Below are positions 1 to 64,000 of a stretch of DNA of 64,000 bases, piece by piece; within the stretch, counting starts at the first letter, position 1; the number at the start of each line of letters is the position of its first letter. The notes beneath the pieces were generated by a model. The model was not told the origin of the DNA and ran no database searches. It was given only the letters and a program-made list of their open reading frames with translations. The stretch is from Opitutales bacterium (GTDB lineage: Bacteria > Verrucomicrobiota > Verrucomicrobiia > Opitutales > PNEW01), in the NCBI GenBank assembly GCA_965197745.1, contig CBDANS010000007.1, positions 960,001 through 1,024,000 of the forward strand. The letters are read 5' to 3'. The position numbers and the translations under genes were made by a program.

Positions 1-875
1 TCCGCCACCTGTCCTATCTGAACATCCTTAGCCTGTATTTCAGGAATGCGGATAACGGCTTTAAGTTTCTTCGGATTGGCAACCTGGAAGAGATTCTCTC
101 CCGCATTTACCTGCATACCCTCTTCCACGGATAAGCGCTGCAACACACCGGAAACAGCAGCTTTTACAATCAAGCCATCTACCTGGCCATTAAATAATTC
201 ATAAATAGCACGATCCTGTTCAATCTTTGCTCGACGCGTAGCTAATTGTGACTCCAGTGATTCATCTCGAGCGACGACGCGCTGCTTCTCAATTTCCCAG
301 CGCGTTGCTAATTGCTCTGCACGAAGCATCGATTTCTTTTGCGTGAGTTTTGCAATCAGACCCTCGACATATAATTCATCATTCACTTCTGCTTCTAACT
401 GCGCTTCCTTGTATTGCGCCTCCAATTGCGCAAGTTCGGATTTCATCTGAAGCAGCTCATTTTCCAGCTGTACTTTATAGCTGATGAAATCGGCCTCGGT
501 CCCCTTTAATTGTAATTCTGCATTGTTCGCTTCTTGAAGGAGCTCGGGATTACTGAGCTCGATGATTATTGTCTCCGGATCAACCCATACACCAGGTAAT
601 TCAATTAATCTCTCAACTCTCCCTGAAGTGCGGGAAGTTATCCAACGGATTTCTTCAGGGAGCAATGTGCCCATCCCCCTAACCTGTCTGAGCATCGTCC
701 CTCGGCTTACCTCGCCAACCCAAACTGACTTGCTATCGACCCTGGGAATAGCGGGGTCCAGCATAAAGGTAAACCCCAAGCCAGCAATAAGAACTACCGC
801 AACTACAGCAGAGTAAATGATCTGTTTCTTGCGCTTCTTCTTAAGAAGATCGGGACGTTGAATGTCCATGGACAT
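1..875 (-). CDS. HlyD-family efflux periplasmic adaptor subunit (partial, runs off window start)
   Basis: Manual translation (not in ORF track): MSMDIQRPDLLKKKRKKQIIYS + TM helix, VSRGTMLRQVRGMGTLLPEEIRWI, long coiled coil, VKAAVSGVLQ..VEEGMQV; directly downstream of ABC permease. Confidence 0.85.
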   Translation of the reverse strand, partial: MSMDIQRPDLLKKKRKKQIIYSAVVAVVLIAGLGFTFMLDPAIPRVDSKSVWVGEVSRGTMLRQVRGMGTLLPEEIRWITSRTSGRVERLIELPGVWVDPETIIIELSNPELLQEANNAELQLKGTEADFISYKVQLENELLQMKSELAQLEAQYKEAQLEAEVNDELYVEGLIAKLTQKKSMLRAEQLATRWEIEKQRVVARDESLESQLATRRAKIEQDRAIYELFNGQVDGLIVKAAVSGVLQRLSVEEGMQVNAGENLFQVANPKKLKAVIRIPEIQAKDVQIGQVA

Positions 876-896
876 AGTAAATATTAAATAAAAAAA

Positions 897-3611
897 TTAT
901 TCATCTCGTATTGCCACTAGCGGATCAACACGGGCAGCTACCCGTGCTGGCAACCAAGCTGAAAACAATCCGGCAAATGCAATTAATGCAATTACAGTTA
1001 TATAGACAATTATCTCATTGGGGGAAAAAAATATAAATGCACTGTTTAATACTCGGGATAGTGCTAGTGCGAATAGCAATCCAATAAATAATCCAATGCT
1101 TATTTGAGCACTACTCTGCTTAATTATCATCGCAATTATATTTTGAGGTTCTGCACCCAATGCTTTGCGTATTCCTATTTCATGAGTGCGCTGATTTACT
1201 GAAAACGTCATGACTCCGTATACTCCAATGACAGCGAGGAGAAAAGCTGAGATACCAATTGCAATGAAAATCCAACTGGAAAAATGAATCGCTCGGAATG
1301 TTCTATCGATAGAACCTTGAATGGTTCTAATAGCATAAAGAGGTTGATAAGGATTTAATTTTTGCAGCTCTTCACGTACAGTTGGTAACCAATTCATAGG
1401 ATCGCCACCTATACCTCTTAAAAGGAGAGTCATATGACGTGCGCCTATATTAAAAACAAAAGTGGTCTCCTGAGCCATTGGGACATAAAATCCTGAGCCA
1501 TCGCTAGTAGTATTTAGACCTTCCATTGTTAAATCTGGCGCAACACCGACAACGGTTAACCAAGGTTTCTCTACTGGCCGCTTTACTTTAAATCGTTTAC
1601 CGATAGGACTTTGATTCGGCCAATATTTATTGGCAAATAGAGTGTTAACTATAGCTACCTGTTGCGATTCAGCAGTATCAGCATCACTAAACGACCTTCC
1701 GTCTAATACAGATACTCCCAAAACATCGAAGTAATCGCTGGAAATACCTGCACAATGAACAAGCGGGTAATCATCCTTTGTTACATCCTCTGATGCATAA
1801 CTTACTCCATCAATCGCAATCCACCTGATTAACACCCCTGGGTCAGAAGGGGAAGTAGTAAATGCGACAGCCTCAATTCCTGGGATAGCTTTAAGATTAT
1901 TTTGAAATGTTTTTTGAAATCTGATTTTATCCAAATCATCAGGATAATCGGTGTCGAATAATGAAGTCCTCGCCAGTAATATGTTTTTAGGATTATAGGG
2001 TAAATCGATATCGTTTTGCTCTAACATTGATTTTAATAGCAATCCTGATCCTATTAGGAGGCCACAGGAAATGCTAATTTGTACAATGATTAAAAACTTG
2101 CTGAATCGACTCGAACGTAAACTGGAAGAAGTGCGGGCATTTTCCTTTAGTAATTGATTTACATCAGTATTAGATACTTGAAGCGCTGGCACCATACCCG
2201 AGATAACGACGGTCAGAACAGTTAGACCGATGACAAAGAAAAACACGGCGCCATCCATTTCAAAATTTATCCATGATGGGTATTGAAATCCTTGAATTGT
2301 GACCAAATAGTAATTCCATAAAATATCTAAAGCCCTATTCGCTATAAGAAAGCCACTAACTGCACCTATTATCGCTATTAATAGACTCTCGGTTAGGATT
2401 TGAGTGATGATCCTTTTTCTAGTTGCACCTAATGCACTTTGTAGAGCGAGTTCTTTGCTGCGTAAGATAGATCTGCTATAAAGCAAATTCACTACATTAG
2501 AACAGGCAATGATCAGCACCATAAATCCTAGAAAAAGCATGGTTATTAGTGTTGTAGCCATTCTACTGCCACCACCAATTTCCTTAATATAAGGTTTAAT
2601 CTCGATGGAGTTATACCCCTTATTACTATCAGGATATTCCTTTTCTAAGCGCCTGGCTATTCCATTAAATTCTGTTAATGCTTCGTCAACGGTGACACCG
2701 TCTTTCAACCTACCAAAAACAGCCATCTTATCACTATTTTTTCTTTCTCCTGACGATAGGTTTTTACGATAAGGAAACCAAAGTTCTGCCCTCCGGGGAA
2801 AATTAAATTCCTGGGGCATCACGCCTACTATGGTGTGCGGTACACTGTTTAAAAGCATCGATCGACCAATAATGTCAGAATCACCGCTAAAGTCTTTCTG
2901 CCAGATTCCATAGCTGATAATCACTACATTGTCGGCACCGGGTAGGTCTTCATCTTTTAAAAATCCGCGCCCTAATAGAGGTTTGACGCGTAGCAGATCC
3001 AGGAAATTGGTTGAGATTGAACAACCGTTATAACGACGCGCGTATTCATCACCCTTTATATTTATCGGTTCATTATCGGAGTAACCAAGCCCTTCAAAGG
3101 TCGTCTGTTGTTCCTGAAAATCTTTAAGATCATAGACATTTATCAATAATTCGGATCTGGATTTTTGCACGTGGCTTTTGACATTATTCCATTTCAAATG
3201 AAAAATTCTGTCCGAATCATCGAAAGGTAGACCTCTAATGATAAATCCGTTTACGATACTAAATATGGTAACAATCAGCCCAATGCCAACCGATATTGCA
3301 AACACTACTACTAGACTAAAACCTTTATTCTTCAATAACTGTCGGAAGCCATATCTAATGTCGTACCAAAAATTACTTGCAATACGTACACTCCAAGAGT
3401 CTATACACTCCTCTTTAATTTGACCGACTCCCCCAAATTCTCTTAAGGCGTCGATTCGTGCCTCTTCAGGACTCATGCCAGAGTTTATATTTTCCTCTAT
3501 TTGCATATCCAGATGAGACCGTATTTCATCTTCCAACTCCTGCTGTTTCGAGGCTCCAAATAACAGAGCTTTGAAACGGAAAAAAGCTCTTTTAATAATA
3601 GTCATTAGCAA
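897..3611 (-). CDS. ABC transporter permease, duplicated MacB/FtsX type (ADOP-like)
   Basis: 904 aa; N-terminal ELEDEIRSHL..EEARIDALREFGG prefix, two FtsX-like halves (IACSNVVNLL..RSKELALQSALGA; QRTHEIGIRKALGA), ends RVDPLVAIRDE; preceded by PadR gene. Confidence 0.9.
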   Translation of the reverse strand: MLMTIIKRAFFRFKALLFGASKQQELEDEIRSHLDMQIEENINSGMSPEEARIDALREFGGVGQIKEECIDSWSVRIASNFWYDIRYGFRQLLKNKGFSLVVVFAISVGIGLIVTIFSIVNGFIIRGLPFDDSDRIFHLKWNNVKSHVQKSRSELLINVYDLKDFQEQQTTFEGLGYSDNEPINIKGDEYARRYNGCSISTNFLDLLRVKPLLGRGFLKDEDLPGADNVVIISYGIWQKDFSGDSDIIGRSMLLNSVPHTIVGVMPQEFNFPRRAELWFPYRKNLSSGERKNSDKMAVFGRLKDGVTVDEALTEFNGIARRLEKEYPDSNKGYNSIEIKPYIKEIGGGSRMATTLITMLFLGFMVLIIACSNVVNLLYSRSILRSKELALQSALGATRKRIITQILTESLLIAIIGAVSGFLIANRALDILWNYYLVTIQGFQYPSWINFEMDGAVFFFVIGLTVLTVVISGMVPALQVSNTDVNQLLKENARTSSSLRSSRFSKFLIIVQISISCGLLIGSGLLLKSMLEQNDIDLPYNPKNILLARTSLFDTDYPDDLDKIRFQKTFQNNLKAIPGIEAVAFTTSPSDPGVLIRWIAIDGVSYASEDVTKDDYPLVHCAGISSDYFDVLGVSVLDGRSFSDADTAESQQVAIVNTLFANKYWPNQSPIGKRFKVKRPVEKPWLTVVGVAPDLTMEGLNTTSDGSGFYVPMAQETTFVFNIGARHMTLLLRGIGGDPMNWLPTVREELQKLNPYQPLYAIRTIQGSIDRTFRAIHFSSWIFIAIGISAFLLAVIGVYGVMTFSVNQRTHEIGIRKALGAEPQNIIAMIIKQSSAQISIGLFIGLLFALALSRVLNSAFIFFSPNEIIVYITVIALIAFAGLFSAWLPARVAARVDPLVAIRDE

Positions 3612-3617
3612 CTTATG

Positions 3618-3950
3618 CTATCCATGTTGCACAATCTGATTGATCGCTCCCGAAAACTGCTTCCAATAGGTTGTTTCTTCTGCAACCTGTTTTATTCCAG
3701 CTGAGGTAAGCGTATAAAATCTAGCTCTTCTTTTTGTCTCTGTGACACCCCATTTAGATTTAACTAATCCTCGTTCCTCAAGTCGATGTAGAGCAGGATA
3801 GAGTGACCCTTGTCGAACGCTGAGAACGTCCTTAGAGATTAGTTCAATCCTCTTTGCAATGCTGTATCCATGCCTGCTTCCAGAGCACAGGATGCGCAGG
3901 ATGATTAGGTCTAAAGTTCCCTGCAGTAATTCAGTTTTATTTGATTCCAT
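3618..3950 (-). CDS. PadR-family transcriptional regulator (type that accompanies ADOP permeases)
   Basis: LLQGTLDLIIL..HGYSIAKRI..QGSLYPALHRLEERG..RRARFYTLT. Confidence 0.92.
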   Translation of the reverse strand: MESNKTELLQGTLDLIILRILCSGSRHGYSIAKRIELISKDVLSVRQGSLYPALHRLEERGLVKSKWGVTETKRRARFYTLTSAGIKQVAEETTYWKQFSGAINQIVQHG

Positions 3951-3958
3951 TACTATAC

Positions 3959-3986
3959 ATAGAATGTCTATATATAGAATGTCAAT
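3959..3986. promoter_or_regulatory. Putative PadR operator pair overlapping promoter
   Basis: Palindrome ATAGA-ATG-TCTAT (3959-3971) and near-copy ATAGAATGTCAAT (3974-3986) overlapping a minus-strand TTGACA, just upstream of padR. Confidence 0.55.
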
Positions 3987-3999
3987 CTATTTTGCTAAT

Positions 4000-4162
4000 T
4001 GATCGGACCCCTTTTTTCGTAGCAGTTTAAGTGAGAGAATTACCGGGTGTTAATGGTTTTAGGATTGCTGTGTATGAGAGATCTTGGCGAAGTGAGGGCG
4101 TAGCCCGAACGCGGTCAAGATCGGAAAGGAATCTGACATACTCTTGTGGGCTTTTAAAGCCT
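4000..4162 (-). mobile_element. IS3-family type A right-end remnant
   Basis: TGATCGGACCCC terminus and about 160 bp matching the right ends of the copies at 5724, 13409, 19814 and 26257. Confidence 0.85.
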
Positions 4163-4168
4163 TTAATA

Positions 4169-4196
4169 GGGAGTTCAACTCTCTTCCATATTACCA
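4169..4196 (+). other. Degenerate tRNA/tmRNA 3' fragment (att-like scar)
   Basis: GGGAG-TTCAACT-CTCTT-CCATATT-A-CCA has the exact spacing of tRNA positions 49-76; no 5' half present. Confidence 0.4.
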
Positions 4197-4892
4197 CTTA
4201 ATAATCAGCATTTTATATTAATATGTAAGTACTTATGAATCAGCTTATCACTTATGTCAAGAGAAACTAAATAGTAGTAAATAGCGTTAAATAGCAAATA
4301 ATGGGGAGCATTGGGGGAGCGAGTGTCGCTAGACCTCGTTGGATGTTATTAACTGTAACAATCGACAACCTCTAGATATTAGTCCTGAATATAATGAAGA
4401 TTCAATTACCAGTATGATTCACCCGTACCCGAGTTCAGGAATTGGCATCTTCTATAACTGTGAGTCAGAATTCTCAGAAGACAATATTCTTGCTTATTGC
4501 TTGTGAGGGCTATTGCACTCAGCACTGTGCCCTTGTCGTCGAATCACACATTGCACTGCCATCGTTCGCCTGACGTGCAATTGGGGTAAGACCTGTTTAT
4601 TGGTACAACGAGTCGTGGCCAAACGGACACCAAGACATGGCTTACGAAATTCATCACAAGCGCCGAGGCAAAGCAATAAAACAGAGTTTCAGATCCCATG
4701 CCCTAATTGGGCTAAAATCATCATACATAACCCTGATTAAGTTTTCAGTGGCTCAGTTCCCGTGATTGCGACCAAACTAATAGCTAGCTGACACTTTATA
4801 CTTCCCCTCAGGATAATCTGTATGTTCAAGTCATAGCTAGTACATCTAAGCTGTACTAGTAACCTCTAAGATCAAGTCGTAGCTAGTACAGT

Positions 4893-5439
4893 TTATTGTT
4901 TGTGCACTTTGCCGATGATAGCAATTGCGATTACGGCGATGGTGACAAGGCCAATGAGAACGTAGGTAAGGGTGTTGGGTTGCTCATCACTTACATGTTG
5001 GTCGGATTCGTCCTCGAAAATGGGTTGAGCTGTCGACTTAGGTTGCAGCTTGCGTTGCTCTGTTGGTTCCAGTTGCGGTGTTGTTTCATTTCCCGTATCT
5101 CTTCAGGAATTCTCTTAATAAACTATCGCCGATCCCTCTTTCTGAACTGTAGCTAAACCCCAACCCACTTAACCGTCCATCATTAAACTCATAAATAACC
5201 ACTTTAATCGGACCGGTACTAATCGACTCCAACAACCCCTTTTTTGGTTCTTCAGGATCGGGGGTATCTTCTTCTCCTGGGTCAGGGAACAAATCTCATG
5301 TTGTTGCATCAGGGCGTGCTTGTATTAATTCCTTCCAGGTCATTCCTATTTCAAGGTTTCGAAAACCTTCAGGCATTATTTGACCATATGCCTCTGTTAA
5401 GAGAAATAAGCCGATAATAGTCACTTGTAACAGCTTCAT
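4893..5439 (-). pseudogene. Secreted/membrane-anchored protein, possible immunity protein (decayed)
   Basis: Signal-peptide-like MKLLQVTIIGLFLLTEAYG, in-frame TGA at 5296-5298, frame change near 5088, then acidic spacer and C-terminal TM LTYVLIGLVTIAVIAIAIIGKVHKQ*. Confidence 0.6.
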
Positions 5440-5723
5440 CACTGGTTTGATTGTTATAGCAGTCCTTTCCATTCAGCGTTCGCAAAGTCATCAAGAATTG
5501 TCAATGCGCCCTTATTGCCGTGTCCAGCTGTGCTTTTGTCATTGACGAGCCGGTTACGAGGCTTATACCAACTGCATTATTTTCCAGATCCATCACTGTT
5601 TCGTTATGCGCACTGTTACCTGATAAATTGGTGACTTCATGAGTTGTTGATAGTCATTCTGCGTCCTCAGCATTCCAATCGATGGTCAGTATTCCAGTCA
5701 AATAAGCATGCCTTGCGGCATCC
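5440..5723 (-). pseudogene. C-terminal remnant of a DUF6973-like (DAxRH..HE..MDLxNN) domain gene, cut by IS
   Basis: Manual translation DAARHAYLTGILTIDWNAEDAE*LSTTHEVTNLSGNSAHNETVMDLENNAVG; stop at 5654-5656; 5' part removed at IS end 5724. Confidence 0.6.
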
Positions 5724-7057
5724 TGATCGGACCCCGTTATTCGTACCAATTTTTAAGAGAGAGAGTTACCGGGTGTTAATGGTTTTAGGATTGATGTATA
5801 GGAGTGATCTTGGCGAAGTGAGGGCGTAGCCCGAACGCGGCCAAGATCTGAAAGGATACTGACCAACTCCAGTGGACTTTTAAAGCCTAAACGCCTATGG
5901 GGATGTTCATTATTGTAGGGATGACGCCATGGTTCGATTACCCTTTGCGCTTCAGCTACGCTGAGCAACACATCAGGGTTCAGACATGAGCGTTTCGCTA
6001 TGTCGTCACTACGTTCCTCGGTACATCGCGTAAGCGGTTGTGAAACGACTCAATGAAACCGTTTGTTATTCTCGCTTTGGCTCGTTGAGGGGTCGCTTCG
6101 CTCGGTAGCCAGGGACTGCCCGAATCGCTATAGATCGCCTTGATGTTTTTGTCGGACAACCACTGCTGCACTTGATGAGCGCTGAACTCACTGCCGTTGT
6201 CACTACGGATATAGCTGGGAGTTCCCTCCTCTTCAATGGCTTCGCTAAGCACAGAGAAGACATCAGTTGAGGGGAGTTGACGAGCGACCCGGATACGCAG
6301 ACATTGACGCGTCTATTCATCGATTAAGGTCATCATCTTTAAGGGACCGCCATGGTCTGTGCGATCATGGACAAAGTCCCAGGACCAAACGTGATTGCGA
6401 CCGATTGCTCTAGTTGGAGGCCCCGTAGAGACCCCTTGACGGGGTCTGCGCTTTTTTGGGGGCTTTACTTGCAGCCCTTCTGAACGGCGTACCGCCTGGA
6501 CAAACTTCCTGCTTGTTGTCCAGTCTTCCTTTACGAGCAAGGCACGGATACGCCGGTAACCGTAGCGGGGATGTTCCCAGAACAAGGTTACAATGCGCTC
6601 GGCCAACCGCTGAACTTTCCTCCTGGCTTGCTTGGGCTGGTAGCGGTACGTTGACCCACTGAGACTGAGATAAGCACAAGCCCTCTCAGCCGTGTCTTTT
6701 ACTCCTCGCTTCTTTTGCTTTGGGCGCACCCTTTTTTTGACCGCGTTTCCTCCCTCACTTGGTTCTTGAGCATTTGATCTGCGCGCTGCTTTTTCAGCTC
6801 GGTGTTTTCTTTTTCCAGCTCTTTAAATCGCTTCGCATCGGCCAGTTCCAAATGGCCATACTTTTTACCCCAGCGATAGAAGGTCTGTTCACTTAGGTTG
6901 TGGCCACCGCAGATTTCCGGCACCGTCTTGCCAGTATCAGTCTGCCGTAATATTACTATGATCTGTTCTGTTGTGTATCTTTTTCTTTTCATTGAGGTTA
7001 TCGGGTTATCCCGATAACCTCTCACTGTTAATGATACCATTTTTTTTGGTCACGCCA
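5724..7057 (-). mobile_element. IS3-family element type A, copy 1 (degenerate)
   Basis: TG...CA termini; orfA MKRKRYTTEQI (ATG at 6992); fragmented orfB with HPRYGYRRI, WSWDF, SDNGSEF, GFIESF; two mini-inserts. Confidence 0.93.
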
Positions 7058-7325
7058 CTCGCAAAGCCAATGCACTAATTCGTCCAGATTCTTTAAGGCC
7101 AATTACAATCTTCTTTTGAATCTATTGACATACAACAACCTCTATTTTGGTCCTAACTTTAGAAATCAACAGCTCATCTGCACAACACAATTTGCAAGAT
7201 AGCACTGGATTTATTGAATCACAAGCTCATACATAAGTAGCTTAATACAAGGTATATAGAGGTAATGTATACTCAACCTACAGATACAGACTATCAATAT
7301 ATTCTCAGATTTTTTAAAAAATTTC

Positions 7326-7370
7326 TTGCATTATACTACTATTGTAGTAATATTACTACATGAGTAGTAA
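7326..7370 (+). promoter_or_regulatory. BlaI/CopY-type double operator over a probably leaderless promoter
   Basis: TACTAC-N4-GTAGTA (7334-7349) and TTACTAC-ATGA-GTAGTAA (7353-7370, over the ATG); TTGCAT/TAATAT promoter boxes, no Shine-Dalgarno. Confidence 0.7.
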
Positions 7371-7752
7371 AAAGAAAATTAAATTAACACGCTTGGAAAT
7401 GGAGGTAATGGAACCTCTCTGGAATCTTAAAGAAGCAACCATTAGACAGATTCTAGATGATGTTTCTTTAGATAAAAGGCCGGCATATACAACTGTTCAG
7501 ACGATTATTAATCGGTTGGAGGATAAGGGTGTTGTTGCCCGAGTTAAAAAAATAGGCATTGCGCATATCTATCGACCGCTAATTAGTCAAAAATCAGCGT
7601 TTAGTAATTTAATTGAAGATTTTGTCACCATATTTGGTGGATCATCAAGTCCGATCATGTCGCATCTTGTTGAAACAGGTAGAATCACTTTGAAGGATTT
7701 AAAAGAAATAGAAATTCTTCTAAAGAAAAACAAGAAGAGGAGCAAAAAATGA
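7360..7752 (+). CDS. BlaI/MecI/CopY family repressor
   Basis: LTRLEMEVMEPLW..AYTTVQTIINRLEDKG..HIYRPLI..FGGS. Confidence 0.93.
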   Translation: MSSKKKIKLTRLEMEVMEPLWNLKEATIRQILDDVSLDKRPAYTTVQTIINRLEDKGVVARVKKIGIAHIYRPLISQKSAFSNLIEDFVTIFGGSSSPIMSHLVETGRITLKDLKEIEILLKKNKKRSKK

Positions 7753-9350
7753 TTAATCCAATATTTATGGACATCTCTTCGCAGTTATTGTTAGTGAGTA
7801 TAGGAAATCACATCTGGCAGGCCACTCTGTTTGGAACATTGATTTTAGGTGTAATGTTTTTACTCAAGAAATCTCCTGCACGAATCAGATTTTATATTGG
7901 ATGGATTGGCCTTATGAAGTTCGCACTTCCATCTGCTCTATTTCTGTTAGTTTTTGGTCGTTTGGATGGGATTATCTCATCATATGATAAGATAATCGGT
8001 GAAGCGATAACCCCTATAAGTATTATACTTACAGAGCCATTATTCCTTTTCGAAAATTCAGCAACTGCTTCATCCACTACAGCATTTTCTATCCTTACAG
8101 TTTTAAATGTTTTAGGTGGAATTTGGGTTTTCATTGCCTTGTTTATCTTTGGTTACTGGCAAATAAGGCTAATAAGATTACAGAGGCAATTAAGTCGTTC
8201 ATCAAATCCATTTCCAGAATTTCTTACCGCTAAGTTAATTGAGATCAAAAATAAGATAGGGTATAAAGGTCTAGTAACGGGGTGGCTTACTGAAAGTAGA
8301 ATAGAACCAGGAGTAATTGGGATTTTTCGCCCCAGGATAATACTTGCTAATGATCTAGTAGATGAACTGACCGAGGAAGAATTAAAAACTATACTCGTCC
8401 ATGAGCTCATTCATATTAAACACAGGGATAACTTCTGGTCCTATTTGCAGATGATTATATTCTGCATTTTCTGGTTTCATCCACTTGTAATATGGCTCTA
8501 TCATCGACTTACACACGAATGCGAGAAAACCTGTGATGAGGAAGTAATTAAATTAACCAATGACAGAGAAGCATACACAACCGGTATATTGAAAGTTTCA
8601 CAATTCACCCTTGGCATACGTATGCCCGGTTTTACTGGAATAACTCAGTCCAAATTGGGATATCGTATTCAATCCATATTAAATATTAAGATACAGAAAG
8701 ATTCAAAAATAATGAACCGATCAATAATTATCATAGTATTAATACTCCTCAGTATTAGTATGTTTACTGGTGGATCCCTTGCTAAAAATGGGGATATAAA
8801 CGAAAATGAAGCTATTATAGAAAAGCTTATTGTAGATCAACCTTATCCCAGTGTTAATGAAGAAGAGAGTATAGTAATCGAAAAAATAAAGCAGTTAATT
8901 GACACAAACGAATATAATCAGGCGCTTGAAATTCTTGAAGAGGCAATAACTGATGATTCAAGCCCAGCATTTTGGCTGATTAAAGGAAGTATACATGCGA
9001 ATGCTAAAGAATTTGAAAATGCTGCTATTGGTTTAGAAAATTTTATAGTTGAATATCCCACATACTTTGAAGCTCAAAAATCTCTTGGGTATGTTTATGC
9101 CACTATGAAGAAATTTGATAAAGCACGTCAGCATTTGTTAAGGGCAATCGAACTCGGAGGTGAAGATGCCAGGTTGTATGGGCTAGTTGGTTATTCTTAC
9201 ACATTAGATGAAGAATGGGTTTTAGCAGAGATGTTTTTCCGTGAAGCTATTAAAAGGGATCCTGCGGAACCATATTGGAAAGATGGTTTAAACTCGGTTA
9301 TAGAAAAGCAAAATAATGTAAGGAGTGTCAGTGTAAAAACATCAGGGTAA
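7749..9350 (+). CDS. M56 (BlaR1-like) membrane metallopeptidase with C-terminal TPR sensor domain
   Basis: NHIWQATL, PGVIGIFRPRIIL, HELIH, FWFHPLV, EKTCDE; TPR-like helices after a further TM; ATGA overlap with the repressor gene. Confidence 0.9.
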   Translation: MINPIFMDISSQLLLVSIGNHIWQATLFGTLILGVMFLLKKSPARIRFYIGWIGLMKFALPSALFLLVFGRLDGIISSYDKIIGEAITPISIILTEPLFLFENSATASSTTAFSILTVLNVLGGIWVFIALFIFGYWQIRLIRLQRQLSRSSNPFPEFLTAKLIEIKNKIGYKGLVTGWLTESRIEPGVIGIFRPRIILANDLVDELTEEELKTILVHELIHIKHRDNFWSYLQMIIFCIFWFHPLVIWLYHRLTHECEKTCDEEVIKLTNDREAYTTGILKVSQFTLGIRMPGFTGITQSKLGYRIQSILNIKIQKDSKIMNRSIIIIVLILLSISMFTGGSLAKNGDINENEAIIEKLIVDQPYPSVNEEESIVIEKIKQLIDTNEYNQALEILEEAITDDSSPAFWLIKGSIHANAKEFENAAIGLENFIVEYPTYFEAQKSLGYVYATMKKFDKARQHLLRAIELGGEDARLYGLVGYSYTLDEEWVLAEMFFREAIKRDPAEPYWKDGLNSVIEKQNNVRSVSVKTSG

Positions 9351-9365
9351 TAAATCTATATTTAT

Positions 9366-9718
9366 CTAATTGGGAGAAAAGTCAAAAGAGGGCAGGTTTT
9401 GCATTATAGCACTTTTTATTTTTTGCGAGTATGCTTGCCCTAGCCCCTTTCTAATATTCCTATGGCGACTGAAGAGATTGAGCGACTCGATTATTCCTTT
9501 ATTATTCCCATAGGGCAGAATACCATCTACTATAAGATCAAATTCTTCTTCAGCAAAAGCGTTGATAGAGTTACGCAGTGCCCTTGCAAGTGATTTAATT
9601 TTTTCTGCCTCCTTAGGAGGCCATGGGCTTGGAAGATGGGGAAGTAATTCATCAGCTTCCATATGAAGAAAGGGGCTGTCTGGTGTAGATAGAAGCTTTT
9701 GGAGGGTGATAGTGACGG
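9366..9718 (-). pseudogene. 5'-truncated gene, possibly P-loop kinase/phosphotransferase-like
   Basis: Frame open up to the IS end at 9719 (..TLQKLLSTPDSPFLHMEADELLP..LIVDGIL); N-terminus missing. Confidence 0.35.
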
Positions 9719-9783
9719 TGGAGTGACCCCCAAAAATCGTACCATTTACAGAGAGAGGTTATCGGGATAAACAGATAACCTCA

Positions 9784-10050
9784 ATGAAAAGAAAAAGATA
9801 CACGACAGAACAGATCATATTAATATTACGGCAGGTTGATACTGGCAAGACGGTGCAGGAAATCTGCCGTGGCAACAACCTAAGCGAACAGACCTTCTAT
9901 CGCTGGGGTAAGAAGTATGACAACTTGGAACTGGCCGATGCGAAGCGATTTAAAGAGCTGGAAAAAGAAAACACCAAACTGAAGAAGCTGCTCGCAGATC
10001 AAATGCTCAAGAATCAGGAGATGGAGGAAACGTTGTCAAAAAAATGGTGA
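9784..10050 (+). CDS. IS3 transposase OrfA
   Basis: HTH: MKRKRYTTEQI..SEQTFYRW..KELEKENTKLKKLLA. Confidence 0.9.
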   Translation: MKRKRYTTEQIILILRQVDTGKTVQEICRGNNLSEQTFYRWGKKYDNLELADAKRFKELEKENTKLKKLLADQMLKNQEMEETLSKKW

Positions 10051-10953
10051 GCCCAAAGCAGAAGAAGCGAGTAGTAAAAGATGCGGCTGAGCGAGGGCTG
10101 TGCTCGCTTTAGAGGGCTTGTACCTATCTCAGCCTCAGTTGGTCAACGTACAGCTACCGGCCCAAGCAGGCCAGTAAGAAAGCTCAGCGGTTGGCCGAGC
10201 GGATTGTAACCCTGTCCTGGGAACATCCCCGTTACGGTTACCGGCACATCCGTGCCTTGCTCGTAAAGGAAGGGTGGGCAACAAGCAGGAAGTTTGTCCA
10301 GGCGGTACGCCGTTCAGAAGGGCTGCAGGTAAAGCCCCCGAAAAAGCGTAGACCCCGTCAAGGGGTCTCTACAGGGCCGCCTACTAAAGCAACCGGTCGC
10401 AATCACGTCTGGTCCTGGGACTTTGTCCATGACCGCACAGACAATGGCGGTCCATTAAAGATGATGACCTTAATCGATGAATATACGCGTCAATGTCTGA
10501 GTATCCGGGTCGCTCGTGAACTCACCTCAACTGATGTCCTCTCTGTGCTTAGCGAGGCCATTGAAGAGGAGGGAGTTCTTAGCTATATCCGTAGTGACAA
10601 TGGCAGTGAATTCATTGCTCATCAGGTGCAGCAGTGGCTGGCCGACAATAAGATCAAGGCAATCTATATCGATCTGGGCAGTCCCTGGCTACCGAGCGAA
10701 GCGACACCTCAACGAGCCAAAGCGAGAATAACAAACGGTTTCATCGAATCGTTTCACAACCGCTTACGCGATGTACCGAGGAACGTAGTGACGACATAGC
10801 GAAGCGCTCATGTTTGAACCCTGATGTGTTGCTCAGCGTGGCTGAAGCGCAAGTGCTAATTGAACAATGGCGTCAGACCTACAACCATGAACATCCCCAC
10901 AGTCGTTTAGGCTTTAAAAGGGAATTATATACCTAAGTTACCAAAATTATAAT

Positions 10954-11100
10954 TTACTTTTTCTTCCGTTTTGATGGATCAGGTCGTTTGCTGGCTGCAA
11001 ATATTGTCTTTGCTACATATTCGGGGGATTCATTTATTACCAATGTCCGAGTTTCAGGACGACCTTGTTTTCTTTCTGGTTTTTTATTTTTCTTAGACAT
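10954..11100 (-). CDS. Small basic passenger protein (48 aa)
   Basis: Manual translation MSKKNKKPERKQGRPETRTLVINESPEYVAKTIFAASKRPDPSKRKKK*, starts 6 nt after the preceding ORF. Confidence 0.6.
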   Translation of the reverse strand: MSKKNKKPERKQGRPETRTLVINESPEYVAKTIFAASKRPDPSKRKKK

Positions 11101-11106
11101 TAATTC

Positions 11107-11418
11107 TTATTTATTTTTGATCATATCAATGGTAATTTCTCCGGTCTTGGTTTCTGCGAGTTCAACTCTTGTAAGAATATGCTTAAAGAATTTCTCTAAG
11201 GTATCTTCTTTTACTTTTTGGTGAATCATATGAATTGAAAATGTGTCAATTTTGATCTTTTCGCTGATATTAAGCTGTTCATAAAGGTTCATATCCATAA
11301 TTTCTTCAAACGTATCATATGACTTTATGAGGTTATCGAGCAAGAATTCTGCTTTTTTCCTTAGCGAATACTCTATATCTTGGGTATCAATTTTTCCTCT
11401 CTTCTTTTTGAATATCAT
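11107..11418 (-). CDS. Hypothetical passenger protein
   Basis: 103-aa ORF tightly packed between the transposase and the small ORF. Confidence 0.6.
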   Translation of the reverse strand: MIFKKKRGKIDTQDIEYSLRKKAEFLLDNLIKSYDTFEEIMDMNLYEQLNISEKIKIDTFSIHMIHQKVKEDTLEKFFKHILTRVELAETKTGEITIDMIKNK

Positions 11419-11430
11419 TGTATTTCCTAA

Positions 11431-12395
11431 TCAGGCAGCTTTGGAGCCAATGGGTGATGCAATCAAATCTTCGTATTTAAGTTGTTTACCAACCATTCTA
11501 CGTGCAATCGTCGACATTTGTGTGAGCGTATCCTTACTACGAATATTTTGACGCCCGGCAAACTCGTTAATATACCGATGAAGGTGCTTAATACTCATTT
11601 TATGAAAAGTTCCATGATAACCACGTTTAAATAACGCCCAGAATGACTCTATGCCATTCGCGTGTGCCATCCCATTTACAAACTCACCAGTGCTGTGGCA
11701 AACGGATTTATGTTGGAATATATCTGACAATTGAGAATAGGCTTTGTGTTCATCCGAATATACAGTTGATCCCCGCTCTACAGATTGTCTAACAAAACCT
11801 GCTAATACACCATCTCCAGTTAATTTAATTGTACTAGCTACAACTTGCTCTAACCTCTCCTGATCGTTCTTTTACGCCTACTATAGCAAGTTTTACCAAC
11901 AGTGCCATGTCCAGATTTCAATTTCTTTGATCCATGCTTATTGCGTTCTTTTCCACCGACATAAGTTTCGTCTACTTCCACTGCACCACGCAATTTCCTG
12001 TCACCTATGATAAATGCTTCGCGAATACGTTGCATCATATGCCAAGCTGATTTTTGCGTTATTCCCAATTCGCGATGCAGCTTCATACTAGACACTCCCT
12101 TGAGGCTAGTTGTTGCCATATAAATTGCAATCGCCCACTGCTGTAACCCAAGTTTGCTAGACTCCATAACTGCTCCCTTGCGAACGCTAAAAAATTGCCT
12201 GCAATCTTTGCAACGATACCGCATTGATTTATGGGTTGTGTGAACGCACTTATCAGAACCGCAATCTGGGCAAGTTACCCCATCTGGCCATCGTTGCTTT
12301 TCAAAACATGCTTCCGCAGCATCATCATTGGGGAACATTTTAAACAGTTCTATGACTGTCAATCCTTCTCGATGTGATCTTCCTGGTCCTGACAT
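11431..12395 (-). pseudogene. IS1595 (ISXO2-like) transposase, frameshifted
   Basis: Zn ribbon CPDC..CKDC, KGVSSMKLHRELGITQKSAW, VEVDETYVGG, TVYSDE, NGIESFW; frame breaks around 11845-11890. Confidence 0.92.
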
Positions 12396-12598
12396 AATTT
12401 TTTACCTTATTTAATTGATTTGACTATGGTAACTATACTACCATTAAATATAATAATGTCAAGAGATTTAGTTAATTTTTTCCTTTTTTAAACAATGATA
12501 ACAACAAACGAAAGCATGAATTAGGTTTCTTGATCATTATTCTCTGAATTGGTGTTGGTTTAATTATTATTCTTTAATAATATGTGAATTAAGTGGGA

Positions 12599-13183
12599 TC
12601 ACACTAGTAGTTTACACCTCTCTAGTGTGATCCCATATTCCTCAACAGAACTCAGGGAACCAGTTGCTTCAAATTCATCTCCACGGTTTAGCCCCTTAAG
12701 ATCACCTTTCCAAGAGCGTTTTTTAAATTCGAAATACACACTGACCTCATCCTCTGTTTCGGCGTAAACCTGAATGCAATCATCCTTGTCATCAACATCT
12801 ATTACTTTGGCGCGCATGGTTAGTCTGGAGCCAATGTGTGGCTGAATAATTGGATAAGCCTGAATCGATGTCAGACCTGAAATCATACCCACCAACTCCT
12901 TGGGCGTTTTTCGTGTCAAAAGATCATCAGTATGTGACTGAACAACTGGGCCTGTTCCCAACTGAACTCGCCCCTCGCCTCCAGGGCTGATGTTTTCAGT
13001 CGATGGTTGGCTAAGATTGTTTAACTTTCCCTCTAGCGTAGCAATCCGTTTCTTATAGTTCCGACCAAATATTAATGTGCCTAGCATACCGGTGAGCCCT
13101 CCAAGTATGAGCGACATGACAATCCAAACCCAACGTGCCATGATGATCTGCAGTAAACCACACAAGAAGTTATCCCAATCCAT
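12599..13183 (-). CDS. Membrane-anchored passenger protein, possible C-terminal OB-fold
   Basis: N-terminal TM helix; C-terminal beta-rich ..LKGLNRGDEFEATGSLSSV..ITLERCKL. Confidence 0.65.
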   Translation of the reverse strand: MDWDNFLCGLLQIIMARWVWIVMSLILGGLTGMLGTLIFGRNYKKRIATLEGKLNNLSQPSTENISPGGEGRVQLGTGPVVQSHTDDLLTRKTPKELVGMISGLTSIQAYPIIQPHIGSRLTMRAKVIDVDDKDDCIQVYAETEDEVSVYFEFKKRSWKGDLKGLNRGDEFEATGSLSSVEEYGITLERCKLLV

Positions 13184-13617
13184 CCTATCCGATTATGCAC
13201 CGTAACATAAATCGTCAAGATTTTTGGTAACTTTGGTATATAATTCCCCTTTAAAAGCCCACTAGAGTTTGTCAGATTCCTTTCAGATCCTGGCCGCGTT
13301 CGGGCTACGCCCTCACTCGCCAGGATCTCTCCTATACATCAATCCTAAAACCATTAACACCCGGTAACTCTCTCACTTAATAATTGGTACTAAAAACGGG
13401 GTTCGATCACGAAGCAATTTGATGATCTCCATGAAGGGGCTAATTATGACTTAGAAGTAGATTCAACCTCAACTAATGCATCTGAAAATGTTAATTTAAT
13501 TAAGACATTTTTGATGCTTAAAGATCCTGGTCTGAAAAACCACAATAATAATATCAGCAAAGAAGACATCTGAGGTCAGAGTCTGATTTATGCTATAATG
13601 AAAATTACTATAAAATA

Positions 13618-14103
13618 TTAGGCTTTTTCAATTCTTGCTTGTTTCTTTCTAAAGAAGTTTGGGTTGATTACAAATTCGTACTTCAGCCCATCGGGGTCAC
13701 AAAAGAATGTAGCATAATAACCTTCGTTGTATTCAGTGCATTCACAAGGTGGATCGGTAATTTTACATAATCCTTTTTCTTCCAATGGAACCAGAACTGT
13801 TGAGTAAAACCGATCAACATCCTCTTGGGTGGCTGCACAAAATGCAATATGATGATGATGCCCAACTGCCCAACGAATATATTCGACAGAAGACTGCTCC
13901 TTTTGGGTTTGGGTTATGCTGAATTCATGGGGCGTATTAAGATCCCATCTTTTGTAATCTTGAAATGGATAGTCTCCCTCAAAAACGCTGTCGGTCAGCT
14001 CATAGCCTAAATATTCAAACATCGGACGGTAAAATTGCGATGAACGCTTCACATCCGAGACGACGATGCTTTGGTGATGTAAGAGTCCTCGGTGTGTATT
14101 CAT
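13618..14103 (-). CDS. VOC/glyoxalase family protein
   Basis: LHHQSIVVSDVKRSSQFY, HHIAF, YYATFFCDPDGLKYEFV. Confidence 0.9.
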   Translation of the reverse strand: MNTHRGLLHHQSIVVSDVKRSSQFYRPMFEYLGYELTDSVFEGDYPFQDYKRWDLNTPHEFSITQTQKEQSSVEYIRWAVGHHHHIAFCAATQEDVDRFYSTVLVPLEEKGLCKITDPPCECTEYNEGYYATFFCDPDGLKYEFVINPNFFRKKQARIEKA

Positions 14104-14346
14104 TTTGGGTGTTCCTTTTTTGTAATTAATTGGGCAAATATGTTAGATCGAATTTGCAAATGTTAAACTAACGAGAGAGATACTGCATAAGTTCATCTTA
14201 CGAGAACTGTGTTATGAGGTAGATTGCAAGGATGAATGTTGTATTTAAAGGTTATATTTCTAAAGAAAAACTGAATCAGATGTTTGAAATAGCGGTTGCA
14301 GGGGAACTAGACGTTATTGAAATAAGCGAAGAATTAACAAAAGTCC

Positions 14347-14378
14347 TTGACACTAACTATATAAATATTTATATAGTT
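14347..14378 (+). promoter_or_regulatory. Promoter with perfect 24-bp palindromic operator
   Basis: TTGACA at 14347; AACTATATAAATATTTATATAGTT (14355-14378) covers the -10 region; ATG at 14384, no Shine-Dalgarno. Confidence 0.7.
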
Positions 14379-14383
14379 GTTCC

Positions 14384-14956
14384 ATGAGTCTTGATTACAT
14401 CTTGCTCGGGATGCTAAGCAAACCGGCTAGCGGCTACGACCTCAAGATCGAGTTCAACCAAGTAGCTCGCAATTTCTGGTCGGCTGAACTGAGTCAGATC
14501 TATCCTGCTCTGAAACGCTTAGAAGCCAAGGGACTGCTTGAATGTGCGGTTGAGCCCTCAGCAAAGGGACCGGATCGGAAGGTCTATCGGCGAACGAAGA
14601 TAGGTTGCACCGAACTCGTTAAGTGGCTGGAAGCTGGACCAGTTATGGGAACGCAACGCTTCGCCTACGTCGCACAGCTCGCTTTCTTTGCTGAGTTGGG
14701 CGACTTGGAGCGAACGCTCGACTTCATCCTTGAGCTACGCTCTCAGTTCGTCAGCTTTCTGGCAATGCTCGAAGCAACCGAAGCCGAGATCTCGTTAGCT
14801 GAAGAGGACCTACCTGACGAAACGTTTCATGATTACCTGTGCCTTCGGATGGGCGTGACTTCGATCCACGCCCACATCGCATGGTGTGATGAATCGGTCG
14901 ATCGCATTTGCGAACGACAGCGAAACTTAGGTTCTAAGAAGACGACTCATGATTGA
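14384..14956 (+). CDS. PadR-family regulator with C-terminal dimerisation domain
   Basis: LLGML..SGYDL..FWSAELSQIYPALKRLE..PDRKVY. Confidence 0.9.
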   Translation: MSLDYILLGMLSKPASGYDLKIEFNQVARNFWSAELSQIYPALKRLEAKGLLECAVEPSAKGPDRKVYRRTKIGCTELVKWLEAGPVMGTQRFAYVAQLAFFAELGDLERTLDFILELRSQFVSFLAMLEATEAEISLAEEDLPDETFHDYLCLRMGVTSIHAHIAWCDESVDRICERQRNLGSKKTTHD

Positions 14957-15077
14957 TCTCGTTCATCAAGGACTGTGCTGGACTCATATCTTAATTGGGT
15001 GCGTTTGCCTGATTGCTTCTTGAGCGCCTATCGAAGTCACGCCAATCATTGTCGTTAGACTAAAAACTTTTTAAAAT

Positions 15078-16328
15078 ATGATAGAAAAAATACGAATAAC
15101 TTTTGGGGCTCTGATTTTGGTTTTAACATTAGTCATACCACTACTAGCTAAGCAGGAAAACTCCAGATCTAGACAAATTAAAGAGGCACTTGAGCACGCG
15201 CGTCTTGACCTCATTGAGATTCGTCGTGACATTCACCAACATCCCGAGGTCTCAGGAAAGGAGGAGCGCACATCGCGTCTAGTATCTGAGCGATTGAGAA
15301 CTCTTGGATTAGAGGTGGAGACTGGCGTCGGCGGTCATGGTGTAATCGGCGTTCTTAAAGGGAACAAGCCTGGAACTGTTGTTGCTTATAGGGCCGACAT
15401 GGATGCTGTTTATAGCGAAGCTCTCGATCCCGTACCCTTCCGTTCTAAGATATCAGGTGTCCGACATATTTGCGGCCACGACATTCACACCACTGTAGCT
15501 TTGGGTGTTGTGGAAGCTCTGGTAGCGGTTCAAGATGATCTCCCAGGTACAGTGAAATTTATTTTTCAACCTTCAGAGGAGAATTGGATGGGGGCCTTAG
15601 CTATGATGCGTGATGGGGTACTTGAAAATCCCACTCCAACCGCTATCTTCGCAGTCCACTGTTTTCCAGGGGAGGTTGGACAGATCGGAGTTGTGGATGG
15701 TATGGTTCTTCCAGGGGCTGATCAAATAGTCTTAACGGTCAGTGGAAAGGGGGACACCGAACACGCGGCTCAGACTTATGCAGACATCATTTCAAGCCTG
15801 AGTACCATTGGACCTCTAGGAAGCAGCGGTCCGTCAGACTGGGAAAGATTCATATATGCGCGTGCACACGTCAAAATGGACCCTTCAAATTCGAGCCAAT
15901 GGATTGTGAGAGGATTCGTGAAAGCTTCTAGTGAAGAGGCCTACGCGTCGGCGAAAAGTACGTTCAATAGTCAACTTTCAGATCTCACATTATCGGATAT
16001 CCACTACAAACTTGACTATCAAGATCGGTTATATCCCGACTTGATTAACGACTCCTATCTAGTAAAATCTTCACTAGACCCGATTCGTATTGCTATCGGA
16101 GATGACGGACTGATTCTTGTACCCGTAGCGGTCCCTTATTTTGGTGAGGACTTCGTTTACTACCAACAAAAAATCCCCGGAGTCATGTACTGGTTGGGTG
16201 TTTCCAATTCCGAGAAAGGATTCGTGGGAATGCCGCACAGCCCTGGATTTGTAGCCGATGATGAGTCCGTCATAGTGGGGGCGCGTGCAATGTCGGCAGT
16301 TTTATTGGACTATCTGGAGAACCACTGA
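15078..16328 (+). CDS. M20-family amidohydrolase with signal peptide
   Basis: RRDIHQHPE, RADMDA, HICGHDIH, FIFQPSEE, GEDF, PHSP; its stop codon is the first TGA of the IS. Confidence 0.92.
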   Translation: MIEKIRITFGALILVLTLVIPLLAKQENSRSRQIKEALEHARLDLIEIRRDIHQHPEVSGKEERTSRLVSERLRTLGLEVETGVGGHGVIGVLKGNKPGTVVAYRADMDAVYSEALDPVPFRSKISGVRHICGHDIHTTVALGVVEALVAVQDDLPGTVKFIFQPSEENWMGALAMMRDGVLENPTPTAIFAVHCFPGEVGQIGVVDGMVLPGADQIVLTVSGKGDTEHAAQTYADIISSLSTIGPLGSSGPSDWERFIYARAHVKMDPSNSSQWIVRGFVKASSEEAYASAKSTFNSQLSDLTLSDIHYKLDYQDRLYPDLINDSYLVKSSLDPIRIAIGDDGLILVPVAVPYFGEDFVYYQQKIPGVMYWLGVSNSEKGFVGMPHSPGFVADDESVIVGARAMSAVLLDYLENH

Positions 16329-17615
16329 CCTGTCCCCGTAAAACTGGACCAGGAAAGATTTAGTCTGGCGTGGGTGGAAAACCTAATAAAAATAGGAGAA
16401 AGAACGATCCATGAAAAGCAAAGGTTCACGAGGCACAGCCGAGAAGGCCTGACAAACGATATAATAAAGAACAAATCATCTATGGCCTAAGGCAGGTAGA
16501 AGGCGGACGAAGGATTGCCGAAGTGTGCCGAGAGTTAGGGGTGAGCGAACAGACCTACCATCGATGGAAGAGTAAATACGCGGGCATGGGAATGAGCGAA
16601 TTAAGACGGCTGAAGCAACTCGACGAAGAGAACGCTAGTTTAAAGAAGCTGGTGGCTGATCTGAGCCTGGACAAGCACATGCTGCAGGAAGTTATCTCAA
16701 AAAAGTTATAAAGCCAGTGGGCAAGAAGGCGATTGCTGAGTGGTTAGTGGAAGCTTATGCAGTGAGCAAACGCCGGGCGTGCAGGCTGATGCAGTTGTAT
16801 TGGTCGAGTTATAACTATCAGCCGGTGATGAGGGACGAACGCGCGCTGATTGTGCGCATACGAGACCTCGCCGCCGCGCGTGTGCGCTACGGGTATAGGC
16901 GAATCACGGTGTTATTAAAGCGGGAGGGCTGGTTAAAGCGGGAGGGCTGGTCGGTAGGAAAGAAACGCGTCTATCGGATCTACAAGGCTGAAGGGCTGGA
17001 AGTGCGCACGAAGAAACGTAAGAAGCGTGCCGCGCAAAGGCGGGTCTCACTGCCCGCGGCTTCAGCTGCCCAGGAACGCTGGTCGATGGACTTTATGAGC
17101 GATCGGCTGGTCAACGGCCGCCCTTTCCGCATTCTCACCGTTGTCGATCAGTATACCCGAGCTTGCCCACTGCTTCTGGCCGATACGTCCATCGGTGGTC
17201 ATAAAGTCACTGCAGCACTTACGAAAGCCGCTGAACGAATCGGTCTTCCCGAAACCATTACCGTCGATAATGGTCCTGAGTTTGCCGGCAAAGTAATGGA
17301 TCAGTGGGCTTATGGCCATGGCATCGAGCTGGATTTTATCCGGCCAGGTAAACCCGTAGAAAATGGCTATATTGAGAGCTTCAATGGACGCTTACGAGAT
17401 GAACTTCTTAACACGGAGATATTTTGTACGCTCGCTGAAGTGAAAGAAAAACTTGAAACCTGGCGGCTTGATTATAATACTCAAAGACCACACAGCTCTC
17501 TGGGCTATCGGCCTCCGGCCGAATACGCCCAAAGAGCCATATCTAAGCAAATTAAAACCCATACCACCCTGCCGGATCTAACACTAGCACTGGTACAGTA
17601 AACGGGAGCAGGTCA
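16326..17615 (+). mobile_element. IS3-family element type B (IS407-like), copy 1
   Basis: IRs TGACCTGTCCCCGT / TGACCTGCTCCCGT; orfA from 16411 broken by a 29-nt insert; orfB 16717-17601 with [26 protein letters not shown]. Confidence 0.93.
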
Positions 17616-17665
17616 CCCGGTAACTCTCTCACTTAATAATTGGTACGAAATACGGGGTCCAATCA
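17616..17665 (+). mobile_element. IS3 type A right-end remnant
   Basis: CCCGGTAACTCTCTCACTTAA..GGGGTCCAATCA matches other type A right ends. Confidence 0.85.
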
Positions 17666-17732
17666 TAACATTCCGGAGTATGTGAGCTTTTTTAGTCGTA
17701 CTCGTTTGTTAGACTAAATTGACGGCAAGCTT

Positions 17733-18989
17733 TTGGTGAACGATACTCAAGTACAATCACATTCTATAAAAGGATTTTTTGTCCTTTTTTCTGGTCAATC
17801 TATCTCATTGCTAGGTAGCCAAATCGTTCAATTTGCCTTAGTCTGGTGGTTAGTTCAGGAAACACATTCAGCGACAGTATTAAGCATAGCTGCTATTTTC
17901 GGATTTTTGCCACAAGTAGTCCTTGGACCCATTATTGGTACTTTAGTCGACCGTTGGAATCGTAAACAGGTAATGTTGCTGTCGGACAGCATTATTGCTT
18001 TAGCGACCTTATTATTGGCATGGATCTTCACTATTGGGTCGGTTCAAATCTGGATGGTATACCTCATCATGTTTATTCGCGCATTAGGCGAAGGGTTCCA
18101 AAAACCAGCCATGATGGCATCAATCCCCCTCATGATTCCAGATAAATATCTTTCAAATATTCATGGGGTAAGACAGGCATTTTATGGTGGGCTTCAAATA
18201 ATCTCTGCACCACTTGCTGCCCTTTTGTTGGGTCTTATGCCAACAGTAGCCATTCTTCTAATTGATGTAATAACAGCTCTCTTCGCAATTACTCCCCTGT
18301 TATTTATTATTATTCCACAACCTAATAAAAATCAGGATAGATCGGGAATAGGTAACATACAGTCAGTTTGGGCTGATTTGATCGCTGGTTTTAAGTACGT
18401 GCGGAGCTTGGTGGGACTATTCATACTCGTCGCGTTTATGTCTTTGATTGGTGTGTTGCTAATGCCCCCTTGGATTCTTCTTCCATTATTAGTGACCATT
18501 CATTTTGGTGGAGATGTAATAGACTTGGGTTGGATATTATCAGCGACTGGGATTGGTGAAGTCATCGGTGGGATCACACTTAGTTTATGGGGTGGCTTTA
18601 AAAAACGAATTATTACCGTTATGATTGGTTTAATTGGTATAGGACTTAGCTTAATTATTGTAAGCGTACTACCACCTGCTTATTTTTTAATTGCAGTAAT
18701 GTCCATGTTCCTAGGTGGTTTTATGTCTTCTATAATTAACGGTTCTCAGGTAGCAATTATACAAACTTGTTCCACTCCAGAAATGCAAGGTCGAGTTTGG
18801 ACTATAACGGGGAGTATGATGAACTGTACAACCCCGCTGGGACTTTTGATCGCGGGACCAGTCGCAGACTTAATGGGAATTAAATTCTGGTATATAGTGG
18901 GAGGGATAGGCAGCGTTATTATCGGAATAACCCTTATGCTTATTCCAGCAGTCGTTCACATTGAAGAGGGTAGAGCTAAAGTATCATGA
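17733..18989 (+). CDS. MFS efflux transporter (MefA/DHA3-like)
   Basis: GQSISLLGSQIVQFALVWW, GTLVDRWNRK, EMQGRV; about 12 TM segments. Confidence 0.9.
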   Translation: MVNDTQVQSHSIKGFFVLFSGQSISLLGSQIVQFALVWWLVQETHSATVLSIAAIFGFLPQVVLGPIIGTLVDRWNRKQVMLLSDSIIALATLLLAWIFTIGSVQIWMVYLIMFIRALGEGFQKPAMMASIPLMIPDKYLSNIHGVRQAFYGGLQIISAPLAALLLGLMPTVAILLIDVITALFAITPLLFIIIPQPNKNQDRSGIGNIQSVWADLIAGFKYVRSLVGLFILVAFMSLIGVLLMPPWILLPLLVTIHFGGDVIDLGWILSATGIGEVIGGITLSLWGGFKKRIITVMIGLIGIGLSLIIVSVLPPAYFLIAVMSMFLGGFMSSIINGSQVAIIQTCSTPEMQGRVWTITGSMMNCTTPLGLLIAGPVADLMGIKFWYIVGGIGSVIIGITLMLIPAVVHIEEGRAKVS

Positions 18990-19063
18990 GTTTTTCAATT
19001 AGTCAAAAAGAGTTGGAAGGGGTCAGGCTTTGTATGCTGGTTTTATACTATATTGCCGGAATA

Positions 19064-19370
19064 TGACCTGCTCCCGTTTACTGTAGCAGAGCCAGTGTTA
19101 GATCCGGCAGGGTGGTAAGAGTTTTCATTTTCTTCTGCCAACGAACAAAACTACCTCGGTATAAGAAGTTCATCGCGTAAACGTCCATTGAAAATATCGA
19201 TATAACCATTTTCTGCGGGTTTACCTAGCCGGATAAAATCCAACTCAATGCTGTGGACATAAGCCACAGCATCGAGTACTTTACCTGCAAATTCAGGCTC
19301 ATTATCGACGGTCATGGTTGGGGCAAGATAGAATTCTTCCGAAGCTTTCTAAAGTGCGGCCGTAACCGCG
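19064..19370 (-). mobile_element. IS3 type B 3' remnant, heavily decayed
   Basis: Right IR TGACCTGCTCCCGTTTA at 19064 and degenerate transposase C-terminal sequence; upper boundary approximate. Confidence 0.8.
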
Positions 19371-19514
19371 TTCCACTATAATTGTATTATCAAGAGGGAT
19401 AGACGCAGACCCGTCTTCGTCTCTCGATTACGCCGTGGCAAGCGAGGATTGGTAATAATCTATACTCAGTACTCGCTTAATTGAGGACACGATTAAGAGT
19501 TTCTGATATCTGGC

Positions 19515-19813
19515 TTACGGTTTTGAAGCTTCGACTTCAAGTCTGAGCATGCCAAGATGGGTCATGCCGTCATCGTCTGGAGGGTGGCGATGGAGATACT
19601 CGTCAATAGCCTGTTGAAGAAACTTGTCGCGCTCACTTTCGGGAACTCGCTGTGTGTAGGGCAACCATGTTGTCCGCACCCAACTTTTGAACCCAGGGAT
19701 GTCATGGACCATGTCTTTCGGAATCAATTCAACGCGCTTTACAGCGAAACCAACTTCGGACAGCCAGAGATGATAATCAGCAGGATCATAGAAATTATAG
19801 GGAAAAGTGAAGT
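19515..19813 (-). pseudogene. C-terminal part of SAM-dependent (Tam-like) methyltransferase
   Basis: ..FTFPYNFYDPADY..ELIPKDMVH..WVRTTWLPYTQRVP..RLEVEA; 5' part lost at IS end 19814. Confidence 0.7.
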
Positions 19814-21242
19814 TGATTGGACCCCGTTTTTCGTACCAATTATTAAGTGAGAGAGTTCCCGGGTATTAATGGTTTTAGGATTGATGTATATGAGAGATCT
19901 TGGCGAAGTGAGGGCGTAGCCCGAACGCGGCCAAGATCTGAAAGGAATCTGACAAACTCTTGTGGGCTTTTAAAGCCTAAACGACTATGAGGATGTTCAT
20001 GGTTGTAGGTCTGACGGCATTGTTCGATTACCACGTGCGCTTCAGCCACGCTGAGCAACACATCAGTGTTCAAACATGAGCGCTTCGCTATGTCGTCACT
20101 ACGTTCCTCGGTACATCGGGTAAGCGGTTGTGAAACGGTTCGATGAGACCGTTTATTATTCTCGCTATCGCTCGTTGAGGTGTCTCGCTTCGCTCGGTAG
20201 CCAGGGACTGCCCGGGTCGATATAGATCGTCTTGATGCTTTTGTCGGACAACCACTGCTGCACTTGATGAGCGATAAATGGCTTCGCATGTCGTCGCTTT
20301 GCTCCTCGGAACACTGCCATTGTCACTACGAATATAGTGGGGGGATTCCCTCTTCATCGACGGCTTCGCAGAGAACCGAGAGGACCTCGGTTGAGGTGAG
20401 CTGTCGAGCGACCCGAAGGCGCAAACATTTTCGCGTATATGTCTTCGCTTCGCTTGAGTGTAGTCGCTTTCAGATCCTCGGTACATCGATTAGGGTCATG
20501 ATTTTCAGTGAACCTCCATTATCGCTACGATCATGGATAAAGTCCCAGGACCAGACGTGATTGCGATCGGTTGCTTTAGTGGGAAGCCCAGTAGAGACCC
20601 CTTGACGGTGCCTACGCTTTTTCGGTAGCTTTACCTGCAGTCCTTCTGATCGTCGTACTGCCTGGACAAACTTCCTGCTAGTTGTCCAACCTTCCTTTAA
20701 AAGCAGGGCACGGATGCGCCGATAACCGTAACGGGAATATTCCCAGGATAAGGTCACAATCTGCTCGGCCAACCGTAGAGCTTTCCTGCTGACCTGCTTG
20801 GGCCGGTAGCTGTAGGTTGACCAACTGAGGCTGAGATAGGAACAAGCCCTCCAAAACGAGCACAGCCCCTTCTCAGCCACCTCTTTTACGGCTCGCTTCT
20901 TCTGCTTTGGCTCACCCCTTTTTTGACAGTGTTTCCTCCAATACCTGATTCTTGATCATTTGCTCAGCGAGCAGGTTTTTTAGCTCGGTATTTTCTTTTC
21001 CCAGTTCTTTAAATCACTTCGCATCGGCCAACTCCAAGTTGCCATACTTATTACCCCAGCGATAAAAGCTCTGCACGCTTAGGTTGTTCCCACCGCAGAC
21101 TTCTTGTACCGTCTTATCTGTATCGGCTTGACGCAGTATTGCGATGATCTGTTCTGTTTGTATCTTTTTCTTTGCATTGAGGTTATCTATTTATCCCCAT
21201 AACCTCTCTCGGTATATGATACCATTTTTAGTGGTCACGCCA
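19814..21242 (-). mobile_element. IS3-family element type A, copy 3 (four mini-inserts)
   Basis: Both termini present; orfA/orfB decayed; inserts at 20078, 20155, 20280 and 20441. Confidence 0.93.
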
Positions 21243-21666
21243 AGGGGAAGTGAAAGTGGTATGAACAGCAATGTTTGTAAAATCATGGTAATCCTTGAAA
21301 AAGGTTGCGTAATGTATTCCCGGCTTGGCACATGTGATACACAACGACAACGTATAGTAAACCCGGACAATTGATTGATTTCAATATGACTCTAGACTCT
21401 ACAGCACACTTGGGCAATAAAGGAGCCCATGTCCAGTAGAAAGCTGAAGGAAACCTCCAAGCAATCCTTGACATGATGGTTCGACGTCGTGATAGGTGTC
21501 TGTACAGCAGGTTTATAGCAAGCCCGGCAATACAACCTAAAACACCTCGTTATCGCGGATAAAGCCGGGTCAGACAGCATTGTCAGGGTCCAGTTGTGAT
21601 TAAACTTGCCTCTACTGGGCGCATAAATTCATTGTTTCCAACACAAAGGTCACTTAATCGATATTA

Positions 21667-21849
21667 TTAAATCCACACTTAAATTCTTGCCCGTTTCCTG
21701 GCTGAAGATCACCAAAAAAAGTATGATTCCTGCCCATGTCAGGAAATTAGAGGAAAATATAAATTATTATTGTGCCGTTATTTAAGTATAACTAATTGTT
21801 AACAAGCAGTTTATTATAAGGCATTATTGAGTCCCGTTCATAGTCGGTT
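21667..21849 (+). repeat. att-like island end, copy 1
   Basis: Homologous to 28381-28583; last 36 bp identical. Confidence 0.75.
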
Positions 21850-22171
21850 TCATCGAGTCGTTTCACAACCGATTACGCGATGTACCGAGGAACGTAGTGA
21901 CGACATAGCGAAGCGCTCATGTTTGAATCGTGAAGTGTTGCTCAGCGTAGCTGAAGCGCAAGTGGTAATCGAACAATGCTGTCAGAACTATAACCATGAA
22001 CATCCCCACAGTCGTTTAGGCTTTAAAAGCCCACAAGAGTTTATCAGATTCCTTTCCGATTTTGGCTGCGTTCGGGCTACGCCCTCATTGCATCCAAAAC
22101 TTGACTTCCTCTACCAACTTAAACCTCTCCAGACTAACTCTCCCGGTGGACCAGTTTGTGTAACCCGACCA
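21845..22171 (+). mobile_element. IS3 type A-related 3' fragment with a different right end
   Basis: GF.ESFHNRLRD + 36-nt insert + CLNREVLLS; ends GGACCAGTTTGTGTAACCCGACCA. Confidence 0.8.
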
Positions 22172-22333
22172 CGACGAATACTTACCTTCGAAACATTTTA
22201 ACTTAACTGGAGATGGCTATTTTAAACATCAAAATTGAAGGTCAACGAGTAGGGTCGTAATACGCCTTTCGTCGGATTTTGGATTGCAGTAAATGTAACG
22301 TGAGATACCTCTACGCGTAAAAAGCGTTCAGAA

Positions 22334-22690
22334 GTGAGATGGAGAACTAAATTCGTCCGATCAAGTAATGCCGATGTGCCAAATCGTCCCGGTATTTATG
22401 TGATCGGCCATATCGATGACACGAATGGATTACCAATCCGTAACCACTTTGTGTATGTTGGAATCACTAAAAATCTGAAGAGGAGGTTGAGAGAGCATTC
22501 ACATCTTACAGAAACGAATCCAAAACTCGCTATGTATTTAAGCCAAAATAGAACGAAATCAAGATTTTGGTTTACGACAGAAATACCTAATAAAGAATTG
22601 GCTGGATTAGAATCTGAACTTATCAGAACACTCAGACCTATCTACAACTCACAGAAGAAGAGAATTCACAAATCAGGAGGGAACAAATGA
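22334..22690 (+). CDS. GIY-YIG nuclease family protein
   Basis: VPNRPGIYVI..FVYVGITKNLKRRLREH..LESELIRTLRPIYN. Confidence 0.88.
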   Translation: MRWRTKFVRSSNADVPNRPGIYVIGHIDDTNGLPIRNHFVYVGITKNLKRRLREHSHLTETNPKLAMYLSQNRTKSRFWFTTEIPNKELAGLESELIRTLRPIYNSQKKRIHKSGGNK

Positions 22691-23264
22691 AAGACCTAAA
22701 TGAACAACTGATAAATGACGTAACAGAACAAGAAGAACGGAAGAGTCAAGCGTTGAATCTGCTTTTGAACGAATACCGGGAGAAGAAGGGGCATCTGATC
22801 GGATTAACTTCTCAAATGGGCTTAACTCGTTCATACGTCACGAGCAGTTCGCTTGAATGGATAGGAGAACATCTTAGATTTGCAAACCAACTCCCTATAT
22901 TCAATGAAAAGATAGATAAAAAAACTGGGAAGATTATAATCGATCGTGAAACACTAACTCTAATTCAACAACGTGAACTTGATTGGAGACGTCAGTATCC
23001 TATGACGCTTTATTTAGCCAAAAGAAAACAACACAAATTTCCACCAATGTTAGTTGTGTCATGGCAACCTTGGGTAGGTAATCCAAATGCAAATGAGTGG
23101 AGTAACGACAAAGCTTTGAAGGATAGTATTAACGCTCAAGGATTAGATAATGAATCTTACTATGTTGATATCGAAATTACCGATACTGATCAACTCTACG
23201 TAATCGACGGTCAACACCGACTCATGGCAATACAGGGACTAAGCAATCTTTTAAATAAAGGTAA
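22687..23264 (+). pseudogene. DGQHR-domain (DndB/ParB-like) protein truncated by IS
   Basis: IQQRELDWRR, HKFPPMLVV, LYVIDGQHRLMAI; reading frame runs into the IS end at 23265. Confidence 0.85.
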
Positions 23265-24525
23265 TGGTTGGACCCCGCGTTTTAGTCCACTTTCAATGAG
23301 ACAATCTCCGTGATTGTGGTTTCATCAGTAAAGGTACCGGCTCCGGTCGTCCTCCGGACTCCCTCCGCCGGAACCTTGGGTCTGTAATTTTCTTGGCATA
23401 TTGCGCCGGAGTTAGCAAGCCCAAGGAGCGATGGGGACGAATCTTATTATAATATTCCAGCCAGTCTCCTATCACCACGGGGGATTCAGTGAGGGTGTAG
23501 AGCAGCTCGCGATCAAGGCATTGCGCTCGTAAACGACTGTTGAAGCTTTCGATATATCCATTCTGCCAGGGACAGCCAGGATCGATGTAAATCGTTTCGA
23601 TCTGGTTCTCGCGCAACCAGCGCTGTATAGCTTGCGCGATAAATTCTGGACCATTGTCAGAACGAATAAACAGGGGTGCGCCATGCCGGGAAATCATTCG
23701 CTGCAACAGAACCAGTACCTCGGCTGCTTTGATCGCGCGGTCAGCATGAAGAACGTGGCACTCCCGCGTATAGTCATCGATGATGCTGAAAACACGCAGT
23801 TTGCCGCCACGCTGGGTGTAGTCCGAAACGAAATCCCACGCCCACACGTGGTTCTTGTGTTTGGCCTCTTGAGGCAAACCCGTGGACAGGCCGCGGCGGC
23901 GCTTTCGAGGTTTGGGCGGCGGTACTTGCAGTCCCTCTTCGCGGCGTAGGCGCTGCACCTGTTTCTTGTTTACCCGGTAGCCCATTTCACCCAGCATTTG
24001 ATTGATTTTTTTGTAGCCAAGAGTCGGGTGCTTCCGCGACAGGCGAACGATCGCAGTCTCCAGCAACTGCTTCTTATCAGGCACAGGCTTGGAGCGGTAG
24101 CGCAGGGTCGAGCGGTTGAATCCCAGCCATCGGCATATGGCCCGCCCGGAACACGACAAAGCTCGCTGAACTTTTTCGGCGACGCCACGCTGTCGCTCCG
24201 GGCTCAGATGTTTTTTTCCAAGGCTAGCTCCAGGGCCTTTATATTCAGAAGCTGGTCAGCGAGCAGTTTTTTAAGTTCAGTGTTCTCTTTCCCCAGCTCC
24301 TTCAACCTTCGTGCCGCCATACTTGCTCCTCCACCGGTAGTAAGTCTGCCGGCTGATGTTGCGCCGGCGGCAGACCTCATCGGTCGTCAGCCCGGCGGCC
24401 TCCGATTCTCGCAGTATACGAATGATATTTTCGGTCGTGTCTCGCGTTTGCTTCATGATCATTTTCCTTCCTTTTGTTGGAAAATCGTCTCAGTAGCAAT
24501 GGACCAGTTTATTGGGACCCAACCA
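23265..24525 (-). mobile_element. IS3-family element type C
   Basis: IRs TGGTTGGACCCC..GTCCA / TGGTTGGGTCCC..GTCCA; orfB 23293-24159 ([23 protein letters not shown]); orfA frameshifted. Confidence 0.92.
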
Positions 24526-24540
24526 CTCCAAGTTTTAATG

Positions 24541-24725
24541 CAAAGTACTCGATCAGTGGGCTTATGGCCACGGCATCGAGCTGGATTTTATCCGGCCAGG
24601 CAGACTCGTAGAAAATGGCTATATTGAGAGATTCAATGGGGACGCTTGGCGGCTTGATTATAATACTCAAAGACCACCCTGCCGGAACTAACACTGGCTC
24701 TGGTACAGTAATCGGGAGCAGGTCA
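24541..24725 (+). mobile_element. IS3 type B 3' remnant with internal deletions
   Basis: Matches type B orfB end and right IR ..CGGGAGCAGGTCA. Confidence 0.85.
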
Positions 24726-24806
24726 TGTTGGGTATATGGATCAAAACTATGATCTAAGAACAGATAAAAATCCGTCATAAATAAAGTAATTAAGCTTCAA
24801 TATCAT

Positions 24807-25379
24807 ATAACGAATCAGATAAGCGGAATAGTAAAGAAAAGTCACAAGATTGACTCGTTGCTTATTATAGTATCTTTAGCTGGTAAGTATTACGATGATA
24901 AATCTGATGTAGATTTGATTGCTTATTGTAATAGGTTACCAATGTTAAAAGAAATCCGAGATTTGTTTAAAGATGATTCAATTCAAAAAACTTTAATCCC
25001 TTATAATGGATTTCAAATCCACTTAACTAACTTTGAAATTAAAGCCAGCATCATATTTTTAAATGTATCTTTTATTGAAAAATTAGTAAGAAAATATCCA
25101 AACATTAATTTCGGCGAATATAGAGAGTTGTGTGATAAATTAATTAACTCAAAGGTTCTTTTTGATAAAAAACATCTAATTTCTCCATATAAAAATCAGG
25201 TTAAGAAAATTCCAGACACTCTATAGAAAAGGATAATAGAGATGAATTACTATAATTTAAGATATTATTTCATTAAGGGTGAGATCCGATTAGACGGTGA
25301 AAGAGGAAACTGGATTATGGTAAATCAGAGAATTCATCAAAGTGTAGAGAAGCTACTAACATTAATATATCTGTTGAAT
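24807..25379 (+). pseudogene. Nucleotidyltransferase-domain protein (decayed)
   Basis: IDSLLIIVSLAGKYYDDKSDVDL resembles the hGS..SDhD motif; in-frame TAG at 25224-25226, frame continues to the IS at 25380; start uncertain. Confidence 0.55.
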
Positions 25380-26257
25380 TGGAGTGACCCCAAAAAATCG
25401 TATCATTTACAGTGAGAGGTTATCCGGATAAACGGATAACCAAAATGAAAAGAAAAAGATACACAACAGAACAGATCATAGCAATACTCCGGCAAGCCGA
25501 TACCGGTAAAACGGTATCGGAAATCTGCCGTAGCAACAACGTAAGTGAACAGACCTTCTATCGCTGGGGTAATAAGTATGGCAATTTAGAACTGGCCGAT
25601 GCGAAGCGATTTAAAGAGCTGGAAAAAAAATTCACAAGCCTAAGCGAGAAAACCTGCCATACCGAGCTAAAGAAGCTGCTCGCTGATCAAATGCTCAAGA
25701 ATCAGGTGATGGAGGAAACGCTGTCAAAAAAATGGTGAGCCCAAAGCAAAATAAAGGAGTAGTAAAAGACGCGGCTGAAGGGGAGCTGTGCCCGTTGCGG
25801 GGGGGCTTATGCTTATCTCAGCCTGAGTTGGTCAATGTCCAGTTACCGGCCCAAGCTTTCCATTAGGAAAGCTCAGGGATTGTCCGACAAAAAGATCAAG
25901 GCGATATATATCGATCCGGGCAGCCCTTGGCAAAACGGTTTCATTGAGTCGTTTTACAACCGCTTACCCGATGTACCGAGGAACGTAGTGACGACATAGC
26001 GAAGCGCTCATGTTTGAACCCTGATGTGTTGCTCAGCGTGGCTGAAGCGCAAGGGGTAATCGAACAATGGCATCAGACCTACAATAATAAACATCCCCAT
26101 AGTCCTTTAGGCTTTAAAAGCCAACTGGAGTTTGTCAGATTACATTCAGATCTTGGCCACGCTTCGCATAGATCTCTCAAATACAACAATGCTGAAACCA
26201 TTAACGCCCGGTAACTCTCTCACTTAAAAAATTGGTACGAAAACCGGGGTCCGATCA
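25380..26257 (+). mobile_element. IS3-family element type A, copy 4 (internally deleted)
   Basis: Both termini; orfA 25445-25738 with in-frame insert; several hundred bp of orfB deleted near 25885. Confidence 0.92.
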
Positions 26258-26260
26258 ATT

Positions 26261-27097
26261 GTGTCACAGGAATATTGGAATAATTACGCTCCAACTGAAG
26301 CGCTTCGGAATTGTGAGAATCCAGAAGACTACATTTACTATCTTTTAGTTTCTCAAACTCTCACGTCATTTCTGTCTAGTGTCGACTCTGTCCTTGACGT
26401 CGGTGGAGGTCCAGGCAGGTTCAGCCTGGATATCGCACCACATGTTAAAACAGTAGAACACATTGACTTTTCTCAGAAGATGCTCGACTTAGCGGTCAAA
26501 AAAGCCCGTAAGCTAGTAATTAAAAATATCAACTTCAAAAAAGTAGATGCAAAAGACTTATCTCAATATTCCGACCAACAGTTTGATAAAGTTATTTCTA
26601 TAAATACTCCAATTTCCTTCTCAGGACATGATTGGAAATTAGCTCTAACTGAAATGTGCAGGGTTGCATCAAAAGCTGTTTTATTTACAGTATCAAATTT
26701 CATTTCAGCCTTCCCACGGTTGCTTGAAGTTTCACTAGAAAAGGACATTGGATGGGACACCCTAGCAACTGAGTTATTTAACAATCATTTATTTGACAGA
26801 GAAAGAGGAAAGACTGTAGGTATCGATTTTCCATCGGTTCAATCGTTTCTCCCTGGAGAGATAGAACGAGAATTTTGGGATCTTGGTTTTCAGGTAAGGG
26901 ATGTCCGAGGGTTAGCCATTCTATGTCGAATGATGAATCCTGAGCATTTAAAGACCATTATTAGTGATAAAAAACGGCTATCTTCTTTTCTCGAATATGA
27001 ATCTATTCTCGCGACAGCGTATGGAAAGTGGGCACCATCACGTGAAATTATGTTTATTGCTGAAAGAAAAGTTATAGGAAGTGACCTGTCCCCGTAA
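26261..27097 (+). CDS. Class I SAM-dependent methyltransferase
   Basis: VLDVGGGPGRF, IDFSQKML, DAKDL..FDKV; both ends abut IS elements and the last residues derive from the IS. Confidence 0.88.
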   Translation: MSQEYWNNYAPTEALRNCENPEDYIYYLLVSQTLTSFLSSVDSVLDVGGGPGRFSLDIAPHVKTVEHIDFSQKMLDLAVKKARKLVIKNINFKKVDAKDLSQYSDQQFDKVISINTPISFSGHDWKLALTEMCRVASKAVLFTVSNFISAFPRLLEVSLEKDIGWDTLATELFNNHLFDRERGKTVGIDFPSVQSFLPGEIEREFWDLGFQVRDVRGLAILCRMMNPEHLKTIISDKKRLSSFLEYESILATAYGKWAPSREIMFIAERKVIGSDLSP

Positions 27098-28328
27098 AAC
27101 TGGACCAGCGAAGATTTAGTCTGGCATGGGTGAAAAAGCTAATAAAAAATAGGAGAAAGAACCACCCATGAAAAGCAAAGGAAAACGCTATAATAAAGAA
27201 CAAATCATCAATGGCCTAAGGCAGGTTGAAGGCGGTCGAAGGATTGCCGAAGTGTGTCGAGAGTTAGGCGTGAGCGAACAGACCTACCACAGTTGGAAGG
27301 GTAAATACGCGGGCATGGGAATCAGCGAATTAAGACGGCTGAAGCAACTCGACGAAGAGAACGCCAGTTTGAAGAAGCTGGTCGCTGATCTGAGCCTGGA
27401 CAAGCATATGCGGCAGGAAGTTATCACATAAAAGTTGTAAAGCCTGTGCGCAAGAAGGCGATTGCTGAGTGGTTAGTGGAAGCTTATGAGGTGAGCAAAC
27501 GCCGGGCGTGCAGGCTGATGCAGTTGTGTTGGTCGAGTTATAACTACCAGCCTGTGAAGAATGGACGAGTTGCGCGCTGATCGTGCGCATACGAGACCTC
27601 GCCGCCGCGCGGGTGCGCTACGGGTATAGGCGAATCACGGTGTTATTAAAGCGGGAAGGCTGGACGGTAGGAAAGAAACGCGTTTATCGTATCTACAAGG
27701 CCGAAGGGCTGGAAGTGCGCACGAAGAAACGAAAGAAGCGTGCCGCGCAAAGGCGGGTCTCACTGCCCGCGGCTTCAGCAGCCCAGGAGCGCTGGTCGAT
27801 GGACTTTATGAGCGATCGGCTGACCAACGGCCGCCCCTTCCGCATTCTCACCGTTGTCGATCAATACACTCGAGCTTGCCCACTGCTTCTGGTCGATACG
27901 TCCATCGGTGGGCGCAAAGTCGCTGCCGCACTTATGAAAGCCGCCGCAGGAATCGGTCTTCCCCAAACCATTACCGTCGATAATGGGCCCGAGTTTGCCG
28001 GCAAAGTACTCGATGAGTGGGCTTATGGCCACGGCATCAAGCTGGATTTTATCCGCCCAGGCAAACCCGTAGAGAATGGTTATATTGAGAGCTTCAATGG
28101 ACGCTTACGCGATGAACTTCTTAACACCGAGCTATTTTGTACGCTGGTGCAAGCGAAAGAAAAACTTGATGCCTGGCGGCTTGATTATAATACTCAAAGA
28201 CCACACCGTTCTCTGGGCTATCGGCCTCCGGCCGAATACGCCCACAGAGCCATGTCTAAGCAAATTAAAACCCATACCACCCTGCCGGAACTAACACTGG
28301 CTCTGGTACAGTAATCGGGTGCAGGTCA
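27082..28328 (+). mobile_element. IS3-family element type B, copy 2
   Basis: Same IRs as 16326-17615; orfA 27168-27431, orfB frameshifted, ends 28314. Confidence 0.93.
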
Positions 28329-28379
28329 TTATCCCGATAACCTCTCTCTTTAAATGATACAATTTTTTGGGGTCACTCA
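28329..28379 (-). mobile_element. IS3 type A left-end remnant
   Basis: TTATCCCGATAACCTCTCTC..GGGGTCACTCAA is the reverse complement of the type A left end. Confidence 0.8.
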
Positions 28380-28380
28380 A

Positions 28381-28583
28381 TTAAATCCACCCAAAAATTC
28401 TTGGCCGATTCCTGGCCGAATATCAGCAAAAAAATATGATTCTTGCCCTTTCCTGCCAAACATTTAGAGGCAAGGACAGGAAATTAGAGGAAAATATAAA
28501 TTATTATTGTATCGTTATTTAAGTGTAACTATTTGTTATTAAGTAGCTTATAAGGCATTATTGAGTCCCGTTCATAGTCGGTT
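28381..28583 (+). repeat. att-like island end, copy 2, at the island/core boundary
   Basis: Homologous to 21667-21849; contains repeated TTC(C/T)TG(G)CC motifs; no IS or cargo lies to its right. Confidence 0.75.
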
Positions 28584-28697
28584 CTGTCTCATCGTCTACG
28601 TTTAAGATAGCCACTTTTGAGCCCTGCGACAGCGGGGCGACATCTTCCAAAGGCACCCGTCGTCGTCCCATTAAATTGGGACTATGCCGTGGCGAAG

Positions 28698-28837
28698 CAA
28701 AATTCACATAAAAGCATTTTGAGTATAAATTTTTATTCTAATTATCTACCTATTGCATAATCGTACTACTAAGCGGGCGCGACGAAGCACGTCCCTCCAG
28801 ATAAATAAAAATGGAGGGCCACGCGTTGTCGTGGCCG
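28698..28837 (+). repeat. REPIN-like intergenic element (inverted GGAG-type REP pair)
   Basis: About 140 bp nearly identical to 37616-37755; REPs GGAGGGCCACGC..GTGGCC and GGAGGGACG..CG(C/T)CC in inverted orientation. Confidence 0.85.
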
Positions 28838-28956
28838 ATTGGATTGTATTATGATAATTAATTCGTCCATCCAATCTTCCAATCTTCCCTTCTTCCATCC
28901 ACCCTTCCTTCTTGTCTCTTTTGTATCTCTTGTGCATCTTGTGGCTGTATCTTAAC

Positions 28957-28986
28957 ATGAATACGTTAGTCATAGGTGGTGCGGGA
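28957..28986 (+). repeat. 30-bp duplicate of the galE 5' end
   Basis: ATGAATACGTTAGTCATAGGTGGTGCGGGA identical to 29195-29224. Confidence 0.95.
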
Positions 28987-29194
28987 AGTGTTTAGGCCAT
29001 TACTTAAATTATAGGTATGATGATGATAAATAATCTTCGTCTTCGTCTGCCTCCTCGTCTTCGTCTTTGGTTGATAATTTAGGAATAATGAAAAAATATA
29101 TCAAAATTATATTATCCAATTTAAGTAATAAATGGTTATGAGGAAATAGGGGACGAAGACGAGGACGCAGACGAAGACGAAGCTAAATAATTTA

Positions 29195-30184
29195 ATGAAT
29201 ACGTTAGTCATAGGTGGTGCGGGATATATCGGGTCTCACTGTGTGCGGCAATTGGTCGCAGCTGGTCATCGCACCGTAGTGCTAGATAATTTTATTACCG
29301 GGCATCGCAAGGCGCTCGATTCTTCTCTCGCTCTCTATGAAGGTGATCTGGGCGATGAAAAACTTGTGGGTGATGTTTTGGATAAGGAGAAAATTGAAAT
29401 TGTCATGCACTTCGCGGCGCATGCCTTTGTCGGAGAATCGGTGGAAAAACCGCTGAAGTATTATGAAAATAATGTAGTTAAACCGATCCGTCTCATACGG
29501 ACGATGCTCGATCGTGGGGTCACAAAATTTGTTTTCTCTTCAACTTGCGCTATTTTCGGTGCAGCGGAGAAACTACCGATTACCGAAGATGCACCCCAAA
29601 ATCCGATCAACCCCTATGGACAGACAAAACTCGATATGGAAAATATTCTTCGCGCATCCGCCCATGCCTATGGTTTGAGTTTTGCTGCTTTTCGCTATTT
29701 CAATGCCGCAGGCGCGGCTAAAGACGGGTCAATTGGAGAAGATGTTGACCCGGCAACCCGACTCACGCCGATCGCCATCGCCGTGGCGATGGGAAAAAGG
29801 AAACATCTCGATATTTTTGGCACGGATTATCCCACCCCCGATGGCACGTGCCTGCGTGATTACGTGCATGTCGATGATCTCTCTCGAGCGCATATTGCGG
29901 TTTTCGATAAACTCGATAGAGCGGGTGCTGCTTATTTCTACAATCTGGGAACGGGCACTCCGTGCTCGGTGCGCGAGGTGATTCAGGCAACAGAAAAAAT
30001 AACCGGGTTGAAAATCCCTACGCAAGAGGTCAAGCGTCGACCGGGCGATCCCCCTGTATTGTACGCGGATTCAAGTAAAGCGCAAAAAGAGTTGGGATGG
30101 AAGATCGAGTACTCGACTATCGAGTCCATTATTGAAACCGCCTGGAAATGGCATCAGAGCCATCCGGTAGGGTTTGAAAAATAA
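29195..30184 (+). CDS. galE: UDP-glucose 4-epimerase
   Basis: GGAGYIGSH, HFAA..VGESV, FSSTCA, NPYGQTK, RYFNAAGA, DGTCLRDYVHV. Confidence 0.96.
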   Translation: MNTLVIGGAGYIGSHCVRQLVAAGHRTVVLDNFITGHRKALDSSLALYEGDLGDEKLVGDVLDKEKIEIVMHFAAHAFVGESVEKPLKYYENNVVKPIRLIRTMLDRGVTKFVFSSTCAIFGAAEKLPITEDAPQNPINPYGQTKLDMENILRASAHAYGLSFAAFRYFNAAGAAKDGSIGEDVDPATRLTPIAIAVAMGKRKHLDIFGTDYPTPDGTCLRDYVHVDDLSRAHIAVFDKLDRAGAAYFYNLGTGTPCSVREVIQATEKITGLKIPTQEVKRRPGDPPVLYADSSKAQKELGWKIEYSTIESIIETAWKWHQSHPVGFEK

Positions 30185-30203
30185 AGCCGGAGGCTTTATT
30201 TTT
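30180..30203 (+). terminator. Probable intrinsic terminator of galE
   Basis: AATAAAGCC-GGA-GGCTTTATT hairpin followed by a T run. Confidence 0.55.
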
Positions 30204-30205
30204 CA

Positions 30206-30310
30206 GTGTTACGTTTTAGGTGTTAGGTTTTAAGCGAAGAGCTTACCTCCAAAATTAAAACCTTCGACCTTTGACTCTTTACCTAAAACCTAAAACTTAA
30301 CACCTAACAC
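30206..30310. repeat. Inverted heptamer-repeat element (GTGTTAG/GTTTTAG ... CTAAAAC/CTAACAC)
   Basis: Tandem 7-mers on the left, their reverse complements on the right; homologues at 36292, 45722, 60745 and 63374. Confidence 0.85.
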
Positions 30311-30327
30311 AAAAAATTTTAAATTCT

Positions 30328-31902
30328 TTAAAATTTTAATGAGAACTGCTCGATACGTTTGCGGAGGGTGGAGCGGGTAATACCGAGAATAGCGGCGGCT
30401 TTGACTTGATTCCCCCCGGTTTCCTTTAAAGCACGTTGAATCATTTCGCGTTCGATCTCATGAAGGATATCTTTATTCGTCATCTCTCTTACTTCGTGGT
30501 ATAATCGGTCCATTACATTTCCTTGAATGGTATCATCGGTTGCCTTGCTCTCTGCCTGGCGTGTGGTTGAAGGTGATTGATCTGCATTGGCAGGTTCGGG
30601 TTTTTTTCCCTCATGTATGAAGGGTGGATTCGAACCTATGAGCTCCGTCTCTTTTACATCCTTTTCAACAGTGCCATTAATATTCTCTTCAGTTTCGGTA
30701 GTGAGCCCTCCCTTGTCGAGTATCTCCTGGGGAAGGTTTTTGACGAGAATGACGTCACCCCGCGCGACGACAGCGCTGCGGTGAATGACATTTTCCAACT
30801 CTCTCACATTTCCCGGCCAATCATATTTCATCAACACATTCAATGCTTCGGACGATACTTGCTTAACACTCAGTTTTTCTTCCTTCGCCAGTTCCTGAAG
30901 GATAAAATCAACAAGATGAGGGATATCGCTTTTACGTTCCTGTAGCGGGGGTAACTTCAGGCGGACAACATTCAGACGGTAGTATAAGTCTTCCCTGAAA
31001 AGATTCTCCTCAACCATTTTCTCGATATCTTTATTCGTAGCAGCAATCAATCGGACACCGACTTTGATCGTTTCACTGCCACCGACCCGCTGTAGTTCTC
31101 CGTCTTGTAATACACGAAGAATCTTCGTCTGTGTGGATAATGACATGTCTCCAATCTCGTCGAGAAAGATGGTGCCTTGATCACTCAATTCAAATCTACC
31201 GATACGCTGCTGGGTAGCACCGGTGAAGGCACCTTTTTCGTGTCCGAAGAGTTCACTTTCGATAAGGTTCTCGGGAATAGCTGCGCAGTTAACGGCGACA
31301 AAGGGACAATTAGCACGATGACTGTGCTGGTAAATACAATGTGCAACGAGTTCTTTGCCCGTTCCGCTTTCCCCGGTGATCATCACGGTTACATCACTGG
31401 TCGAAACTTGACCGATAACTTTGAAAACTTCATGCATGGCACGAGATGAGCCGACAATGCCTTCCTGGTAATCATTAATATTGAGCAGGGGTGTATACGC
31501 AGAATCGGCTTTTTCAAGATCCTCATAAGCCTTGAGCGCGTTTACCGTAAGATTGAGGACACGCTTAGTGTCAAAAGGCTTTACGATATAATCATATGCG
31601 CCAAACTTCATGGCTTCGATAGCAGTTTGGGTAGTACTGAAAGCGGTCATTAAGATGACCATGATGTTAGGGTTAATATTCCGAAGGTGCTGTAAAGTTT
31701 CCAGACCGCTAATACCTTCCATCCGGTTATCGAGAAAAATAACTGCGGGTGTTTCCTTTTCTGCTACATCGATACCTTCTCTGCCGCTTGCCGCACAGAG
31801 GACCTGGTAATTGCTCGCGGACAGCACACGCTGCAGGGAGTACCGGACCTCGGCGTCATCATCAATGACAAGAACTGACCGATCGCTACTATTTGAAACC
31901 AT
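30328..31902 (-). CDS. Sigma-54-dependent response regulator (NtrC family)
   Basis: Receiver VLVIDDD..FLDNRM; AAA+ [23 protein letters not shown]; Fis HTH; start moved to the ATG at 31902. Confidence 0.95.
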
Positions 31903-32019
31903 TATATTTAATATTGTGTAAACGGATAAAATTATCAGATTACCCGGTAATTGATCAAAATGATAATTAAGGATTAAGCAAGTTGCTTGCTTTTTTAAAT
32001 AGGATAATATTGAGCACTG

Positions 32020-33114
32020 GTGAATAAAATTTGGAACATCAAGCTGTTTCGTGTATTTGGCATTCAACTGGAATTACACCTTACTTTTCTTCTTCTTATC
32101 CTCTATGTGGCCTATGAAGGGGGATCGGATGGCGGTTTAATTGGGGGAATCTGGAGCACTTTAATTATCATTCTCGTTTTTACCTGTGTGGTCTTGCATG
32201 AACTAGGACACTGTCTGGCTGCACAGCACTACGGCGTGCGAATCCACCGTATCCTGCTTCTTCCCATCGGAGGAATGGCGCAATTTGGAAGTATTCCACG
32301 ACAGCCGTTCAAAGAACTGGTCATCGCGCTCGCCGGCCCATTGGTCAATTTCATTATTGTCGGGTTGCTTTATTTAGTATCGGGATCTCCGGCGCGGCTT
32401 TTGGATGGTGAAATTAATTACACCCTGTATGATCTCATGTCCCTCCTCTTTCTATTCAATCTGATCATGGGCTGTTTTAACCTTCTCCCCGTTTTTCCCA
32501 TGGATGGGGGGCGAGTCCTGCGGGCTTTGCTGGCGATCAAATTCAGTTACCTCAAAGCGACAAAACTGGCCGTTTATGTTGCTAAACCTCTTGCTATAGT
32601 TGGCATTATTTTAGGGATTTTTTATTTAAACAACTGGATCTTGGCCGCGGTGTTTGCCTTTATCTTTCTTGGCGGTGAAATTGAATACCGGATGGTTCGA
32701 TTACGTGAATCTTTTCGTGGTTTCAGTGTTCGCGACCTCACTACCCGTCATTTTAATAGCCTCGATGTAAGGTGCCACATCGTCGACGCGATCAACATCA
32801 TGCGTGAATCCCCGGGGCAGGATATTATTCTCATTGATGAAAGCGGTGTTCGTGGCATTGTTACACCCGATGCGGTAAGGAAGCAGGCACGCAAGAATCG
32901 ATTTGATGAACCGCTTTACGAACATTGTATTCTCAACCCTGCCATGCTTCAGGCAGACTGGCCACTGGATCAGTTTTCAGAATTGATTTATCAGGCACAA
33001 CAAAACATCTTTCCCGTCCTCGATCGCGATGTTCTTATTGGGGTGGTCGACCGACGCAATCTCCAGGAAGCCGTCGTCTGGAAGAGAATTCGATTCGCGA
33101 GTAGGAATAACTGA
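32020..33114 (+). CDS. Site-2 protease (M50) with CBS domains
   Basis: [24 protein letters not shown]. Confidence 0.93.
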
Positions 33115-33294
33115 GAGCGTCAGAAATTGAAGGTCGAAAGGAAAAATAAATTAAGGTGTTAAGAAAAAAGTCAAAGGACGAATGTCAAAAGACGAAGGGT
33201 AGGGTTTTTAAAGATTAAAATCTTCGCTTAAATCTTGTTCTTCCTTTTGACATTATGACATTATGACTTTTTGACCTATAACGAATCTTTCACG

Positions 33295-34533
33295 ATGCTT
33301 AATGATCGCATAGTAATTACAGGAATTGGATTAACCGCGCCAAACGGCAATAATCTTGCTGAATTTCGAAAGAACCTGATTGAGGGCATTGCCCGTATTC
33401 AGAAGCTCGACATGCGATACATCGGGCCTGTAGCGGCGGGTGTGTGCGATTATGATTCCAGTAAGTACCAAAACCGCAAAGAGATACGAAATGGAACCCG
33501 GGCTGGCAGTATCGCTATCTACTGTGCCCGTGATGCCTTGGCTGATTGCGCCATAGAATGGGAGAAAGTAGATCGATCACGGGTGGGGATATATCTCGGG
33601 ATTACCGAACACGGGAACGTGGAGACCGAAAATGAGGTATATAATATTTCACAGTACGATTACGATACGCGGTTTTGGACGCATCACCATAATCCCCGGA
33701 CGGTGGCCAACAATCCCGCGGGTGAGGTATCAATGAATCTGAATATTACGGGGCCTCATTACACCATCGGGGCTGCCTGTGCCGCGGGCAATGCAGGGTT
33801 GATTCAGGGCTTACAGATGTTACGTCTGGGTGAGGTTGATTTTGCTTTCGCCGGAGGGGTAAGTGAAAGTATCCACACTTTCGGAATATTCGCCGGGTTT
33901 AAAAGCCAGGGCGCTCTCGCCCAACACGATGATCCCAACAAAGCGAGTCGACCTTTCGATATTGACCGCAATGGAATTGTTGTGAGTGAGGGGGGGTGCG
34001 TTTATACTTTAGAGCGTCTGGATGATGCTGAGAAACGGGGCGCAAAGATTATCGCAGAAATTGTTGGCTACGCCCTTAATTCGGATGCCAAAGACGCGGT
34101 GCTCCCGGACCCGGGCCAGCAGAGTATTTGCATCCGGGCATCAGTGAATAGAGCGAATCTGGCTCCATCAGAGATCGATATCGTTAGCACGCATGCAACC
34201 GCTACTCCCCAGGGTGATATTCATGAGTGTGAGGCGTTGCGGGATGTTTTTAAAGATTGTCCCAATACTTATATAAATAATACCAAAAGTTTCATTGGCC
34301 ATGCGATGGGAGCGGCTGGAGCATTGGAACTGGCAGGAAATATACCGGCCTTTGAAGACGGCATCGTTCATCCTTCAATAAACATCGATCACCTGGATGA
34401 GCAGTGCGCTTTGCCCAACTTAGTGATCAACGAACCGAAAAAACTCCCGGAAGTAAATACGATCCTTAACAATTCTTTTGGGATGCTGGGGATTAACTCT
34501 TCACTCGTCATTAAAAGATTTACAGAAGGCTAA
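33295..34533 (+). CDS. Beta-ketoacyl-ACP synthase (FabF-like)
   Basis: RIVITGIG, AACAAG, THATAT, KSFIGHAMGAAG, NNSFG; ATG at 33295 preferred. Confidence 0.93.
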   Translation: MLNDRIVITGIGLTAPNGNNLAEFRKNLIEGIARIQKLDMRYIGPVAAGVCDYDSSKYQNRKEIRNGTRAGSIAIYCARDALADCAIEWEKVDRSRVGIYLGITEHGNVETENEVYNISQYDYDTRFWTHHHNPRTVANNPAGEVSMNLNITGPHYTIGAACAAGNAGLIQGLQMLRLGEVDFAFAGGVSESIHTFGIFAGFKSQGALAQHDDPNKASRPFDIDRNGIVVSEGGCVYTLERLDDAEKRGAKIIAEIVGYALNSDAKDAVLPDPGQQSICIRASVNRANLAPSEIDIVSTHATATPQGDIHECEALRDVFKDCPNTYINNTKSFIGHAMGAAGALELAGNIPAFEDGIVHPSINIDHLDEQCALPNLVINEPKKLPEVNTILNNSFGMLGINSSLVIKRFTEG

Positions 34534-34557
34534 AAATTTTCTAAAAAGGCCTCATAT

Positions 34558-34815
34558 ATGACAAAAGAAGAGTGTAAGCAATTAGTCCTTGAGATCATTG
34601 CGGATATCGCTCCAGATGAAGATCTTAGCGTTGTCAGACCGGATCTGGCACTCCGTGATCAACTGGAACTCGACTCCATGGATTTTCTTGATATTGTGAT
34701 GGAACTTCGCAAGAAGCACGGAATCGAAGTGCCGGAAGAAGAATATCCTCAATTGGAATCTCTGGACAGCAGCGCAGAATACTTAACACCTAAGTTTAAT
34801 GCCGTTGAAGCCTAA
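34558..34815 (+). CDS. Acyl carrier protein
   Basis: LELDSMDFLDIV phosphopantetheine motif, acidic 85 aa. Confidence 0.93.
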   Translation: MTKEECKQLVLEIIADIAPDEDLSVVRPDLALRDQLELDSMDFLDIVMELRKKHGIEVPEEEYPQLESLDSSAEYLTPKFNAVEA

Positions 34816-34838
34816 GCTCGCACTAGCGCACAGGCCAT

Positions 34839-36272
34839 TTGGACTTATCACCTCACGATCATTTTGACACGGTAATTATTGGCGCCGGCATGTCGGGGCT
34901 GGCCGCTGGAATTCGTCTGGCCCACTTCGGAAGAAATGTGGTCATTCTTGAGCGCCATAATGTAACGGGCGGATTGAATAGTTTTTACAGTTTTGACGGA
35001 AGAAAGTTCGACGTCGGTTTACATGCTGTAACCAATTATGTGCGACCGGGAATAAAGGGGACCCCCCTCGTAAAATTATTCAGACAATTAAGAATTGATC
35101 GAAAGGAATTTGATCTCAGTGAACAGAAAGGATCGAAAGTAGCATTTCCCGGTGTAGATCTGCGTTTCACCAACGATTTTGAGGTCTTTGAATCCGAGGT
35201 GGCCCGCGCTTTTCCCAAACAGATCGATAATTTCCAATCATTTCTCAAGCTTATCCGCGAGTATAATGAGCTCGACCTGGAAAAACCGGAGCAGTCAGCA
35301 AGGAAGGTCACAGCCCAATATATTACCGATCCGGTTCTCGAAGACATGATTTACTGCCCCGTAATGTATTATGGGAGTTCCCGGGAAAATGACATGGATT
35401 TTGGTCAGTTTGTGATCATGTTTAAATCGCTATTTTTCGAGGGCTTTGCCCGGCCCTACGACGGCGTGCGAAAAATTATACGAACACTTAATACCAAGTA
35501 CCGTTCACTGGGAGGTCTTCGTAAGATGAAGTGCGGTGTTAAGAAGATTATATGCCGTAATGGTCGCGCTAAGGAGTTAATTTTAGATAATGGAGTGAAT
35601 ATTACCGCTGATCATATTCTTTCATCAATCGGGCTGGTAGAGACGATGCGTTTATGTGATGACCAGGAAGAGGATACCCAGGAAATAAACATTGGGAGTT
35701 TGTCCTTTGTTGAAACGATTAATATATTAGACAGGCAGCCACGGCAGGTGGGATGGGATGATACCATCATCTTTTTTAACGACTGGGATCGATTCGACTA
35801 CGCTCGGCCGGATGAACTCGTTGATCCTCGCAGCGGTGTTATCTGTTTTCCCAATAATTACCACTATGCTGAGGGGAAAGAACTCGGTGAAGGTGTATTT
35901 CGAGTTACCGCACTTGCAAATTATCAGCGATGGACCTCGCTACCCGAAGAAGAGTATCAGGAACAGAAAAAGCTTTGGCATCCCAGGTTGGCTGATAAAG
36001 CTTTGAGTTTTCTCAATCCGTTAAAAAAACAGACATTGGAGGATATGACGGTGTATGTGGATATGTTCACACCGCGCACAGTTAAGAAATATACCGGTCA
36101 TCTGGGTGGCGCGGTTTACGGTGCAGCGCATAAAAGCAGAAATGGCATTACCCATTTGGAAAATTTATATCTATGTGGAACCGACCAGGGATTTCTCGGA
36201 ATTATCGGAGCCATGCTCAGTGGGATATCCATGGCTAATTACCATATTCTCAAAAAAGAAGCATCGAGATGA
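34839..36272 (+). CDS. Phytoene desaturase-like NAD(P)/FAD oxidoreductase
   Basis: IIGAGMSGLAAG, FDVGLHA, FTPRTV..GAVYG, LCGTDQGFLGIIGAMLSG. Confidence 0.88.
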   Translation: MDLSPHDHFDTVIIGAGMSGLAAGIRLAHFGRNVVILERHNVTGGLNSFYSFDGRKFDVGLHAVTNYVRPGIKGTPLVKLFRQLRIDRKEFDLSEQKGSKVAFPGVDLRFTNDFEVFESEVARAFPKQIDNFQSFLKLIREYNELDLEKPEQSARKVTAQYITDPVLEDMIYCPVMYYGSSRENDMDFGQFVIMFKSLFFEGFARPYDGVRKIIRTLNTKYRSLGGLRKMKCGVKKIICRNGRAKELILDNGVNITADHILSSIGLVETMRLCDDQEEDTQEINIGSLSFVETINILDRQPRQVGWDDTIIFFNDWDRFDYARPDELVDPRSGVICFPNNYHYAEGKELGEGVFRVTALANYQRWTSLPEEEYQEQKKLWHPRLADKALSFLNPLKKQTLEDMTVYVDMFTPRTVKKYTGHLGGAVYGAAHKSRNGITHLENLYLCGTDQGFLGIIGAMLSGISMANYHILKKEASR

Positions 36273-36291
36273 AAAAAATAAAATATTTTTT

Positions 36292-36390
36292 CGTGTTAAG
36301 ATTTAGGTTTTAGGTGTTATGTAAAGAGTCGAAGTTGAGATTAATTCAATTTAGCTCTTCGCCTAACACTTAAAACATAAAACCTAACAC
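36292..36390. repeat. Inverted heptamer-repeat element
   Basis: Same family as 30206-30310. Confidence 0.85.
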
Positions 36391-36407
36391 ATTGCGTAAG
36401 CAATCAA

Positions 36408-36515
36408 ATGCCCGACGAAGATACAAAGATTAAGAAACCCTGGCCAATGTCATGGGTTATTATCTCCATCCTCGTTTATATTCTCCTGCAAACCTTATAT
36501 ATTATTTTCTCGTAA
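36408..36515 (+). CDS. Small single-TM protein (35 aa)
   Basis: Manual translation MPDEDTKIKKPWPMSWVIISILVYILLQTLYIIFS*. Confidence 0.55.
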   Translation: MPDEDTKIKKPWPMSWVIISILVYILLQTLYIIFS

Positions 36516-36649
36516 ACTGTTTGGGAAGGAAGGATTGGATGACTGGAAAATTGGATTACGATAATTCATCCTACATCTAAAAATAGCTTAGCGATTATAA
36601 CTGATTGTCGCTGCTACTTTACATAACTGGGAAATTATTCTAATTTACC

Positions 36650-36952
36650 ATGATGGAAATCATGTCTCAGGCAGCGAAGACAACCCCAATCAAACTTTCA
36701 GAGACGAAAATAGAATTGGATAAGATCTGGAATGTGGTCGTTTTAAACGATCCGGTGAATTTAATGTCCTATGTAGTCATAGTATTTAAAAAAGTGTTCG
36801 GTTTTAATCATGAAAAAGCCCGCAAGCATATGCTGGAAGTTCATGAAAACGGACGATCCCTTCTTTGGAGCGGCCCGAAGGAAAAAGCCGAAGCTTATAC
36901 TCACACTTTACAGAAATGGCAATTAACCGCAATTTTGGAACAGAATGGTTAA
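36650..36952 (+). CDS. clpS: ATP-dependent Clp protease adaptor
   Basis: WNVVVLNDPVNLMSYV..MLEVHENGRS..EKAE. Confidence 0.88.
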   Translation: MMEIMSQAAKTTPIKLSETKIELDKIWNVVVLNDPVNLMSYVVIVFKKVFGFNHEKARKHMLEVHENGRSLLWSGPKEKAEAYTHTLQKWQLTAILEQNG

Positions 36953-37406
36953 TTTAAGTCTGATTATTGATCATCATCTCATCGTCTCAATGCTTGAGAT
37001 GGTTAAAGCGGCCACAGATTCACTGAGTGGGCATCTCGCCGTGGAACCGCAGATGCCAGACGATGATGATGAATTGAAGGTGGCTTGGCAGGATGATTTA
37101 AGAGAAGCTCTGCATGACGATATCGATTATCTATTAACTGTTTTACGCGATGAACAGTTCGGTAATGGTAATATGGTTATGGAAGAAGGGGTAGCTGAGT
37201 CCATTTTGCGAGCATGTTCAGCGATACGGTTAAAACTTCGAGAATCAGCCCTCATAAAAATTACGGACCATCAGTTAGAAAATGCGGAAGTAGATATCCT
37301 ATCCCTTCCTTTGGAAATGCAGCACTGTTATGCCTGTTATTTATTTCTCGCCAGCCTCCAATCACTGATTCTAAAGGAATTAGATCCTTCCTGTGAGGAT
37401 TTTTGA
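36945..37406 (+). CDS. Hypothetical protein coupled to clpS (DUF2017-like)
   Basis: Acidic helical ORF overlapping the clpS stop; family assignment from gene context only. Confidence 0.65.
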   Translation: MVNLSLIIDHHLIVSMLEMVKAATDSLSGHLAVEPQMPDDDDELKVAWQDDLREALHDDIDYLLTVLRDEQFGNGNMVMEEGVAESILRACSAIRLKLRESALIKITDHQLENAEVDILSLPLEMQHCYACYLFLASLQSLILKELDPSCEDF

Positions 37407-37615
37407 AACTGAGCGGTCGGTGGAAGAAGTGAACAGTGAACAGTGGAAGGATGGATGGATGGGTGAGAATGATGTCAGATTTAATCTTCGTTTTCGCTTG
37501 CCACGGCGTAGTCCCGCAATCGCGGGGCGAAGACGGGTCTGCCTACTCGTCTTCATCCTTGATTAAGAATAGCCATCAGCCGTCGTCCCGCGGTGACGGG
37601 ACTATGGCCGACAGG

Positions 37616-37755
37616 CAAAATTCACAAAATAGGAATTTGAGTATAATATTTTATTCTAATTATCTACCTATTGCATAATCGTACTACTAAGCGGACGCGA
37701 CGAAGCGCGTCCCTCCAGAAAAATAAAAATGGAGGGCCACGCTCCGTCGTGGCCG
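37616..37755 (+). repeat. REPIN-like intergenic element
   Basis: Near-identical to 28698-28837. Confidence 0.85.
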
Positions 37756-38084
37756 CCTGGAAGTTTGAACGAAAATCTCAGATCTATCCTCCGCCAAATA
37801 ATATGAGATAATCGGTATATCTCTTTGTCTTCGTCTGCCTCTGTCTCTTCATCCTAGATTAAGATATCCAACACCCGTCGCTCCGCAACTGTTTGGCTAT
37901 GGCTGACAGGCATTGCGCGTCCCTCCCTTTTTATTCTCTTGTTTTAAATATAATAACAACGGCCACGCGTTGCCGTGGCCTAAAATTTATTATTTAAATG
38001 ACGCAGACGAAAACGAAGACAATGCCTTAGTTTAAAAAGGATTGAGCGTTGACGGGGGTGACCGATGTGTATTTATTAAGCACA

Positions 38085-38267
38085 ACCCTGCTGTGTACGA
38101 AGAATTAAATAAACACTCTTATCCAATTAAGATTCTCCTTAAACGGGAGCTCGACCTGAGGGAGTAGCTGTCAAGCCGTAAACCGGAAGACAAAAGCTGC
38201 CTCAAGAGCACCCACCTGAACATAAACAGGTATCAGAGTTTTTTAATCGCTTCGGCACAAGTGGGGC
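38085..38267 (+). ncRNA. ssrS: 6S RNA
   Basis: About 183 nt; ends pair (CCCTGCTGTGT.CGAAG.ATTAAA with TTTAAT..CTTCGGCACA.GTGGGG); internal GGGAGC and GAGCACCCACCTG..CAGGT motifs typical of 6S; TTGACG upstream, T run downstream. Confidence 0.82.
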
Positions 38268-38369
38268 TCTTTTTTTGGGGGAGTCGAAAGTCTAAGGTCT
38301 AAGGTCGAAAGCGGGGTATTGGATGAAAAGGAAGACCTTTGACTTTCGACCTTCGACTCTTCCCTTACA

Positions 38370-39209
38370 TCAATACCCGAACAACTGGATTTTCCATTTT
38401 TTTGCTTGGGCGAGGACGCGGTCTTTTTCGAGGATGATCGTGGCTTCGGCTTGAAGGGCGGCGATATCGATATTTGCTTCACGCATTACCTCCAGGGTTT
38501 TAATTCCGAAGACGGGGACATCAAAACGAAAGTCCTGATTTGATTTTACGGATTTAATAAAAATAAGGGGATGTGTCTCAAAGTTACCTGCGCGTTTCAA
38601 CATAGCATCAGTACCTTCAAATGCTTCCACCGCTATCACTGTGCCCTTGCGAACAACCACACTTTGCCCGATGTCTAACCGAGCGACTTCTTTGGCAATT
38701 TTTATTCCGTGCTCAATGTATTCCTTTTTGACTCTGAGTTTGCCGCCGGTCATAAGGCCTGATTGTGCAAGATCGTGATCGAGAAAGGCGCGCGCATCCA
38801 GCATCTGCACGCCAATATTACCTATATCATTGCAAATGGCTCCGAATATGGTTTCCGCGTTCCGTTCAGTGAGAGAAGAGAGTAATTTTATAGCTTTAAT
38901 ATCCGGGTGCAATCCGTGAAAAAGACGACGTGGTGTTATCTGTCCAACCATCATGGCATAGCCCGCGCGAAATTTATTTATATGTTTCAGCATCTTCCCC
39001 AATTGGCCCACCTTGATTACTTCGACCTCCTGAGGAGGAAAAGAATCAATGACCTCAGGCATTGTCTCTCCCTCGAATGCTATAAGGCGTAAGGGAATAT
39101 TTTTTTCTCGAGCAGCGGCGATTGTTCGCTGAGGGTATGTGTCCTTACCAGCGATAAGAGCAAGAGAACGGGAAGGGTCAAAATCTTCTGGAAGAAACTT
39201 GGAGAGCAC
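38370..39209 (-). CDS. lpxI: UDP-2,3-diacylglucosamine diphosphatase
   Basis: LIAG, LDIGQSVVV, AVEAFEGTD, QDFRFDVPVFG. Confidence 0.9.
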   Translation of the reverse strand: MLSKFLPEDFDPSRSLALIAGKDTYPQRTIAAAREKNIPLRLIAFEGETMPEVIDSFPPQEVEVIKVGQLGKMLKHINKFRAGYAMMVGQITPRRLFHGLHPDIKAIKLLSSLTERNAETIFGAICNDIGNIGVQMLDARAFLDHDLAQSGLMTGGKLRVKKEYIEHGIKIAKEVARLDIGQSVVVRKGTVIAVEAFEGTDAMLKRAGNFETHPLIFIKSVKSNQDFRFDVPVFGIKTLEVMREANIDIAALQAEATIILEKDRVLAQAKKWKIQLFGY

Positions 39210-39226
39210 GAATAGAAAAAAGGGTT

Positions 39227-41824
39227 TTAATTAGCGACAATGTTAAGAATTTTTCCGGGAACAAAGACAACTTTTCTCAAGTTTTTCCCCTCGAGATGAG
39301 AAGCCACTTTCGGATCTGTTTTAGCGATGGTTAAAACATGCTCTTCATTGGCGTCAACGGGGACCATTGCTTCCCCCCGCATTTTCCCATTTACCTGGAA
39401 GATAATTTTCACCTCCTCGGTCACCAGTTTCGTTTCATTATATTCAGGCCAGGGCGCTGCTGTAACCGAAGGGGTACCGCCCAGTCGCTCCCATAGCTCT
39501 TCGGCTAAATGAGGGGCAAAGGGTGCCAGCAGTTGAGTAAATATTTTAACTGTGGATAAACTGGCGGTCTCACATTTTTGTAAATGGTTAGAAAAAATCA
39601 TCAATTGCGAGATCGCGGTATTGAAATGCAGACCCCCTATATCTTCAGTAACTTTTTTTATAGTCTGATGGAGAAGCAGCTCGGTCTCGGAACCGTCAGT
39701 TGTATCCTCCTTAATCTTATTTTGTAAATTACCGGAGCGATCTATGAGTTCACGCCACACCCGCCGCAAAAATCGCTGGACACCTTCGATCCCATGCGTG
39801 CTCCAGGGTTTCATTGCTTCCAAGGGCCCCATGAACATTTCATAAAGCCGTAAGGAGTCCGCTCCGAGTTTATCAATGACCACATTGGGGTTAATTACAT
39901 TGCCTCGGCTTTTGCTCATTTTATTTCCATCTTCTCCAAGGATCATTCCCTGGTGAAATAAACGAGGGAAAGGTTCCGGTTCTTTAACTACACCAATTTC
40001 ATAGAGAAATTGATGCCAGAACCGAGCGTATAGCAGATGCAATACAGCATGTTCAGCGCCCCCTATGTAATAGTCAGGTGATTTCCAGTAATCATCGATT
40101 TTCGGGTCGATGAGTTTCTTATCATTGTTCGGGTCGCAATAACGCAAGTAATACCAGCATGATCCAGCCCATTGCGGCATGGTGTTGGTTTCACGCGATG
40201 CCGGCACCCAGTAATCTCCCGCGGGTTTTTCATGGGCAGTCGAAGTCGTCTCACCGGTTTCCAGATTGAACCATACTTCGACCCATTCTCTCCTGTTTGC
40301 CAATGGGCTTTCGCCCGTATCCGATGGATGAAATGACTCCACATCCGGCAAAAGGAGCGGAAGTTGCGAATCGGGAATGGGGAGCGCGAATCGTGGTATG
40401 CCATCAACTTCATAACTGACGGGATCTTCTGGTATGAATGCTGATACAGCGCTCCTGGTCAAACTGACAGCCGTTTCATAATCTTCCTTTTCAACCCACA
40501 CGATAGGGATAGGTTCGCCCCAGTAACGCTGACGTGAAAATAACCAATCGCGCAATTTATAATTAATGGCTGCTTTTCCACAGTTAGATTTTTCCAGATC
40601 TTTAATGATCTTCCCTTTCCCCATCAACGAATCCAATCCTGAATAATCACCGGAATTAATCATCTTACCGTCGCCCATGTAGGGCAGGATATCATGCTTG
40701 TCATTTCCGGTCTCATCCTCCTGTTCAATTACCTGTACGATAGGCAGTTTGAATTGCTGAGCGAATTCGTAATCGCGTTCATCATGTGCGGGAACCGCCA
40801 TAATCGCACCCGTGCCGTAACTCATTAAAACATAGTCAGCGATCCATATGGGCAGCTTTTCATTATTAACAGGGTTGATGGCATAACTTCCGGTAAAGAC
40901 ACCGGTTTTTTCTTTAGAAAGATCGGTACGGTCCAAATCGCTTTTTTTCGCAGCCGCTTTAATATATGCCAGGACCGGTTCACTGAATTCAGGCATTGTC
41001 AAATTACCAACCAGGGGGTGTTCGGGTGATAACACCATATAGGTAGCGCCAAATAGCGTGTCCGGTCGGGTCGTAAAAATTTGCAATTTTTCATTGGAAT
41101 TAGCATTGAGGTCAAAGACAACCTCAGCCCCCTCTGACCGGCCGATCCAGGCAATTTGCTGACGCTTGGTTGAATCAGGCCAGTCGACATTATTTAATCC
41201 CTCGAGAAGTTTTTCGGCATAAGCAGTGATACGAAGCACGATTTGTCGGAAATTGCGACGTTCGCACGGATGACCCCCCCTCTCTGAACGACCGTCGATT
41301 ACCTCTTCGTTGGCAAGAACGGCTTGCAAATTCGGGCACCACCATATGGGGCGCTCGTCACTGTAGGCCAAGCCGTGTTTGAACAGATGAAGAAATATCC
41401 ATTGAGTCCACTTATAATAGCCAGGGTCGGTAGTGTTTATTTCACGATCCCAGTCGATGGCAAACCCGATTCGATTTATTTGCTGACGAAAGTTTTCGAT
41501 ATTCAACCGCGTCGTTTCACGGGGGTGGGTACCCGAAGAAATCGCGTATTGTTCAGCAGGCAGCCCAAAAGCATCCCAGCCCATAGGATGGAGGACGTTG
41601 TATCCCGACGCTTTTTTGTAGCGGGCAACGATATCAGTAGCGATCCAACCTTCCGGGTGTCCAATGTGCAATCCTTCACCTGAAGGGTAGGGGAACATAT
41701 CGAAAATATAATACTTCGGTTTGTCTGAAAAATCTTCAGCTCGGAATGTTTTATTTCTGAACCAATAATTTTGCCAGTGAGCGTCGATCTTTTTGAAATC
41801 GTAATCTGTGCATTGAGTTGCCAT
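39227..41824 (-). CDS. leuS: Leucine--tRNA ligase
   Basis: [38 protein letters not shown]. Confidence 0.98.
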
Positions 41825-42049
41825 GGGAATAAGTCAAAAAGTCAAAAAGTTCAAAAGGAAATGCGAATTCACAATTATGCGTAATTGCGTTTATGTGATG
41901 ATGCGAAGTAATTGATGTTAATACCGCATACCCTCTTATCCGCATACACGCCTATCCTTTTACCGACCATTCATTTCAATCGTTAGTTATTATTGGTTTA
42001 TTTTTTATTATTTTCTTTTCCTCAATTAGTGAATGATTATCTTAAGGAA

Positions 42050-43759
42050 ATGAATTGGCAATGGATTAAAATGAGATTTTTACCTCAATGGGGTGTAAGG
42101 ATTGTCACGGCATTAAGCGCCATACTTTTAGGATTCGATCTGACAGCGGCTGATGCAGACGAGCTCAAACCCGTGCTAATCGGTTATGCCAAAGCAGGGC
42201 CGTTCAAGGAAACGGTGCAAAAGATTACCGAAGTAGTGCGAAAAATCCAACCATCACCTCAAGTGGATTCTTTCCCCTATATGATAGGCGGAATGTTGGG
42301 AGATCCCACCTTGGACAGTATTTCAGCAACTGAGAATATTACAGTTTTCTTATACAACACTCCTGATATGAATTCCGCTTCTTTCCTTATTCTGGCAAAG
42401 TTGACAGAAGAAAGTCCAATCCGCGCGACATTACCCATGCAGGGGTTTACGATACAAGACCATGAAGGGTGGTCGATGATATCACGTGATCCAAAGATGT
42501 GGGATCTGGTTGAGAACGTGGATTCTCTTATTAAGATCGCGGAAAGAAAACGGAACTCAGACGTGGAGTTCGGGTTATGGTTGAACCGTCTTAAGGACGC
42601 AAGTGATACGTTTAAAAACGAAATCATTGATGACCTGGAGAAGGACGGGCGTTTTAGTGATGAAGCAGACAAAGCAACGATTGCCGGATTCTTAGACATA
42701 ATATTTGGTGAATTGACGAGTCTCGACAGTGTGCTCCTGGGATTAAATTTCACACCGGAAGACTTTGTATTTCAATCAGTCCTGAAAGCAAATAGTGAAG
42801 CTCCTCTGGGAAAACTATTCTCTCAAGAGCCGTCCGCAATAGTTAGAGCCGGTGACTATATTGCGGAATACAGTATGCTGACATACATGCTGAGCATCGA
42901 TCCGATGATATCTGGTGAATACCTCAATTATATAATGGATGCGGTGATTGATGTAAGCGAGAATGAATGGAAGCCACTAATGATGAGAATAAAGGCTATT
43001 TATAACCGATTTATGCAGAAAATTGATGGGACCGTTGCGGGAAGTATGAATATTAGCAATACCTCGGTTGTCATGAGACAAATAGGTGGAGCTGATTTCA
43101 GCAGTGATGAATTCGCCGAACTCATTGCCGTTTCCATAAAATTCATGGAAGACTTCGCCAGTAAATTGACGCTGGAAGGTGAAACCGCGTACATTCCTCT
43201 TTACGAATTTAAAGCTGATGCTTTCGCTGTTAAAGGAGTTCCGGTTCATACTTTGAAATCGCGTTTTAATTTTACGGGGAATCCCGATCCTCAAGATGAA
43301 ACTGATAATCCCACTAATGATAGAGAACAGGGGGATAGCGCTTTCTTTGCGAGCCAGACATACCATTACGCGGTTTGTAATGGTTATTATCTCAGTTCTT
43401 CTGATACCCAAGGCGTCAGCGATTTGATCACCCGGGTTAAATCCAATCATCCGGTGAGCAGTAATCTTAACACAATTATCATGCCAAAACCGGGTATATG
43501 CGGACAATTTCGCTTTGACCTTAAAAGGAGTCTCATGATTACGGCAGATCTCCTTGAAAATACTTCACCCGAAACCGCAATTAGCCTTCGTGAAAAAATT
43601 GAATCCTCAACGCTCGAACCGGTTACGAGTGAGCTGGGGATCGGGGATGCTAAATTAATATTTCGATTTACAGCGCCATGGGAAAGTATGGCAACCTGGG
43701 CTTCTCTGATGAAAATTGTTGACGAGGAAGCCAGTCAACAGAATGTACCGTCTTATTAA
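42050..43759 (+). CDS. Hypothetical exported protein
   Basis: Long ORF with signal-peptide-like IVTALSAILLGFDLTAADA; start uncertain (42050 or 42071). Confidence 0.75.
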   Translation: MNWQWIKMRFLPQWGVRIVTALSAILLGFDLTAADADELKPVLIGYAKAGPFKETVQKITEVVRKIQPSPQVDSFPYMIGGMLGDPTLDSISATENITVFLYNTPDMNSASFLILAKLTEESPIRATLPMQGFTIQDHEGWSMISRDPKMWDLVENVDSLIKIAERKRNSDVEFGLWLNRLKDASDTFKNEIIDDLEKDGRFSDEADKATIAGFLDIIFGELTSLDSVLLGLNFTPEDFVFQSVLKANSEAPLGKLFSQEPSAIVRAGDYIAEYSMLTYMLSIDPMISGEYLNYIMDAVIDVSENEWKPLMMRIKAIYNRFMQKIDGTVAGSMNISNTSVVMRQIGGADFSSDEFAELIAVSIKFMEDFASKLTLEGETAYIPLYEFKADAFAVKGVPVHTLKSRFNFTGNPDPQDETDNPTNDREQGDSAFFASQTYHYAVCNGYYLSSSDTQGVSDLITRVKSNHPVSSNLNTIIMPKPGICGQFRFDLKRSLMITADLLENTSPETAISLREKIESSTLEPVTSELGIGDAKLIFRFTAPWESMATWASLMKIVDEEASQQNVPSY

Positions 43760-43876
43760 GTTCGATATTGAAAAATTGCGGACGGTAGCTATAATTAAAG
43801 ATGGACAAAATCGTAATACCGTAAGTAGATATTTGAGTTTTACTACTTACCCGGGTTCATTTCATTTGTTCATGTT

Positions 43877-44440
43877 ATGAGATATTTAGGCGACAAGGAG
43901 ATCAGCTTATCAGGCTCGTTGCTGGTTGCTCACCCGGGCTTGATCGATAAGTGCTTTAAGAAATCAGTCGTTCTTGTGTCGCTCCATAATAACGAGGATG
44001 GAGCCTTTGGAGTGGTTATAAATCGTCCCTTAGGTAAAAGCCTGGGTGAATACAAAAAGGATTTTGCTACGGGCTCGCTTGCCGACATACCGCTTTATGA
44101 GGGAGGACCGGTGCACAAGGATCAAATGATTCTTATCGCTTGGAAAATGGGCAACGAAAGCAATGATTTTAAAATTTATTTTGGAATTAATCCTGAAAAA
44201 GCTGAAGAGTTGCGTGAAGAAGATCCTGACCTCGTGCTGCGCGGGTTTCTCGGTTACGCCGGATGGAGCAGCGGTCAGATCGAGAATGAAGTTAAGGAAA
44301 ATGCATGGATCGTGAGCCCTATTGAAGGGGGTATTCTTTTGAAAGAAGACGGTCCCATGCTTTGGGAAAATATTCTTATAAGAATTAGCCCTGAACTGAA
44401 GATCCTCACAGATATGCCTGACGACCTGTCGGCGAATTAG
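43877..44440 (+). CDS. YqgE/AlgH family protein
   Basis: LLVAHP, GAFGVVINRP, GGPV, FLGYAGWSSGQIENE. Confidence 0.92.
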   Translation: MRYLGDKEISLSGSLLVAHPGLIDKCFKKSVVLVSLHNNEDGAFGVVINRPLGKSLGEYKKDFATGSLADIPLYEGGPVHKDQMILIAWKMGNESNDFKIYFGINPEKAEELREEDPDLVLRGFLGYAGWSSGQIENEVKENAWIVSPIEGGILLKEDGPMLWENILIRISPELKILTDMPDDLSAN

Positions 44441-44509
44441 GTTTGAGTATATTTTTTTATCCAGTAATTAGCTGCGTGTTGTAATTTCATGCACCTAAAC
44501 GGATGCGAT

Positions 44510-45155
44510 CCCTGTCTCGTCGTCTTCGTCTGCGTCTTGGTATTCGTCCGTTTTTTTTAATAATTATCATTTCTATAAATAAATGACTTGTTTATAAAAA
44601 ACAGGCTTTTTCTCTAAATAATCATTGACGTAGATGAAGACGATGAGTCAGACGAAGAGATATACTGAATATCTCATATTAATTGCAGAGGGAAAATCTG
44701 AGATTATAGCGCAAATTTCCAAGCGGCCACGACGGAGCGTAGCCCTCCAGATAGAGGACGAAGTGGAGGGCTACGCGTTGTCGTGGCCGTTGTTGAAATA
44801 TCTAATACAAGAGTATAAAATGGTGGGACGCGCGTCGTCGCGGCCGTTTTGCAGCACGATTACGCAATAGGTGGATAATTAGAGGAAAATGCAGTAATCC
44901 TCGTCTTGGTCTTCGTCCCCCAGATGGATTTAGAAAATTATTGCTCCAAATGTTAGGTGGAGCGGGCTGTCCCCAGCACGCTTCTTCAATTACCAATAAA
45001 TAAAACGCGCTAGGTACACGATTCGACTCAGCTCGTCGCAGGACGCGTTCCACCTTATTTTTAAATATGATAACTTGGGAGACGAAGACGAGGAGGCAGA
45101 CCAGTCTTCGCCCCGCGATTGCGGGACTACGCCGTGGCAAGCGCAGACGAAGATT
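44510..45155. repeat. Cluster of REP-like palindromes and GACGAAGACGA repeats
   Basis: Inverted GGAGGGCTACGC pairs 44724-44790; reverse copy of the 28.7/37.6 kb element near 44820-44885; GGTGGAGCG/GGTGGAACG pair 44956-45054. Confidence 0.8.
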
Positions 45156-45296
45156 ATTACATTTTAAAATACCCACCCTACCTCTTCGTGGACTCTCTAA
45201 GCCTATAGCCCTATAATTCAGCATTGCGTCCTTATTGAATTATAATTGACACATGATAAAGAATGGGATTTTTTATCGATCTTATTTATTTCTGCA

Positions 45297-45422
45297 ATGA
45301 AGGTAGTATCGTCACTTAAGACACTGAAGAGTAGACATCCGGACTGCAAGGTGGTGCGCCGGCGCGGACGGATCTATGTTATTTGTAAATCAAATCCCCG
45401 TTTCAAAGCGAGACAAGGGTAG
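45297..45422 (+). CDS. rpmJ: 50S ribosomal protein L36, type B
   Basis: Manual translation [41 protein letters not shown]. Confidence 0.95.
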
Positions 45423-45440
45423 CATAAGTAAAATCCAGCA

Positions 45441-45698
45441 GTGAAAAAAAGTATCCATCCAGAATTACATCCCGTCTGCTTTGTTGATGTTTCGAGCGGT
45501 AAAAAATTTCTTACCCAATCAACAATTAAGTCTAAAAAGACAGAAGTCATTGATGGAGTAGAATACCATGTATTTATGAGGGAAGTGACATCTGATTCTC
45601 ATCCCGCATTTACGGGAGAAAAACGTTTTGTCGACACTGCGGGTCGTGTAGAAAAGTTTAAGACAAAATTTCGTCGCAGCGCTGATCAGAAGAAATAA
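45441..45698 (+). CDS. rpmE: 50S ribosomal protein L31, type B
   Basis: MKKSIHP..EVTSDSHPAFTG..VDTAGRVEKF; no CxC/CxxC zinc motifs. Confidence 0.95.
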   Translation: MKKSIHPELHPVCFVDVSSGKKFLTQSTIKSKKTEVIDGVEYHVFMREVTSDSHPAFTGEKRFVDTAGRVEKFKTKFRRSADQKK

Positions 45699-45721
45699 GA
45701 AAAATCGCGGAGCAATTTTCT

Positions 45722-45865
45722 GTTTTAAGTTTTAGGTGTGAGGTTTTAAGCGAAGAGCTTAAAGAGAAGATATTGGCATTAGCCCTGACAGATAGGGCAT
45801 TTCGACTTTTCAGATTTGACGCAATCTCTTTACCTAAAACTTAACACCTAACACTTAAAACTTAA
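45722..45865. repeat. Inverted heptamer-repeat element
   Basis: Same family as 30206-30310 (shares TTTTAAGCGAAGAGCTTA and TCTTTACCTAAAAC). Confidence 0.85.
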
Positions 45866-45877
45866 GCCATAGATGGC

Positions 45878-47095
45878 TTAAAAGGTATGAACAAATAAGC
45901 CGGACCGTAGTTTTGGTTCAAACCAGGTGCTTTTTGGAGGCATTATTCTATCAGCATCAGCAATGGCCATGAGCTGATTGACGGTTACCGGATGGAGAGA
46001 AAATGCGACGGTCGATTCATCATCATCGACTTTTCTTTCGAGTTCCCCGGTTCCCCGAATGCCGCCCACAAAATCAACTCGCGGGTTTGTGCGATGATCA
46101 TCAATAGCGAGTAATGGTTCCAGAATCATATCCTGTAGAATACTCACATCGAGGCTGGAAACAGGATCATCCGAAAGCGCTGAATCAAAAACTATGCGGT
46201 ACCAAGTTCCATTCAGGTAGATGCAGACCTTTCCCGACTCCCCGGGCATTGAATCAACATTATCCTCAACGGAATAAATTGCTTTGATGCGCTCTAGAAA
46301 CTCTGAACTGCTCATTCCATTTAAATCCAGTACCACCCGGTTGTAGGAAAGTATATTCATTTGGGACGCGGGGAAAAGCACACAGAGAAACCAGTTATAT
46401 TCCTCATCTCCCTTGTGATTTGGATTATTTTCACGCAACATGCGTCCCACACGCGCCGCACTGGCACTGCGATGATGTCCATCTGCTACATAAAAATGGG
46501 GCACTGTTTTAAAGGCATTATAAATAGTATCATTTTCAAGTATTCGCCAGACGGTGTGACGTACTCCATCTTCGGTCTTAATATCATAAAGGGGGATTTC
46601 CGATACTAATTCCTCGACGTGATCATGAATCTCCCCGCTGTCACGATAAGTGAGAAATACCGGCCCGGCATTGGCGCGAAGGGTAGCGGTTAACCGCGTG
46701 CGATCATCTTCTTTTTGAGGTCGGGTATTTTCATGTTTCTTGATCAAATTATTTTCGTAATCGTCAATATGGCACAAGGCCGTTATTCCACGCTGTCGAT
46801 GTTCTCCCATTTCCTGTTGGTAAAGGTAGAAACAGGGTTCCGGTTCACGTAATAGATAGCCATCTTTCTGAAATCGTTGAAAATTTATCAATGCTTGTTC
46901 ATATACTTCGTCGGCGTAGGGATCAGTGTTTTCCGGAAGATCGACCTCGGCACGCACGACATGCAGCATACTCAGGGGATTATTGACGGTTAAGGATCGC
47001 GCTTCTTCCACCGTCACCACGTCATAAGGTAAGGAGGCAACTTTTTCGACAACATTTATGGCAGGGCAAAGACCCTGAAATGCACGTATGCGCAT
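45878..47095 (-). CDS. DUF1015 family protein
   Basis: ASLPYDV, IKKHENTR, YVADGHHR, MPPKSTWFEPKLRSGL. Confidence 0.9.
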   Translation of the reverse strand: MRIRAFQGLCPAINVVEKVASLPYDVVTVEEARSLTVNNPLSMLHVVRAEVDLPENTDPYADEVYEQALINFQRFQKDGYLLREPEPCFYLYQQEMGEHRQRGITALCHIDDYENNLIKKHENTRPQKEDDRTRLTATLRANAGPVFLTYRDSGEIHDHVEELVSEIPLYDIKTEDGVRHTVWRILENDTIYNAFKTVPHFYVADGHHRSASAARVGRMLRENNPNHKGDEEYNWFLCVLFPASQMNILSYNRVVLDLNGMSSSEFLERIKAIYSVEDNVDSMPGESGKVCIYLNGTWYRIVFDSALSDDPVSSLDVSILQDMILEPLLAIDDHRTNPRVDFVGGIRGTGELERKVDDDESTVAFSLHPVTVNQLMAIADADRIMPPKSTWFEPKLRSGLFVHTF

Positions 47096-47236
47096 GGTTC
47101 GGCGAACGCATCATATCTGGCCGATGATAGCAAGTAATATACACAAATTTCACAGCGTTGCGCGGTTTTGCTTTAAAGGGTAAATCATTAACTTTTTTTT
47201 CTTGCTCTTGCCTAACTGTGTTGCTTGATCGTTTAA

Positions 47237-47737
47237 ATGCCATACGGTAATGGAGGCGTTTGGAAATACGGGGGTAGTTTATTTATCACATTATTATTCG
47301 TCTGGTTGCTCTGGTCCGGCCATTATACATTATTACTTCTCTCATTCGGACTTTTCTCATGCCTAGCGGTGGTCGCTATCGCCATAAAGATGAAGGTAGC
47401 CGATCCGGAAGGGCACCCGGTCCACCTTTTAGGAGGAGCTATTGTTTACATACCCTGGTTGCTATTGGAAATTACGAAGGCGAACATTGATGTTACGCGT
47501 ATTATTTTAAATCCTAAACTCCCGATCAATCCGACGGTGATAAATGTAAATACCTCTCAAAAGAGTGCATTGGGGCAAGTGATCTATGCCAATTCTATTA
47601 CCCTGACGCCTGGAACCGTATCCGTTGATATCTCGAATAATGTCATCACGGTACATGCCCTCAGCGATAAGAGCGCGAATGATCTACAGACGGGCGTGAT
47701 GGACCGGCGAGTGACAAAGATGGAGGGAGAGAGCTGA
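47237..47737 (+). CDS. mrpE: Mrp Na+/H+ antiporter subunit E
   Basis: ANIDV, ANSITLTPGT, VHAL. Confidence 0.9.
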   Translation: MPYGNGGVWKYGGSLFITLLFVWLLWSGHYTLLLLSFGLFSCLAVVAIAIKMKVADPEGHPVHLLGGAIVYIPWLLLEITKANIDVTRIILNPKLPINPTVINVNTSQKSALGQVIYANSITLTPGTVSVDISNNVITVHALSDKSANDLQTGVMDRRVTKMEGES

Positions 47738-48024
47738 TGTTAGTCATGGCCATGATTGCCATCCTCGTGACAATGGTCTTAGCGCTATTGCGCGCTTTTT
47801 TTGGACCGACTGTCTATGACCGGATTTTAGCGGTAAACATGTTTGGAACCAAAACGGTTCTCCTCATTTCGGTAATCGGGTTTCTTCGTGGGAGGCCTGA
47901 CTTTCTTGATCTTGCATTAATTTATGTCCTCATAAATTTCATCGGGACCCTGGCGATTCTCAAATTTGTAGAACACGGAAATTTCGCCACCGCTGGTGGT
48001 GACAATGAAAGTGCTGAAGTGTAA
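47737..48024 (+). CDS. mrpF: Mrp antiporter subunit F
   Basis: GPTVYDRILAVN, three TM segments. Confidence 0.9.
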   Translation: MLVMAMIAILVTMVLALLRAFFGPTVYDRILAVNMFGTKTVLLISVIGFLRGRPDFLDLALIYVLINFIGTLAILKFVEHGNFATAGGDNESAEV

Positions 48025-48344
48025 TGACCCTGTTTATTGAAATTATCAACTGGGCTTTTCTTCTTCTCGGGGCGTTTTTTTGCGTGGTAGGAGGGGTGGG
48101 GCTTTTACGACTACCGGATTTTTACAGCCGGATGCACGGCAGCGGCATAACGGATACACTGGGGGCCGGGCTGATCCTTATCGGTTTAATGGTCCAATCG
48201 GGGATAAACCTGGTGACCGTAAAGCTCATAATAATCGTCATCTTTCTTTTATTATCCAGTCCAACCGCGACGCATGCCATTGCCAAGGCGGCTTATGGTT
48301 CGGGAATAAAACCCTGGGTTAAAGACAAGGACCCCCAGCCATGA
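48024..48344 (+). CDS. mrpG: Mrp antiporter subunit G
   Basis: GLLRLPDFYSRMH, PTATHAIAKAA. Confidence 0.92.
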   Translation: MTLFIEIINWAFLLLGAFFCVVGGVGLLRLPDFYSRMHGSGITDTLGAGLILIGLMVQSGINLVTVKLIIIVIFLLLSSPTATHAIAKAAYGSGIKPWVKDKDPQP

Positions 48345-48883
48345 TTCAGATTTTCGACATATTATTATTAACCTTTATGGTAACCATAGCGGTTACTGTT
48401 GTCCGTCTGCACAATCTCTTAGCCGCCGTAGTGCTCACTGGTATATACAGTCTTCTCTCGGCTTCCATCTTTGTCATTCTTGATGCTGTTGATGTCGCTT
48501 TCACAGAAGCCGCGGTCGGAGCGGGTATCGCAACTATCCTCATGCTCGGAACCCTGGCGCTGACGACGACTGAAGAAAAGGTATCGAAAAACAAGTCAAT
48601 CATTCCACTTCTGGTAGTGCTTATTACAGGGGCCATGCTCATCTACGCCACCTTCGACATGCCTTTATATGGAGATCCAAAAGCACCTATTCATCAGCAT
48701 GTGGCGCCACGTTATATTGTAGAATCGCCCTTTGAAATCGGCGTTCCCAACATGGTGACTTCGGTTCTCGCGAGTTACCGGGGATATGATACCTTAGGCG
48801 AGGTGACCGTTATTTTTACAGCGGGCATCGGGGTGATGCTTTTACTCGGCAGTTCCGGAAAAGGTAATGACAAGGAGGATTGA
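48341..48883 (+). CDS. Mrp subunit equivalent to MrpA C-terminal part (DUF4040/MnhB-related)
   Basis: DVAFTEAAVGAG, NMVTSVLASYRGYDTLGE. Confidence 0.88.
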   Translation: MIQIFDILLLTFMVTIAVTVVRLHNLLAAVVLTGIYSLLSASIFVILDAVDVAFTEAAVGAGIATILMLGTLALTTTEEKVSKNKSIIPLLVVLITGAMLIYATFDMPLYGDPKAPIHQHVAPRYIVESPFEIGVPNMVTSVLASYRGYDTLGEVTVIFTAGIGVMLLLGSSGKGNDKED

Positions 48884-48886
48884 GCA

Positions 48887-49306
48887 ATGAAAGATCAAAT
48901 CATCCTTCGCGTTATGGCCAAAGTATTTATCCCATTTATTTTACTTTTTGCCCTTTATGTCCAATTTCACGGGGATTACGGTCCCGGGGGAGGTTTCCAG
49001 GCAGGGGTAATATTTGCGGCAGCTTTCATTCTTTATACTATTATTTTTGGTCTCGAAACGGCTGAAAAAACAGCGAAACCAGCCATCGTTCGCGTATTAG
49101 TACCGGGCGGGGTTCTGCTCTATGCCGGTACTGGAATTATGGGGCTTTTACTGGGTGGCAATTTCCTCGAATACGGTGTCTTGCAGCACGATCCTGTGCA
49201 TGGTCAGTACCTGGGCATCCTCGTGATTGAATTGGGGGTAGGGATTACGGTGGCATCAGTTATGATAACTATATTTTTCTCATTCGCGGGAAGAGGACGA
49301 CAATAA
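48887..49306 (+). CDS. mrpB: Mrp antiporter subunit B
   Basis: HGDYGPGGGFQAG. Confidence 0.9.
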   Translation: MKDQIILRVMAKVFIPFILLFALYVQFHGDYGPGGGFQAGVIFAAAFILYTIIFGLETAEKTAKPAIVRVLVPGGVLLYAGTGIMGLLLGGNFLEYGVLQHDPVHGQYLGILVIELGVGITVASVMITIFFSFAGRGRQ

Positions 49307-49659
49307 TGCGCTTCATTGGCCTATATAATTACTGGATTGTCATTTTTCTGATGATGGCAGGGTTTTATATTGTTATTTCCTCAGGCAACCTGATTAAGAA
49401 GATCATTGGCCTTAATATTTTTCAGGTTTCCGTATTCCTGCTTTATATCAGCATGGGAAAGATAATTGGAGGGACCGCTCCAATCGTGGTAGAGGGGGCC
49501 TCCCTCTATTCTAATCCTTTGCCTCATGTTCTTATCCTTACCGCAATCGTCGTCGGGGTTGCAACAACTGCGCTTGGCCTGGCATTAGTAGTGCGGATTA
49601 AAGAAGCCTATGGAACGATCGAAGATGATGAAATTCACGAACAGGATGAAGCACTGTGA
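49306..49659 (+). CDS. mrpC: Mrp antiporter subunit C
   Basis: NLIKKIIGL, NPLPHVLILTAIVVG. Confidence 0.92.
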   Translation: MRFIGLYNYWIVIFLMMAGFYIVISSGNLIKKIIGLNIFQVSVFLLYISMGKIIGGTAPIVVEGASLYSNPLPHVLILTAIVVGVATTALGLALVVRIKEAYGTIEDDEIHEQDEAL

Positions 49660-51134
49660 TCGAGCATCTACCCATCCTGCAAATTGTCATACCGCTCACC
49701 GCGGCTCCCCTCTGTGTCATCCTGCGCCAGAAAACAGTGGTATGGGTATTTGCTTTCATCGTCAGTCTCGTATCGCTTGCAGTATCGATTTCACTTTTAT
49801 TGAGTGTCCTTGAGCAGGGCACCCTCAGTTACGCATTGGGCGGCTGGATTGCTCCCTGGGGAATTGAAATTCGAATCGACGTCGTTAATGCCTATGTCCT
49901 TTTACTTGTAGCGGTCATTGGTGCGGTCGTGCTTCTTTACGCGCGCTCGAGTGTGGCTGATGAGATCCCCCCGGAGCAACACCACCTGTTTTACACCGCC
50001 ACCCTTCTATGCTTGACCGGGCTCTTCGGGATTACCCTTACCGGAGATGCGTTCAATCTGTTCGTCTTCCTGGAAATTTCATCCCTCTCTTCCTATACTT
50101 TGATCAGTCTGGGAAATGACCGGCGCGCATTAACGGCGGCCTATCAGTATTTAGTGTTGGGAACGATTGGCGCTACTTTCATCCTTATTGGAATCGGGCT
50201 TCTCTATATGGTGACGGGAACGCTGAACATGGCTGATCTCGCGATCCGACTGGAAGATATTAATAATTCGCGCACCGTTATAGCGGCACTTGCCTTCTTC
50301 AGTGTTGGCGTGAGTTTAAAGCTGGCGCTTTTCCCCCTGCATATGTGGCTTCCCAATGCATACGCCCATGCGCCATCCGTGGTGACTGCATTTCTCGCAG
50401 CTACCGCTACCAAAGTATCAATATACATCCTTCTCAGGTTTGTTTTTTCTATTTTCGGAAAAGAATTTTCATTCGAAACAATGAGGTTAGACGCGGTTTT
50501 AATGCCCCTGTCTCTTATCGGTATTGTTGTCGCATCGACGGTTGCCGTCTTTCAAAACAATATTAAACGGATGCTTGCTTATTCCAGCGTAGCGCAAGTC
50601 GGTTACATGATTCTTGGCATCAGTTTTAATTCGTTGAACGGTCTCACGGGTGGGATCGTGCATCTATTTAATCATGCCCTTATGAAAGGTGCGTTGTTTC
50701 TCGTTATGGGCGGTATCGCACTGCGCCTTGGATCGGTCAATCTCGATGCTATGCGCGGATTGGGCCGGCGTATGCCTGTAACGATGGCAGCTTTTACCAT
50801 TGGTGGGCTCAGTCTGATCGGGGTTCCCTTAACGGTTGGATTTATCAGCAAATGGTATCTCGTTCTCGCAGCTATAGAGCAGGGAATGTGGCCCATCGCG
50901 GTTATAGTCCTTTTTGGATCCTTACTTGCCGTGATCTATATCTGGCGCGTTGTCGAAGCAGCTTATTTTCAGAAACCGGTTGGGAATGCTGATGAAATTA
51001 AAGAAGTGCCACCTGCCATGCAGTTTTCGATTTGGATACTGATCAGTGCGACACTCATTTTTGGAATCTATACTTCATTAACCGCGGGTGTCGCCGAGCG
51101 GGCGGCCATGATGTTATTGGGAAATACACCGTGA
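49656..51134 (+). CDS. mrpD: Mrp antiporter subunit D
   Basis: GDAFNLFVFLEI, KLALFPLHMWLPNAY, KRMLAYSS. Confidence 0.92.
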   Translation: MIEHLPILQIVIPLTAAPLCVILRQKTVVWVFAFIVSLVSLAVSISLLLSVLEQGTLSYALGGWIAPWGIEIRIDVVNAYVLLLVAVIGAVVLLYARSSVADEIPPEQHHLFYTATLLCLTGLFGITLTGDAFNLFVFLEISSLSSYTLISLGNDRRALTAAYQYLVLGTIGATFILIGIGLLYMVTGTLNMADLAIRLEDINNSRTVIAALAFFSVGVSLKLALFPLHMWLPNAYAHAPSVVTAFLAATATKVSIYILLRFVFSIFGKEFSFETMRLDAVLMPLSLIGIVVASTVAVFQNNIKRMLAYSSVAQVGYMILGISFNSLNGLTGGIVHLFNHALMKGALFLVMGGIALRLGSVNLDAMRGLGRRMPVTMAAFTIGGLSLIGVPLTVGFISKWYLVLAAIEQGMWPIAVIVLFGSLLAVIYIWRVVEAAYFQKPVGNADEIKEVPPAMQFSIWILISATLIFGIYTSLTAGVAERAAMMLLGNTP

Positions 51135-52594
51135 GTGCATCAATTATTGTTTTTGCCGTCGTTTTTATCCCATTGATCGGGGCCCCTGTTATTGTCCTGC
51201 TCGGGCAACGCCCCAATCTTCGTGAAGCCGCAACTTTAGTGACCGGCGTGATCGTATTTTCCCTTGTTCTCACCCTGGTTCCTGGAGTAGTGGACGGGGG
51301 AAGACCGAGGTCAGAATTATTAGCTATTTTGCCTGGTTTATCCCTGGCCTTTGAAGTCGAACCCCTCGGTATGATCTTTGCCCTTGTTGCATCAGGGCTG
51401 TGGATAGTGACCTCTATTTACTCTATCGGCTATATGCGCGGGCATCATGAAGAAAACCAGACGCGCTTTTATTTTTATTTCGCGGTGGCCATCACGGCAG
51501 CCCTGGGGGTGGCTTTTTCAGCTAATTTACTTACTTTATTCATATTCTATGAAATGTTGACTTTATCAACTTATCCCCTCGTTACCCATCATGGTACAGA
51601 GAAAGCGATGCACGGGGGCCGTGTTTATTTTGGGATATTGATCAGCACTTCCATTATGTTCCTCCTCCTTGCTATAGTGTGGACATGGAACCTTACAGGG
51701 ACTCTCGATTTTACAACGGGTGGAATCCTGGCCGGCAAAGCGAGCAACGGGGTCCTTGGAGTATTACTTGCTCTTTATGCATTTGGGACGGGTAAGGCGG
51801 CTCTTATGCCCTTTCATCGATGGCTTCCGGCAGCCATGGTAGCGCCAACACCGGTGAGCGCTTTATTACATGCCGTTGCGGTGGTTAAGGCAGGCGTATT
51901 TACGGTGATGAAAATCATCGTTTATATCTTTGGTCTCGATTTGTTAGGCAGCGCGAATCTTAGCGTCTGGTTGGTTTATGTTACCTCTGCTACTATCCTC
52001 ATCGCATCGCTCATCGCTCTAACCAAAGACAATCTCAAGGCGCGACTTGCTTATTCCACTGTCAGTCAACTGTCCTATATTGTCCTCGGAGCTGCTTTGG
52101 CTAACAGTTATGGGGTAATTGGTGGCAGTATGCATATCGCGACGCACGCTTTTGGAAAAATAACTTTGTTTTTTTGTGCGGGAGCGATTCTCGTGGCGTC
52201 CCATAAGACTGAAATCAGTGATATGAAAGGGATCGGTCGCCAAATGCCTTTTACGATGTTTGCTTTTTTAATTGGTTCCTTGAGCATAATCGGATTACCC
52301 CCCTTTGCGGGAACATGGAGTAAGTGGTACCTTGTTCTCGGCGCTCTGGATGCGAATCATATATTGGTAGTCGTGGTGCTCATCATCAGCTCACTGCTGA
52401 ATATAGCATACCTGATACCCATCGTCGTAAATGCATTCATCGTCCCTGAAGGAGAAAACGGAGATAAGCATGAGATTAGAGAGGCACCGGTAGCTTGTAT
52501 CATACCCATGCTCCTAACTGCTGCCGGTTGTTTAATAATATTCATATATTCCGAGCCCCTCTTAGAGCTGACGCTCAAAATTATAAGATTATAA
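51131..52594 (+). CDS. MrpD/MrpA-like proton-conducting membrane subunit
   Basis: PFHRWLPAAMVAPTPVSALLHAVAVVKAG; GTG start overlapping the previous stop preferred over 51032. Confidence 0.9.
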   Translation: MSASIIVFAVVFIPLIGAPVIVLLGQRPNLREAATLVTGVIVFSLVLTLVPGVVDGGRPRSELLAILPGLSLAFEVEPLGMIFALVASGLWIVTSIYSIGYMRGHHEENQTRFYFYFAVAITAALGVAFSANLLTLFIFYEMLTLSTYPLVTHHGTEKAMHGGRVYFGILISTSIMFLLLAIVWTWNLTGTLDFTTGGILAGKASNGVLGVLLALYAFGTGKAALMPFHRWLPAAMVAPTPVSALLHAVAVVKAGVFTVMKIIVYIFGLDLLGSANLSVWLVYVTSATILIASLIALTKDNLKARLAYSTVSQLSYIVLGAALANSYGVIGGSMHIATHAFGKITLFFCAGAILVASHKTEISDMKGIGRQMPFTMFAFLIGSLSIIGLPPFAGTWSKWYLVLGALDANHILVVVVLIISSLLNIAYLIPIVVNAFIVPEGENGDKHEIREAPVACIIPMLLTAAGCLIIFIYSEPLLELTLKIIRL

Positions 52595-52595
52595 A

Positions 52596-52904
52596 ATGGA
52601 AACGCCCCCTGATAGTCTTTCACAACCTGAGAGCAATAGCACGGATACGAAGAATAAGCATATCTTTGACAATTCTCGAAACGTCAAACGATTGATTAGA
52701 GGTTTTTTCATAGTCTGCTTTTTCTTATTCATCCTGGACTTTATAATCCATCGCCACCTGAGTTTCGAGGAAGACAGTTTTCCGGTTGAGGGATGGTACG
52801 GTTTTTATTCTGTCTACGGTTTTGTCGCTTGTGTCCTTCTTGTCTTAGCGGCCAAGCTGATGCGCAAAGTATTAATGCGAAAGGAAGATTATTATGAGCA
52901 TTAA
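52596..52904 (+). CDS. Small two-TM protein within the mrp operon
   Basis: FYSVYGFVACVLLV..RKEDYYE; tightly packed in the operon. Confidence 0.8.
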   Translation: METPPDSLSQPESNSTDTKNKHIFDNSRNVKRLIRGFFIVCFFLFILDFIIHRHLSFEEDSFPVEGWYGFYSVYGFVACVLLVLAAKLMRKVLMRKEDYYEH

Positions 52905-54582
52905 TCTTCATCCCGCTTTTTTCTTACTGCTCGGTGGCTTATTCTTACCCTTGTTCAGGGGGAGAGTACGGCAAGCACTCCTTATCATCTTACCCATCCT
53001 CGGATTTTTAAATTTGTTGAGTCATGAAGATGGCAGTTTCTGGAGTTTATACTTTGCAGGATATGATCTCCAGGTCTTGCGAGTCGATAAGTTGAGTCTG
53101 CTCTTCGGTTATCTCTTTCACCTCGCGGCATTGCTCGCGGCAATCTACTCATTGCATGTCAAGGACAGTCTCCAGCACATGACCGGCTTAATGTATGCGG
53201 GTAGTGCGGTAGGAGCCGTCTTCGCAGGAGATTTAATCACATTGTTCATCTTCTGGGAAATGCTTGCTATAACTTCAGTATTTCAAATCTGGGCGCGACG
53301 TTCTTCGCGCGCGGTAAGCTCAGGTATTCGTTATTTACTGATTCATGTCACATCCGGTCTGTTATTGCTGGCTGGAGCCGCATACCAGTATCAGAAGACG
53401 GGTTCACTTGTATTCGATCATATGGAGCTCTCAGGTATGGCTTCCTACCTCATATTTTTTGCTTTCGGAATTAAATGCGCCTTCCCCCTATTGCATTCCT
53501 GGCTTGTCGATGGCTACCCGGAGGCGACACCGACCGGTACGGTGTTCCTCGCTTCATTCACGACAAAAACAGCAGTTTATGCACTGGCTCGAGGATTTGA
53601 GGGAACAGAGCAGCTGATATGGATTGGTGCTATAATGACTATGTTTCCGATTTTTTACGCGGTAATCGAAAATGATCTGCGCCGTGTTTTGGGTTACAGC
53701 ATGATCAATCAGATTGGATTTATGGTAGCAGGAATAGGGCTCGGCGCAGGAATGGGGGTCAATGGTGCGGTTGCTCATGCCTTTAATGATGTTATTTTCA
53801 AAGGTTTGCTCTTTATGTCGATGGGCGCAGTTCTCTTTCGCACCGGGAAAATCAATGGTTCTGAACTTGGCGGTCTTTATAAATCGATGCCTTTCACAAC
53901 AGGGTTTTGTGTTGTTGGGGCATCATCCATTTCGGCATTCCCTCTTTTCAGCGGGTTTGTCAGTAAATCGATGGTTATGCAGGCTGCCGCAGATCAGGGT
54001 CACCTCGTCATCTGGTTGATGCTATTATTCGCTTCGGCGGGGGTATTTCATCATGCGGGTATAAAGATTCCCTTTTTTGCCTTTTTCTCCCATGACTCGG
54101 GCATCCGCTGTAAAGAGGCACCTGCCAACATGCTCACCGCGATGTGGTTGGGAGCATTCCTCTGTATCTTTATCGGCTGTTATCCTCAACCCTTATACAA
54201 TTTGTTGCCTTACCCCGTTGAATACATGCCCTATACTGCGACCCATGTGCTGTTACAATTGCAACTGTTGTTTTTCTCCGCTTTGGCATTCGTTTTTTTA
54301 AAATTATCGGGTATTTATCCACCCGAACTCAGGTCGGTAAATATAGATATTGACCTGATTTATCGCCGTCTTTTACCACGAGGCGTGGGCGCTGTTATCG
54401 CTATATGTGAACCTATAAGAAGAAATATTTTAAATACCTACCAGGGATATATAAAATGGTTTATTGCGTTTACCCATCGCCATCACGGACCTGAAGGAAT
54501 ATTCGCTCGCACCTGGTTGACCGGCAGTATCGTTCTGATGATAACCATCTTTCTCGCGGCATATCTTATTTATTACTTTTGA
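52894..54582 (+). CDS. Third MrpD-like subunit
   Basis: FPLLHSWLVDGYPEATPTG, ENDLRRVLGYS. Confidence 0.9.
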   Translation: MSINLHPAFFLLLGGLFLPLFRGRVRQALLIILPILGFLNLLSHEDGSFWSLYFAGYDLQVLRVDKLSLLFGYLFHLAALLAAIYSLHVKDSLQHMTGLMYAGSAVGAVFAGDLITLFIFWEMLAITSVFQIWARRSSRAVSSGIRYLLIHVTSGLLLLAGAAYQYQKTGSLVFDHMELSGMASYLIFFAFGIKCAFPLLHSWLVDGYPEATPTGTVFLASFTTKTAVYALARGFEGTEQLIWIGAIMTMFPIFYAVIENDLRRVLGYSMINQIGFMVAGIGLGAGMGVNGAVAHAFNDVIFKGLLFMSMGAVLFRTGKINGSELGGLYKSMPFTTGFCVVGASSISAFPLFSGFVSKSMVMQAAADQGHLVIWLMLLFASAGVFHHAGIKIPFFAFFSHDSGIRCKEAPANMLTAMWLGAFLCIFIGCYPQPLYNLLPYPVEYMPYTATHVLLQLQLLFFSALAFVFLKLSGIYPPELRSVNIDIDLIYRRLLPRGVGAVIAICEPIRRNILNTYQGYIKWFIAFTHRHHGPEGIFARTWLTGSIVLMITIFLAAYLIYYF

Positions 54583-54893
54583 AGTAGACGGGAAAGTGAT
54601 TAAAGAAGAGACAGAAGTTATTCACCTACGCATCTTTAATTCCAGTATTACCTGGAGGGACGCACTCCATTGCGTCCGGGAATAAAAGTATACCCGACAG
54701 CGGTTTCCGTGGGCAGACTCCGTCATTTTCCACTCCAGGGGAATGCCGGTAACGTATTGACATTTGCCTGGATCGCCGCGGCTGACAAGCAGCCTCGCGA
54801 TGACAGGGAATAAATCCAATCTATCACTTAAAACTTAAGAGAGAAAACCCGAAGATTTTCCAGCTTTCGACCATTAACCTTCGACTCCCAACT

Positions 54894-55619
54894 CTACCCC
54901 CACTGGGTCTCTATCCAAGTGACAACTTTTTCCACCATCAAGGAAGCATTTTCATCGGCAAAAACATGATTGGAACCCTCGAGCTTAACAAACTCTTTCG
55001 GTTCGTTGGCTTTTGCAAAAATGTCCAATGAGTCTTGAACCGGAACGACATCATCTTCGGTGCCATGAACTAATAACCAGGGCACCTTTATCCGGGAAGC
55101 CAGCTCGACGACGCTGTCGGTCTTTGCCATATCGTCCATATAAATTTGTGAAAGAGGGCATTGGGGCTCTTCCCACATGAAACCGTTGTCAGGCGTGACA
55201 TCGCCAAACTCCCGATCAGCGAATCCTTTCGTATCAACCATGCCTGCAAGGGAAATTAAATATTTAATTCTCTCATCGGTGCTCGCTCGAATCACCCCCA
55301 CGGCGCCACCCATGCTATGACCCACGTAACACAGGGTGTAATTGTTTAAATGATCGAGGACGCAACCCAGATCTGAAACTTCCTTGCTGATCGTTGAGTC
55401 GGTAAATTTCCCCTCAGAATATCCATTTCCGGAAAATGAAAAGCGTAAGGCTGAAATGCCGGCTTGTGCGAGACCTTGTCCAAGGGCGACGACAAAGGGC
55501 CGGTCTTTATTTCCGGTTACGCCATGCCCGATAACAACGATATGACCCGGATATTTATCACCCTGTTGAAAACTGTAATCCAGCTTTTCATTCTGTTCGT
55601 TTTTAATCTCTCCAAACAT
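54894..55619 (-). CDS. Alpha/beta-fold hydrolase
   Basis: GHG, GHSMGG nucleophile elbow, VHGTEDDVV, NHVF. Confidence 0.9.
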   Translation of the reverse strand: MFGEIKNEQNEKLDYSFQQGDKYPGHIVVIGHGVTGNKDRPFVVALGQGLAQAGISALRFSFSGNGYSEGKFTDSTISKEVSDLGCVLDHLNNYTLCYVGHSMGGAVGVIRASTDERIKYLISLAGMVDTKGFADREFGDVTPDNGFMWEEPQCPLSQIYMDDMAKTDSVVELASRIKVPWLLVHGTEDDVVPVQDSLDIFAKANEPKEFVKLEGSNHVFADENASLMVEKVVTWIETQWG

Positions 55620-55621
55620 TT

Positions 55622-56509
55622 TTACGAATTAAGATTTTTCCAATTTTTGAGGGCACGTTTCCAGGATTTATCGAGTTCCCTGTGACATACTTTTGCCTGT
55701 TCCCAACTGTTGGGGAAATTACTGAGATTGTAACCGCTGATACTGGAACCAACCTCCGGAACAACCCATAACTGGCCATCGGGTTGAGGTCCCTCCAGCC
55801 ACATGGCAAACATATCATCGGTGAATTTTATCCAATCTTTAAATTCAGGAGTCAACCTACTCCGGTTATCGAATACCGGCACCTGGCAATGATGGCCGTT
55901 AAAGGGTCGACAGTGAAAAAGACTGGAGCGCTGTAGAAGCTTGGGATGATCGAGGAGTCGAGAGGAGTATTCATTCGGTCGCAAATGCTTGATAATTGCT
56001 GGATGGGAGTGATCCCAGGTAATGGGCATAAGTTTTCCCGTTGCCTTTTTGTAACCACTGGCGATCGCATATAATTTTTCCGGTGTCTCCGTGCAGGTAT
56101 CACGGTGAATTTCAATGTGAGCTCCCATGCCCAGGCGATTGGACTCCTTGATCATCCTTACGGCGAGCTTTGTGGCGGTTTTGATCGGTGTATCATGATC
56201 ACCTAACTGCACATTTACATAATGAGCCCCTGTTGACTGTAGTTTTTTTAATTTACTATGAAATTCAGTGGGGTTCAAAGCGTCGGTGGCACCAAATAAT
56301 TTGAGATCATATTTTTTCACTAACTTTTTTATCTCACCACTCGGTCGCCACATCACACCGTCAAACCCTGCTTCTTTTACTAACTTTATTTTATGTTCGA
56401 GAGACCACTCGTTCTTTTTCGATGGGAGTTCGACCATGGACCATAAGGTTGCGCAATGGACAATTATAGGATCGGGTTTTTTACGTTTCTTTGCTTTTGA
56501 TGCTACCAT
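55622..56509 (-). CDS. Xylose-isomerase-like TIM barrel protein
   Basis: KEAGFDG, EIHRD, WDHSH, FHCR, VPE. Confidence 0.8.
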   Translation of the reverse strand: MVASKAKKRKKPDPIIVHCATLWSMVELPSKKNEWSLEHKIKLVKEAGFDGVMWRPSGEIKKLVKKYDLKLFGATDALNPTEFHSKLKKLQSTGAHYVNVQLGDHDTPIKTATKLAVRMIKESNRLGMGAHIEIHRDTCTETPEKLYAIASGYKKATGKLMPITWDHSHPAIIKHLRPNEYSSRLLDHPKLLQRSSLFHCRPFNGHHCQVPVFDNRSRLTPEFKDWIKFTDDMFAMWLEGPQPDGQLWVVPEVGSSISGYNLSNFPNSWEQAKVCHRELDKSWKRALKNWKNLNS

Positions 56510-56538
56510 TATATTACCTTATTTATTGAAGGATTAGC

Positions 56539-57456
56539 TTATTTACGCGCGGTCTTTTTCTTCTTCTTCTTTCCAAAGTGTCTTCCCTTGAAGGTAAGTT
56601 CAGCTACACCGGATTTATCCAGTTCGCCCAAACCTTCTTTTACCATCAGCTTATATTGGGAAAGAGTGGCATCATTAAGGGGAAGTTTGATCTTTTGCTC
56701 CCGGGCGAGGGAGACGGCTATTCCGGTATCTTTGGCTGCATGCTCGCAAGAGAAGTAACACTCGTGATCACGGTTTTGCATATCTTCACCATCCGTTTCG
56801 AGAACGCGGGAGTTCGCTCCTGTTTGAGAAAAGACCTCTTGAAGCAATGAGAGATCATGTTTTAAAGCGGCCCCCAGGCCCAGGCCTTCAGCGAGGGCGG
56901 CGGTATTGATATTCATGACCATATTGACCAGGGCTTTAACTTCTGCGGCTTTCCCCGGGCCGCCTATATAGCGCATGCTGCTGCTCATTTTTGTCAGCAT
57001 AGCTTTTACCCGTTGATATGTTTCTTTTCTCCCCCCCACCATTAAGTAAAGGGTCCCCTGGCGCGCTTGAGGGATGCTGGAGGCCATACAGGCTTCCAGA
57101 CTGGCAGCATTAGATCGTCTGGCCGCACGATCGATTTCGACATGAATCTTGGGCGTCAGGGTTGCGCAATTGATAAAAATTTTCCCCCGTGCTTTGGTCA
57201 GCAAATTGTCCTTTTTATTAAAGTAGATCTTTCTCATAGCGGCGTCATTGGTGACAACCGTAATAATGACATCTGATGCCGCAGTCACTTCAGCGAGTTT
57301 ATTTATGTGTTGACTGCCCAATTCCTGTGCAAGCGCTTCGGCTGTTTTTCTATTCACATCATAAACAGCGCTGATTTTATAACCGCACTCTTTCAGTCGA
57401 CGAGCCATGTTTGCTCCCATACGTCCAACCCCTACGAATCCTATTTTTTTTGCCAT
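56539..57456 (-). CDS. NAD(P)-dependent oxidoreductase, 3-hydroxyisobutyrate dehydrogenase family
   Basis: IGFVGVGRMGANMARRL, GTLYLMVGG, KALVN. Confidence 0.88.
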   Translation of the reverse strand: MAKKIGFVGVGRMGANMARRLKECGYKISAVYDVNRKTAEALAQELGSQHINKLAEVTAASDVIITVVTNDAAMRKIYFNKKDNLLTKARGKIFINCATLTPKIHVEIDRAARRSNAASLEACMASSIPQARQGTLYLMVGGRKETYQRVKAMLTKMSSSMRYIGGPGKAAEVKALVNMVMNINTAALAEGLGLGAALKHDLSLLQEVFSQTGANSRVLETDGEDMQNRDHECYFSCEHAAKDTGIAVSLAREQKIKLPLNDATLSQYKLMVKEGLGELDKSGVAELTFKGRHFGKKKKKKTARK

Positions 57457-57493
57457 AATATTTACATGTTAAGGTTTTTGAATGATAGTTATT

Positions 57494-58330
57494 TCACTTA
57501 AATTCAGGAAAAAAGGGATTGTGGGCTTTTTCTTCACCCACCGTAGATAGTGGACCATGTCCCGGGCATATCACGGTATCATCAGGTAAAGTAAGGATTT
57601 TTCCACGATTGTTTTCAAGAGCAATCTGGTAAAGGGAGGGCGCTCCACCAATCGACCCGGCAAACATTGAATCACCGGTTATAGCGATGGTGGTTTTCAA
57701 TCCGGTAATGACATAGGTTGTCCCACCGGGGGAATGACCATGGGTCAAGTATGCGCGGATATGCAGGTTCCCGACTGTAGTGTTCCATCCCTCATCAATA
57801 GATTCTGCGTTCCTCATTGATTCACGCTTATTAATATAGACGGGGGGCTGGCCCGTTTCCTTTTTCAATCGCTTAAGGTCAGCGATATGGTCTCCATGGG
57901 AGTGGGTGAGCAATATCATTTTAAGAGCAAGATCGAGATCCTGTATTTTACTGATAAGAGCGGTAGCGTCAGCGCCCGTATCAAAGACGACCGCTTCCCT
58001 CGTCTCTGTATCCCAGACGAGATAAGCATTAACCGTCATTTCACTGTAACCGGCAATGGGGTAGGGTGTGTTAAAGCTCTCCAGGCCCTCGACAGCCACG
58101 GCTTGAGGATACCACGAATTTTGTCCCGCAGCGACCAGCGTATCGGCATCAAGATTGAGATGGGGAGCTAATTGACGTACCGCATGCTCATCAAAACGCC
58201 CCGACTTTACGGAGTCGAGCGTTTTACTACTCAGACCACTTTTCTCACACAGCTCACTGTTCCCTAAGTTCAGTCCTGCCTGAGATTTTCCGAGTATATC
58301 CTCATACAAATCTTCAATAGGAATGCGCAT
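57494..58330 (-). CDS. MBL-fold metallohydrolase with N-terminal HTH-like extension
   Basis: THSHGDH, GHSPGG, TGDSMF, PGHGP; ATG at 58330 preferred. Confidence 0.9.
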   Translation of the reverse strand: MRIPIEDLYEDILGKSQAGLNLGNSELCEKSGLSSKTLDSVKSGRFDEHAVRQLAPHLNLDADTLVAAGQNSWYPQAVAVEGLESFNTPYPIAGYSEMTVNAYLVWDTETREAVVFDTGADATALISKIQDLDLALKMILLTHSHGDHIADLKRLKKETGQPPVYINKRESMRNAESIDEGWNTTVGNLHIRAYLTHGHSPGGTTYVITGLKTTIAITGDSMFAGSIGGAPSLYQIALENNRGKILTLPDDTVICPGHGPLSTVGEEKAHNPFFPEFK

Positions 58331-58512
58331 TATAAGCCTGGGTGATGACAAGAATAATCTAAGAATCGTTACTTTTTACACTATGGCCTCTTTGACAAGT
58401 AAATTCAATTTCCTCGCTTAAATAAAAAAAATGACTTGAAATACTGACTTATTGATTCGATTAATCTCGAATTGTTCTACGGAATCTATTCTTTACCCCT
58501 TTAAATTTATTA

Positions 58513-60714
58513 ATGATTGAAAATGCTTATTTCTGGATAGCGCCTCTGGCCGCTCTCATTTCCCTTGCCTTTGCCGGATATTTTTACCGACAGATGAAAG
58601 GTGAAAGTGCAGGTAATGAAACAATGATTAAGTTTGCCTCGCATGTTACAGCCGGGGCCCATGCTTATCTCAAACAGCAATATAAAATCGTTGCTATTAC
58701 CTTTATTGCGCTGGCTGTCATTTTCCTCTTTCTCGCGTTTGGATTAGAGGTGCTGAATGCCTGGGCGCCGTTAGCTTTTATTACGGGGGGATTTTTGTCC
58801 GGCTTAGCCGGTTTTTTTGGCATGAAGACCGCAACCGCGGCGGCGAGTCGAACATCGGAAGCAGCGCGCAATTCTCTCGACCACGGCTTGCGAGTGGCGT
58901 TTCGCAGTGGAGCGGTTATGGGCTTATCGGTAGTAGGCCTTGGCTTGTTGGGGGTGACACTCTGGTTTATTTTTCTTCTTTTTATATATCCATCAAGCGA
59001 GGAAAACGCTGGGAACAACCTTCTTCTAATCACTTCTATTATGCTTACCTATGGAATGGGGGCATCACTTCAGGCTCTGTTCGCGCGTGTTGGGGGTGGC
59101 ATCTATACCAAAGCTGCAGATGTGGGCGCGGATTTAGTGGGAAAAGTTGAGGCCGGTATTCCCGAGGACGACCCGAGGAATCCTGCCGTTATCGCTGACA
59201 ATGTAGGAGACTTTGTGGGTGATGTGGCCGGTATGGGAGCAGATTTGTTTGAATCTTATTGCGGTTCCATAATTGCAACCGCGGCACTCGGCGCGGCTGC
59301 CTTTATGGGGGATCCCGATATGCAGCTGAAAGCAACAATAGCTCCCATGATCATCGCCGGTTCAGGTGCTTTGCTTTCGGTCCTTGGGGTGTTTTTTGTG
59401 CGTGTGAAATCTGGGGCAGGTCAAAAAGAGTTATTACACGCGCTTGATCGGGGTATCAATATCAGCGCCGTACTGGTTGTGATTTTATCTTTTATAATTG
59501 TTAAAGCGCTGGGACTGGAAAACTATCTGGGCGTATGGGGAGCTATTGTCACGGGACTCATTACAGGGTTCTTTATTGGAAAAGCAACCGAGTATTACAC
59601 TTCTTACGGATATAAACCCACCCAGGTAATTGCGGAGAGTGGGACAACAGGTCCTGCCACCGTTATAATTTCCGGTATTGGTACCGGAATGATCTCTACT
59701 GCTATACCGGTAATAGCCATCGCCATAGGCATTACCCTGGCTTTCAGCTTCGCTTCAGGGCTCGATTTTTCTAATATTTCGATGGGGCTTTATGGCATAG
59801 GTTTTGCCGCGGTTGGCATGTTATCGACCTTAGGCATTACTCTTGCTACCGATGCCTATGGTCCCATCGCCGACAATGCTGGCGGAAACGCGGAGATGAG
59901 TGGGCTCGAACCGATAGTTCGTGAGCGCACGGACGCCCTGGATGCTCTCGGTAACACTACAGCGGCGATTGGTAAAGGGTTCGCCATCGGTTCTGCCGCT
60001 TTGACCGCGCTCGCTTTAGTGGCTTCCTACATGGAGCAACTCGAAGCGGTAGTGAATAATAATGCAGAGAGATTTTTAGATTTTAAGGAAAAAACGCATA
60101 TTTCAATTCAAGAAGCTTCATTTGTCGATTATGTTACCTATTTCGGTATCAATCTGATGAATCCTATTGTGCTCGTCGGCATTTTCATGGGATCGCTCAT
60201 GGCTTTTTTATTTTGTGGATTAACGATGATGGCAGTGGGACGAGCCGCGTCGAGTATGGTTGATGAAGTGCGCCGCCAATTTAAAGACTTTCCAGGAATT
60301 CTTGAAGGGACAGAGGTGCCCGACTATGAGCGTTGTGTTGCCATATCCACGCGTGGAGCACAGCGCGAAATGTTATTACCTTCGATTCTCGCGGTGGGTG
60401 TGCCTATCGTCATGGGTTTAATCTTTGGGCCAGCAGGTGTTATCGGTCTGCTCACAGGAGGCCTGGGTGCGGGTTTTGTTCTCGCTATATTCATGGCCAA
60501 TTCCGGCGGTGCCTGGGACAATGCTAAAAAGTATATAGAAGAAGGTAAACTGGGTGGCAGAGGTTCTGACGTTCACAAGGCGACGGTTATTGGTGACACC
60601 GTGGGAGACCCCTTTAAAGATACCTCAGGTCCCAGCCTTAACATCCTCATTAAACTGATGAGTATGGTCTCCATCGTCATGGCCGGCGTCACCGTTATGC
60701 ATCACATACTATGA
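58513..60714 (+). CDS. hppA: Membrane-integral pyrophosphatase, K+-dependent, probably Na+-translocating
   Basis: [24 protein letters not shown] (Ala variant), [14 protein letters not shown]. Confidence 0.95.
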
Positions 60715-60744
60715 TATGCATTATGATATGCGGTTAGCATATCA

Positions 60745-60805
60745 TGTTTTAAGTATTAGGTTTTAAGTGTTAGGTAAATATACTTAACACCTAAAACATA
60801 ACACT
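60745..60805. repeat. Inverted heptamer-repeat element (short)
   Basis: Same family as 30206-30310. Confidence 0.8.
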
Positions 60806-60826
60806 GAAAATCATTCGATTTTCACC

Positions 60827-61717
60827 CTACGCCGACGCGGCGGGGTAGCCCCCCCTTTTTTCTACGAGGTTATACCCATCTGACTGTTCTTCGGCGTGAT
60901 AGGACGAGCGGACGAGCGGGCCGGATTCGACAACCCCGAATCCAATAGAGAGGCCGAATTCCTTCCATTCTTCAAATTCTTCCGGAGTTACCCAGCGATC
61001 GATTTCAGCGTGCTGAGGTGAGGGCTGCAGGTATTGTCCGATCGTGATGATTTCAACGCCAACCTCGCGCAGCGCGCGCAGCGTGTCGGCAATTTCATTT
61101 TTAAATTCACCAATTCCGAGCATCATACCGGACTTAGTGACAAATCCTCGTTTCCGGGCATGTTTCAGGACCCAGAGAGTCTGCTTCCAGTTGGCCGTTT
61201 TACGGATTGGACGCTGCAGTCTTTTAACCGTTTCTATATTGTGATTGAGAATATCCGGTTTTGCATCAAGCACCGTATTCAAGTCATTCACTCTTCCGCG
61301 AAAATCCGGGATGAGAACTTCTATCGCGGTCTGAGAATTACGATGACGGATGGCACGAATGGTAGCGGCCCAAACGCTGGCTCCTCCATCTTTCATATCA
61401 TCACGGGCGACGGATGTGACGACGCAATGTTTCAGCCCCATTTTTGCTACAGCTTCTGCAACGCGCGCGGGTTCGCCCAAGTCGAATTCGATTGGTTTAC
61501 CCGATTGAACGGCGCAAAAAGTGCAAGACCTTGTGCAGACATTACCAAGAATCATAATTGTTGCTGTTCCTCGCGACCAGCACTCACCCATATTAGGACA
61601 ATGGGCGCTCTGACATACGGTATTCAGATCGTTAGATTCGACGATATTATTCAATCGATGAAAGGTGGGGCTGTTTGGCAGTTTCGCGCGCAGCCAACTT
61701 GGTTTTCGCTTTATCAT
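60827..61717 (-). CDS. lipA: Lipoyl synthase
   Basis: CQSAHCPNMGEC, CTRSCTFC, VRSSYHA. Confidence 0.97.
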   Translation of the reverse strand: MIKRKPSWLRAKLPNSPTFHRLNNIVESNDLNTVCQSAHCPNMGECWSRGTATIMILGNVCTRSCTFCAVQSGKPIEFDLGEPARVAEAVAKMGLKHCVVTSVARDDMKDGGASVWAATIRAIRHRNSQTAIEVLIPDFRGRVNDLNTVLDAKPDILNHNIETVKRLQRPIRKTANWKQTLWVLKHARKRGFVTKSGMMLGIGEFKNEIADTLRALREVGVEIITIGQYLQPSPQHAEIDRWVTPEEFEEWKEFGLSIGFGVVESGPLVRSSYHAEEQSDGYNLVEKRGGYPAASA

Positions 61718-61720
61718 AAG

Positions 61721-62392
61721 CTAGGAAATTCTAAATATTTTCCAGAACTCAACAGTTACTATGCTTTTAAGTTCATCGAGATCAACCTCAATTCCCTTTT
61801 CCGTTTTAACGGATGTGACCGTAGCATCGGTGATACCGCAGGGGACGATGCCATCAAATGGGTCCAGGCTGTTGTTAACATTGATGGCAAAACCATGGTA
61901 TGTCACCCAACTTTTAACGGCAACGCCTATAGCCGCAATTTTACGATTATTCAGCCAAATACCCGTTTTCCCTTTATTGCGCATTGCCTCCAATCCCATG
62001 CAGCCGAGAGCATTGATCACTACTTGCTCCAGATCGCGCAAGTAGCGGTGGAGGTCTTTTACTCTCTCGTTGAGGCTGATTATGGGATAACCGACAATTT
62101 GTCCCGGGCCATGATAGGTTATGTCCCCGCCTCGATTTGATTTCTCTACACCAATGCCCTTTTGGGTGAGAGTATTTTTATCCCAAATTAAATGGCTTGC
62201 TGCACCGATCCGCGCACCAATCGTAAATACTGGGTAATGTTCGGTAAATACCAGGGTGTCTTGCGATTTACCATTAATTCGATTTTCAACCCACTCAAGT
62301 TGTCGGGAATAAGCATCGGCATAATGCGTGACGCCCCAGTCTTCATAAGCATGAGTTAACGCTACTGATGAATGGGATGTATTTTTTTCCAC
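61721..62392 (-). CDS. lipB: Octanoyltransferase
   Basis: EHYPVFTIG, RGGDITYHGPGQ, KIAAIG, HGFAIN, IVPCG. Confidence 0.96.
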   Translation of the reverse strand: MEKNTSHSSVALTHAYEDWGVTHYADAYSRQLEWVENRINGKSQDTLVFTEHYPVFTIGARIGAASHLIWDKNTLTQKGIGVEKSNRGGDITYHGPGQIVGYPIISLNERVKDLHRYLRDLEQVVINALGCMGLEAMRNKGKTGIWLNNRKIAAIGVAVKSWVTYHGFAINVNNSLDPFDGIVPCGITDATVTSVKTEKGIEVDLDELKSIVTVEFWKIFRIS

Positions 62393-62430
62393 GAAAATAA
62401 ATCTAGCTTATACACAAGATGACCGCAAAC

Positions 62431-62937
62431 TCATTTCATCACTATCGGGTCGGGGAGATTAATATAAAATCCAACGATCATAATAAAGGATATGGCAAAT
62501 TTTGCAACAAACGCGGCAATACCTCCGACGATGGTGCCTATTCCTGCCTTGCCCGCTTGTTGAATGCCTCGATTTCGAATAAATTCCACCAAGATAACCC
62601 CTGCGATCGGCCCGATGATCAGTCCAGGTATGTTGAATAAAACAGCACCGGCCAGACCTCCAAGCACCGCTCCTACGCCACCCTGCCAACTGGCACCGAA
62701 TCTTTTTGCGCCCCAAAAGCCACACAAAAAATCCAGAACTTGAGCCAATAAGGTAAGGATGGTTGCCACCGCAAAAAAGGTCCATGAGACCGAGTCATCA
62801 CCCAGAACCGCTTTATGAATAAAAATACCCGCCCAAACCAGAAATGGACCGGGAATTACGGGCATGAAGGTGCTGAAGAGGCCCGTAATAAAAAAAATAC
62901 TCGTGACCACAAGCATCGTTAATGATAAGCTGATCAT
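62431..62937 (-). CDS. DUF456 family membrane protein
   Basis: PVIPG, GAKRFGAS, GLIIGP. Confidence 0.85.
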   Translation of the reverse strand: MISLSLTMLVVTSIFFITGLFSTFMPVIPGPFLVWAGIFIHKAVLGDDSVSWTFFAVATILTLLAQVLDFLCGFWGAKRFGASWQGGVGAVLGGLAGAVLFNIPGLIIGPIAGVILVEFIRNRGIQQAGKAGIGTIVGGIAAFVAKFAISFIMIVGFYINLPDPIVMK

Positions 62938-63020
62938 TATTTAAAGCTTAAAGTCTATGGGATTTAATCCCTAATCCCTTTAGGTAACGATTAATATAAA
63001 AAGTATGCAACGGTATTAAA

Positions 63021-63368
63021 ATGATCGGGCTCAACGAATCATTTCAATCCACATCTGAAACACCTCTTTTTAAAGAAGGTGAGATAATTCACCATAAACG
63101 TTATGACTATCGTGGGGTCATTGTCGGATTAGACTTATATTGTGAAGCCGAAAATGACTGGTATCAATCGAATCAGACTCAACCCGAACGCAACCAACCC
63201 TGGTATCATGTGCTGGTAGACGGGGGTGATCATACCACTTACGTGGCCCAATCCAATCTCGAAACAGATACCAGTGGCGAACCTGTTGATCATCCCCTAA
63301 TCGAACATTTTTTCCGTGGTTTTGAAAAAGGGAGTTATATACGCAATAATAAACCGTGGCCGGGGTGA
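63021..63368 (+). CDS. hspQ: Heat shock protein HspQ (YccV-like)
   Basis: HKRYDYRGVIV, QPWYHVLVD, TYVAQSNL. Confidence 0.9.
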   Translation: MIGLNESFQSTSETPLFKEGEIIHHKRYDYRGVIVGLDLYCEAENDWYQSNQTQPERNQPWYHVLVDGGDHTTYVAQSNLETDTSGEPVDHPLIEHFFRGFEKGSYIRNNKPWPG

Positions 63369-63373
63369 TTTCC

Positions 63374-63495
63374 AGTGTTATGTTTTAGGTGTTAAGTTTT
63401 AGGTAAAGAGTCGAAAGTGGAATGTATAAAGTCATAGGTGCGAAATACACAATTAAGCTTTTCCCTTAAAACCTTAAACTTATCACTTAAAACAA
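63374..63495. repeat. Inverted heptamer-repeat element
   Basis: Same family as 30206-30310. Confidence 0.8.
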
Positions 63496-63549
63496 AATAT
63501 TTTTGACCTTATGAAATGGAACCTGTTTATTAATTACAAGGAATAGAAA

Positions 63550-64000
63550 ATGAAAAAAGGCTTAGAAGACTTTACTGAATTTATTATCAAGGAGGGGGCG
63601 GATAAAATTCCCCATACGAAAAGAACCTACCTTGAGCATGCGGTATGTGTTTACAAAGATTTGATAAGTTGGGGCTGTGATGATGATGTATGCAATGCCG
63701 GCTTTTTTCATTCGATCTATGGGACGCAGGGTTTTAATGATTATACCTTTCCTCTCGAGCGACGTAACGAGGTATCTGAGCTCATCGGCGAGCGCGCGGA
63801 ACGATTGGCTTTTCTCAATTGTTTCGTTGAGCGATCAACCTTTGATCCGATTCTTGTAAAAGGTGAAGGCCCTTACATCATAACGAACAGAGAAACGAAT
63901 GAGGAGATAGAAATCTCAGCTGAAGATTTCAGAGACCTTATAACCATCCATCTCTGTGATTATTGCGAACAGATGCCGAGAATGAAGCGTTGGGACTATC
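63550..64000 (+). CDS. DUF6817-like (HD-related) protein, partial
   Basis: Manual translation MKKGLEDF..IPHTKRTYLEH..WGCDDDVCNAGFFHSIYGTQGF; open to window end. Confidence 0.75.
   Translation, partial: MKKGLEDFTEFIIKEGADKIPHTKRTYLEHAVCVYKDLISWGCDDDVCNAGFFHSIYGTQGFNDYTFPLERRNEVSELIGERAERLAFLNCFVERSTFDPILVKGEGPYIITNRETNEEIEISAEDFRDLITIHLCDYCEQMPRMKRWDY

Follow-up and report, generated by a model that had tools for sequence, protein, structure and literature searches.

The described systems that come closest to the repeats analyzed here appear to be the small dispersed repeats (SDRs) of cyanobacteria and the REP elements. SDR1-8 are reportedly small dispersed repeats of heterocystous cyanobacteria, for which an RNA intermediate is said to have been proposed. 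SDRs (see also PMC5861425 and PMC4390886) resemble the repeats reported below in having units of ~20-30 nt whose ends are conserved and whose stem-loop varies with compensating changes, in residing within tandem heptamer arrays and miniature transposons, in forming composite or nested structures, in their precise insertion points (SDR5 lies between the third and fourth base of HIP1), in their narrow phylogenetic range and in having no known enzyme. Di Nocera et al. (2013; PMC3733652) define GTAG- and CGTC/TGTC-tagged REP superfamilies, the latter with 8-9-bp stems that start with A/T pairs, loops of 4-5 nt and a CCA tail, describe Opitutus terrae, which belongs to the same order as the organism studied here, as rich in intragenic REPs, and also mention the Rickettsia palindromic elements (RPE). 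REP and REPIN sequences with RAYT (Y1/HUH) transposases are covered by Bertels & Rainey (2011; PMC3116915).

The inserts addressed here occur in IS3-family transposase genes of an Opitutales bacterium (Verrucomicrobiota) and were located in a 64-kb stretch of its DNA, the whole of which is referred to as the window. A first-pass annotation had reported 11 inserts at six sites; all its coordinates and the six sites were correct on re-check against the window sequence, and the recount gave 12 inserts, as follows.

5988-6023, minus strand: RDE|C insert, 36 nt, one mismatch relative to the other copies
10774-10809, plus strand: RDE|C insert, 36 nt, net +35, in-frame TAG
20078-20113, minus strand: RDE|C insert, 36 nt
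21883-21918, plus strand: RDE|C insert, 36 nt
25974-26009, plus strand: RDE|C insert, 36 nt
6065-6107, minus strand: PWQ|NG insert, 43 nt, composed of two modules, TACCGAG..CGACACC and TCAACGAG..CGAGAATAAC
10690-10732, plus strand: PWQ|NG insert, 43 nt, in frame and open, 15 residues in place of Q
20155-20199, minus strand: variant PWQ|NG insert, 45 nt, last base T
20280-20311, minus strand: GSE|F insert, 32 nt, net +31
20441-20483, minus strand: IDE|Y insert, 43 nt, net +42 with a TGA in frame
16425-16453, plus strand: orfA insert of a third IS3 type, 29 nt, TTCACGAG-hairpin-CGAGAAGGCCTGAC, in place of one A that follows ATGAAAAGCAAAGG
25631-25658, plus strand: insert in the orfA/frameshift region, 28 nt, TTCACAAG-hairpin-CGAGAAAACCTGCC, boundaries less certain

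All 12 inserts start with T(A/T)C on the coding strand of the IS and are directly followed by A, as first described. The single orientation relative to the coding strand applies to all 12 in the window and not to the whole genome, since 6 of the 40 copies of a second IS3 lineage (lineage 2) carry a 24-25-nt member in antisense orientation at their frameshift window. The RDE|C insert matched the window five times at no more than one mismatch, compared with no match in 100 shuffles. Reuse of the GCGAAGC motif was also corroborated (five occurrences within the four orfB inserts, 154 nt in total, vs. 0.014 expected from the genome rate), and by nearest-neighbour folding these four inserts were not more stable than shuffled sequences (DNA z = -1.0 to +1.3). 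A 27-nt relative of the insert at 25631-25658 occupies the same position in the inspected 1345-nt burst copies of genome G002.

The host elements were assigned to the IS3 family by Pfam domains (HTH_Tnp_1 in orfA, HTH_21 and rve in orfB), and their orfB lies in the -1 frame relative to orfA once the inserts are replaced by A. By our own reading of the D,D-35-E spacing in translated orfB, the inserts adjoin conserved motifs and do not fall within the catalytic triad. In copy 2, orfA comprises 107 codons (HTH_Tnp_1) and the orfB frame 228 codons (HTH_21 and rve), the latter running through the PWQ|NG insert to a stop within the RDE|C insert. Elements and empty sites in the window are listed below, with occupancy (1, filled; 0, empty) in the order IDE|Y, GSE|F, PWQ|NG, RDE|C.

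5701..7070, minus strand: IS3-family lineage 1, copy 1; occupancy 0,0,1,1; ORFs otherwise degenerate
9718..10920, plus strand: lineage 1, copy 2; right end truncated; occupancy 0,0,1,1
19814..21242, minus strand: lineage 1, copy 3; occupancy 1,1,1,1; ORFs otherwise degenerate
21845..22087, plus strand: lineage 1 fragment, 3' part
25380..26250, plus strand: lineage 1 copy with an internal deletion
16326..17650, plus strand: third IS3-type element with the orfA insert; right limit approximate
10473..10486, plus strand: empty IDE|Y site of copy 2, ATCGATGAATATAC, ATCGATG-A-ATATAC
10602..10615, plus strand: empty GSE|F site of copy 2, GGCAGTGAATTCAT, GGCAGTG-A-ATTCAT
25928..25939, plus strand: empty PWQ|NG site, TGGCAAAACGGT, TGGC-A-AAACGGT
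27168..27190, plus strand: empty orfA site, ATGAAAAGCAAAGG-A-AAACGC, belonging to another copy of the third IS type

These are true insertions, as supposed from the start: filled and empty alleles were both observed for IDE|Y, GSE|F, PWQ|NG, RDE|C, the orfA site and the 24-25-nt unit of lineage 2, as well as for a 34-nt unit in a non-IS repeat. Both forms are also present in contigs of four public runs from three studies, hence the inserts are not an assembly artefact. None of the 12 window inserts is flanked by a target duplication, in accordance with the initial description. Comparison with actual empty alleles bore out the proposed loss of a single A at IDE|Y, GSE|F and PWQ|NG, and it was likewise seen at the orfA site of the third IS type, using the empty allele at 27168-27190. 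Overall the junction is constant and unusual, with one base or AG replaced and no duplication. The empty allele of RDE|C, previously only deduced and now observed in 26 of the 35 genome copies, reads GATG-AG-TGT, and there the insert replaces AG (two bases), which may alternatively be described as one base lost plus a G-to-A change (insert ...C plus A). All units with a known empty allele lie directly after C or G, without duplication, in place of one A (or AG). Because a base present in the empty allele is missing from the filled ones, no contiguous deletion restores the empty sequence.

The data support the inclusion of the inserts in one modular repeat family. A unit consists of a conserved single-stranded T(A/T)CCGAG head, a variable mini-hairpin, often with a GNA triloop, a conserved CGACA(T/C)C block and a short tail whose last base is C, next to an A. 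The core measures 7 + 3-32 + 7 nt plus the 4-nt tail, and modules of a second type (T-CA-CGAG, hairpin, CGAGAA...C) can be fused to this one. Among the 97 copies of the genome the hairpin part occurs in 59 distinct versions, with a stem of at least 3 bp in 48% of them as against 15% of shuffles; stems are mostly of 2-7 bp and GC-rich, and loops mostly of 3 nt (GAA, AAA, GTA). C or G precedes 90 of the 97 copies, and 80 end in NNNC followed by A. The core motif was counted 87, 131, 143, 41 and 145 times in five carrier Opitutales genomes and at most three times per genome in the remaining 36 of the 41 examined, with at most four occurrences of a reversed-motif control (41 Opitutales genomes). 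In a scan of 185,579 species with a 23-nt pattern, 54 of 69 loci fell in five Opitutales/Verrucomicrobiota records, and the remaining 15 were isolated hits, close in number to our own chance estimate of ~17.

Specific targeting of IS3 genes, as originally put forward, does not hold at the genome level, where most of the 97 copies reside in non-coding repeats, namely a MITE-like palindromic unit, tandem-heptamer arrays and others. Heptamer-array contexts were found in genomes G000 and G015, and MITE contexts in genomes including G040. The MITE-like unit is made up of two inverted TACCGAG..CGACATC modules flanking a spacer. The composite two-module unit moves as a single piece, an identical 42-nt version being present in G015 heptamer arrays, in G040 MITEs and in four metagenome contigs with different hairpins. 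The family is probably best regarded, with the confidence that attaches to the whole of the explanation preferred below, as a lineage-restricted set of very small (~20-45 nt) modular dispersed repeats.

In comparison with SDRs, the Opitutales units belong to a different host phylum (Verrucomicrobiota, not Nostocaceae), and no cyanobacterial genome gave more than one chance-level hit in the 23-nt scan. Moreover, they replace one or two target bases and occupy fixed IS3 transposase codons. Unlike the RNA intermediate said to have been proposed for SDRs, no RVT_1 reverse transcriptase was detected in three Opitutales carrier genomes. With REPs they share a short hairpin with an unpaired conserved tag at the stem (TGTC on the complementary strand, the complement of CGACA), inverted doublets within a larger palindromic unit able to form a long hairpin (as in REPINs), large numbers of copies, presence inside ORFs of an Opitutales species and a Y1 subfamily in all carrier genomes. 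They differ from GTAG REPs in the absence of a GTAG tag at the stem, GGTA(G) lying 4 nt from it on the complementary strand, and from RAYT-linked REPs in that none of 13 Y1 genes is flanked by the Opitutales repeats. Only the TGTC tag is common to them and to the CGTC/TGTC REPs as defined above, the Opitutales stems being mostly of 2-7 bp, the loops mostly of 3 nt and the tail CTCGGTA. Two conserved single-stranded blocks, one on each side of the hairpin, and a defined junction with target-base loss are further departures from the REPs so described.

Other systems share single features with these inserts. IS200/IS605 ssDNA mini-elements (PATEs) insert 3' of a conserved tetra- or pentanucleotide, neither add nor remove target bases and favour the lagging-strand template, whereas the left flanks of the Opitutales units share only the final C or G, one or two target bases are lost and the non-IS copies have no orientation bias relative to replication (p = 0.58). 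RPEs are in-frame palindromic inserts within ORFs; the inserts are similarly small palindromic repeats inside coding genes, and the one at PWQ|NG likewise keeps an open frame, but three of the four orfB units contain a stop or frameshift and no genes other than those of IS are hit. Group I introns and inteins home into conserved sites with co-conversion of flanks, and the inserts resemble them in that each site, within the most conserved transposase motifs, has its cognate insert, found at the homologous site of diverged alleles with few flanking bases co-transferred; they differ in having no endonuclease or splicing signals, in their size of 28-45 nt and in that removal cannot restore the original. 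Translational bypass elements are known from T4 gene 60 and, as 27-55-nt 'byps', from Magnusiomyces mitochondria. The size range, hairpins, internal stop and otherwise intact host ORFs are comparable, and both IDE|Y and GSE|F units contain GAGGAG, which resembles a Shine-Dalgarno sequence, but inspection revealed no take-off/landing codon pair that restores the frame. Contrary to what an intron or a bypass element would predict, no contiguous removal restores the coding sequence or frame (GSE|F, +31; RDE|C, +35).

The repeated occurrences in IS copies are mostly secondary and not independent insertions, having come about through IS transposition and gene conversion. Across two IS3 lineages and three genomes a given codon carries the same insert, and the filled sites are combined in many ways; the 35 lineage-1 copies display five combinations of the four sites, with four-gamete violations, and further combinations exist in genomes G001 and G002. 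Diversity is 0.018-0.059 in inserts vs. 0.08-0.15 in flanks (2-7 times lower in inserts), so that the inserts look younger than the IS lineages, and two other IS indels (20 nt and 22 nt) evolve like their own flanks. Two bursts of 14 and 9 near-identical lineage-1 copies bear inserts with stops or frameshifts throughout, in identical insert states, and the same applies to stops or frameshifts in the three copies inspected from a ~30-copy 1345-nt class in G002. Perfect 4-bp duplications, within the 3-4 bp expected of the IS3 family, at 6 of the 23 burst copies indicate that insert-bearing IS copies transposed. Of the within-burst variant alleles, 74 of 82 are common to other lineages, leaving only eight de novo substitutions since the bursts (four synonymous, four non-synonymous). 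Within one haplotype of lineage 2, filled and empty copies differ by the insert and an adjacent TTT-to-TTC change only, and both orfA/orfB junction types of this lineage exist filled and empty. The very short co-conversion tracts, spanning less than ~12 nt, are not what ordinary homologous recombination typically leaves.

Several explanations were weighed against these observations. Old indels inherited by descent alone as the IS diversified, with no mobile mini-element, would fit the identical states of burst copies and the flank-like evolution of the two other indels; this account is scarcely credible and was discarded, being contradicted by the same units in unrelated non-IS contexts and other genomes (among them the heptamer-array copies of G015), by the recurrence of an insert at the corresponding codon in a second IS3 lineage with different flanks, by the four-gamete violations and by the low insert diversity. 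A host defence that writes inserts into transposase genes and silences the IS, raised in the first-pass annotation as a transposase-inactivating system, is highly improbable. The genes found broken are IS genes only (of 68 candidate sites, 35 are of this kind and the remaining 33 are unconvincing), and the four orfB sites all lie in conserved transposase motifs, as such a defence might produce. However, purifying selection against host-gene insertions would also restrict them to IS, most family members are in non-coding repeats, the expanded IS lineages are the insert-bearing ones and no machinery for it was found. It is quite improbable that the inserts leave the IS active and autonomous, being tolerated, read through, frameshifted over, bypassed or precisely removed in expression, perhaps as attenuators that hold transposase levels down. 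This would agree with the absence of insert-free lineage-1 copies among 35 in the genome and 16 loci sampled from G001 and G002, where no full-length match is shorter than 1301 nt (~1277 nt expected insert-free), with the presence of inserts in all expanding sub-lineages and the duplications at burst copies, and with the PWQ|NG insert being in frame and open and IDE|Y in frame with a single TGA. Furthermore, orfB is open over at least 283 codons in 26 of the 35 copies once each insert is replaced by A, the inserts being the sole lesions in these 26 and in several G001/G002 copies, and dN/dS between lineages is 0.12-0.44, also downstream of a frameshifting insert. On the other hand, three of the four orfB inserts introduce a stop or frameshift (TGA in IDE|Y, net +31 in GSE|F, net +35 in RDE|C) with no matched codons restoring the frame, contiguous deletion cannot regenerate the empty allele, the low between-lineage dN/dS may predate the inserts, the eight post-burst substitutions are too few for a test, and lineage 2 has intact empty copies beside filled ones.

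Regarding the primary insertion, its mechanism was earlier called uncharacterised, and indeed no known mechanism or enzyme explains the inserts. REP/REPIN or IS200/IS605-type ssDNA elements moved by a Y1 (HUH) transposase represent a specific but unlikely mechanism. Relatives of a ~330-aa PF01797 protein (E <= 1e-20) are encoded in all five repeat-bearing genomes and in 6 of the 36 others, with 46 matches in G040, the genome with 145 core motifs, although the compared genomes are interrelated and the co-occurrence was noticed after the fact. The inverted doublets of the MITE are REPIN-like, the TGTC tag abuts the hairpin on the complementary strand like that of CGTC/TGTC REPs, and intragenic REPs are reported to be abundant in O. 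terrae, of the same order (PMC3733652). Against this, repeats flank none of the 13 Y1 genes (one in G000 and 12 in G001, G002, G015, G031, G035 and G040), two of which have a single motif nearby, a GTAG tag at the stem is absent, and stems of 2-7 bp with 3-nt loops are unlike the CGTC families as far as described. By GC skew, 43 non-IS copies lie on the leading strand and 37 on the lagging strand, which is no bias (p = 0.58, MITE-carried copies confounding the count), the left flank has no tetra- or pentanucleotide in common and target-base loss is not predicted by IS200/IS605 chemistry. The co-occurrence of the Y1 subfamily with the repeats is loose.

The explanation we prefer, and consider probable though by no means assured, is that small mobile repeats made few primary insertions into IS3 elements and spread secondarily by transposition and gene conversion as disruptive passengers. 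The few primary insertions entered codons of conserved motifs in IS3-family transposase genes; insert-bearing IS copies then transposed, multiplying the inserts, and short-tract gene conversion in all likelihood carried these between IS copies, even across two IS3 lineages, both processes together producing a homing-like, site-cognate pattern. Stops or frameshifts in three of the four orfB inserts suggest disruptive passengers, and filled IS copies presumably move by transposase supplied in trans. Such a supply is possible in lineage 2, four empty copies of which have intact ORFs; for lineage 1 no trans-acting source was visible among the 35 copies here and the 16 G001/G002 loci. The ~330-aa Y1/HUH subfamily, the sole co-occurring candidate found, might have performed the primary insertions; its member in this genome is broken, so the family may have stopped inserting de novo here. 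Standing against the preferred explanation are an enzyme not found, with the Y1 subfamily present also in 6 of 36 repeat-free genomes, the expansion of bursts despite the lack of insert-free lineage-1 copies, and conversion tracts shorter than is usual; the open orfB frames and the low dN/dS would also fit function-sparing inserts.

An improbable variant is that the inserts are hyperparasites of IS3 with a novel chemistry of insertion, in which a single-stranded hairpin oligonucleotide takes the place of one target base (S|A) at conserved transposase codons and then homes into every related IS copy, the IS staying mobile through inserts that leak, are bypassed or are taken out reversibly. If this were true, these would be the smallest known site-specific mobile elements, and the IS would carry a built-in throttle on transposase expression.

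The genes interrupted in the window (C7:960001-1024000 of a 4.45-Mb genome in seven contigs) encode IS3-family transposases, orfA with the Pfam domain HTH_Tnp_1 and orfB with HTH_21 and rve. Twelve inserts occupy six sites; the first-pass annotation had these six sites and all coordinates right, and counted eleven inserts. The four orfB sites are named after the transposase residues around the junction. The RDE|C insert (36 nt) has five matches with no more than one mismatch, whereas 100 shuffles gave none. The PWQ|NG insert (43 nt) is present twice, and a 45-nt variant of it lies at 20155-20199. The inserts at IDE|Y (43 nt) and GSE|F (32 nt) are present in the IS copy at 19814-21242 and absent from the copy at 9718-10920, and orfA contains two inserts of 29 and 28 nt. 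As had been described, all twelve start with T(A/T)C on the IS coding strand and end in C (once T) followed by A, and none of them is flanked by a target duplication. Since filled and empty forms both occur in contigs from four public runs (three studies), the inserts are not assembly artefacts. The insert-less joints in these contigs are empty alleles that belong to other IS copies, and the exact 32-nt GSE|F insert has no match in JGI metagenomes. Eight loci with hairpin units gave no Rfam match above the gathering score; the top match, group-II-D1D4-3 (E = 0.048; 23.5 bits, threshold 32), was taken as chance. The sole Rfam match above the gathering score in the window is the following.

38082-38271, plus strand: 6S RNA (RF00013), 69.1 bits, full length

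Three groups of IS3 elements carry inserts in the source genome: lineage 1, with 35 full-length copies, lineage 2, with 40 copies, and a third type whose 29-nt orfA insert is present in six copies genome-wide and absent from three, one of the empty copies lying at window 27168-27190. The orfB sites of lineage 1 occur in five combinations.

Insert states of the 35 lineage 1 copies (order of states IDE|Y, GSE|F, PWQ|NG, RDE|C; 1 filled, 0 empty)
IDE|Y: 28 filled, 7 empty
GSE|F: 32 filled, 3 empty
PWQ|NG: 11 filled, 24 empty
RDE|C: 9 filled, 26 empty
State 1,1,0,0: 23 copies
State 1,1,1,1: 5 copies
State 0,1,1,0: 3 copies
State 0,0,1,1: 3 copies
State 0,1,0,1: 1 copy

All four gametes are present for the pairs IDE|Y/PWQ|NG and PWQ|NG/RDE|C, and none of the 35 copies is in the insert-free state 0,0,0,0. 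Of the 40 lineage 2 copies, 35 have the same GSE|F insert at the homologous codon, two have the IDE|Y insert and one has the PWQ|NG insert, within nucleotide flanks unlike those of lineage 1. In G001 and G002, genomes from a different genus in the same family, 16 of about 86 matches were sampled base by base; all 16, copies of lineage 1, have at least one of the four inserts, in further combinations that include single-insert copies. No insert-free lineage 1 element appeared in these two genomes, where the shortest full-length match measures 1301 nt against about 1277 nt expected without inserts. In 6 of the 40 lineage 2 copies, an antisense unit of 24-25 nt (TACCGAG-CRTAAG-CGACATCTACC) immediately follows the A-run at the orfA/orfB frameshift window (alignment columns 341-364, e.g., C4:58898-58924).

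The comparison of filled and empty alleles shows what each unit replaces. At five sites (IDE|Y, GSE|F, PWQ|NG, that of the 29-nt orfA unit and that of a 34-nt unit in a non-IS repeat) the unit starts directly after G or C and the empty allele has exactly one extra A. The loss of one A proposed earlier holds for these five sites. At three others, namely RDE|C and the lineage 2 sites of the GSE|F insert and the 24-25-nt unit, AG is replaced and the filled form reads unit-C then A. On the aligned alleles, the simplest description is a T...CA unit in place of a two-base AR. In a heptamer array of G015, another Opitutales genome, a unit stands between two AATTAC units at the position of a one-base spacer elsewhere in the array. 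One MITE pair and one degenerate lineage 2 copy fit the junction rule less cleanly. None of the junctions examined has a target duplication around the unit, and we know of no transposition chemistry that predicts a base-replacing, duplication-free junction.

IS3 genes had been regarded as the specific targets of the inserts, which is not borne out by their distribution in the genome. The motif TACCGAG followed by 3-32 variable bases and CGA(C/T)A(T/C)C is present in 97 copies in the source genome, most of them outside IS: in the arms of a palindromic MITE-like repeat, within tandem heptamer arrays and among further small repeats.

C7:1685265-1685420, C6:723780-724050 and about 30 other places in the source genome, outside the window: palindromic MITE-like repeat
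C6:1235011, C6:562613 and C7:1472018 (examples in the source genome) and locus L017 of G015: tandem heptamer arrays with hairpin units

The arm of the MITE-like repeat, which occurs twice around a central spacer, consists of TTGTCATTGCGAGG, a hairpin, GACG(C/A)(G/A)GC, TACCGAG, a hairpin, CGACATC and TTCCATTCCAGG, and the TACCGAG module is missing from at least one copy. The heptamer arrays are built of AATCCGC/AATCGGC in the source genome and of AATTAC plus spacer in G015. In single-stranded form the unit is TACCGAG-hairpin-CGACATCNNNC. The variable part is usually a mini-hairpin, found in 59 distinct versions, with a stem of at least 3 bp in 48% of cases against 15% of shuffles and with GAA, AAA and GTA as the commonest loops. 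C or G precedes 90 of the 97 copies, and NNNC then A follows in 80. By thermodynamic folding the four orfB inserts are no more stable than shuffles, under parameter sets that may give GNA triloops no credit. Two modules are joined in the PWQ|NG insert, and the same 42-nt composite, with other hairpins and identical single-stranded blocks, is found in heptamer arrays of G015, in MITEs of G040 (also Opitutales) and in four metagenome contigs. Conserved unpaired blocks beside freely varying stems suggest that a folded single strand may be recognized.

The family is concentrated in few genomes. Among 41 Opitutales genomes, the strict core was counted 87, 131, 143, 41 and 145 times in five carriers and at most three times in each of the other 36 (reversed control, at most four), counts that are not independent as the genomes are mutually related. 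A scan of one genome per species assigned 54 of 69 loci to five Opitutales/Verrucomicrobiota records; the remaining 15 are single matches, and our own chance estimate is about 17. In the repeated TACCGAG contexts we noticed no larger element that shares the termini of the unit. As to non-IS genes broken by inserts, 35 of 68 candidate sites are IS copies and the architecture of hairpin plus CGACAY occurs at none of the other 33; the non-IS candidate at C4:197633 has TTCCGAG...CGACAT and no hairpin. A VPRSEAK coding backbone common to the IDE|Y and GSE|F inserts was put down to homologous heads and tails. The non-coding right end of lineage 1 contains a 22-nt insert, CGTTCGGGCTACGCCCTCACTT (e.g., window 13249-13315), in 33 of 35 copies (one empty, one unalignable), with a diversity equal to that of its flanks; on the opposite strand it is similar to the core unit (..GAG-GGCGTAGCC-CGA..), and it looks like an older antisense member of the family. 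The RDE|C insert holds CGTAGTGACGACA, and just upstream of the GSE|F site lineage 1 itself has CGTAGTGACAACG; the two agree at 10 of the first 11 positions, which by rough estimate barely exceeds chance.

Secondary spread of the insert copies, by IS transposition and conversion, is favoured on four grounds over the repeated site-targeted insertion put forward in the first-pass annotation. Insert-bearing IS copies have transposed, and perfect 4-bp direct repeats flank 6 of the 23 copies in two bursts of near-identical, 1350-nt lineage 1 elements. The other 17 burst copies have no matching 4-bp flanks and several have one flank in common with another copy, which suggests recombination between IS copies or nesting in other repeats. 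The four orfB inserts have a diversity of 0.018-0.059, a factor of 2-7 below the 0.08-0.15 of their coding flanks, and two older lineage 1 indels vary about as much as the sequence around them; the orfB inserts must then postdate the IS lineages or be under constraint. In one lineage 2 haplotype, filled and empty copies differ only by the insert and by the codon next to it, which changes from TTT to the TTC of the presumed donor. Each of the two orfA/orfB junction types of lineage 2 is found filled as well as empty, and a lineage 2 copy filled at IDE|Y has lineage-1-like bases immediately 3' of the insert. As 74 of 82 variant alleles within bursts are common to other IS lineages, conversion between IS copies is frequent. 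The tracts transferred together with the insert measure less than about 12 nt and, in both cases examined, lie 3' of it; speculatively, primed copying from a filled template would fit such short 3' tracts.

PWQ|NG is the sole open insert of the four in orfB; the IDE|Y insert is in frame and contains TGA, GSE|F adds 31 nt, and RDE|C adds 35 nt and contains TAG. After replacement of the inserts by A, 26 of 35 lineage 1 copies regain an orfB of 283 codons or more, placed at -1 relative to orfA as is usual, and several copies of G001 and G002 are likewise open. Catalytic glutamates were considered as targets and rejected: read from the D,D-35-E spacing of translated orfB, the catalytic residues would be the aspartates in WSWD and SDNG and the glutamate in FIES, and none of the four inserts appears to fall in them. 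The dN/dS ratio between lineages is 0.12-0.44, also downstream of a frameshifting insert, a divergence that may predate the inserts; the eight de novo substitutions since the bursts (four synonymous, four non-synonymous) are too few for a selection test. The source genome has four intact empty copies of lineage 2, two of which encode a fused protein.

C4:136859: empty lineage 2 copy, single fused 415-aa OrfAB, frameshift not needed
C7:1901266: empty lineage 2 copy, single fused 415-aa OrfAB, frameshift not needed

The other two encode orfA (100 aa) and orfB (354 aa), and the same two junction types exist among filled copies. These intact lineage 2 copies could act in trans. For lineage 1 no intact empty copy was found in the source genome or among the G001 and G002 copies examined; either this lineage is mobilized in trans by an unseen source, or the inserts still let some transposase be made, which we consider improbable.

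No RVT_1 reverse transcriptase was found in the source genome, G001 or G002, a result that speaks against RNA copying as a mechanism active today. Y1 (HUH) proteins of family PF01797 are encoded in 22 of 41 Opitutales genomes. The source genome has a single such gene, with which a 347-aa gene of G001, itself intact, shares 91% identity.

C6:162763-163802, minus strand: PF01797 gene, split by a stop and a frameshift into frames of 199 and 175 codons

All five carrier genomes have relatives of a Y1 subfamily of about 330 aa, as do 6 of the 36 non-carriers. Because of this presence in non-carriers, the lack of RAYT-style flanking repeats at all 13 Y1 genes examined, and the lack of replication-strand bias among non-IS copies (43 vs. 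37), the Y1 protein is a lead and not a finding. G040 is unusually rich in mobile elements, with 46 matches to the Y1 protein of about 330 aa, 145 core repeats and 11 RVT_1 matches, eight of these having identical scores in 584-aa frames.

In the way it works the family is comparable to the small dispersed repeats (SDRs) of Nostocaceae, described by Elhai and colleagues in 2008. As is reported for the SDRs, its units are of similar size, have compensated hairpins, sit in heptamer arrays and MITEs, form composites, insert at precise points and have a narrow host range. The unit-bearing arrays of the source genome and G015 recall the STRR/heptamer contexts of cyanobacterial SDRs. The Opitutales family differs in belonging to another phylum, and its likeness to SDR1-8 is one of reported features. 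REP/REPIN elements and TGTC-tagged REPs also resemble the hairpin units, which nevertheless lack the traits that define those elements: where the tag lies, how stem and loop are built, and repeats on both sides of a RAYT gene. Intragenic REPs are reported for Opitutus terrae (PMC3733652). A literature search of limited coverage retrieved no description of hairpin mini-elements in IS3 transposase genes, although one may exist.

Clean filled/empty pairs are rare for REP-like or SDR-like units of 20-45 nt, one reason why their movement is an old open question, and the IS copies studied here provide many. The constant junction (after C/G, no duplication, A or AG replaced) is a constraint on any proposed mechanism and can be tested in vitro. 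The inserts cross from one IS lineage to another, diverged one within very short tracts, and IS3 lineages with stop- or frameshift-bearing inserts in every examined copy still expand, which implies mobilization in trans or transposase expression despite the inserts, a question open to test.

Follow-up and report, generated by a model that had tools for sequence, protein, structure and literature searches.

The window, by which we mean the whole 64,000-nt stretch of Opitutales DNA that was analyzed, contains several copies and fragments of an IS3-family insertion sequence (type A), and in copy 3, on the minus strand, orfB is split by inserts of 43, 32, 45, and 36 nt at LIDE/Y, SDNGSE/F, PWQ/NG, and RLRDE/C, respectively (slashes mark the insertion points). 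The features are listed below; the inserts X1 to X4 occupy the sites S1 to S4.

19814..21242, minus strand: copy 3 of the type A IS3-family insertion sequence, a decayed element of 1429 bp that holds all four inserts
21014..21177, minus strand: orfA remnant, with ATG at 21177 and a premature TGA at 21016-21014 (direct sequence reading)
20918..20924, minus strand: slippery heptamer, A AAA AAG, serving the -1 frameshift between orfA and orfB (sequence reading)
20441..20483, minus strand: X1, an insert of 43 nt that splits the GAA codon in LIDE/Y, after ATC GAT G
20280..20311, minus strand: X2, an insert of 32 nt that splits the GAR codon in SDNGSE/F, after GGC AGT G; net +31
20155..20199, minus strand: X3, an insert of 45 nt (43 nt in other copies) that splits the CAA codon in PWQ/NG, after CCC TGG C
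20078..20113, minus strand: X4, an insert of 36 nt that splits the GAR codon in RLRDE/C, after CGC or CCC GAT G
19895..19939, minus strand: 10-bp inverted repeat AGATCTTGGC/GCCAAGATCT around an antisense canonical repeat core, TCGGGCTACGCCCTC
5724..7057, minus strand: older copy of type A in which X3 and X4 are the sole inserts
9719..10920, plus strand: older copy of type A, truncated at the 3' end, in which X3 and X4 are the sole inserts
21845..22087, plus strand: type A 3' fragment that starts just upstream of X4
25379..26258, plus strand: rearranged type A remnant in which X4 is kept

The ends of copy 3, set by alignment of 37 genomic copies, read 5'-TGGCGTGACC... and ...GGGGTCCAATCA-3'. 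The host element has the 5'-TG...CA-3' terminal inverted repeats (TGGAGTGACC... / ...GGTCCAATCA) and, in some copies, a 4-bp target duplication (see below), within the 3-5 bp of the IS3 family; its orfA and orfB connect through a -1 frameshift at a slippery site of the A6G type, A AAA AAG, which is correctly phased. A Pfam search detected HTH_21 and rve_3 on the ORF pieces of copy 3, and HTH_Tnp_1, HTH_21, rve, and rve_3 on the intact ORF of a relative (type B, described below), matching the N-terminal HTH and DDE (rve) core of the family. The rve and rve_3 matches cover the insert-bearing region of the transposase, in which the presumed catalytic D, D, and E were assigned from IS3 and retroviral-integrase motifs. 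In better-kept type A copies orfA encodes 88 aa, and when the inserts were removed in silico from eight copies of one lineage (group b), a -1 shift at A AAA AAG produced an uninterrupted OrfAB of 394 aa.

Precise exchange of two bases at the insertion sites

Since copies without a given insert provide the exact empty-site sequence, the junctions are defined to the base, which confirms the four positions named in the preliminary description. The empty sites of S1 to S4 read GATG-AA-TAT, AGTG-AR-TTC, TGGC-AA-AAC, and GATG-AG-TGT. At each of them the final two bases (AR) of a GAR or CAR codon are swapped for an element of the form T[AT]CCGAG...CA, a rule that was true at seven sites: S1 to S4, the S2 site of type B, and the sites of two further inserts, X5, which sits at the slippery run of type B, and X6, which lies within orfA in a related genome (G060). 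X1 (net +42) is in frame yet contains a TGA, X6 is likewise in frame and carries a TGA, and the 43-nt form of X3 is an open, in-frame insertion of 14 codons. X4 (net +35) brings in an in-frame TAG, in agreement with the stop and frameshift previously ascribed to it.

The target words are N/AR/T, mostly RTG/AA/T. In the insert-free reading of a four-insert copy (1278 nt), RTGAAT occurs four times in the sense strand and never in the antisense strand, and three of the four sense words are the S1, S2, and S4 sites. Targeting of conserved motifs had been proposed earlier; the sites do lie in those motifs, but the preference is better described in terms of these short words. The strand and site bias of RTGAAT, together with the use of the same codons in IS3 lineages of 40-47% amino acid identity (see below), indicates that the pattern of inserts exceeds chance.

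Could the inserts instead be ancestral segments of the gene, with the empty copies as deletion derivatives, or else artifacts of assembly? The greater number of filled than empty copies is the one point in favor of this idea, which we consider refuted. The empty sites encode exactly the E or Q of the conserved motif, whereas the inserts carry stops or shift the frame. An uninterrupted orfB is present in relatives from three other genera (59% amino acid identity) and in four intact type B copies, and identical filled junctions recur in three genomes and in the contigs of three independent DNA sequencing runs. Moreover, by the logic of the junctions, cutting out an insert cannot recreate the GAR or CAR codon and leaves GCA, GTA, or CCA at best. 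Judged from these sequences, the empty sites most probably represent the ancestral state; the closely related empty alleles must then be ancestral, and the inserts are therefore recent additions rather than conserved parts of the gene. The inserts also differ from MITEs in that their 5' T[AT]CCGAG and 3' ...CA ends are not inverted repeats, let alone ones resembling the termini of a parent IS, and that two target bases are replaced and none is duplicated.

A family of short hairpin repeats in three genomes

The inserts belong to a family of 25-45-nt hairpin repeats found in three of 201 genomes of the order that were searched. Allowing up to three mismatches, the canonical 23-mer TACCGAGGGCGAAGCCCGACATC occurs 42, 89, and 83 times in this genome (G000), G032, and G060, respectively, and 0-1 times in each of the other 198 genomes; a reversed-pattern control gave 0. 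The repeats consist of a 5' T[AT]CCGAG, one or more GCGAAGC-type mini-hairpins, and a 3' CA. Canonical elements (TACCGA-GGGC-GAA-GCCC-GAC) are 25-28 nt long, and many lie in short tandem-repeat arrays. Their stems were fully paired in 29 of 46 cases (shuffle mean 19.3, maximum 25; 1000 shuffles), with compensatory stems such as GGGC/GCCC, GGAC/GTCC, GAGC/GCTC, and GCGT/ACGC, indicating that the canonical hairpin is maintained. The canonical form is thus a short imperfect palindrome with a conserved 5' word and a kept hairpin, as in REP/REPIN sequences; the IS-borne forms have no significant fold. The family likewise shows the marks of small dispersed repeats (SDRs), which are 20-30 nt in size, dispersed, nested in other repeats, and polymorphic between close relatives.

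Outside IS3 elements, none of 27 repeats tested interrupted a long ORF that virtual removal could restore, in a genome scan that used a strict start motif and so did not capture the TACCGAGCGCAGC subtype; most of the non-IS3 elements listed in it fall in short tandem-repeat arrays. A search for orthologous empty sites of canonical elements returned matches to a multi-copy gene family and no clean orthologue. Among public genome contigs, the exact X2 30-mer was found in one record, OY829953.1 ("MAG: Opitutales bacterium"), at 10 places. An origin of the inserts from the IS itself was rejected: only the canonical core matches the IS 3' segment (15/15 in both type A and type B; E 4e-5), and X1 to X6 give only chance matches of 7-10 nt. 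The inverted-repeat segment at 19895..19939 codes for the ...RATPSL... tail of OrfB, and the GGGCNNNGCCC motif is absent from three insert-free relatives of other genera.

Amplification of copies that carry inserts

None of the 37 full-length type A copies in this genome is insert-free. S1 and S2 are both filled in 25 near-identical copies and all four sites in five, and the totals are 30/37 for X1, 34/37 for X2, 11/37 for X3, and 9/37 for X4. Within the window, X4 is present in five copies or fragments (at about 5988, 10774, 20078, 21883, and 25974), X3 in three copies, and X1 and X2 only in copy 3. These window counts had been given correctly before; genome-wide, however, X1 and X2 are the commonest inserts, contrary to the impression from the window that they are the rarest. 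At three type A loci neither S1 nor S2 is filled, and these loci either carry X3 or are fragmentary. A second IS3 type (type B; OrfB about 46% identical) has the same S2 insert in 35 of 40 copies, and four of its copies are insert-free and intact, two of them with a single open frame of 415 codons (403 aa from the first ATG). An insert-free intact copy, which the preliminary description proposed to look for, was found in type B and not among the type A copies.

Perfect 4-bp target duplications flank six of the 27 copies with recognizable ends, all six being filled at S1 and S2; the flanks of the remaining copies are mismatched, as would fit recombination between copies. Amplification took place with X1 and X2 in position in two type A lineages, of 15 and 10 copies. 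Similarly, G060 contains a burst of about 40 matches of uniform length, and X1 was present in 12 of 12 inspected. The burst lineage bears X1 and X6, and among 14 copies compared none is free of both. The IS thus went on spreading after it had been hit, as was claimed at the outset.

Recombination between copies and selection on orfB

The 14 G060 copies show three single-base differences in 1303 nt, yet the states of X1 and X6 vary among them, and X1 occurs in all four combinations with the SNP at alignment column 1104. All four presence/absence combinations were also observed for each of the site pairs S3/S4, S1/S3, and S1/S4. In chimeras of type A and type B the joint falls inside X2, and some near-identical copies differ solely in the set of inserts that they carry; G032, too, has near-identical copies of which some are empty and others filled. 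Taken together, the four-way combinations, the chimeras, and the near-identical copies indicate that recombination between copies explains the mosaic, and the four-insert copy 3 may itself be a recombinant. These patterns do not establish the sequential accumulation of inserts suggested earlier.

Comparison of orfB between the two amplified type A lineages of this genome (groups a and b) gave dN/dS = 0.055/0.383 = 0.14, with the regions downstream of S1 and S2 counted in. Across the same comparison X1 and X2 (75 nt together) differ by 0-1 nt, although dS between the two inserts is 0.9. Low dN/dS beside unchanged inserts is unexpected if a single insertion had left both lineages dead ever since, and requires either repeated insertion or functional tolerance of the inserts.

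One variant at one codon of diverged IS3 elements

Each site holds its own insert variant, even among IS3 relatives of 40% amino acid identity. X2 is common to type A and type B (46-47% amino acid identity), X1 occurs in three diverged IS3 relatives and X3 in one type B relative, X1 and X3 both being found in type B relatives, and X4 occupies the homologous codon in an IS3 relative of 40% amino acid identity (C7:1676879-1677651). The flanks of these diverged lineages share only blocks of 6-12 nt. This agrees with the homing-like targeting noted previously, in that a given variant recurs at its codon in lineages whose divergence exceeds what ordinary homologous recombination could bridge. The loose target word is insufficient to explain one variant per site across distant lineages, and no described route of transposition or recombination accounts for the pairing of one variant with one codon at 40-47% amino acid identity.

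These observations could also point to a directed, homing-like system, in which a dedicated integrase, or a nuclease that cuts empty sites and has them copied from filled ones, installs a cognate cassette at given codons of the IS3 catalytic core. Such a system would be a hyperparasite of the IS or a host defense, and filled alleles would spread by drive rather than by hitch-hiking. In keeping with it, the inserts are unchanged or nearly so while neighboring synonymous sites are close to saturation, filled alleles are near fixation in four amplified lineages (groups a and b of G000, type B, and the G060 burst), otherwise identical copies differ by the precise presence or absence of an insert, and the repeats are restricted to 3/201 genomes, as a lineage-specific system predicts. 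Several alleles, on the other hand, argue against efficient drive, which would not leave them empty: in G060, X2 and X3 are present in some copies but not in the roughly 40 burst copies with empty S2 and S3, near-identical copies in G032 have both states, and type B retains four empty copies next to its 35 filled ones.

Neither a guide nor an enzyme for such a system emerged from our searches. Guide-like pairing between insert and flank was not found, the best ungapped identity or complementarity being 5-7 with an insert's own flanks and 4-7 with the flanks of other sites. The single Y1-transposase-like gene (Y1_Tnp) encodes 199 aa, compared to about 330 aa in relatives, and is thus truncated; no repeat lies within about 2 kb of it, and its homologues occur in 59/201 genomes whereas the repeats occur in 3/201. 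A link to a RAYT, which would be a single-copy cognate gene flanked by and co-distributed with the repeats, is not supported. On balance we consider the directed system unlikely. Put in its most specific form, and with equally limited confidence, it would be a programmed micro-insertion system that, as IS3 hyperparasite or host defense, places site-cognate 30-45-nt cassettes into E and Q codons of the transposase core by dinucleotide exchange. It would have to work in IS3 lineages without usable DNA homology, so that the cassettes would "home" without intron, intein, or encoded nuclease.

Apparent retention of the inserts in RNA, and the reading frame

The inserts have one trait of homing elements, namely the same element at the same conserved site of divergent homologues with empty alleles coexisting, but not self-splicing or a homing endonuclease. 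At 25-45 nt, and with stops, they cannot encode a protein or intein. Rfam gave no match in window positions 19700-21300 at E up to 5, and ViennaRNA folds of X1 to X4, computed under both RNA and DNA parameters, each with 20-nt flanks included or left off, gave z-scores of -1.7 to +1.5; RNA splicing and a structured RNA were rejected on these grounds.

Sequencing runs provided a further view of the expressed form. Of 22 runs, 21 contained at least part of the stretch, and only one was recorded as RNA (run X21, share 0.07). Its contigs run through insert X1 (record 14, 725 nt, no gap) and insert X2 (record 13). The sole contig of this run without insert X2 has AG and variant flanks, and is therefore a different DNA allele. 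All four runs examined consist of assembled contigs; those of run X21 are metatranscriptome contigs with zero cover on the unique flanks of this genome, and a minor processed form could escape them. S2-lacking joints in two other runs (runs X1 and X3; CT between the sides) match old S2-empty genomic copies.

A ribosome hop or frameshift as a general mechanism was rejected by a codon-by-codon check, because the hop fits X2 alone (CCG...CCA). The matched take-off and landing codons expected of programmed bypass are not common to the elements: in the required frame X1 ends in ACA and X4 in TCA.

These results bear on the possibility that the inserts are tolerated, being skipped or read through in expression, so that insert-bearing copies remain autonomous. 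The routes would be UGA read-through of X1 and X6, a frameshift or ribosome hop over X2, or an undescribed RNA excision. Tolerance would accommodate the amplification of insert-bearing lineages despite the lack of an intact type A copy, the dN/dS of 0.14 between lineages that both bear X1 and X2, and the intact OrfAB obtained by in-silico removal. It also draws on the inserts themselves: X1, X3, and X6 are multiples of three, with X3 open and X1 and X6 having a single TGA each; X2 is free of stops in either relevant frame, its CCG (followed by AGG) and CCA allowing an in-frame hop landing; and one G060 copy keeps a 309-aa frame open through X2 and X3. Against this, excision cannot restore GAR or CAR, a consistent take-off/landing pair and an RNA structure are lacking, the RNA-library contigs retain X1 and X2, net lengths divisible by three (3/6, with two expected by chance) give no signal, and the close relationship of the ancestral empty alleles makes the inserts recent. 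We therefore regard tolerance as improbable, and the removal or bypass during expression that had been offered to explain the spread of hit copies finds no support.

Discussion

The explanation that we prefer, with a probability of about one half, casts the inserts as tiny mobile repeats with site specificity that knock out the transposase; copies broken in this way would then spread both in trans and through recombination with one another. The presence of the same inserts at the same codons of very different IS3 elements in this bacterial family is what suggests a small site-specific repeat that disables transposases. In this scheme a lineage-specific family of tiny non-coding repeats (25-45 nt) would supply all four inserts, and a repeat would enter DNA precisely, in exchange for the AR dinucleotide at N/AR/T words (mostly RTG/AA/T), which in IS3 genes would be the E or Q codons of catalytic-core motifs. 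Each insertion would bring a stop or a frameshift and thereby disable the transposase, and the insert would never be removed. Filled alleles would then multiply in two ways, through movement of broken IS copies by transposase supplied in trans, and through recombination of IS copies that shuffles the sites into every combination. The sequences show the anatomy, junctions, and distribution of the inserts, the recombination, and the amplification of filled copies; inactivation of the transposase and mobilization of broken copies in trans are inferred.

Trans-mobilization, which the preliminary description had raised, is plausible for type B, for which the four intact insert-free copies would be the transposase source; for type A it leaves the spread unexplained, as 0/37 copies are insert-free and an intact source is lacking. 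Other points also weigh against the preferred explanation: purifying selection (dN/dS 0.14) beside unchanged inserts, one variant per site in distant lineages, the failure to find a candidate enzyme, and the weak RNA evidence, which comes from assembled contigs that leave the unique flanks of the genome uncovered.

Few kinds of bacterial mobile DNA are as poorly understood as very small mobile repeats, for which no enzyme is known. The closest likeness may be to the small dispersed repeats SDR4-6 of Nostoc and relatives, reportedly described by Elhai and colleagues in 2008. Both sets are non-coding, about 21-28 nt long, hairpin-forming, without terminal inverted repeats, dispersed, and lineage-specific; both are nested in other repeats, including tandem heptamer arrays and mobile elements, and differ in presence or absence between close relatives, with no enzyme known for either. 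SDR5 is described in a passage citing that work as using a specific short site, HIP1 (PMC5861425). The inserts studied here are from another phylum (Verrucomicrobiota, Opitutales) and are likened to SDRs by features and not by sequence relation; they differ in being 32-45-nt composites in transposase codons with replacement of a dinucleotide, and in having site-specific variants that recur across very divergent IS3 lineages. The RUP of Streptococcus pneumoniae, said to have been reported by Oggioni and Claverys in 1999, is a small repeat located preferentially in insertion sequences. RUP is likewise non-autonomous, favors IS elements, and was proposed to limit or rearrange them; unlike the inserts, it is 107 bp long, its terminal inverted repeats are IS630-like, it duplicates a TA target, and its helper transposase is identified.

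REP/REPIN sequences with their RAYT, the subject of Bertels and Rainey (2011; PMC3116915), resemble the present repeats in that both are short, form hairpins, open with a conserved 5' word, and lie mostly outside genes. Stem covariation, as seen in the repeats here, adds to the likeness; inverted doublets were not found here, and the lone Y1-type gene is truncated, unflanked, and not co-distributed. We know of no REPs at fixed codons of transposase genes. With homing introns and inteins the inserts share the occupation of the most conserved codons, the same site in divergent homologues, and coexisting empty and filled alleles, but they have no coding capacity, ribozyme-like structure, or evidence of removal from RNA or protein. 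Since the host gene is itself selfish, nothing forces the insert to be harmless, in contrast to homing introns and inteins. Bypass elements (T4 gene 60 and the "byps" of Magnusiomyces mitochondria) are 27-55-nt inserts in ORFs, in many of which a stop directly follows the take-off codon; here, matched take-off and landing codons exist only for X2, and the inserts have no common structure. A search of a limited literature collection (small dispersed repeats, RUP/RPE/REPIN, MITEs in transposase genes) returned no description of the pattern.

Multi-copy IS elements serve here as a natural reporter, in which dozens of near-identical targets display filled and empty states with base-exact resolution. 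This reporter yields the junction rule (AR to T...CA), the target words, and a timescale, with insert gain, loss, or shuffling proceeding at the pace of point mutation. If a directed activity is at work, it would represent a new way to silence transposases. If not, the inserts would be a clear case of selfish DNA on selfish DNA, and would also show that broken IS copies can out-multiply intact ones.

Four inserts in the orfB of one IS3 copy

The copy with four inserts (X1–X4, at sites S1–S4) belongs to an IS3-family element that we call type A, with termini 5'-TGGCGTGACC and GGGGTCCAATCA-3'. The inserts interrupt orfB as listed below in transposase-sense reading (slash, insertion point), and the case for them proved stronger than first claimed in the preliminary description. 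The window spans C7:960001-1024000 of the source genome.

Window features of the four-insert copy
19814-21242, minus strand: type A IS3-family insertion sequence, single copy, 1429 bp
20483-20441: X1, 43 nt, at LIDE/Y
20311-20280: X2, 32 nt, at SDNGSE/F
20199-20155: X3, 45 nt, at PWQ/NG
20113-20078: X4, 36 nt, at RLRDE/C

Pfam matched HTH_21 and rve_3 on the ORF pieces of this copy, and HTH_Tnp_1, HTH_21, rve and rve_3 on an intact relative. Junctions were set to single-base precision by aligning copies without one or other insert; in 4/4 inserts, an element T[AT]CCGAG...CA substitutes for AR, the final two bases of a GAR or CAR codon. The counts reported earlier for the window hold (five copies carry X4, three carry X3, and a single copy carries X1 and X2), and most window copies are of an old, diverged kind bearing X3 and X4. 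Positions 3999-28376 (C7:963999-988376) are crowded with type A copies that are old, fragmentary and nested, and with further IS3 remnants (BLAST gave at least nine distinct pieces here), in contrast to the young copies with X1 and X2, which are scattered across the rest of the genome.

Insert states across the genome

A BLAST search of the source genome with the window copy, keeping alignments longer than 1000 nt, returned 37 type A copies, whose insert states give a different picture from that of the window.

Insert states of type A copies (S1 to S4 in order; + present, - absent)
++-- : 25/37
++++ : 5/37
--++ : 3/37
-++- : 3/37
-+-+ : 1/37

No insert-free intact type A copy was found in this genome, either among the 37 (0/37) or by a pattern search, which gave three loci empty at S1 and S2 together, each of them either bearing X3 or being a fragment. 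That the IS had spread after being hit, as proposed earlier, was supported: ends could be recognised in 27 copies, six of these are flanked by perfect 4-bp target duplications, and all six are ++--, so insert-bearing elements did transpose. Matching flanks are kept in only these 6/27 copies and several copies have one flank in common with another, a pattern that suggests frequent IS-mediated chromosome rearrangement.

The further proposal that inserts are removed or bypassed during expression found nothing in support of removal. The inserts had no Rfam match and unremarkable folds; net lengths (+42 with TGA, +31, +42 open, +35, +23, +27 with TGA) are multiples of three in 3/6 cases, against two expected by chance; and a take-off and landing pair occurs in X2 only. 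RNA-library contigs read across X1 and X2 in a library that may include DNA and leaves the unique flanks of this genome uncovered, and they argue weakly against removal. The lone contig without X2 has AG and different flanks, and thus represents a separate DNA allele.

The same inserts in other IS3 elements

A second IS3 element, type B (1318 bp), has an OrfB only 46-47% identical to that of type A, and 35/40 aligned copies carry X2 at the homologous SDNGSE/F codon. Four type B copies are insert-free: two have a single open frame of 415 codons (403 aa from the first ATG) and two have orfA plus a 354-aa orfB. Six type B copies additionally carry X5, a 25-nt antisense element at the slippery A-run. 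X1 and X3 occur at homologous codons of diverged type B relatives, and X4 at ESFHNRLRDE/CLN in an IS3 relative with 40% amino acid identity (C7:1676879-1677651). Throughout there is one variant per site, X1 never occurring at S2 or S4, and likewise for the others. Among described systems, the inserts come closest to the SDRs of cyanobacteria, to REP elements and to repeats that, like RUP, seek out IS elements; unlike the inserts, none of these is known to pair each codon with a single cognate variant in divergent transposases, or to replace a dinucleotide.

Since orfB is uninterrupted in relatives from three other genera (59% amino acid identity), the empty site is the ancestral state. Empty alleles as excision products were ruled out, because cutting out an insert cannot give back GAR or CAR.

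Targeting of conserved motifs, as first described, is at least partly a targeting of short words encoding D-E, S-E and W-Q. Read insert-free, the four-insert copy has RTGAAT four times in sense and never in antisense, and three of the four are S1, S2 and S4; the S3 word is GGC/AA/AA. The junction words, seven in all, read N/AR/T, with S3 reading N/AR/A. Short-word targeting leaves the one-variant-per-site rule unaccounted for, and complementarity or identity between inserts and flanks showed no excess over non-cognate sites.

Insert turnover and recombination in sister genomes

Type A is also present, at ~90% identity, in two genomes of the sister genus, G032 and G060. G060 has ~40 matches of one common length; in 12/12 inspected, X1 is the only one of X1–X4, mostly accompanied by X6, a new 29-nt element that takes the place of AA in orfA (+27, in frame, with TGA). 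Fourteen of these copies vary at three single bases across 1303 nt, yet X1 is missing in two and X6 in one, and X1 and one SNP occur in 4/4 combinations. Near-identical G032 copies are +---, -+--, -++- and ---+, and one 5'-truncated copy is ----. Such differences between near-identical copies indicate that insert state turns over as fast as point mutation, and recombination among copies is demonstrable. Chimeras of types A and B, joined within X2, occur in the source genome (C7:1673226-1674746) and in G032, with type A 5' of X2 and type B 3'; the reverse form also exists. The 32-nt X2 serves as a portable recombination site linking otherwise unalignable IS types. One G060 copy with X2 and X3 (C2:46900-49400) has a 309-aa open frame running across both, a second frame change ~30 codons past X2 restoring the orfB frame.

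A dispersed repeat family that shares features with the inserts

The inserts have their 5' word and GCGAAGC-type mini-hairpins in common with a dispersed canonical repeat of 25-28 nt, TACCGA-GGGC-GAA-GCCC-GACATCTTCCA. Its 23-nt core (≤3 mismatches) occurs 42, 89 and 83 times in the source genome, G032 and G060, and 0-1 times in each of the remaining 198 searched genomes of the order; the reversed pattern gave no matches. The stem shows compensatory variants and is fully paired in 29/46 (shuffle maximum, 25). The IS-borne forms resemble a canonical unit with an extra GCGAAGC-bearing tail. In the public genome collection, a single record held the exact 30-mer of X2. Both IS types, though not distant relatives, also carry the following feature, with positions given for the window.

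19939-19895: antisense canonical core within a 10-bp inverted repeat, near the orfB end, coding for ...RATPSL...

Many canonical repeats sit between genes, in tandem arrays built from short units, as in AACCCTG AACCCTG [element] CCCTG, where AA is again missing; none of 27 tested splits a non-IS ORF. Such a setting is reported for cyanobacterial SDRs too. Repeats so placed (C7:1485947-1485969, C5:500000-500022, C6:562591-562613, C6:296303-296325 and others) have around them units of AACCCTG, CAATCGG or CAATCGA, or ATGCGTGT-like ones. The repeats are enriched just downstream of genes from a 90-copy family of large secreted proteins (13/63 within 400 nt); outside the window, at C7:58927-60300 and ~90 further loci, the family's ~200-aa C-terminal domain gave 98 tblastn matches, 90 extending to the C-terminal end. 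The TACCGAGCGCAGCGACATCTTCCATTCCAGG form is regularly joined to another modular repeat, GTCATTGCGAGGAGCAA[CT]GCGACG..GC (C6:654412, C7:1685393, C6:994858, C7:1584214 and many others), which suggests composite arrays from several tiny repeat families. We also observed a lone Y1 (IS200-like) transposase homologue, apparently truncated at 199 aa (C6:163146-163742); its relatives are ~330 aa, and some genomes of the order hold several of them (≤18 matches per genome).

Selection and the multiplication of broken copies

The 25 ++-- copies fall into group a (n = 15) and group b (n = 10). After in-silico insert removal, eight group b copies encode an uninterrupted 394-aa OrfAB via a -1 shift at A AAA AAG. 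Between the groups, dN/dS of orfB is 0.055/0.383 = 0.14, with similar ratios before S1, from S1 to S2 and past S2; X1 and X2 (75 nt) differ by 0-1 nt, against a dS of 0.9 across the inter-insert stretch. The two lineages thus probably split while their transposase genes still worked, each gaining the same pair of inserts afterwards on its own, or else transposase function can survive the inserts. What multiplied was a broken form in each of four amplified lineages (groups a and b, type B and the G060 burst), and an intact type A helper was found neither in the source genome nor among the G060 copies examined. A directed system, homing-like or defensive, would settle part of this puzzle and we regard it as unlikely; functional tolerance of the inserts would also settle part of it and seems more doubtful still.

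We give roughly even odds (about 0.5) to a reading in which the inserts form a family of tiny repeats, specific to this lineage and to their sites, that would disable IS3 transposases, the filled alleles spreading as non-autonomous copies transpose and, further, through recombination among copies.
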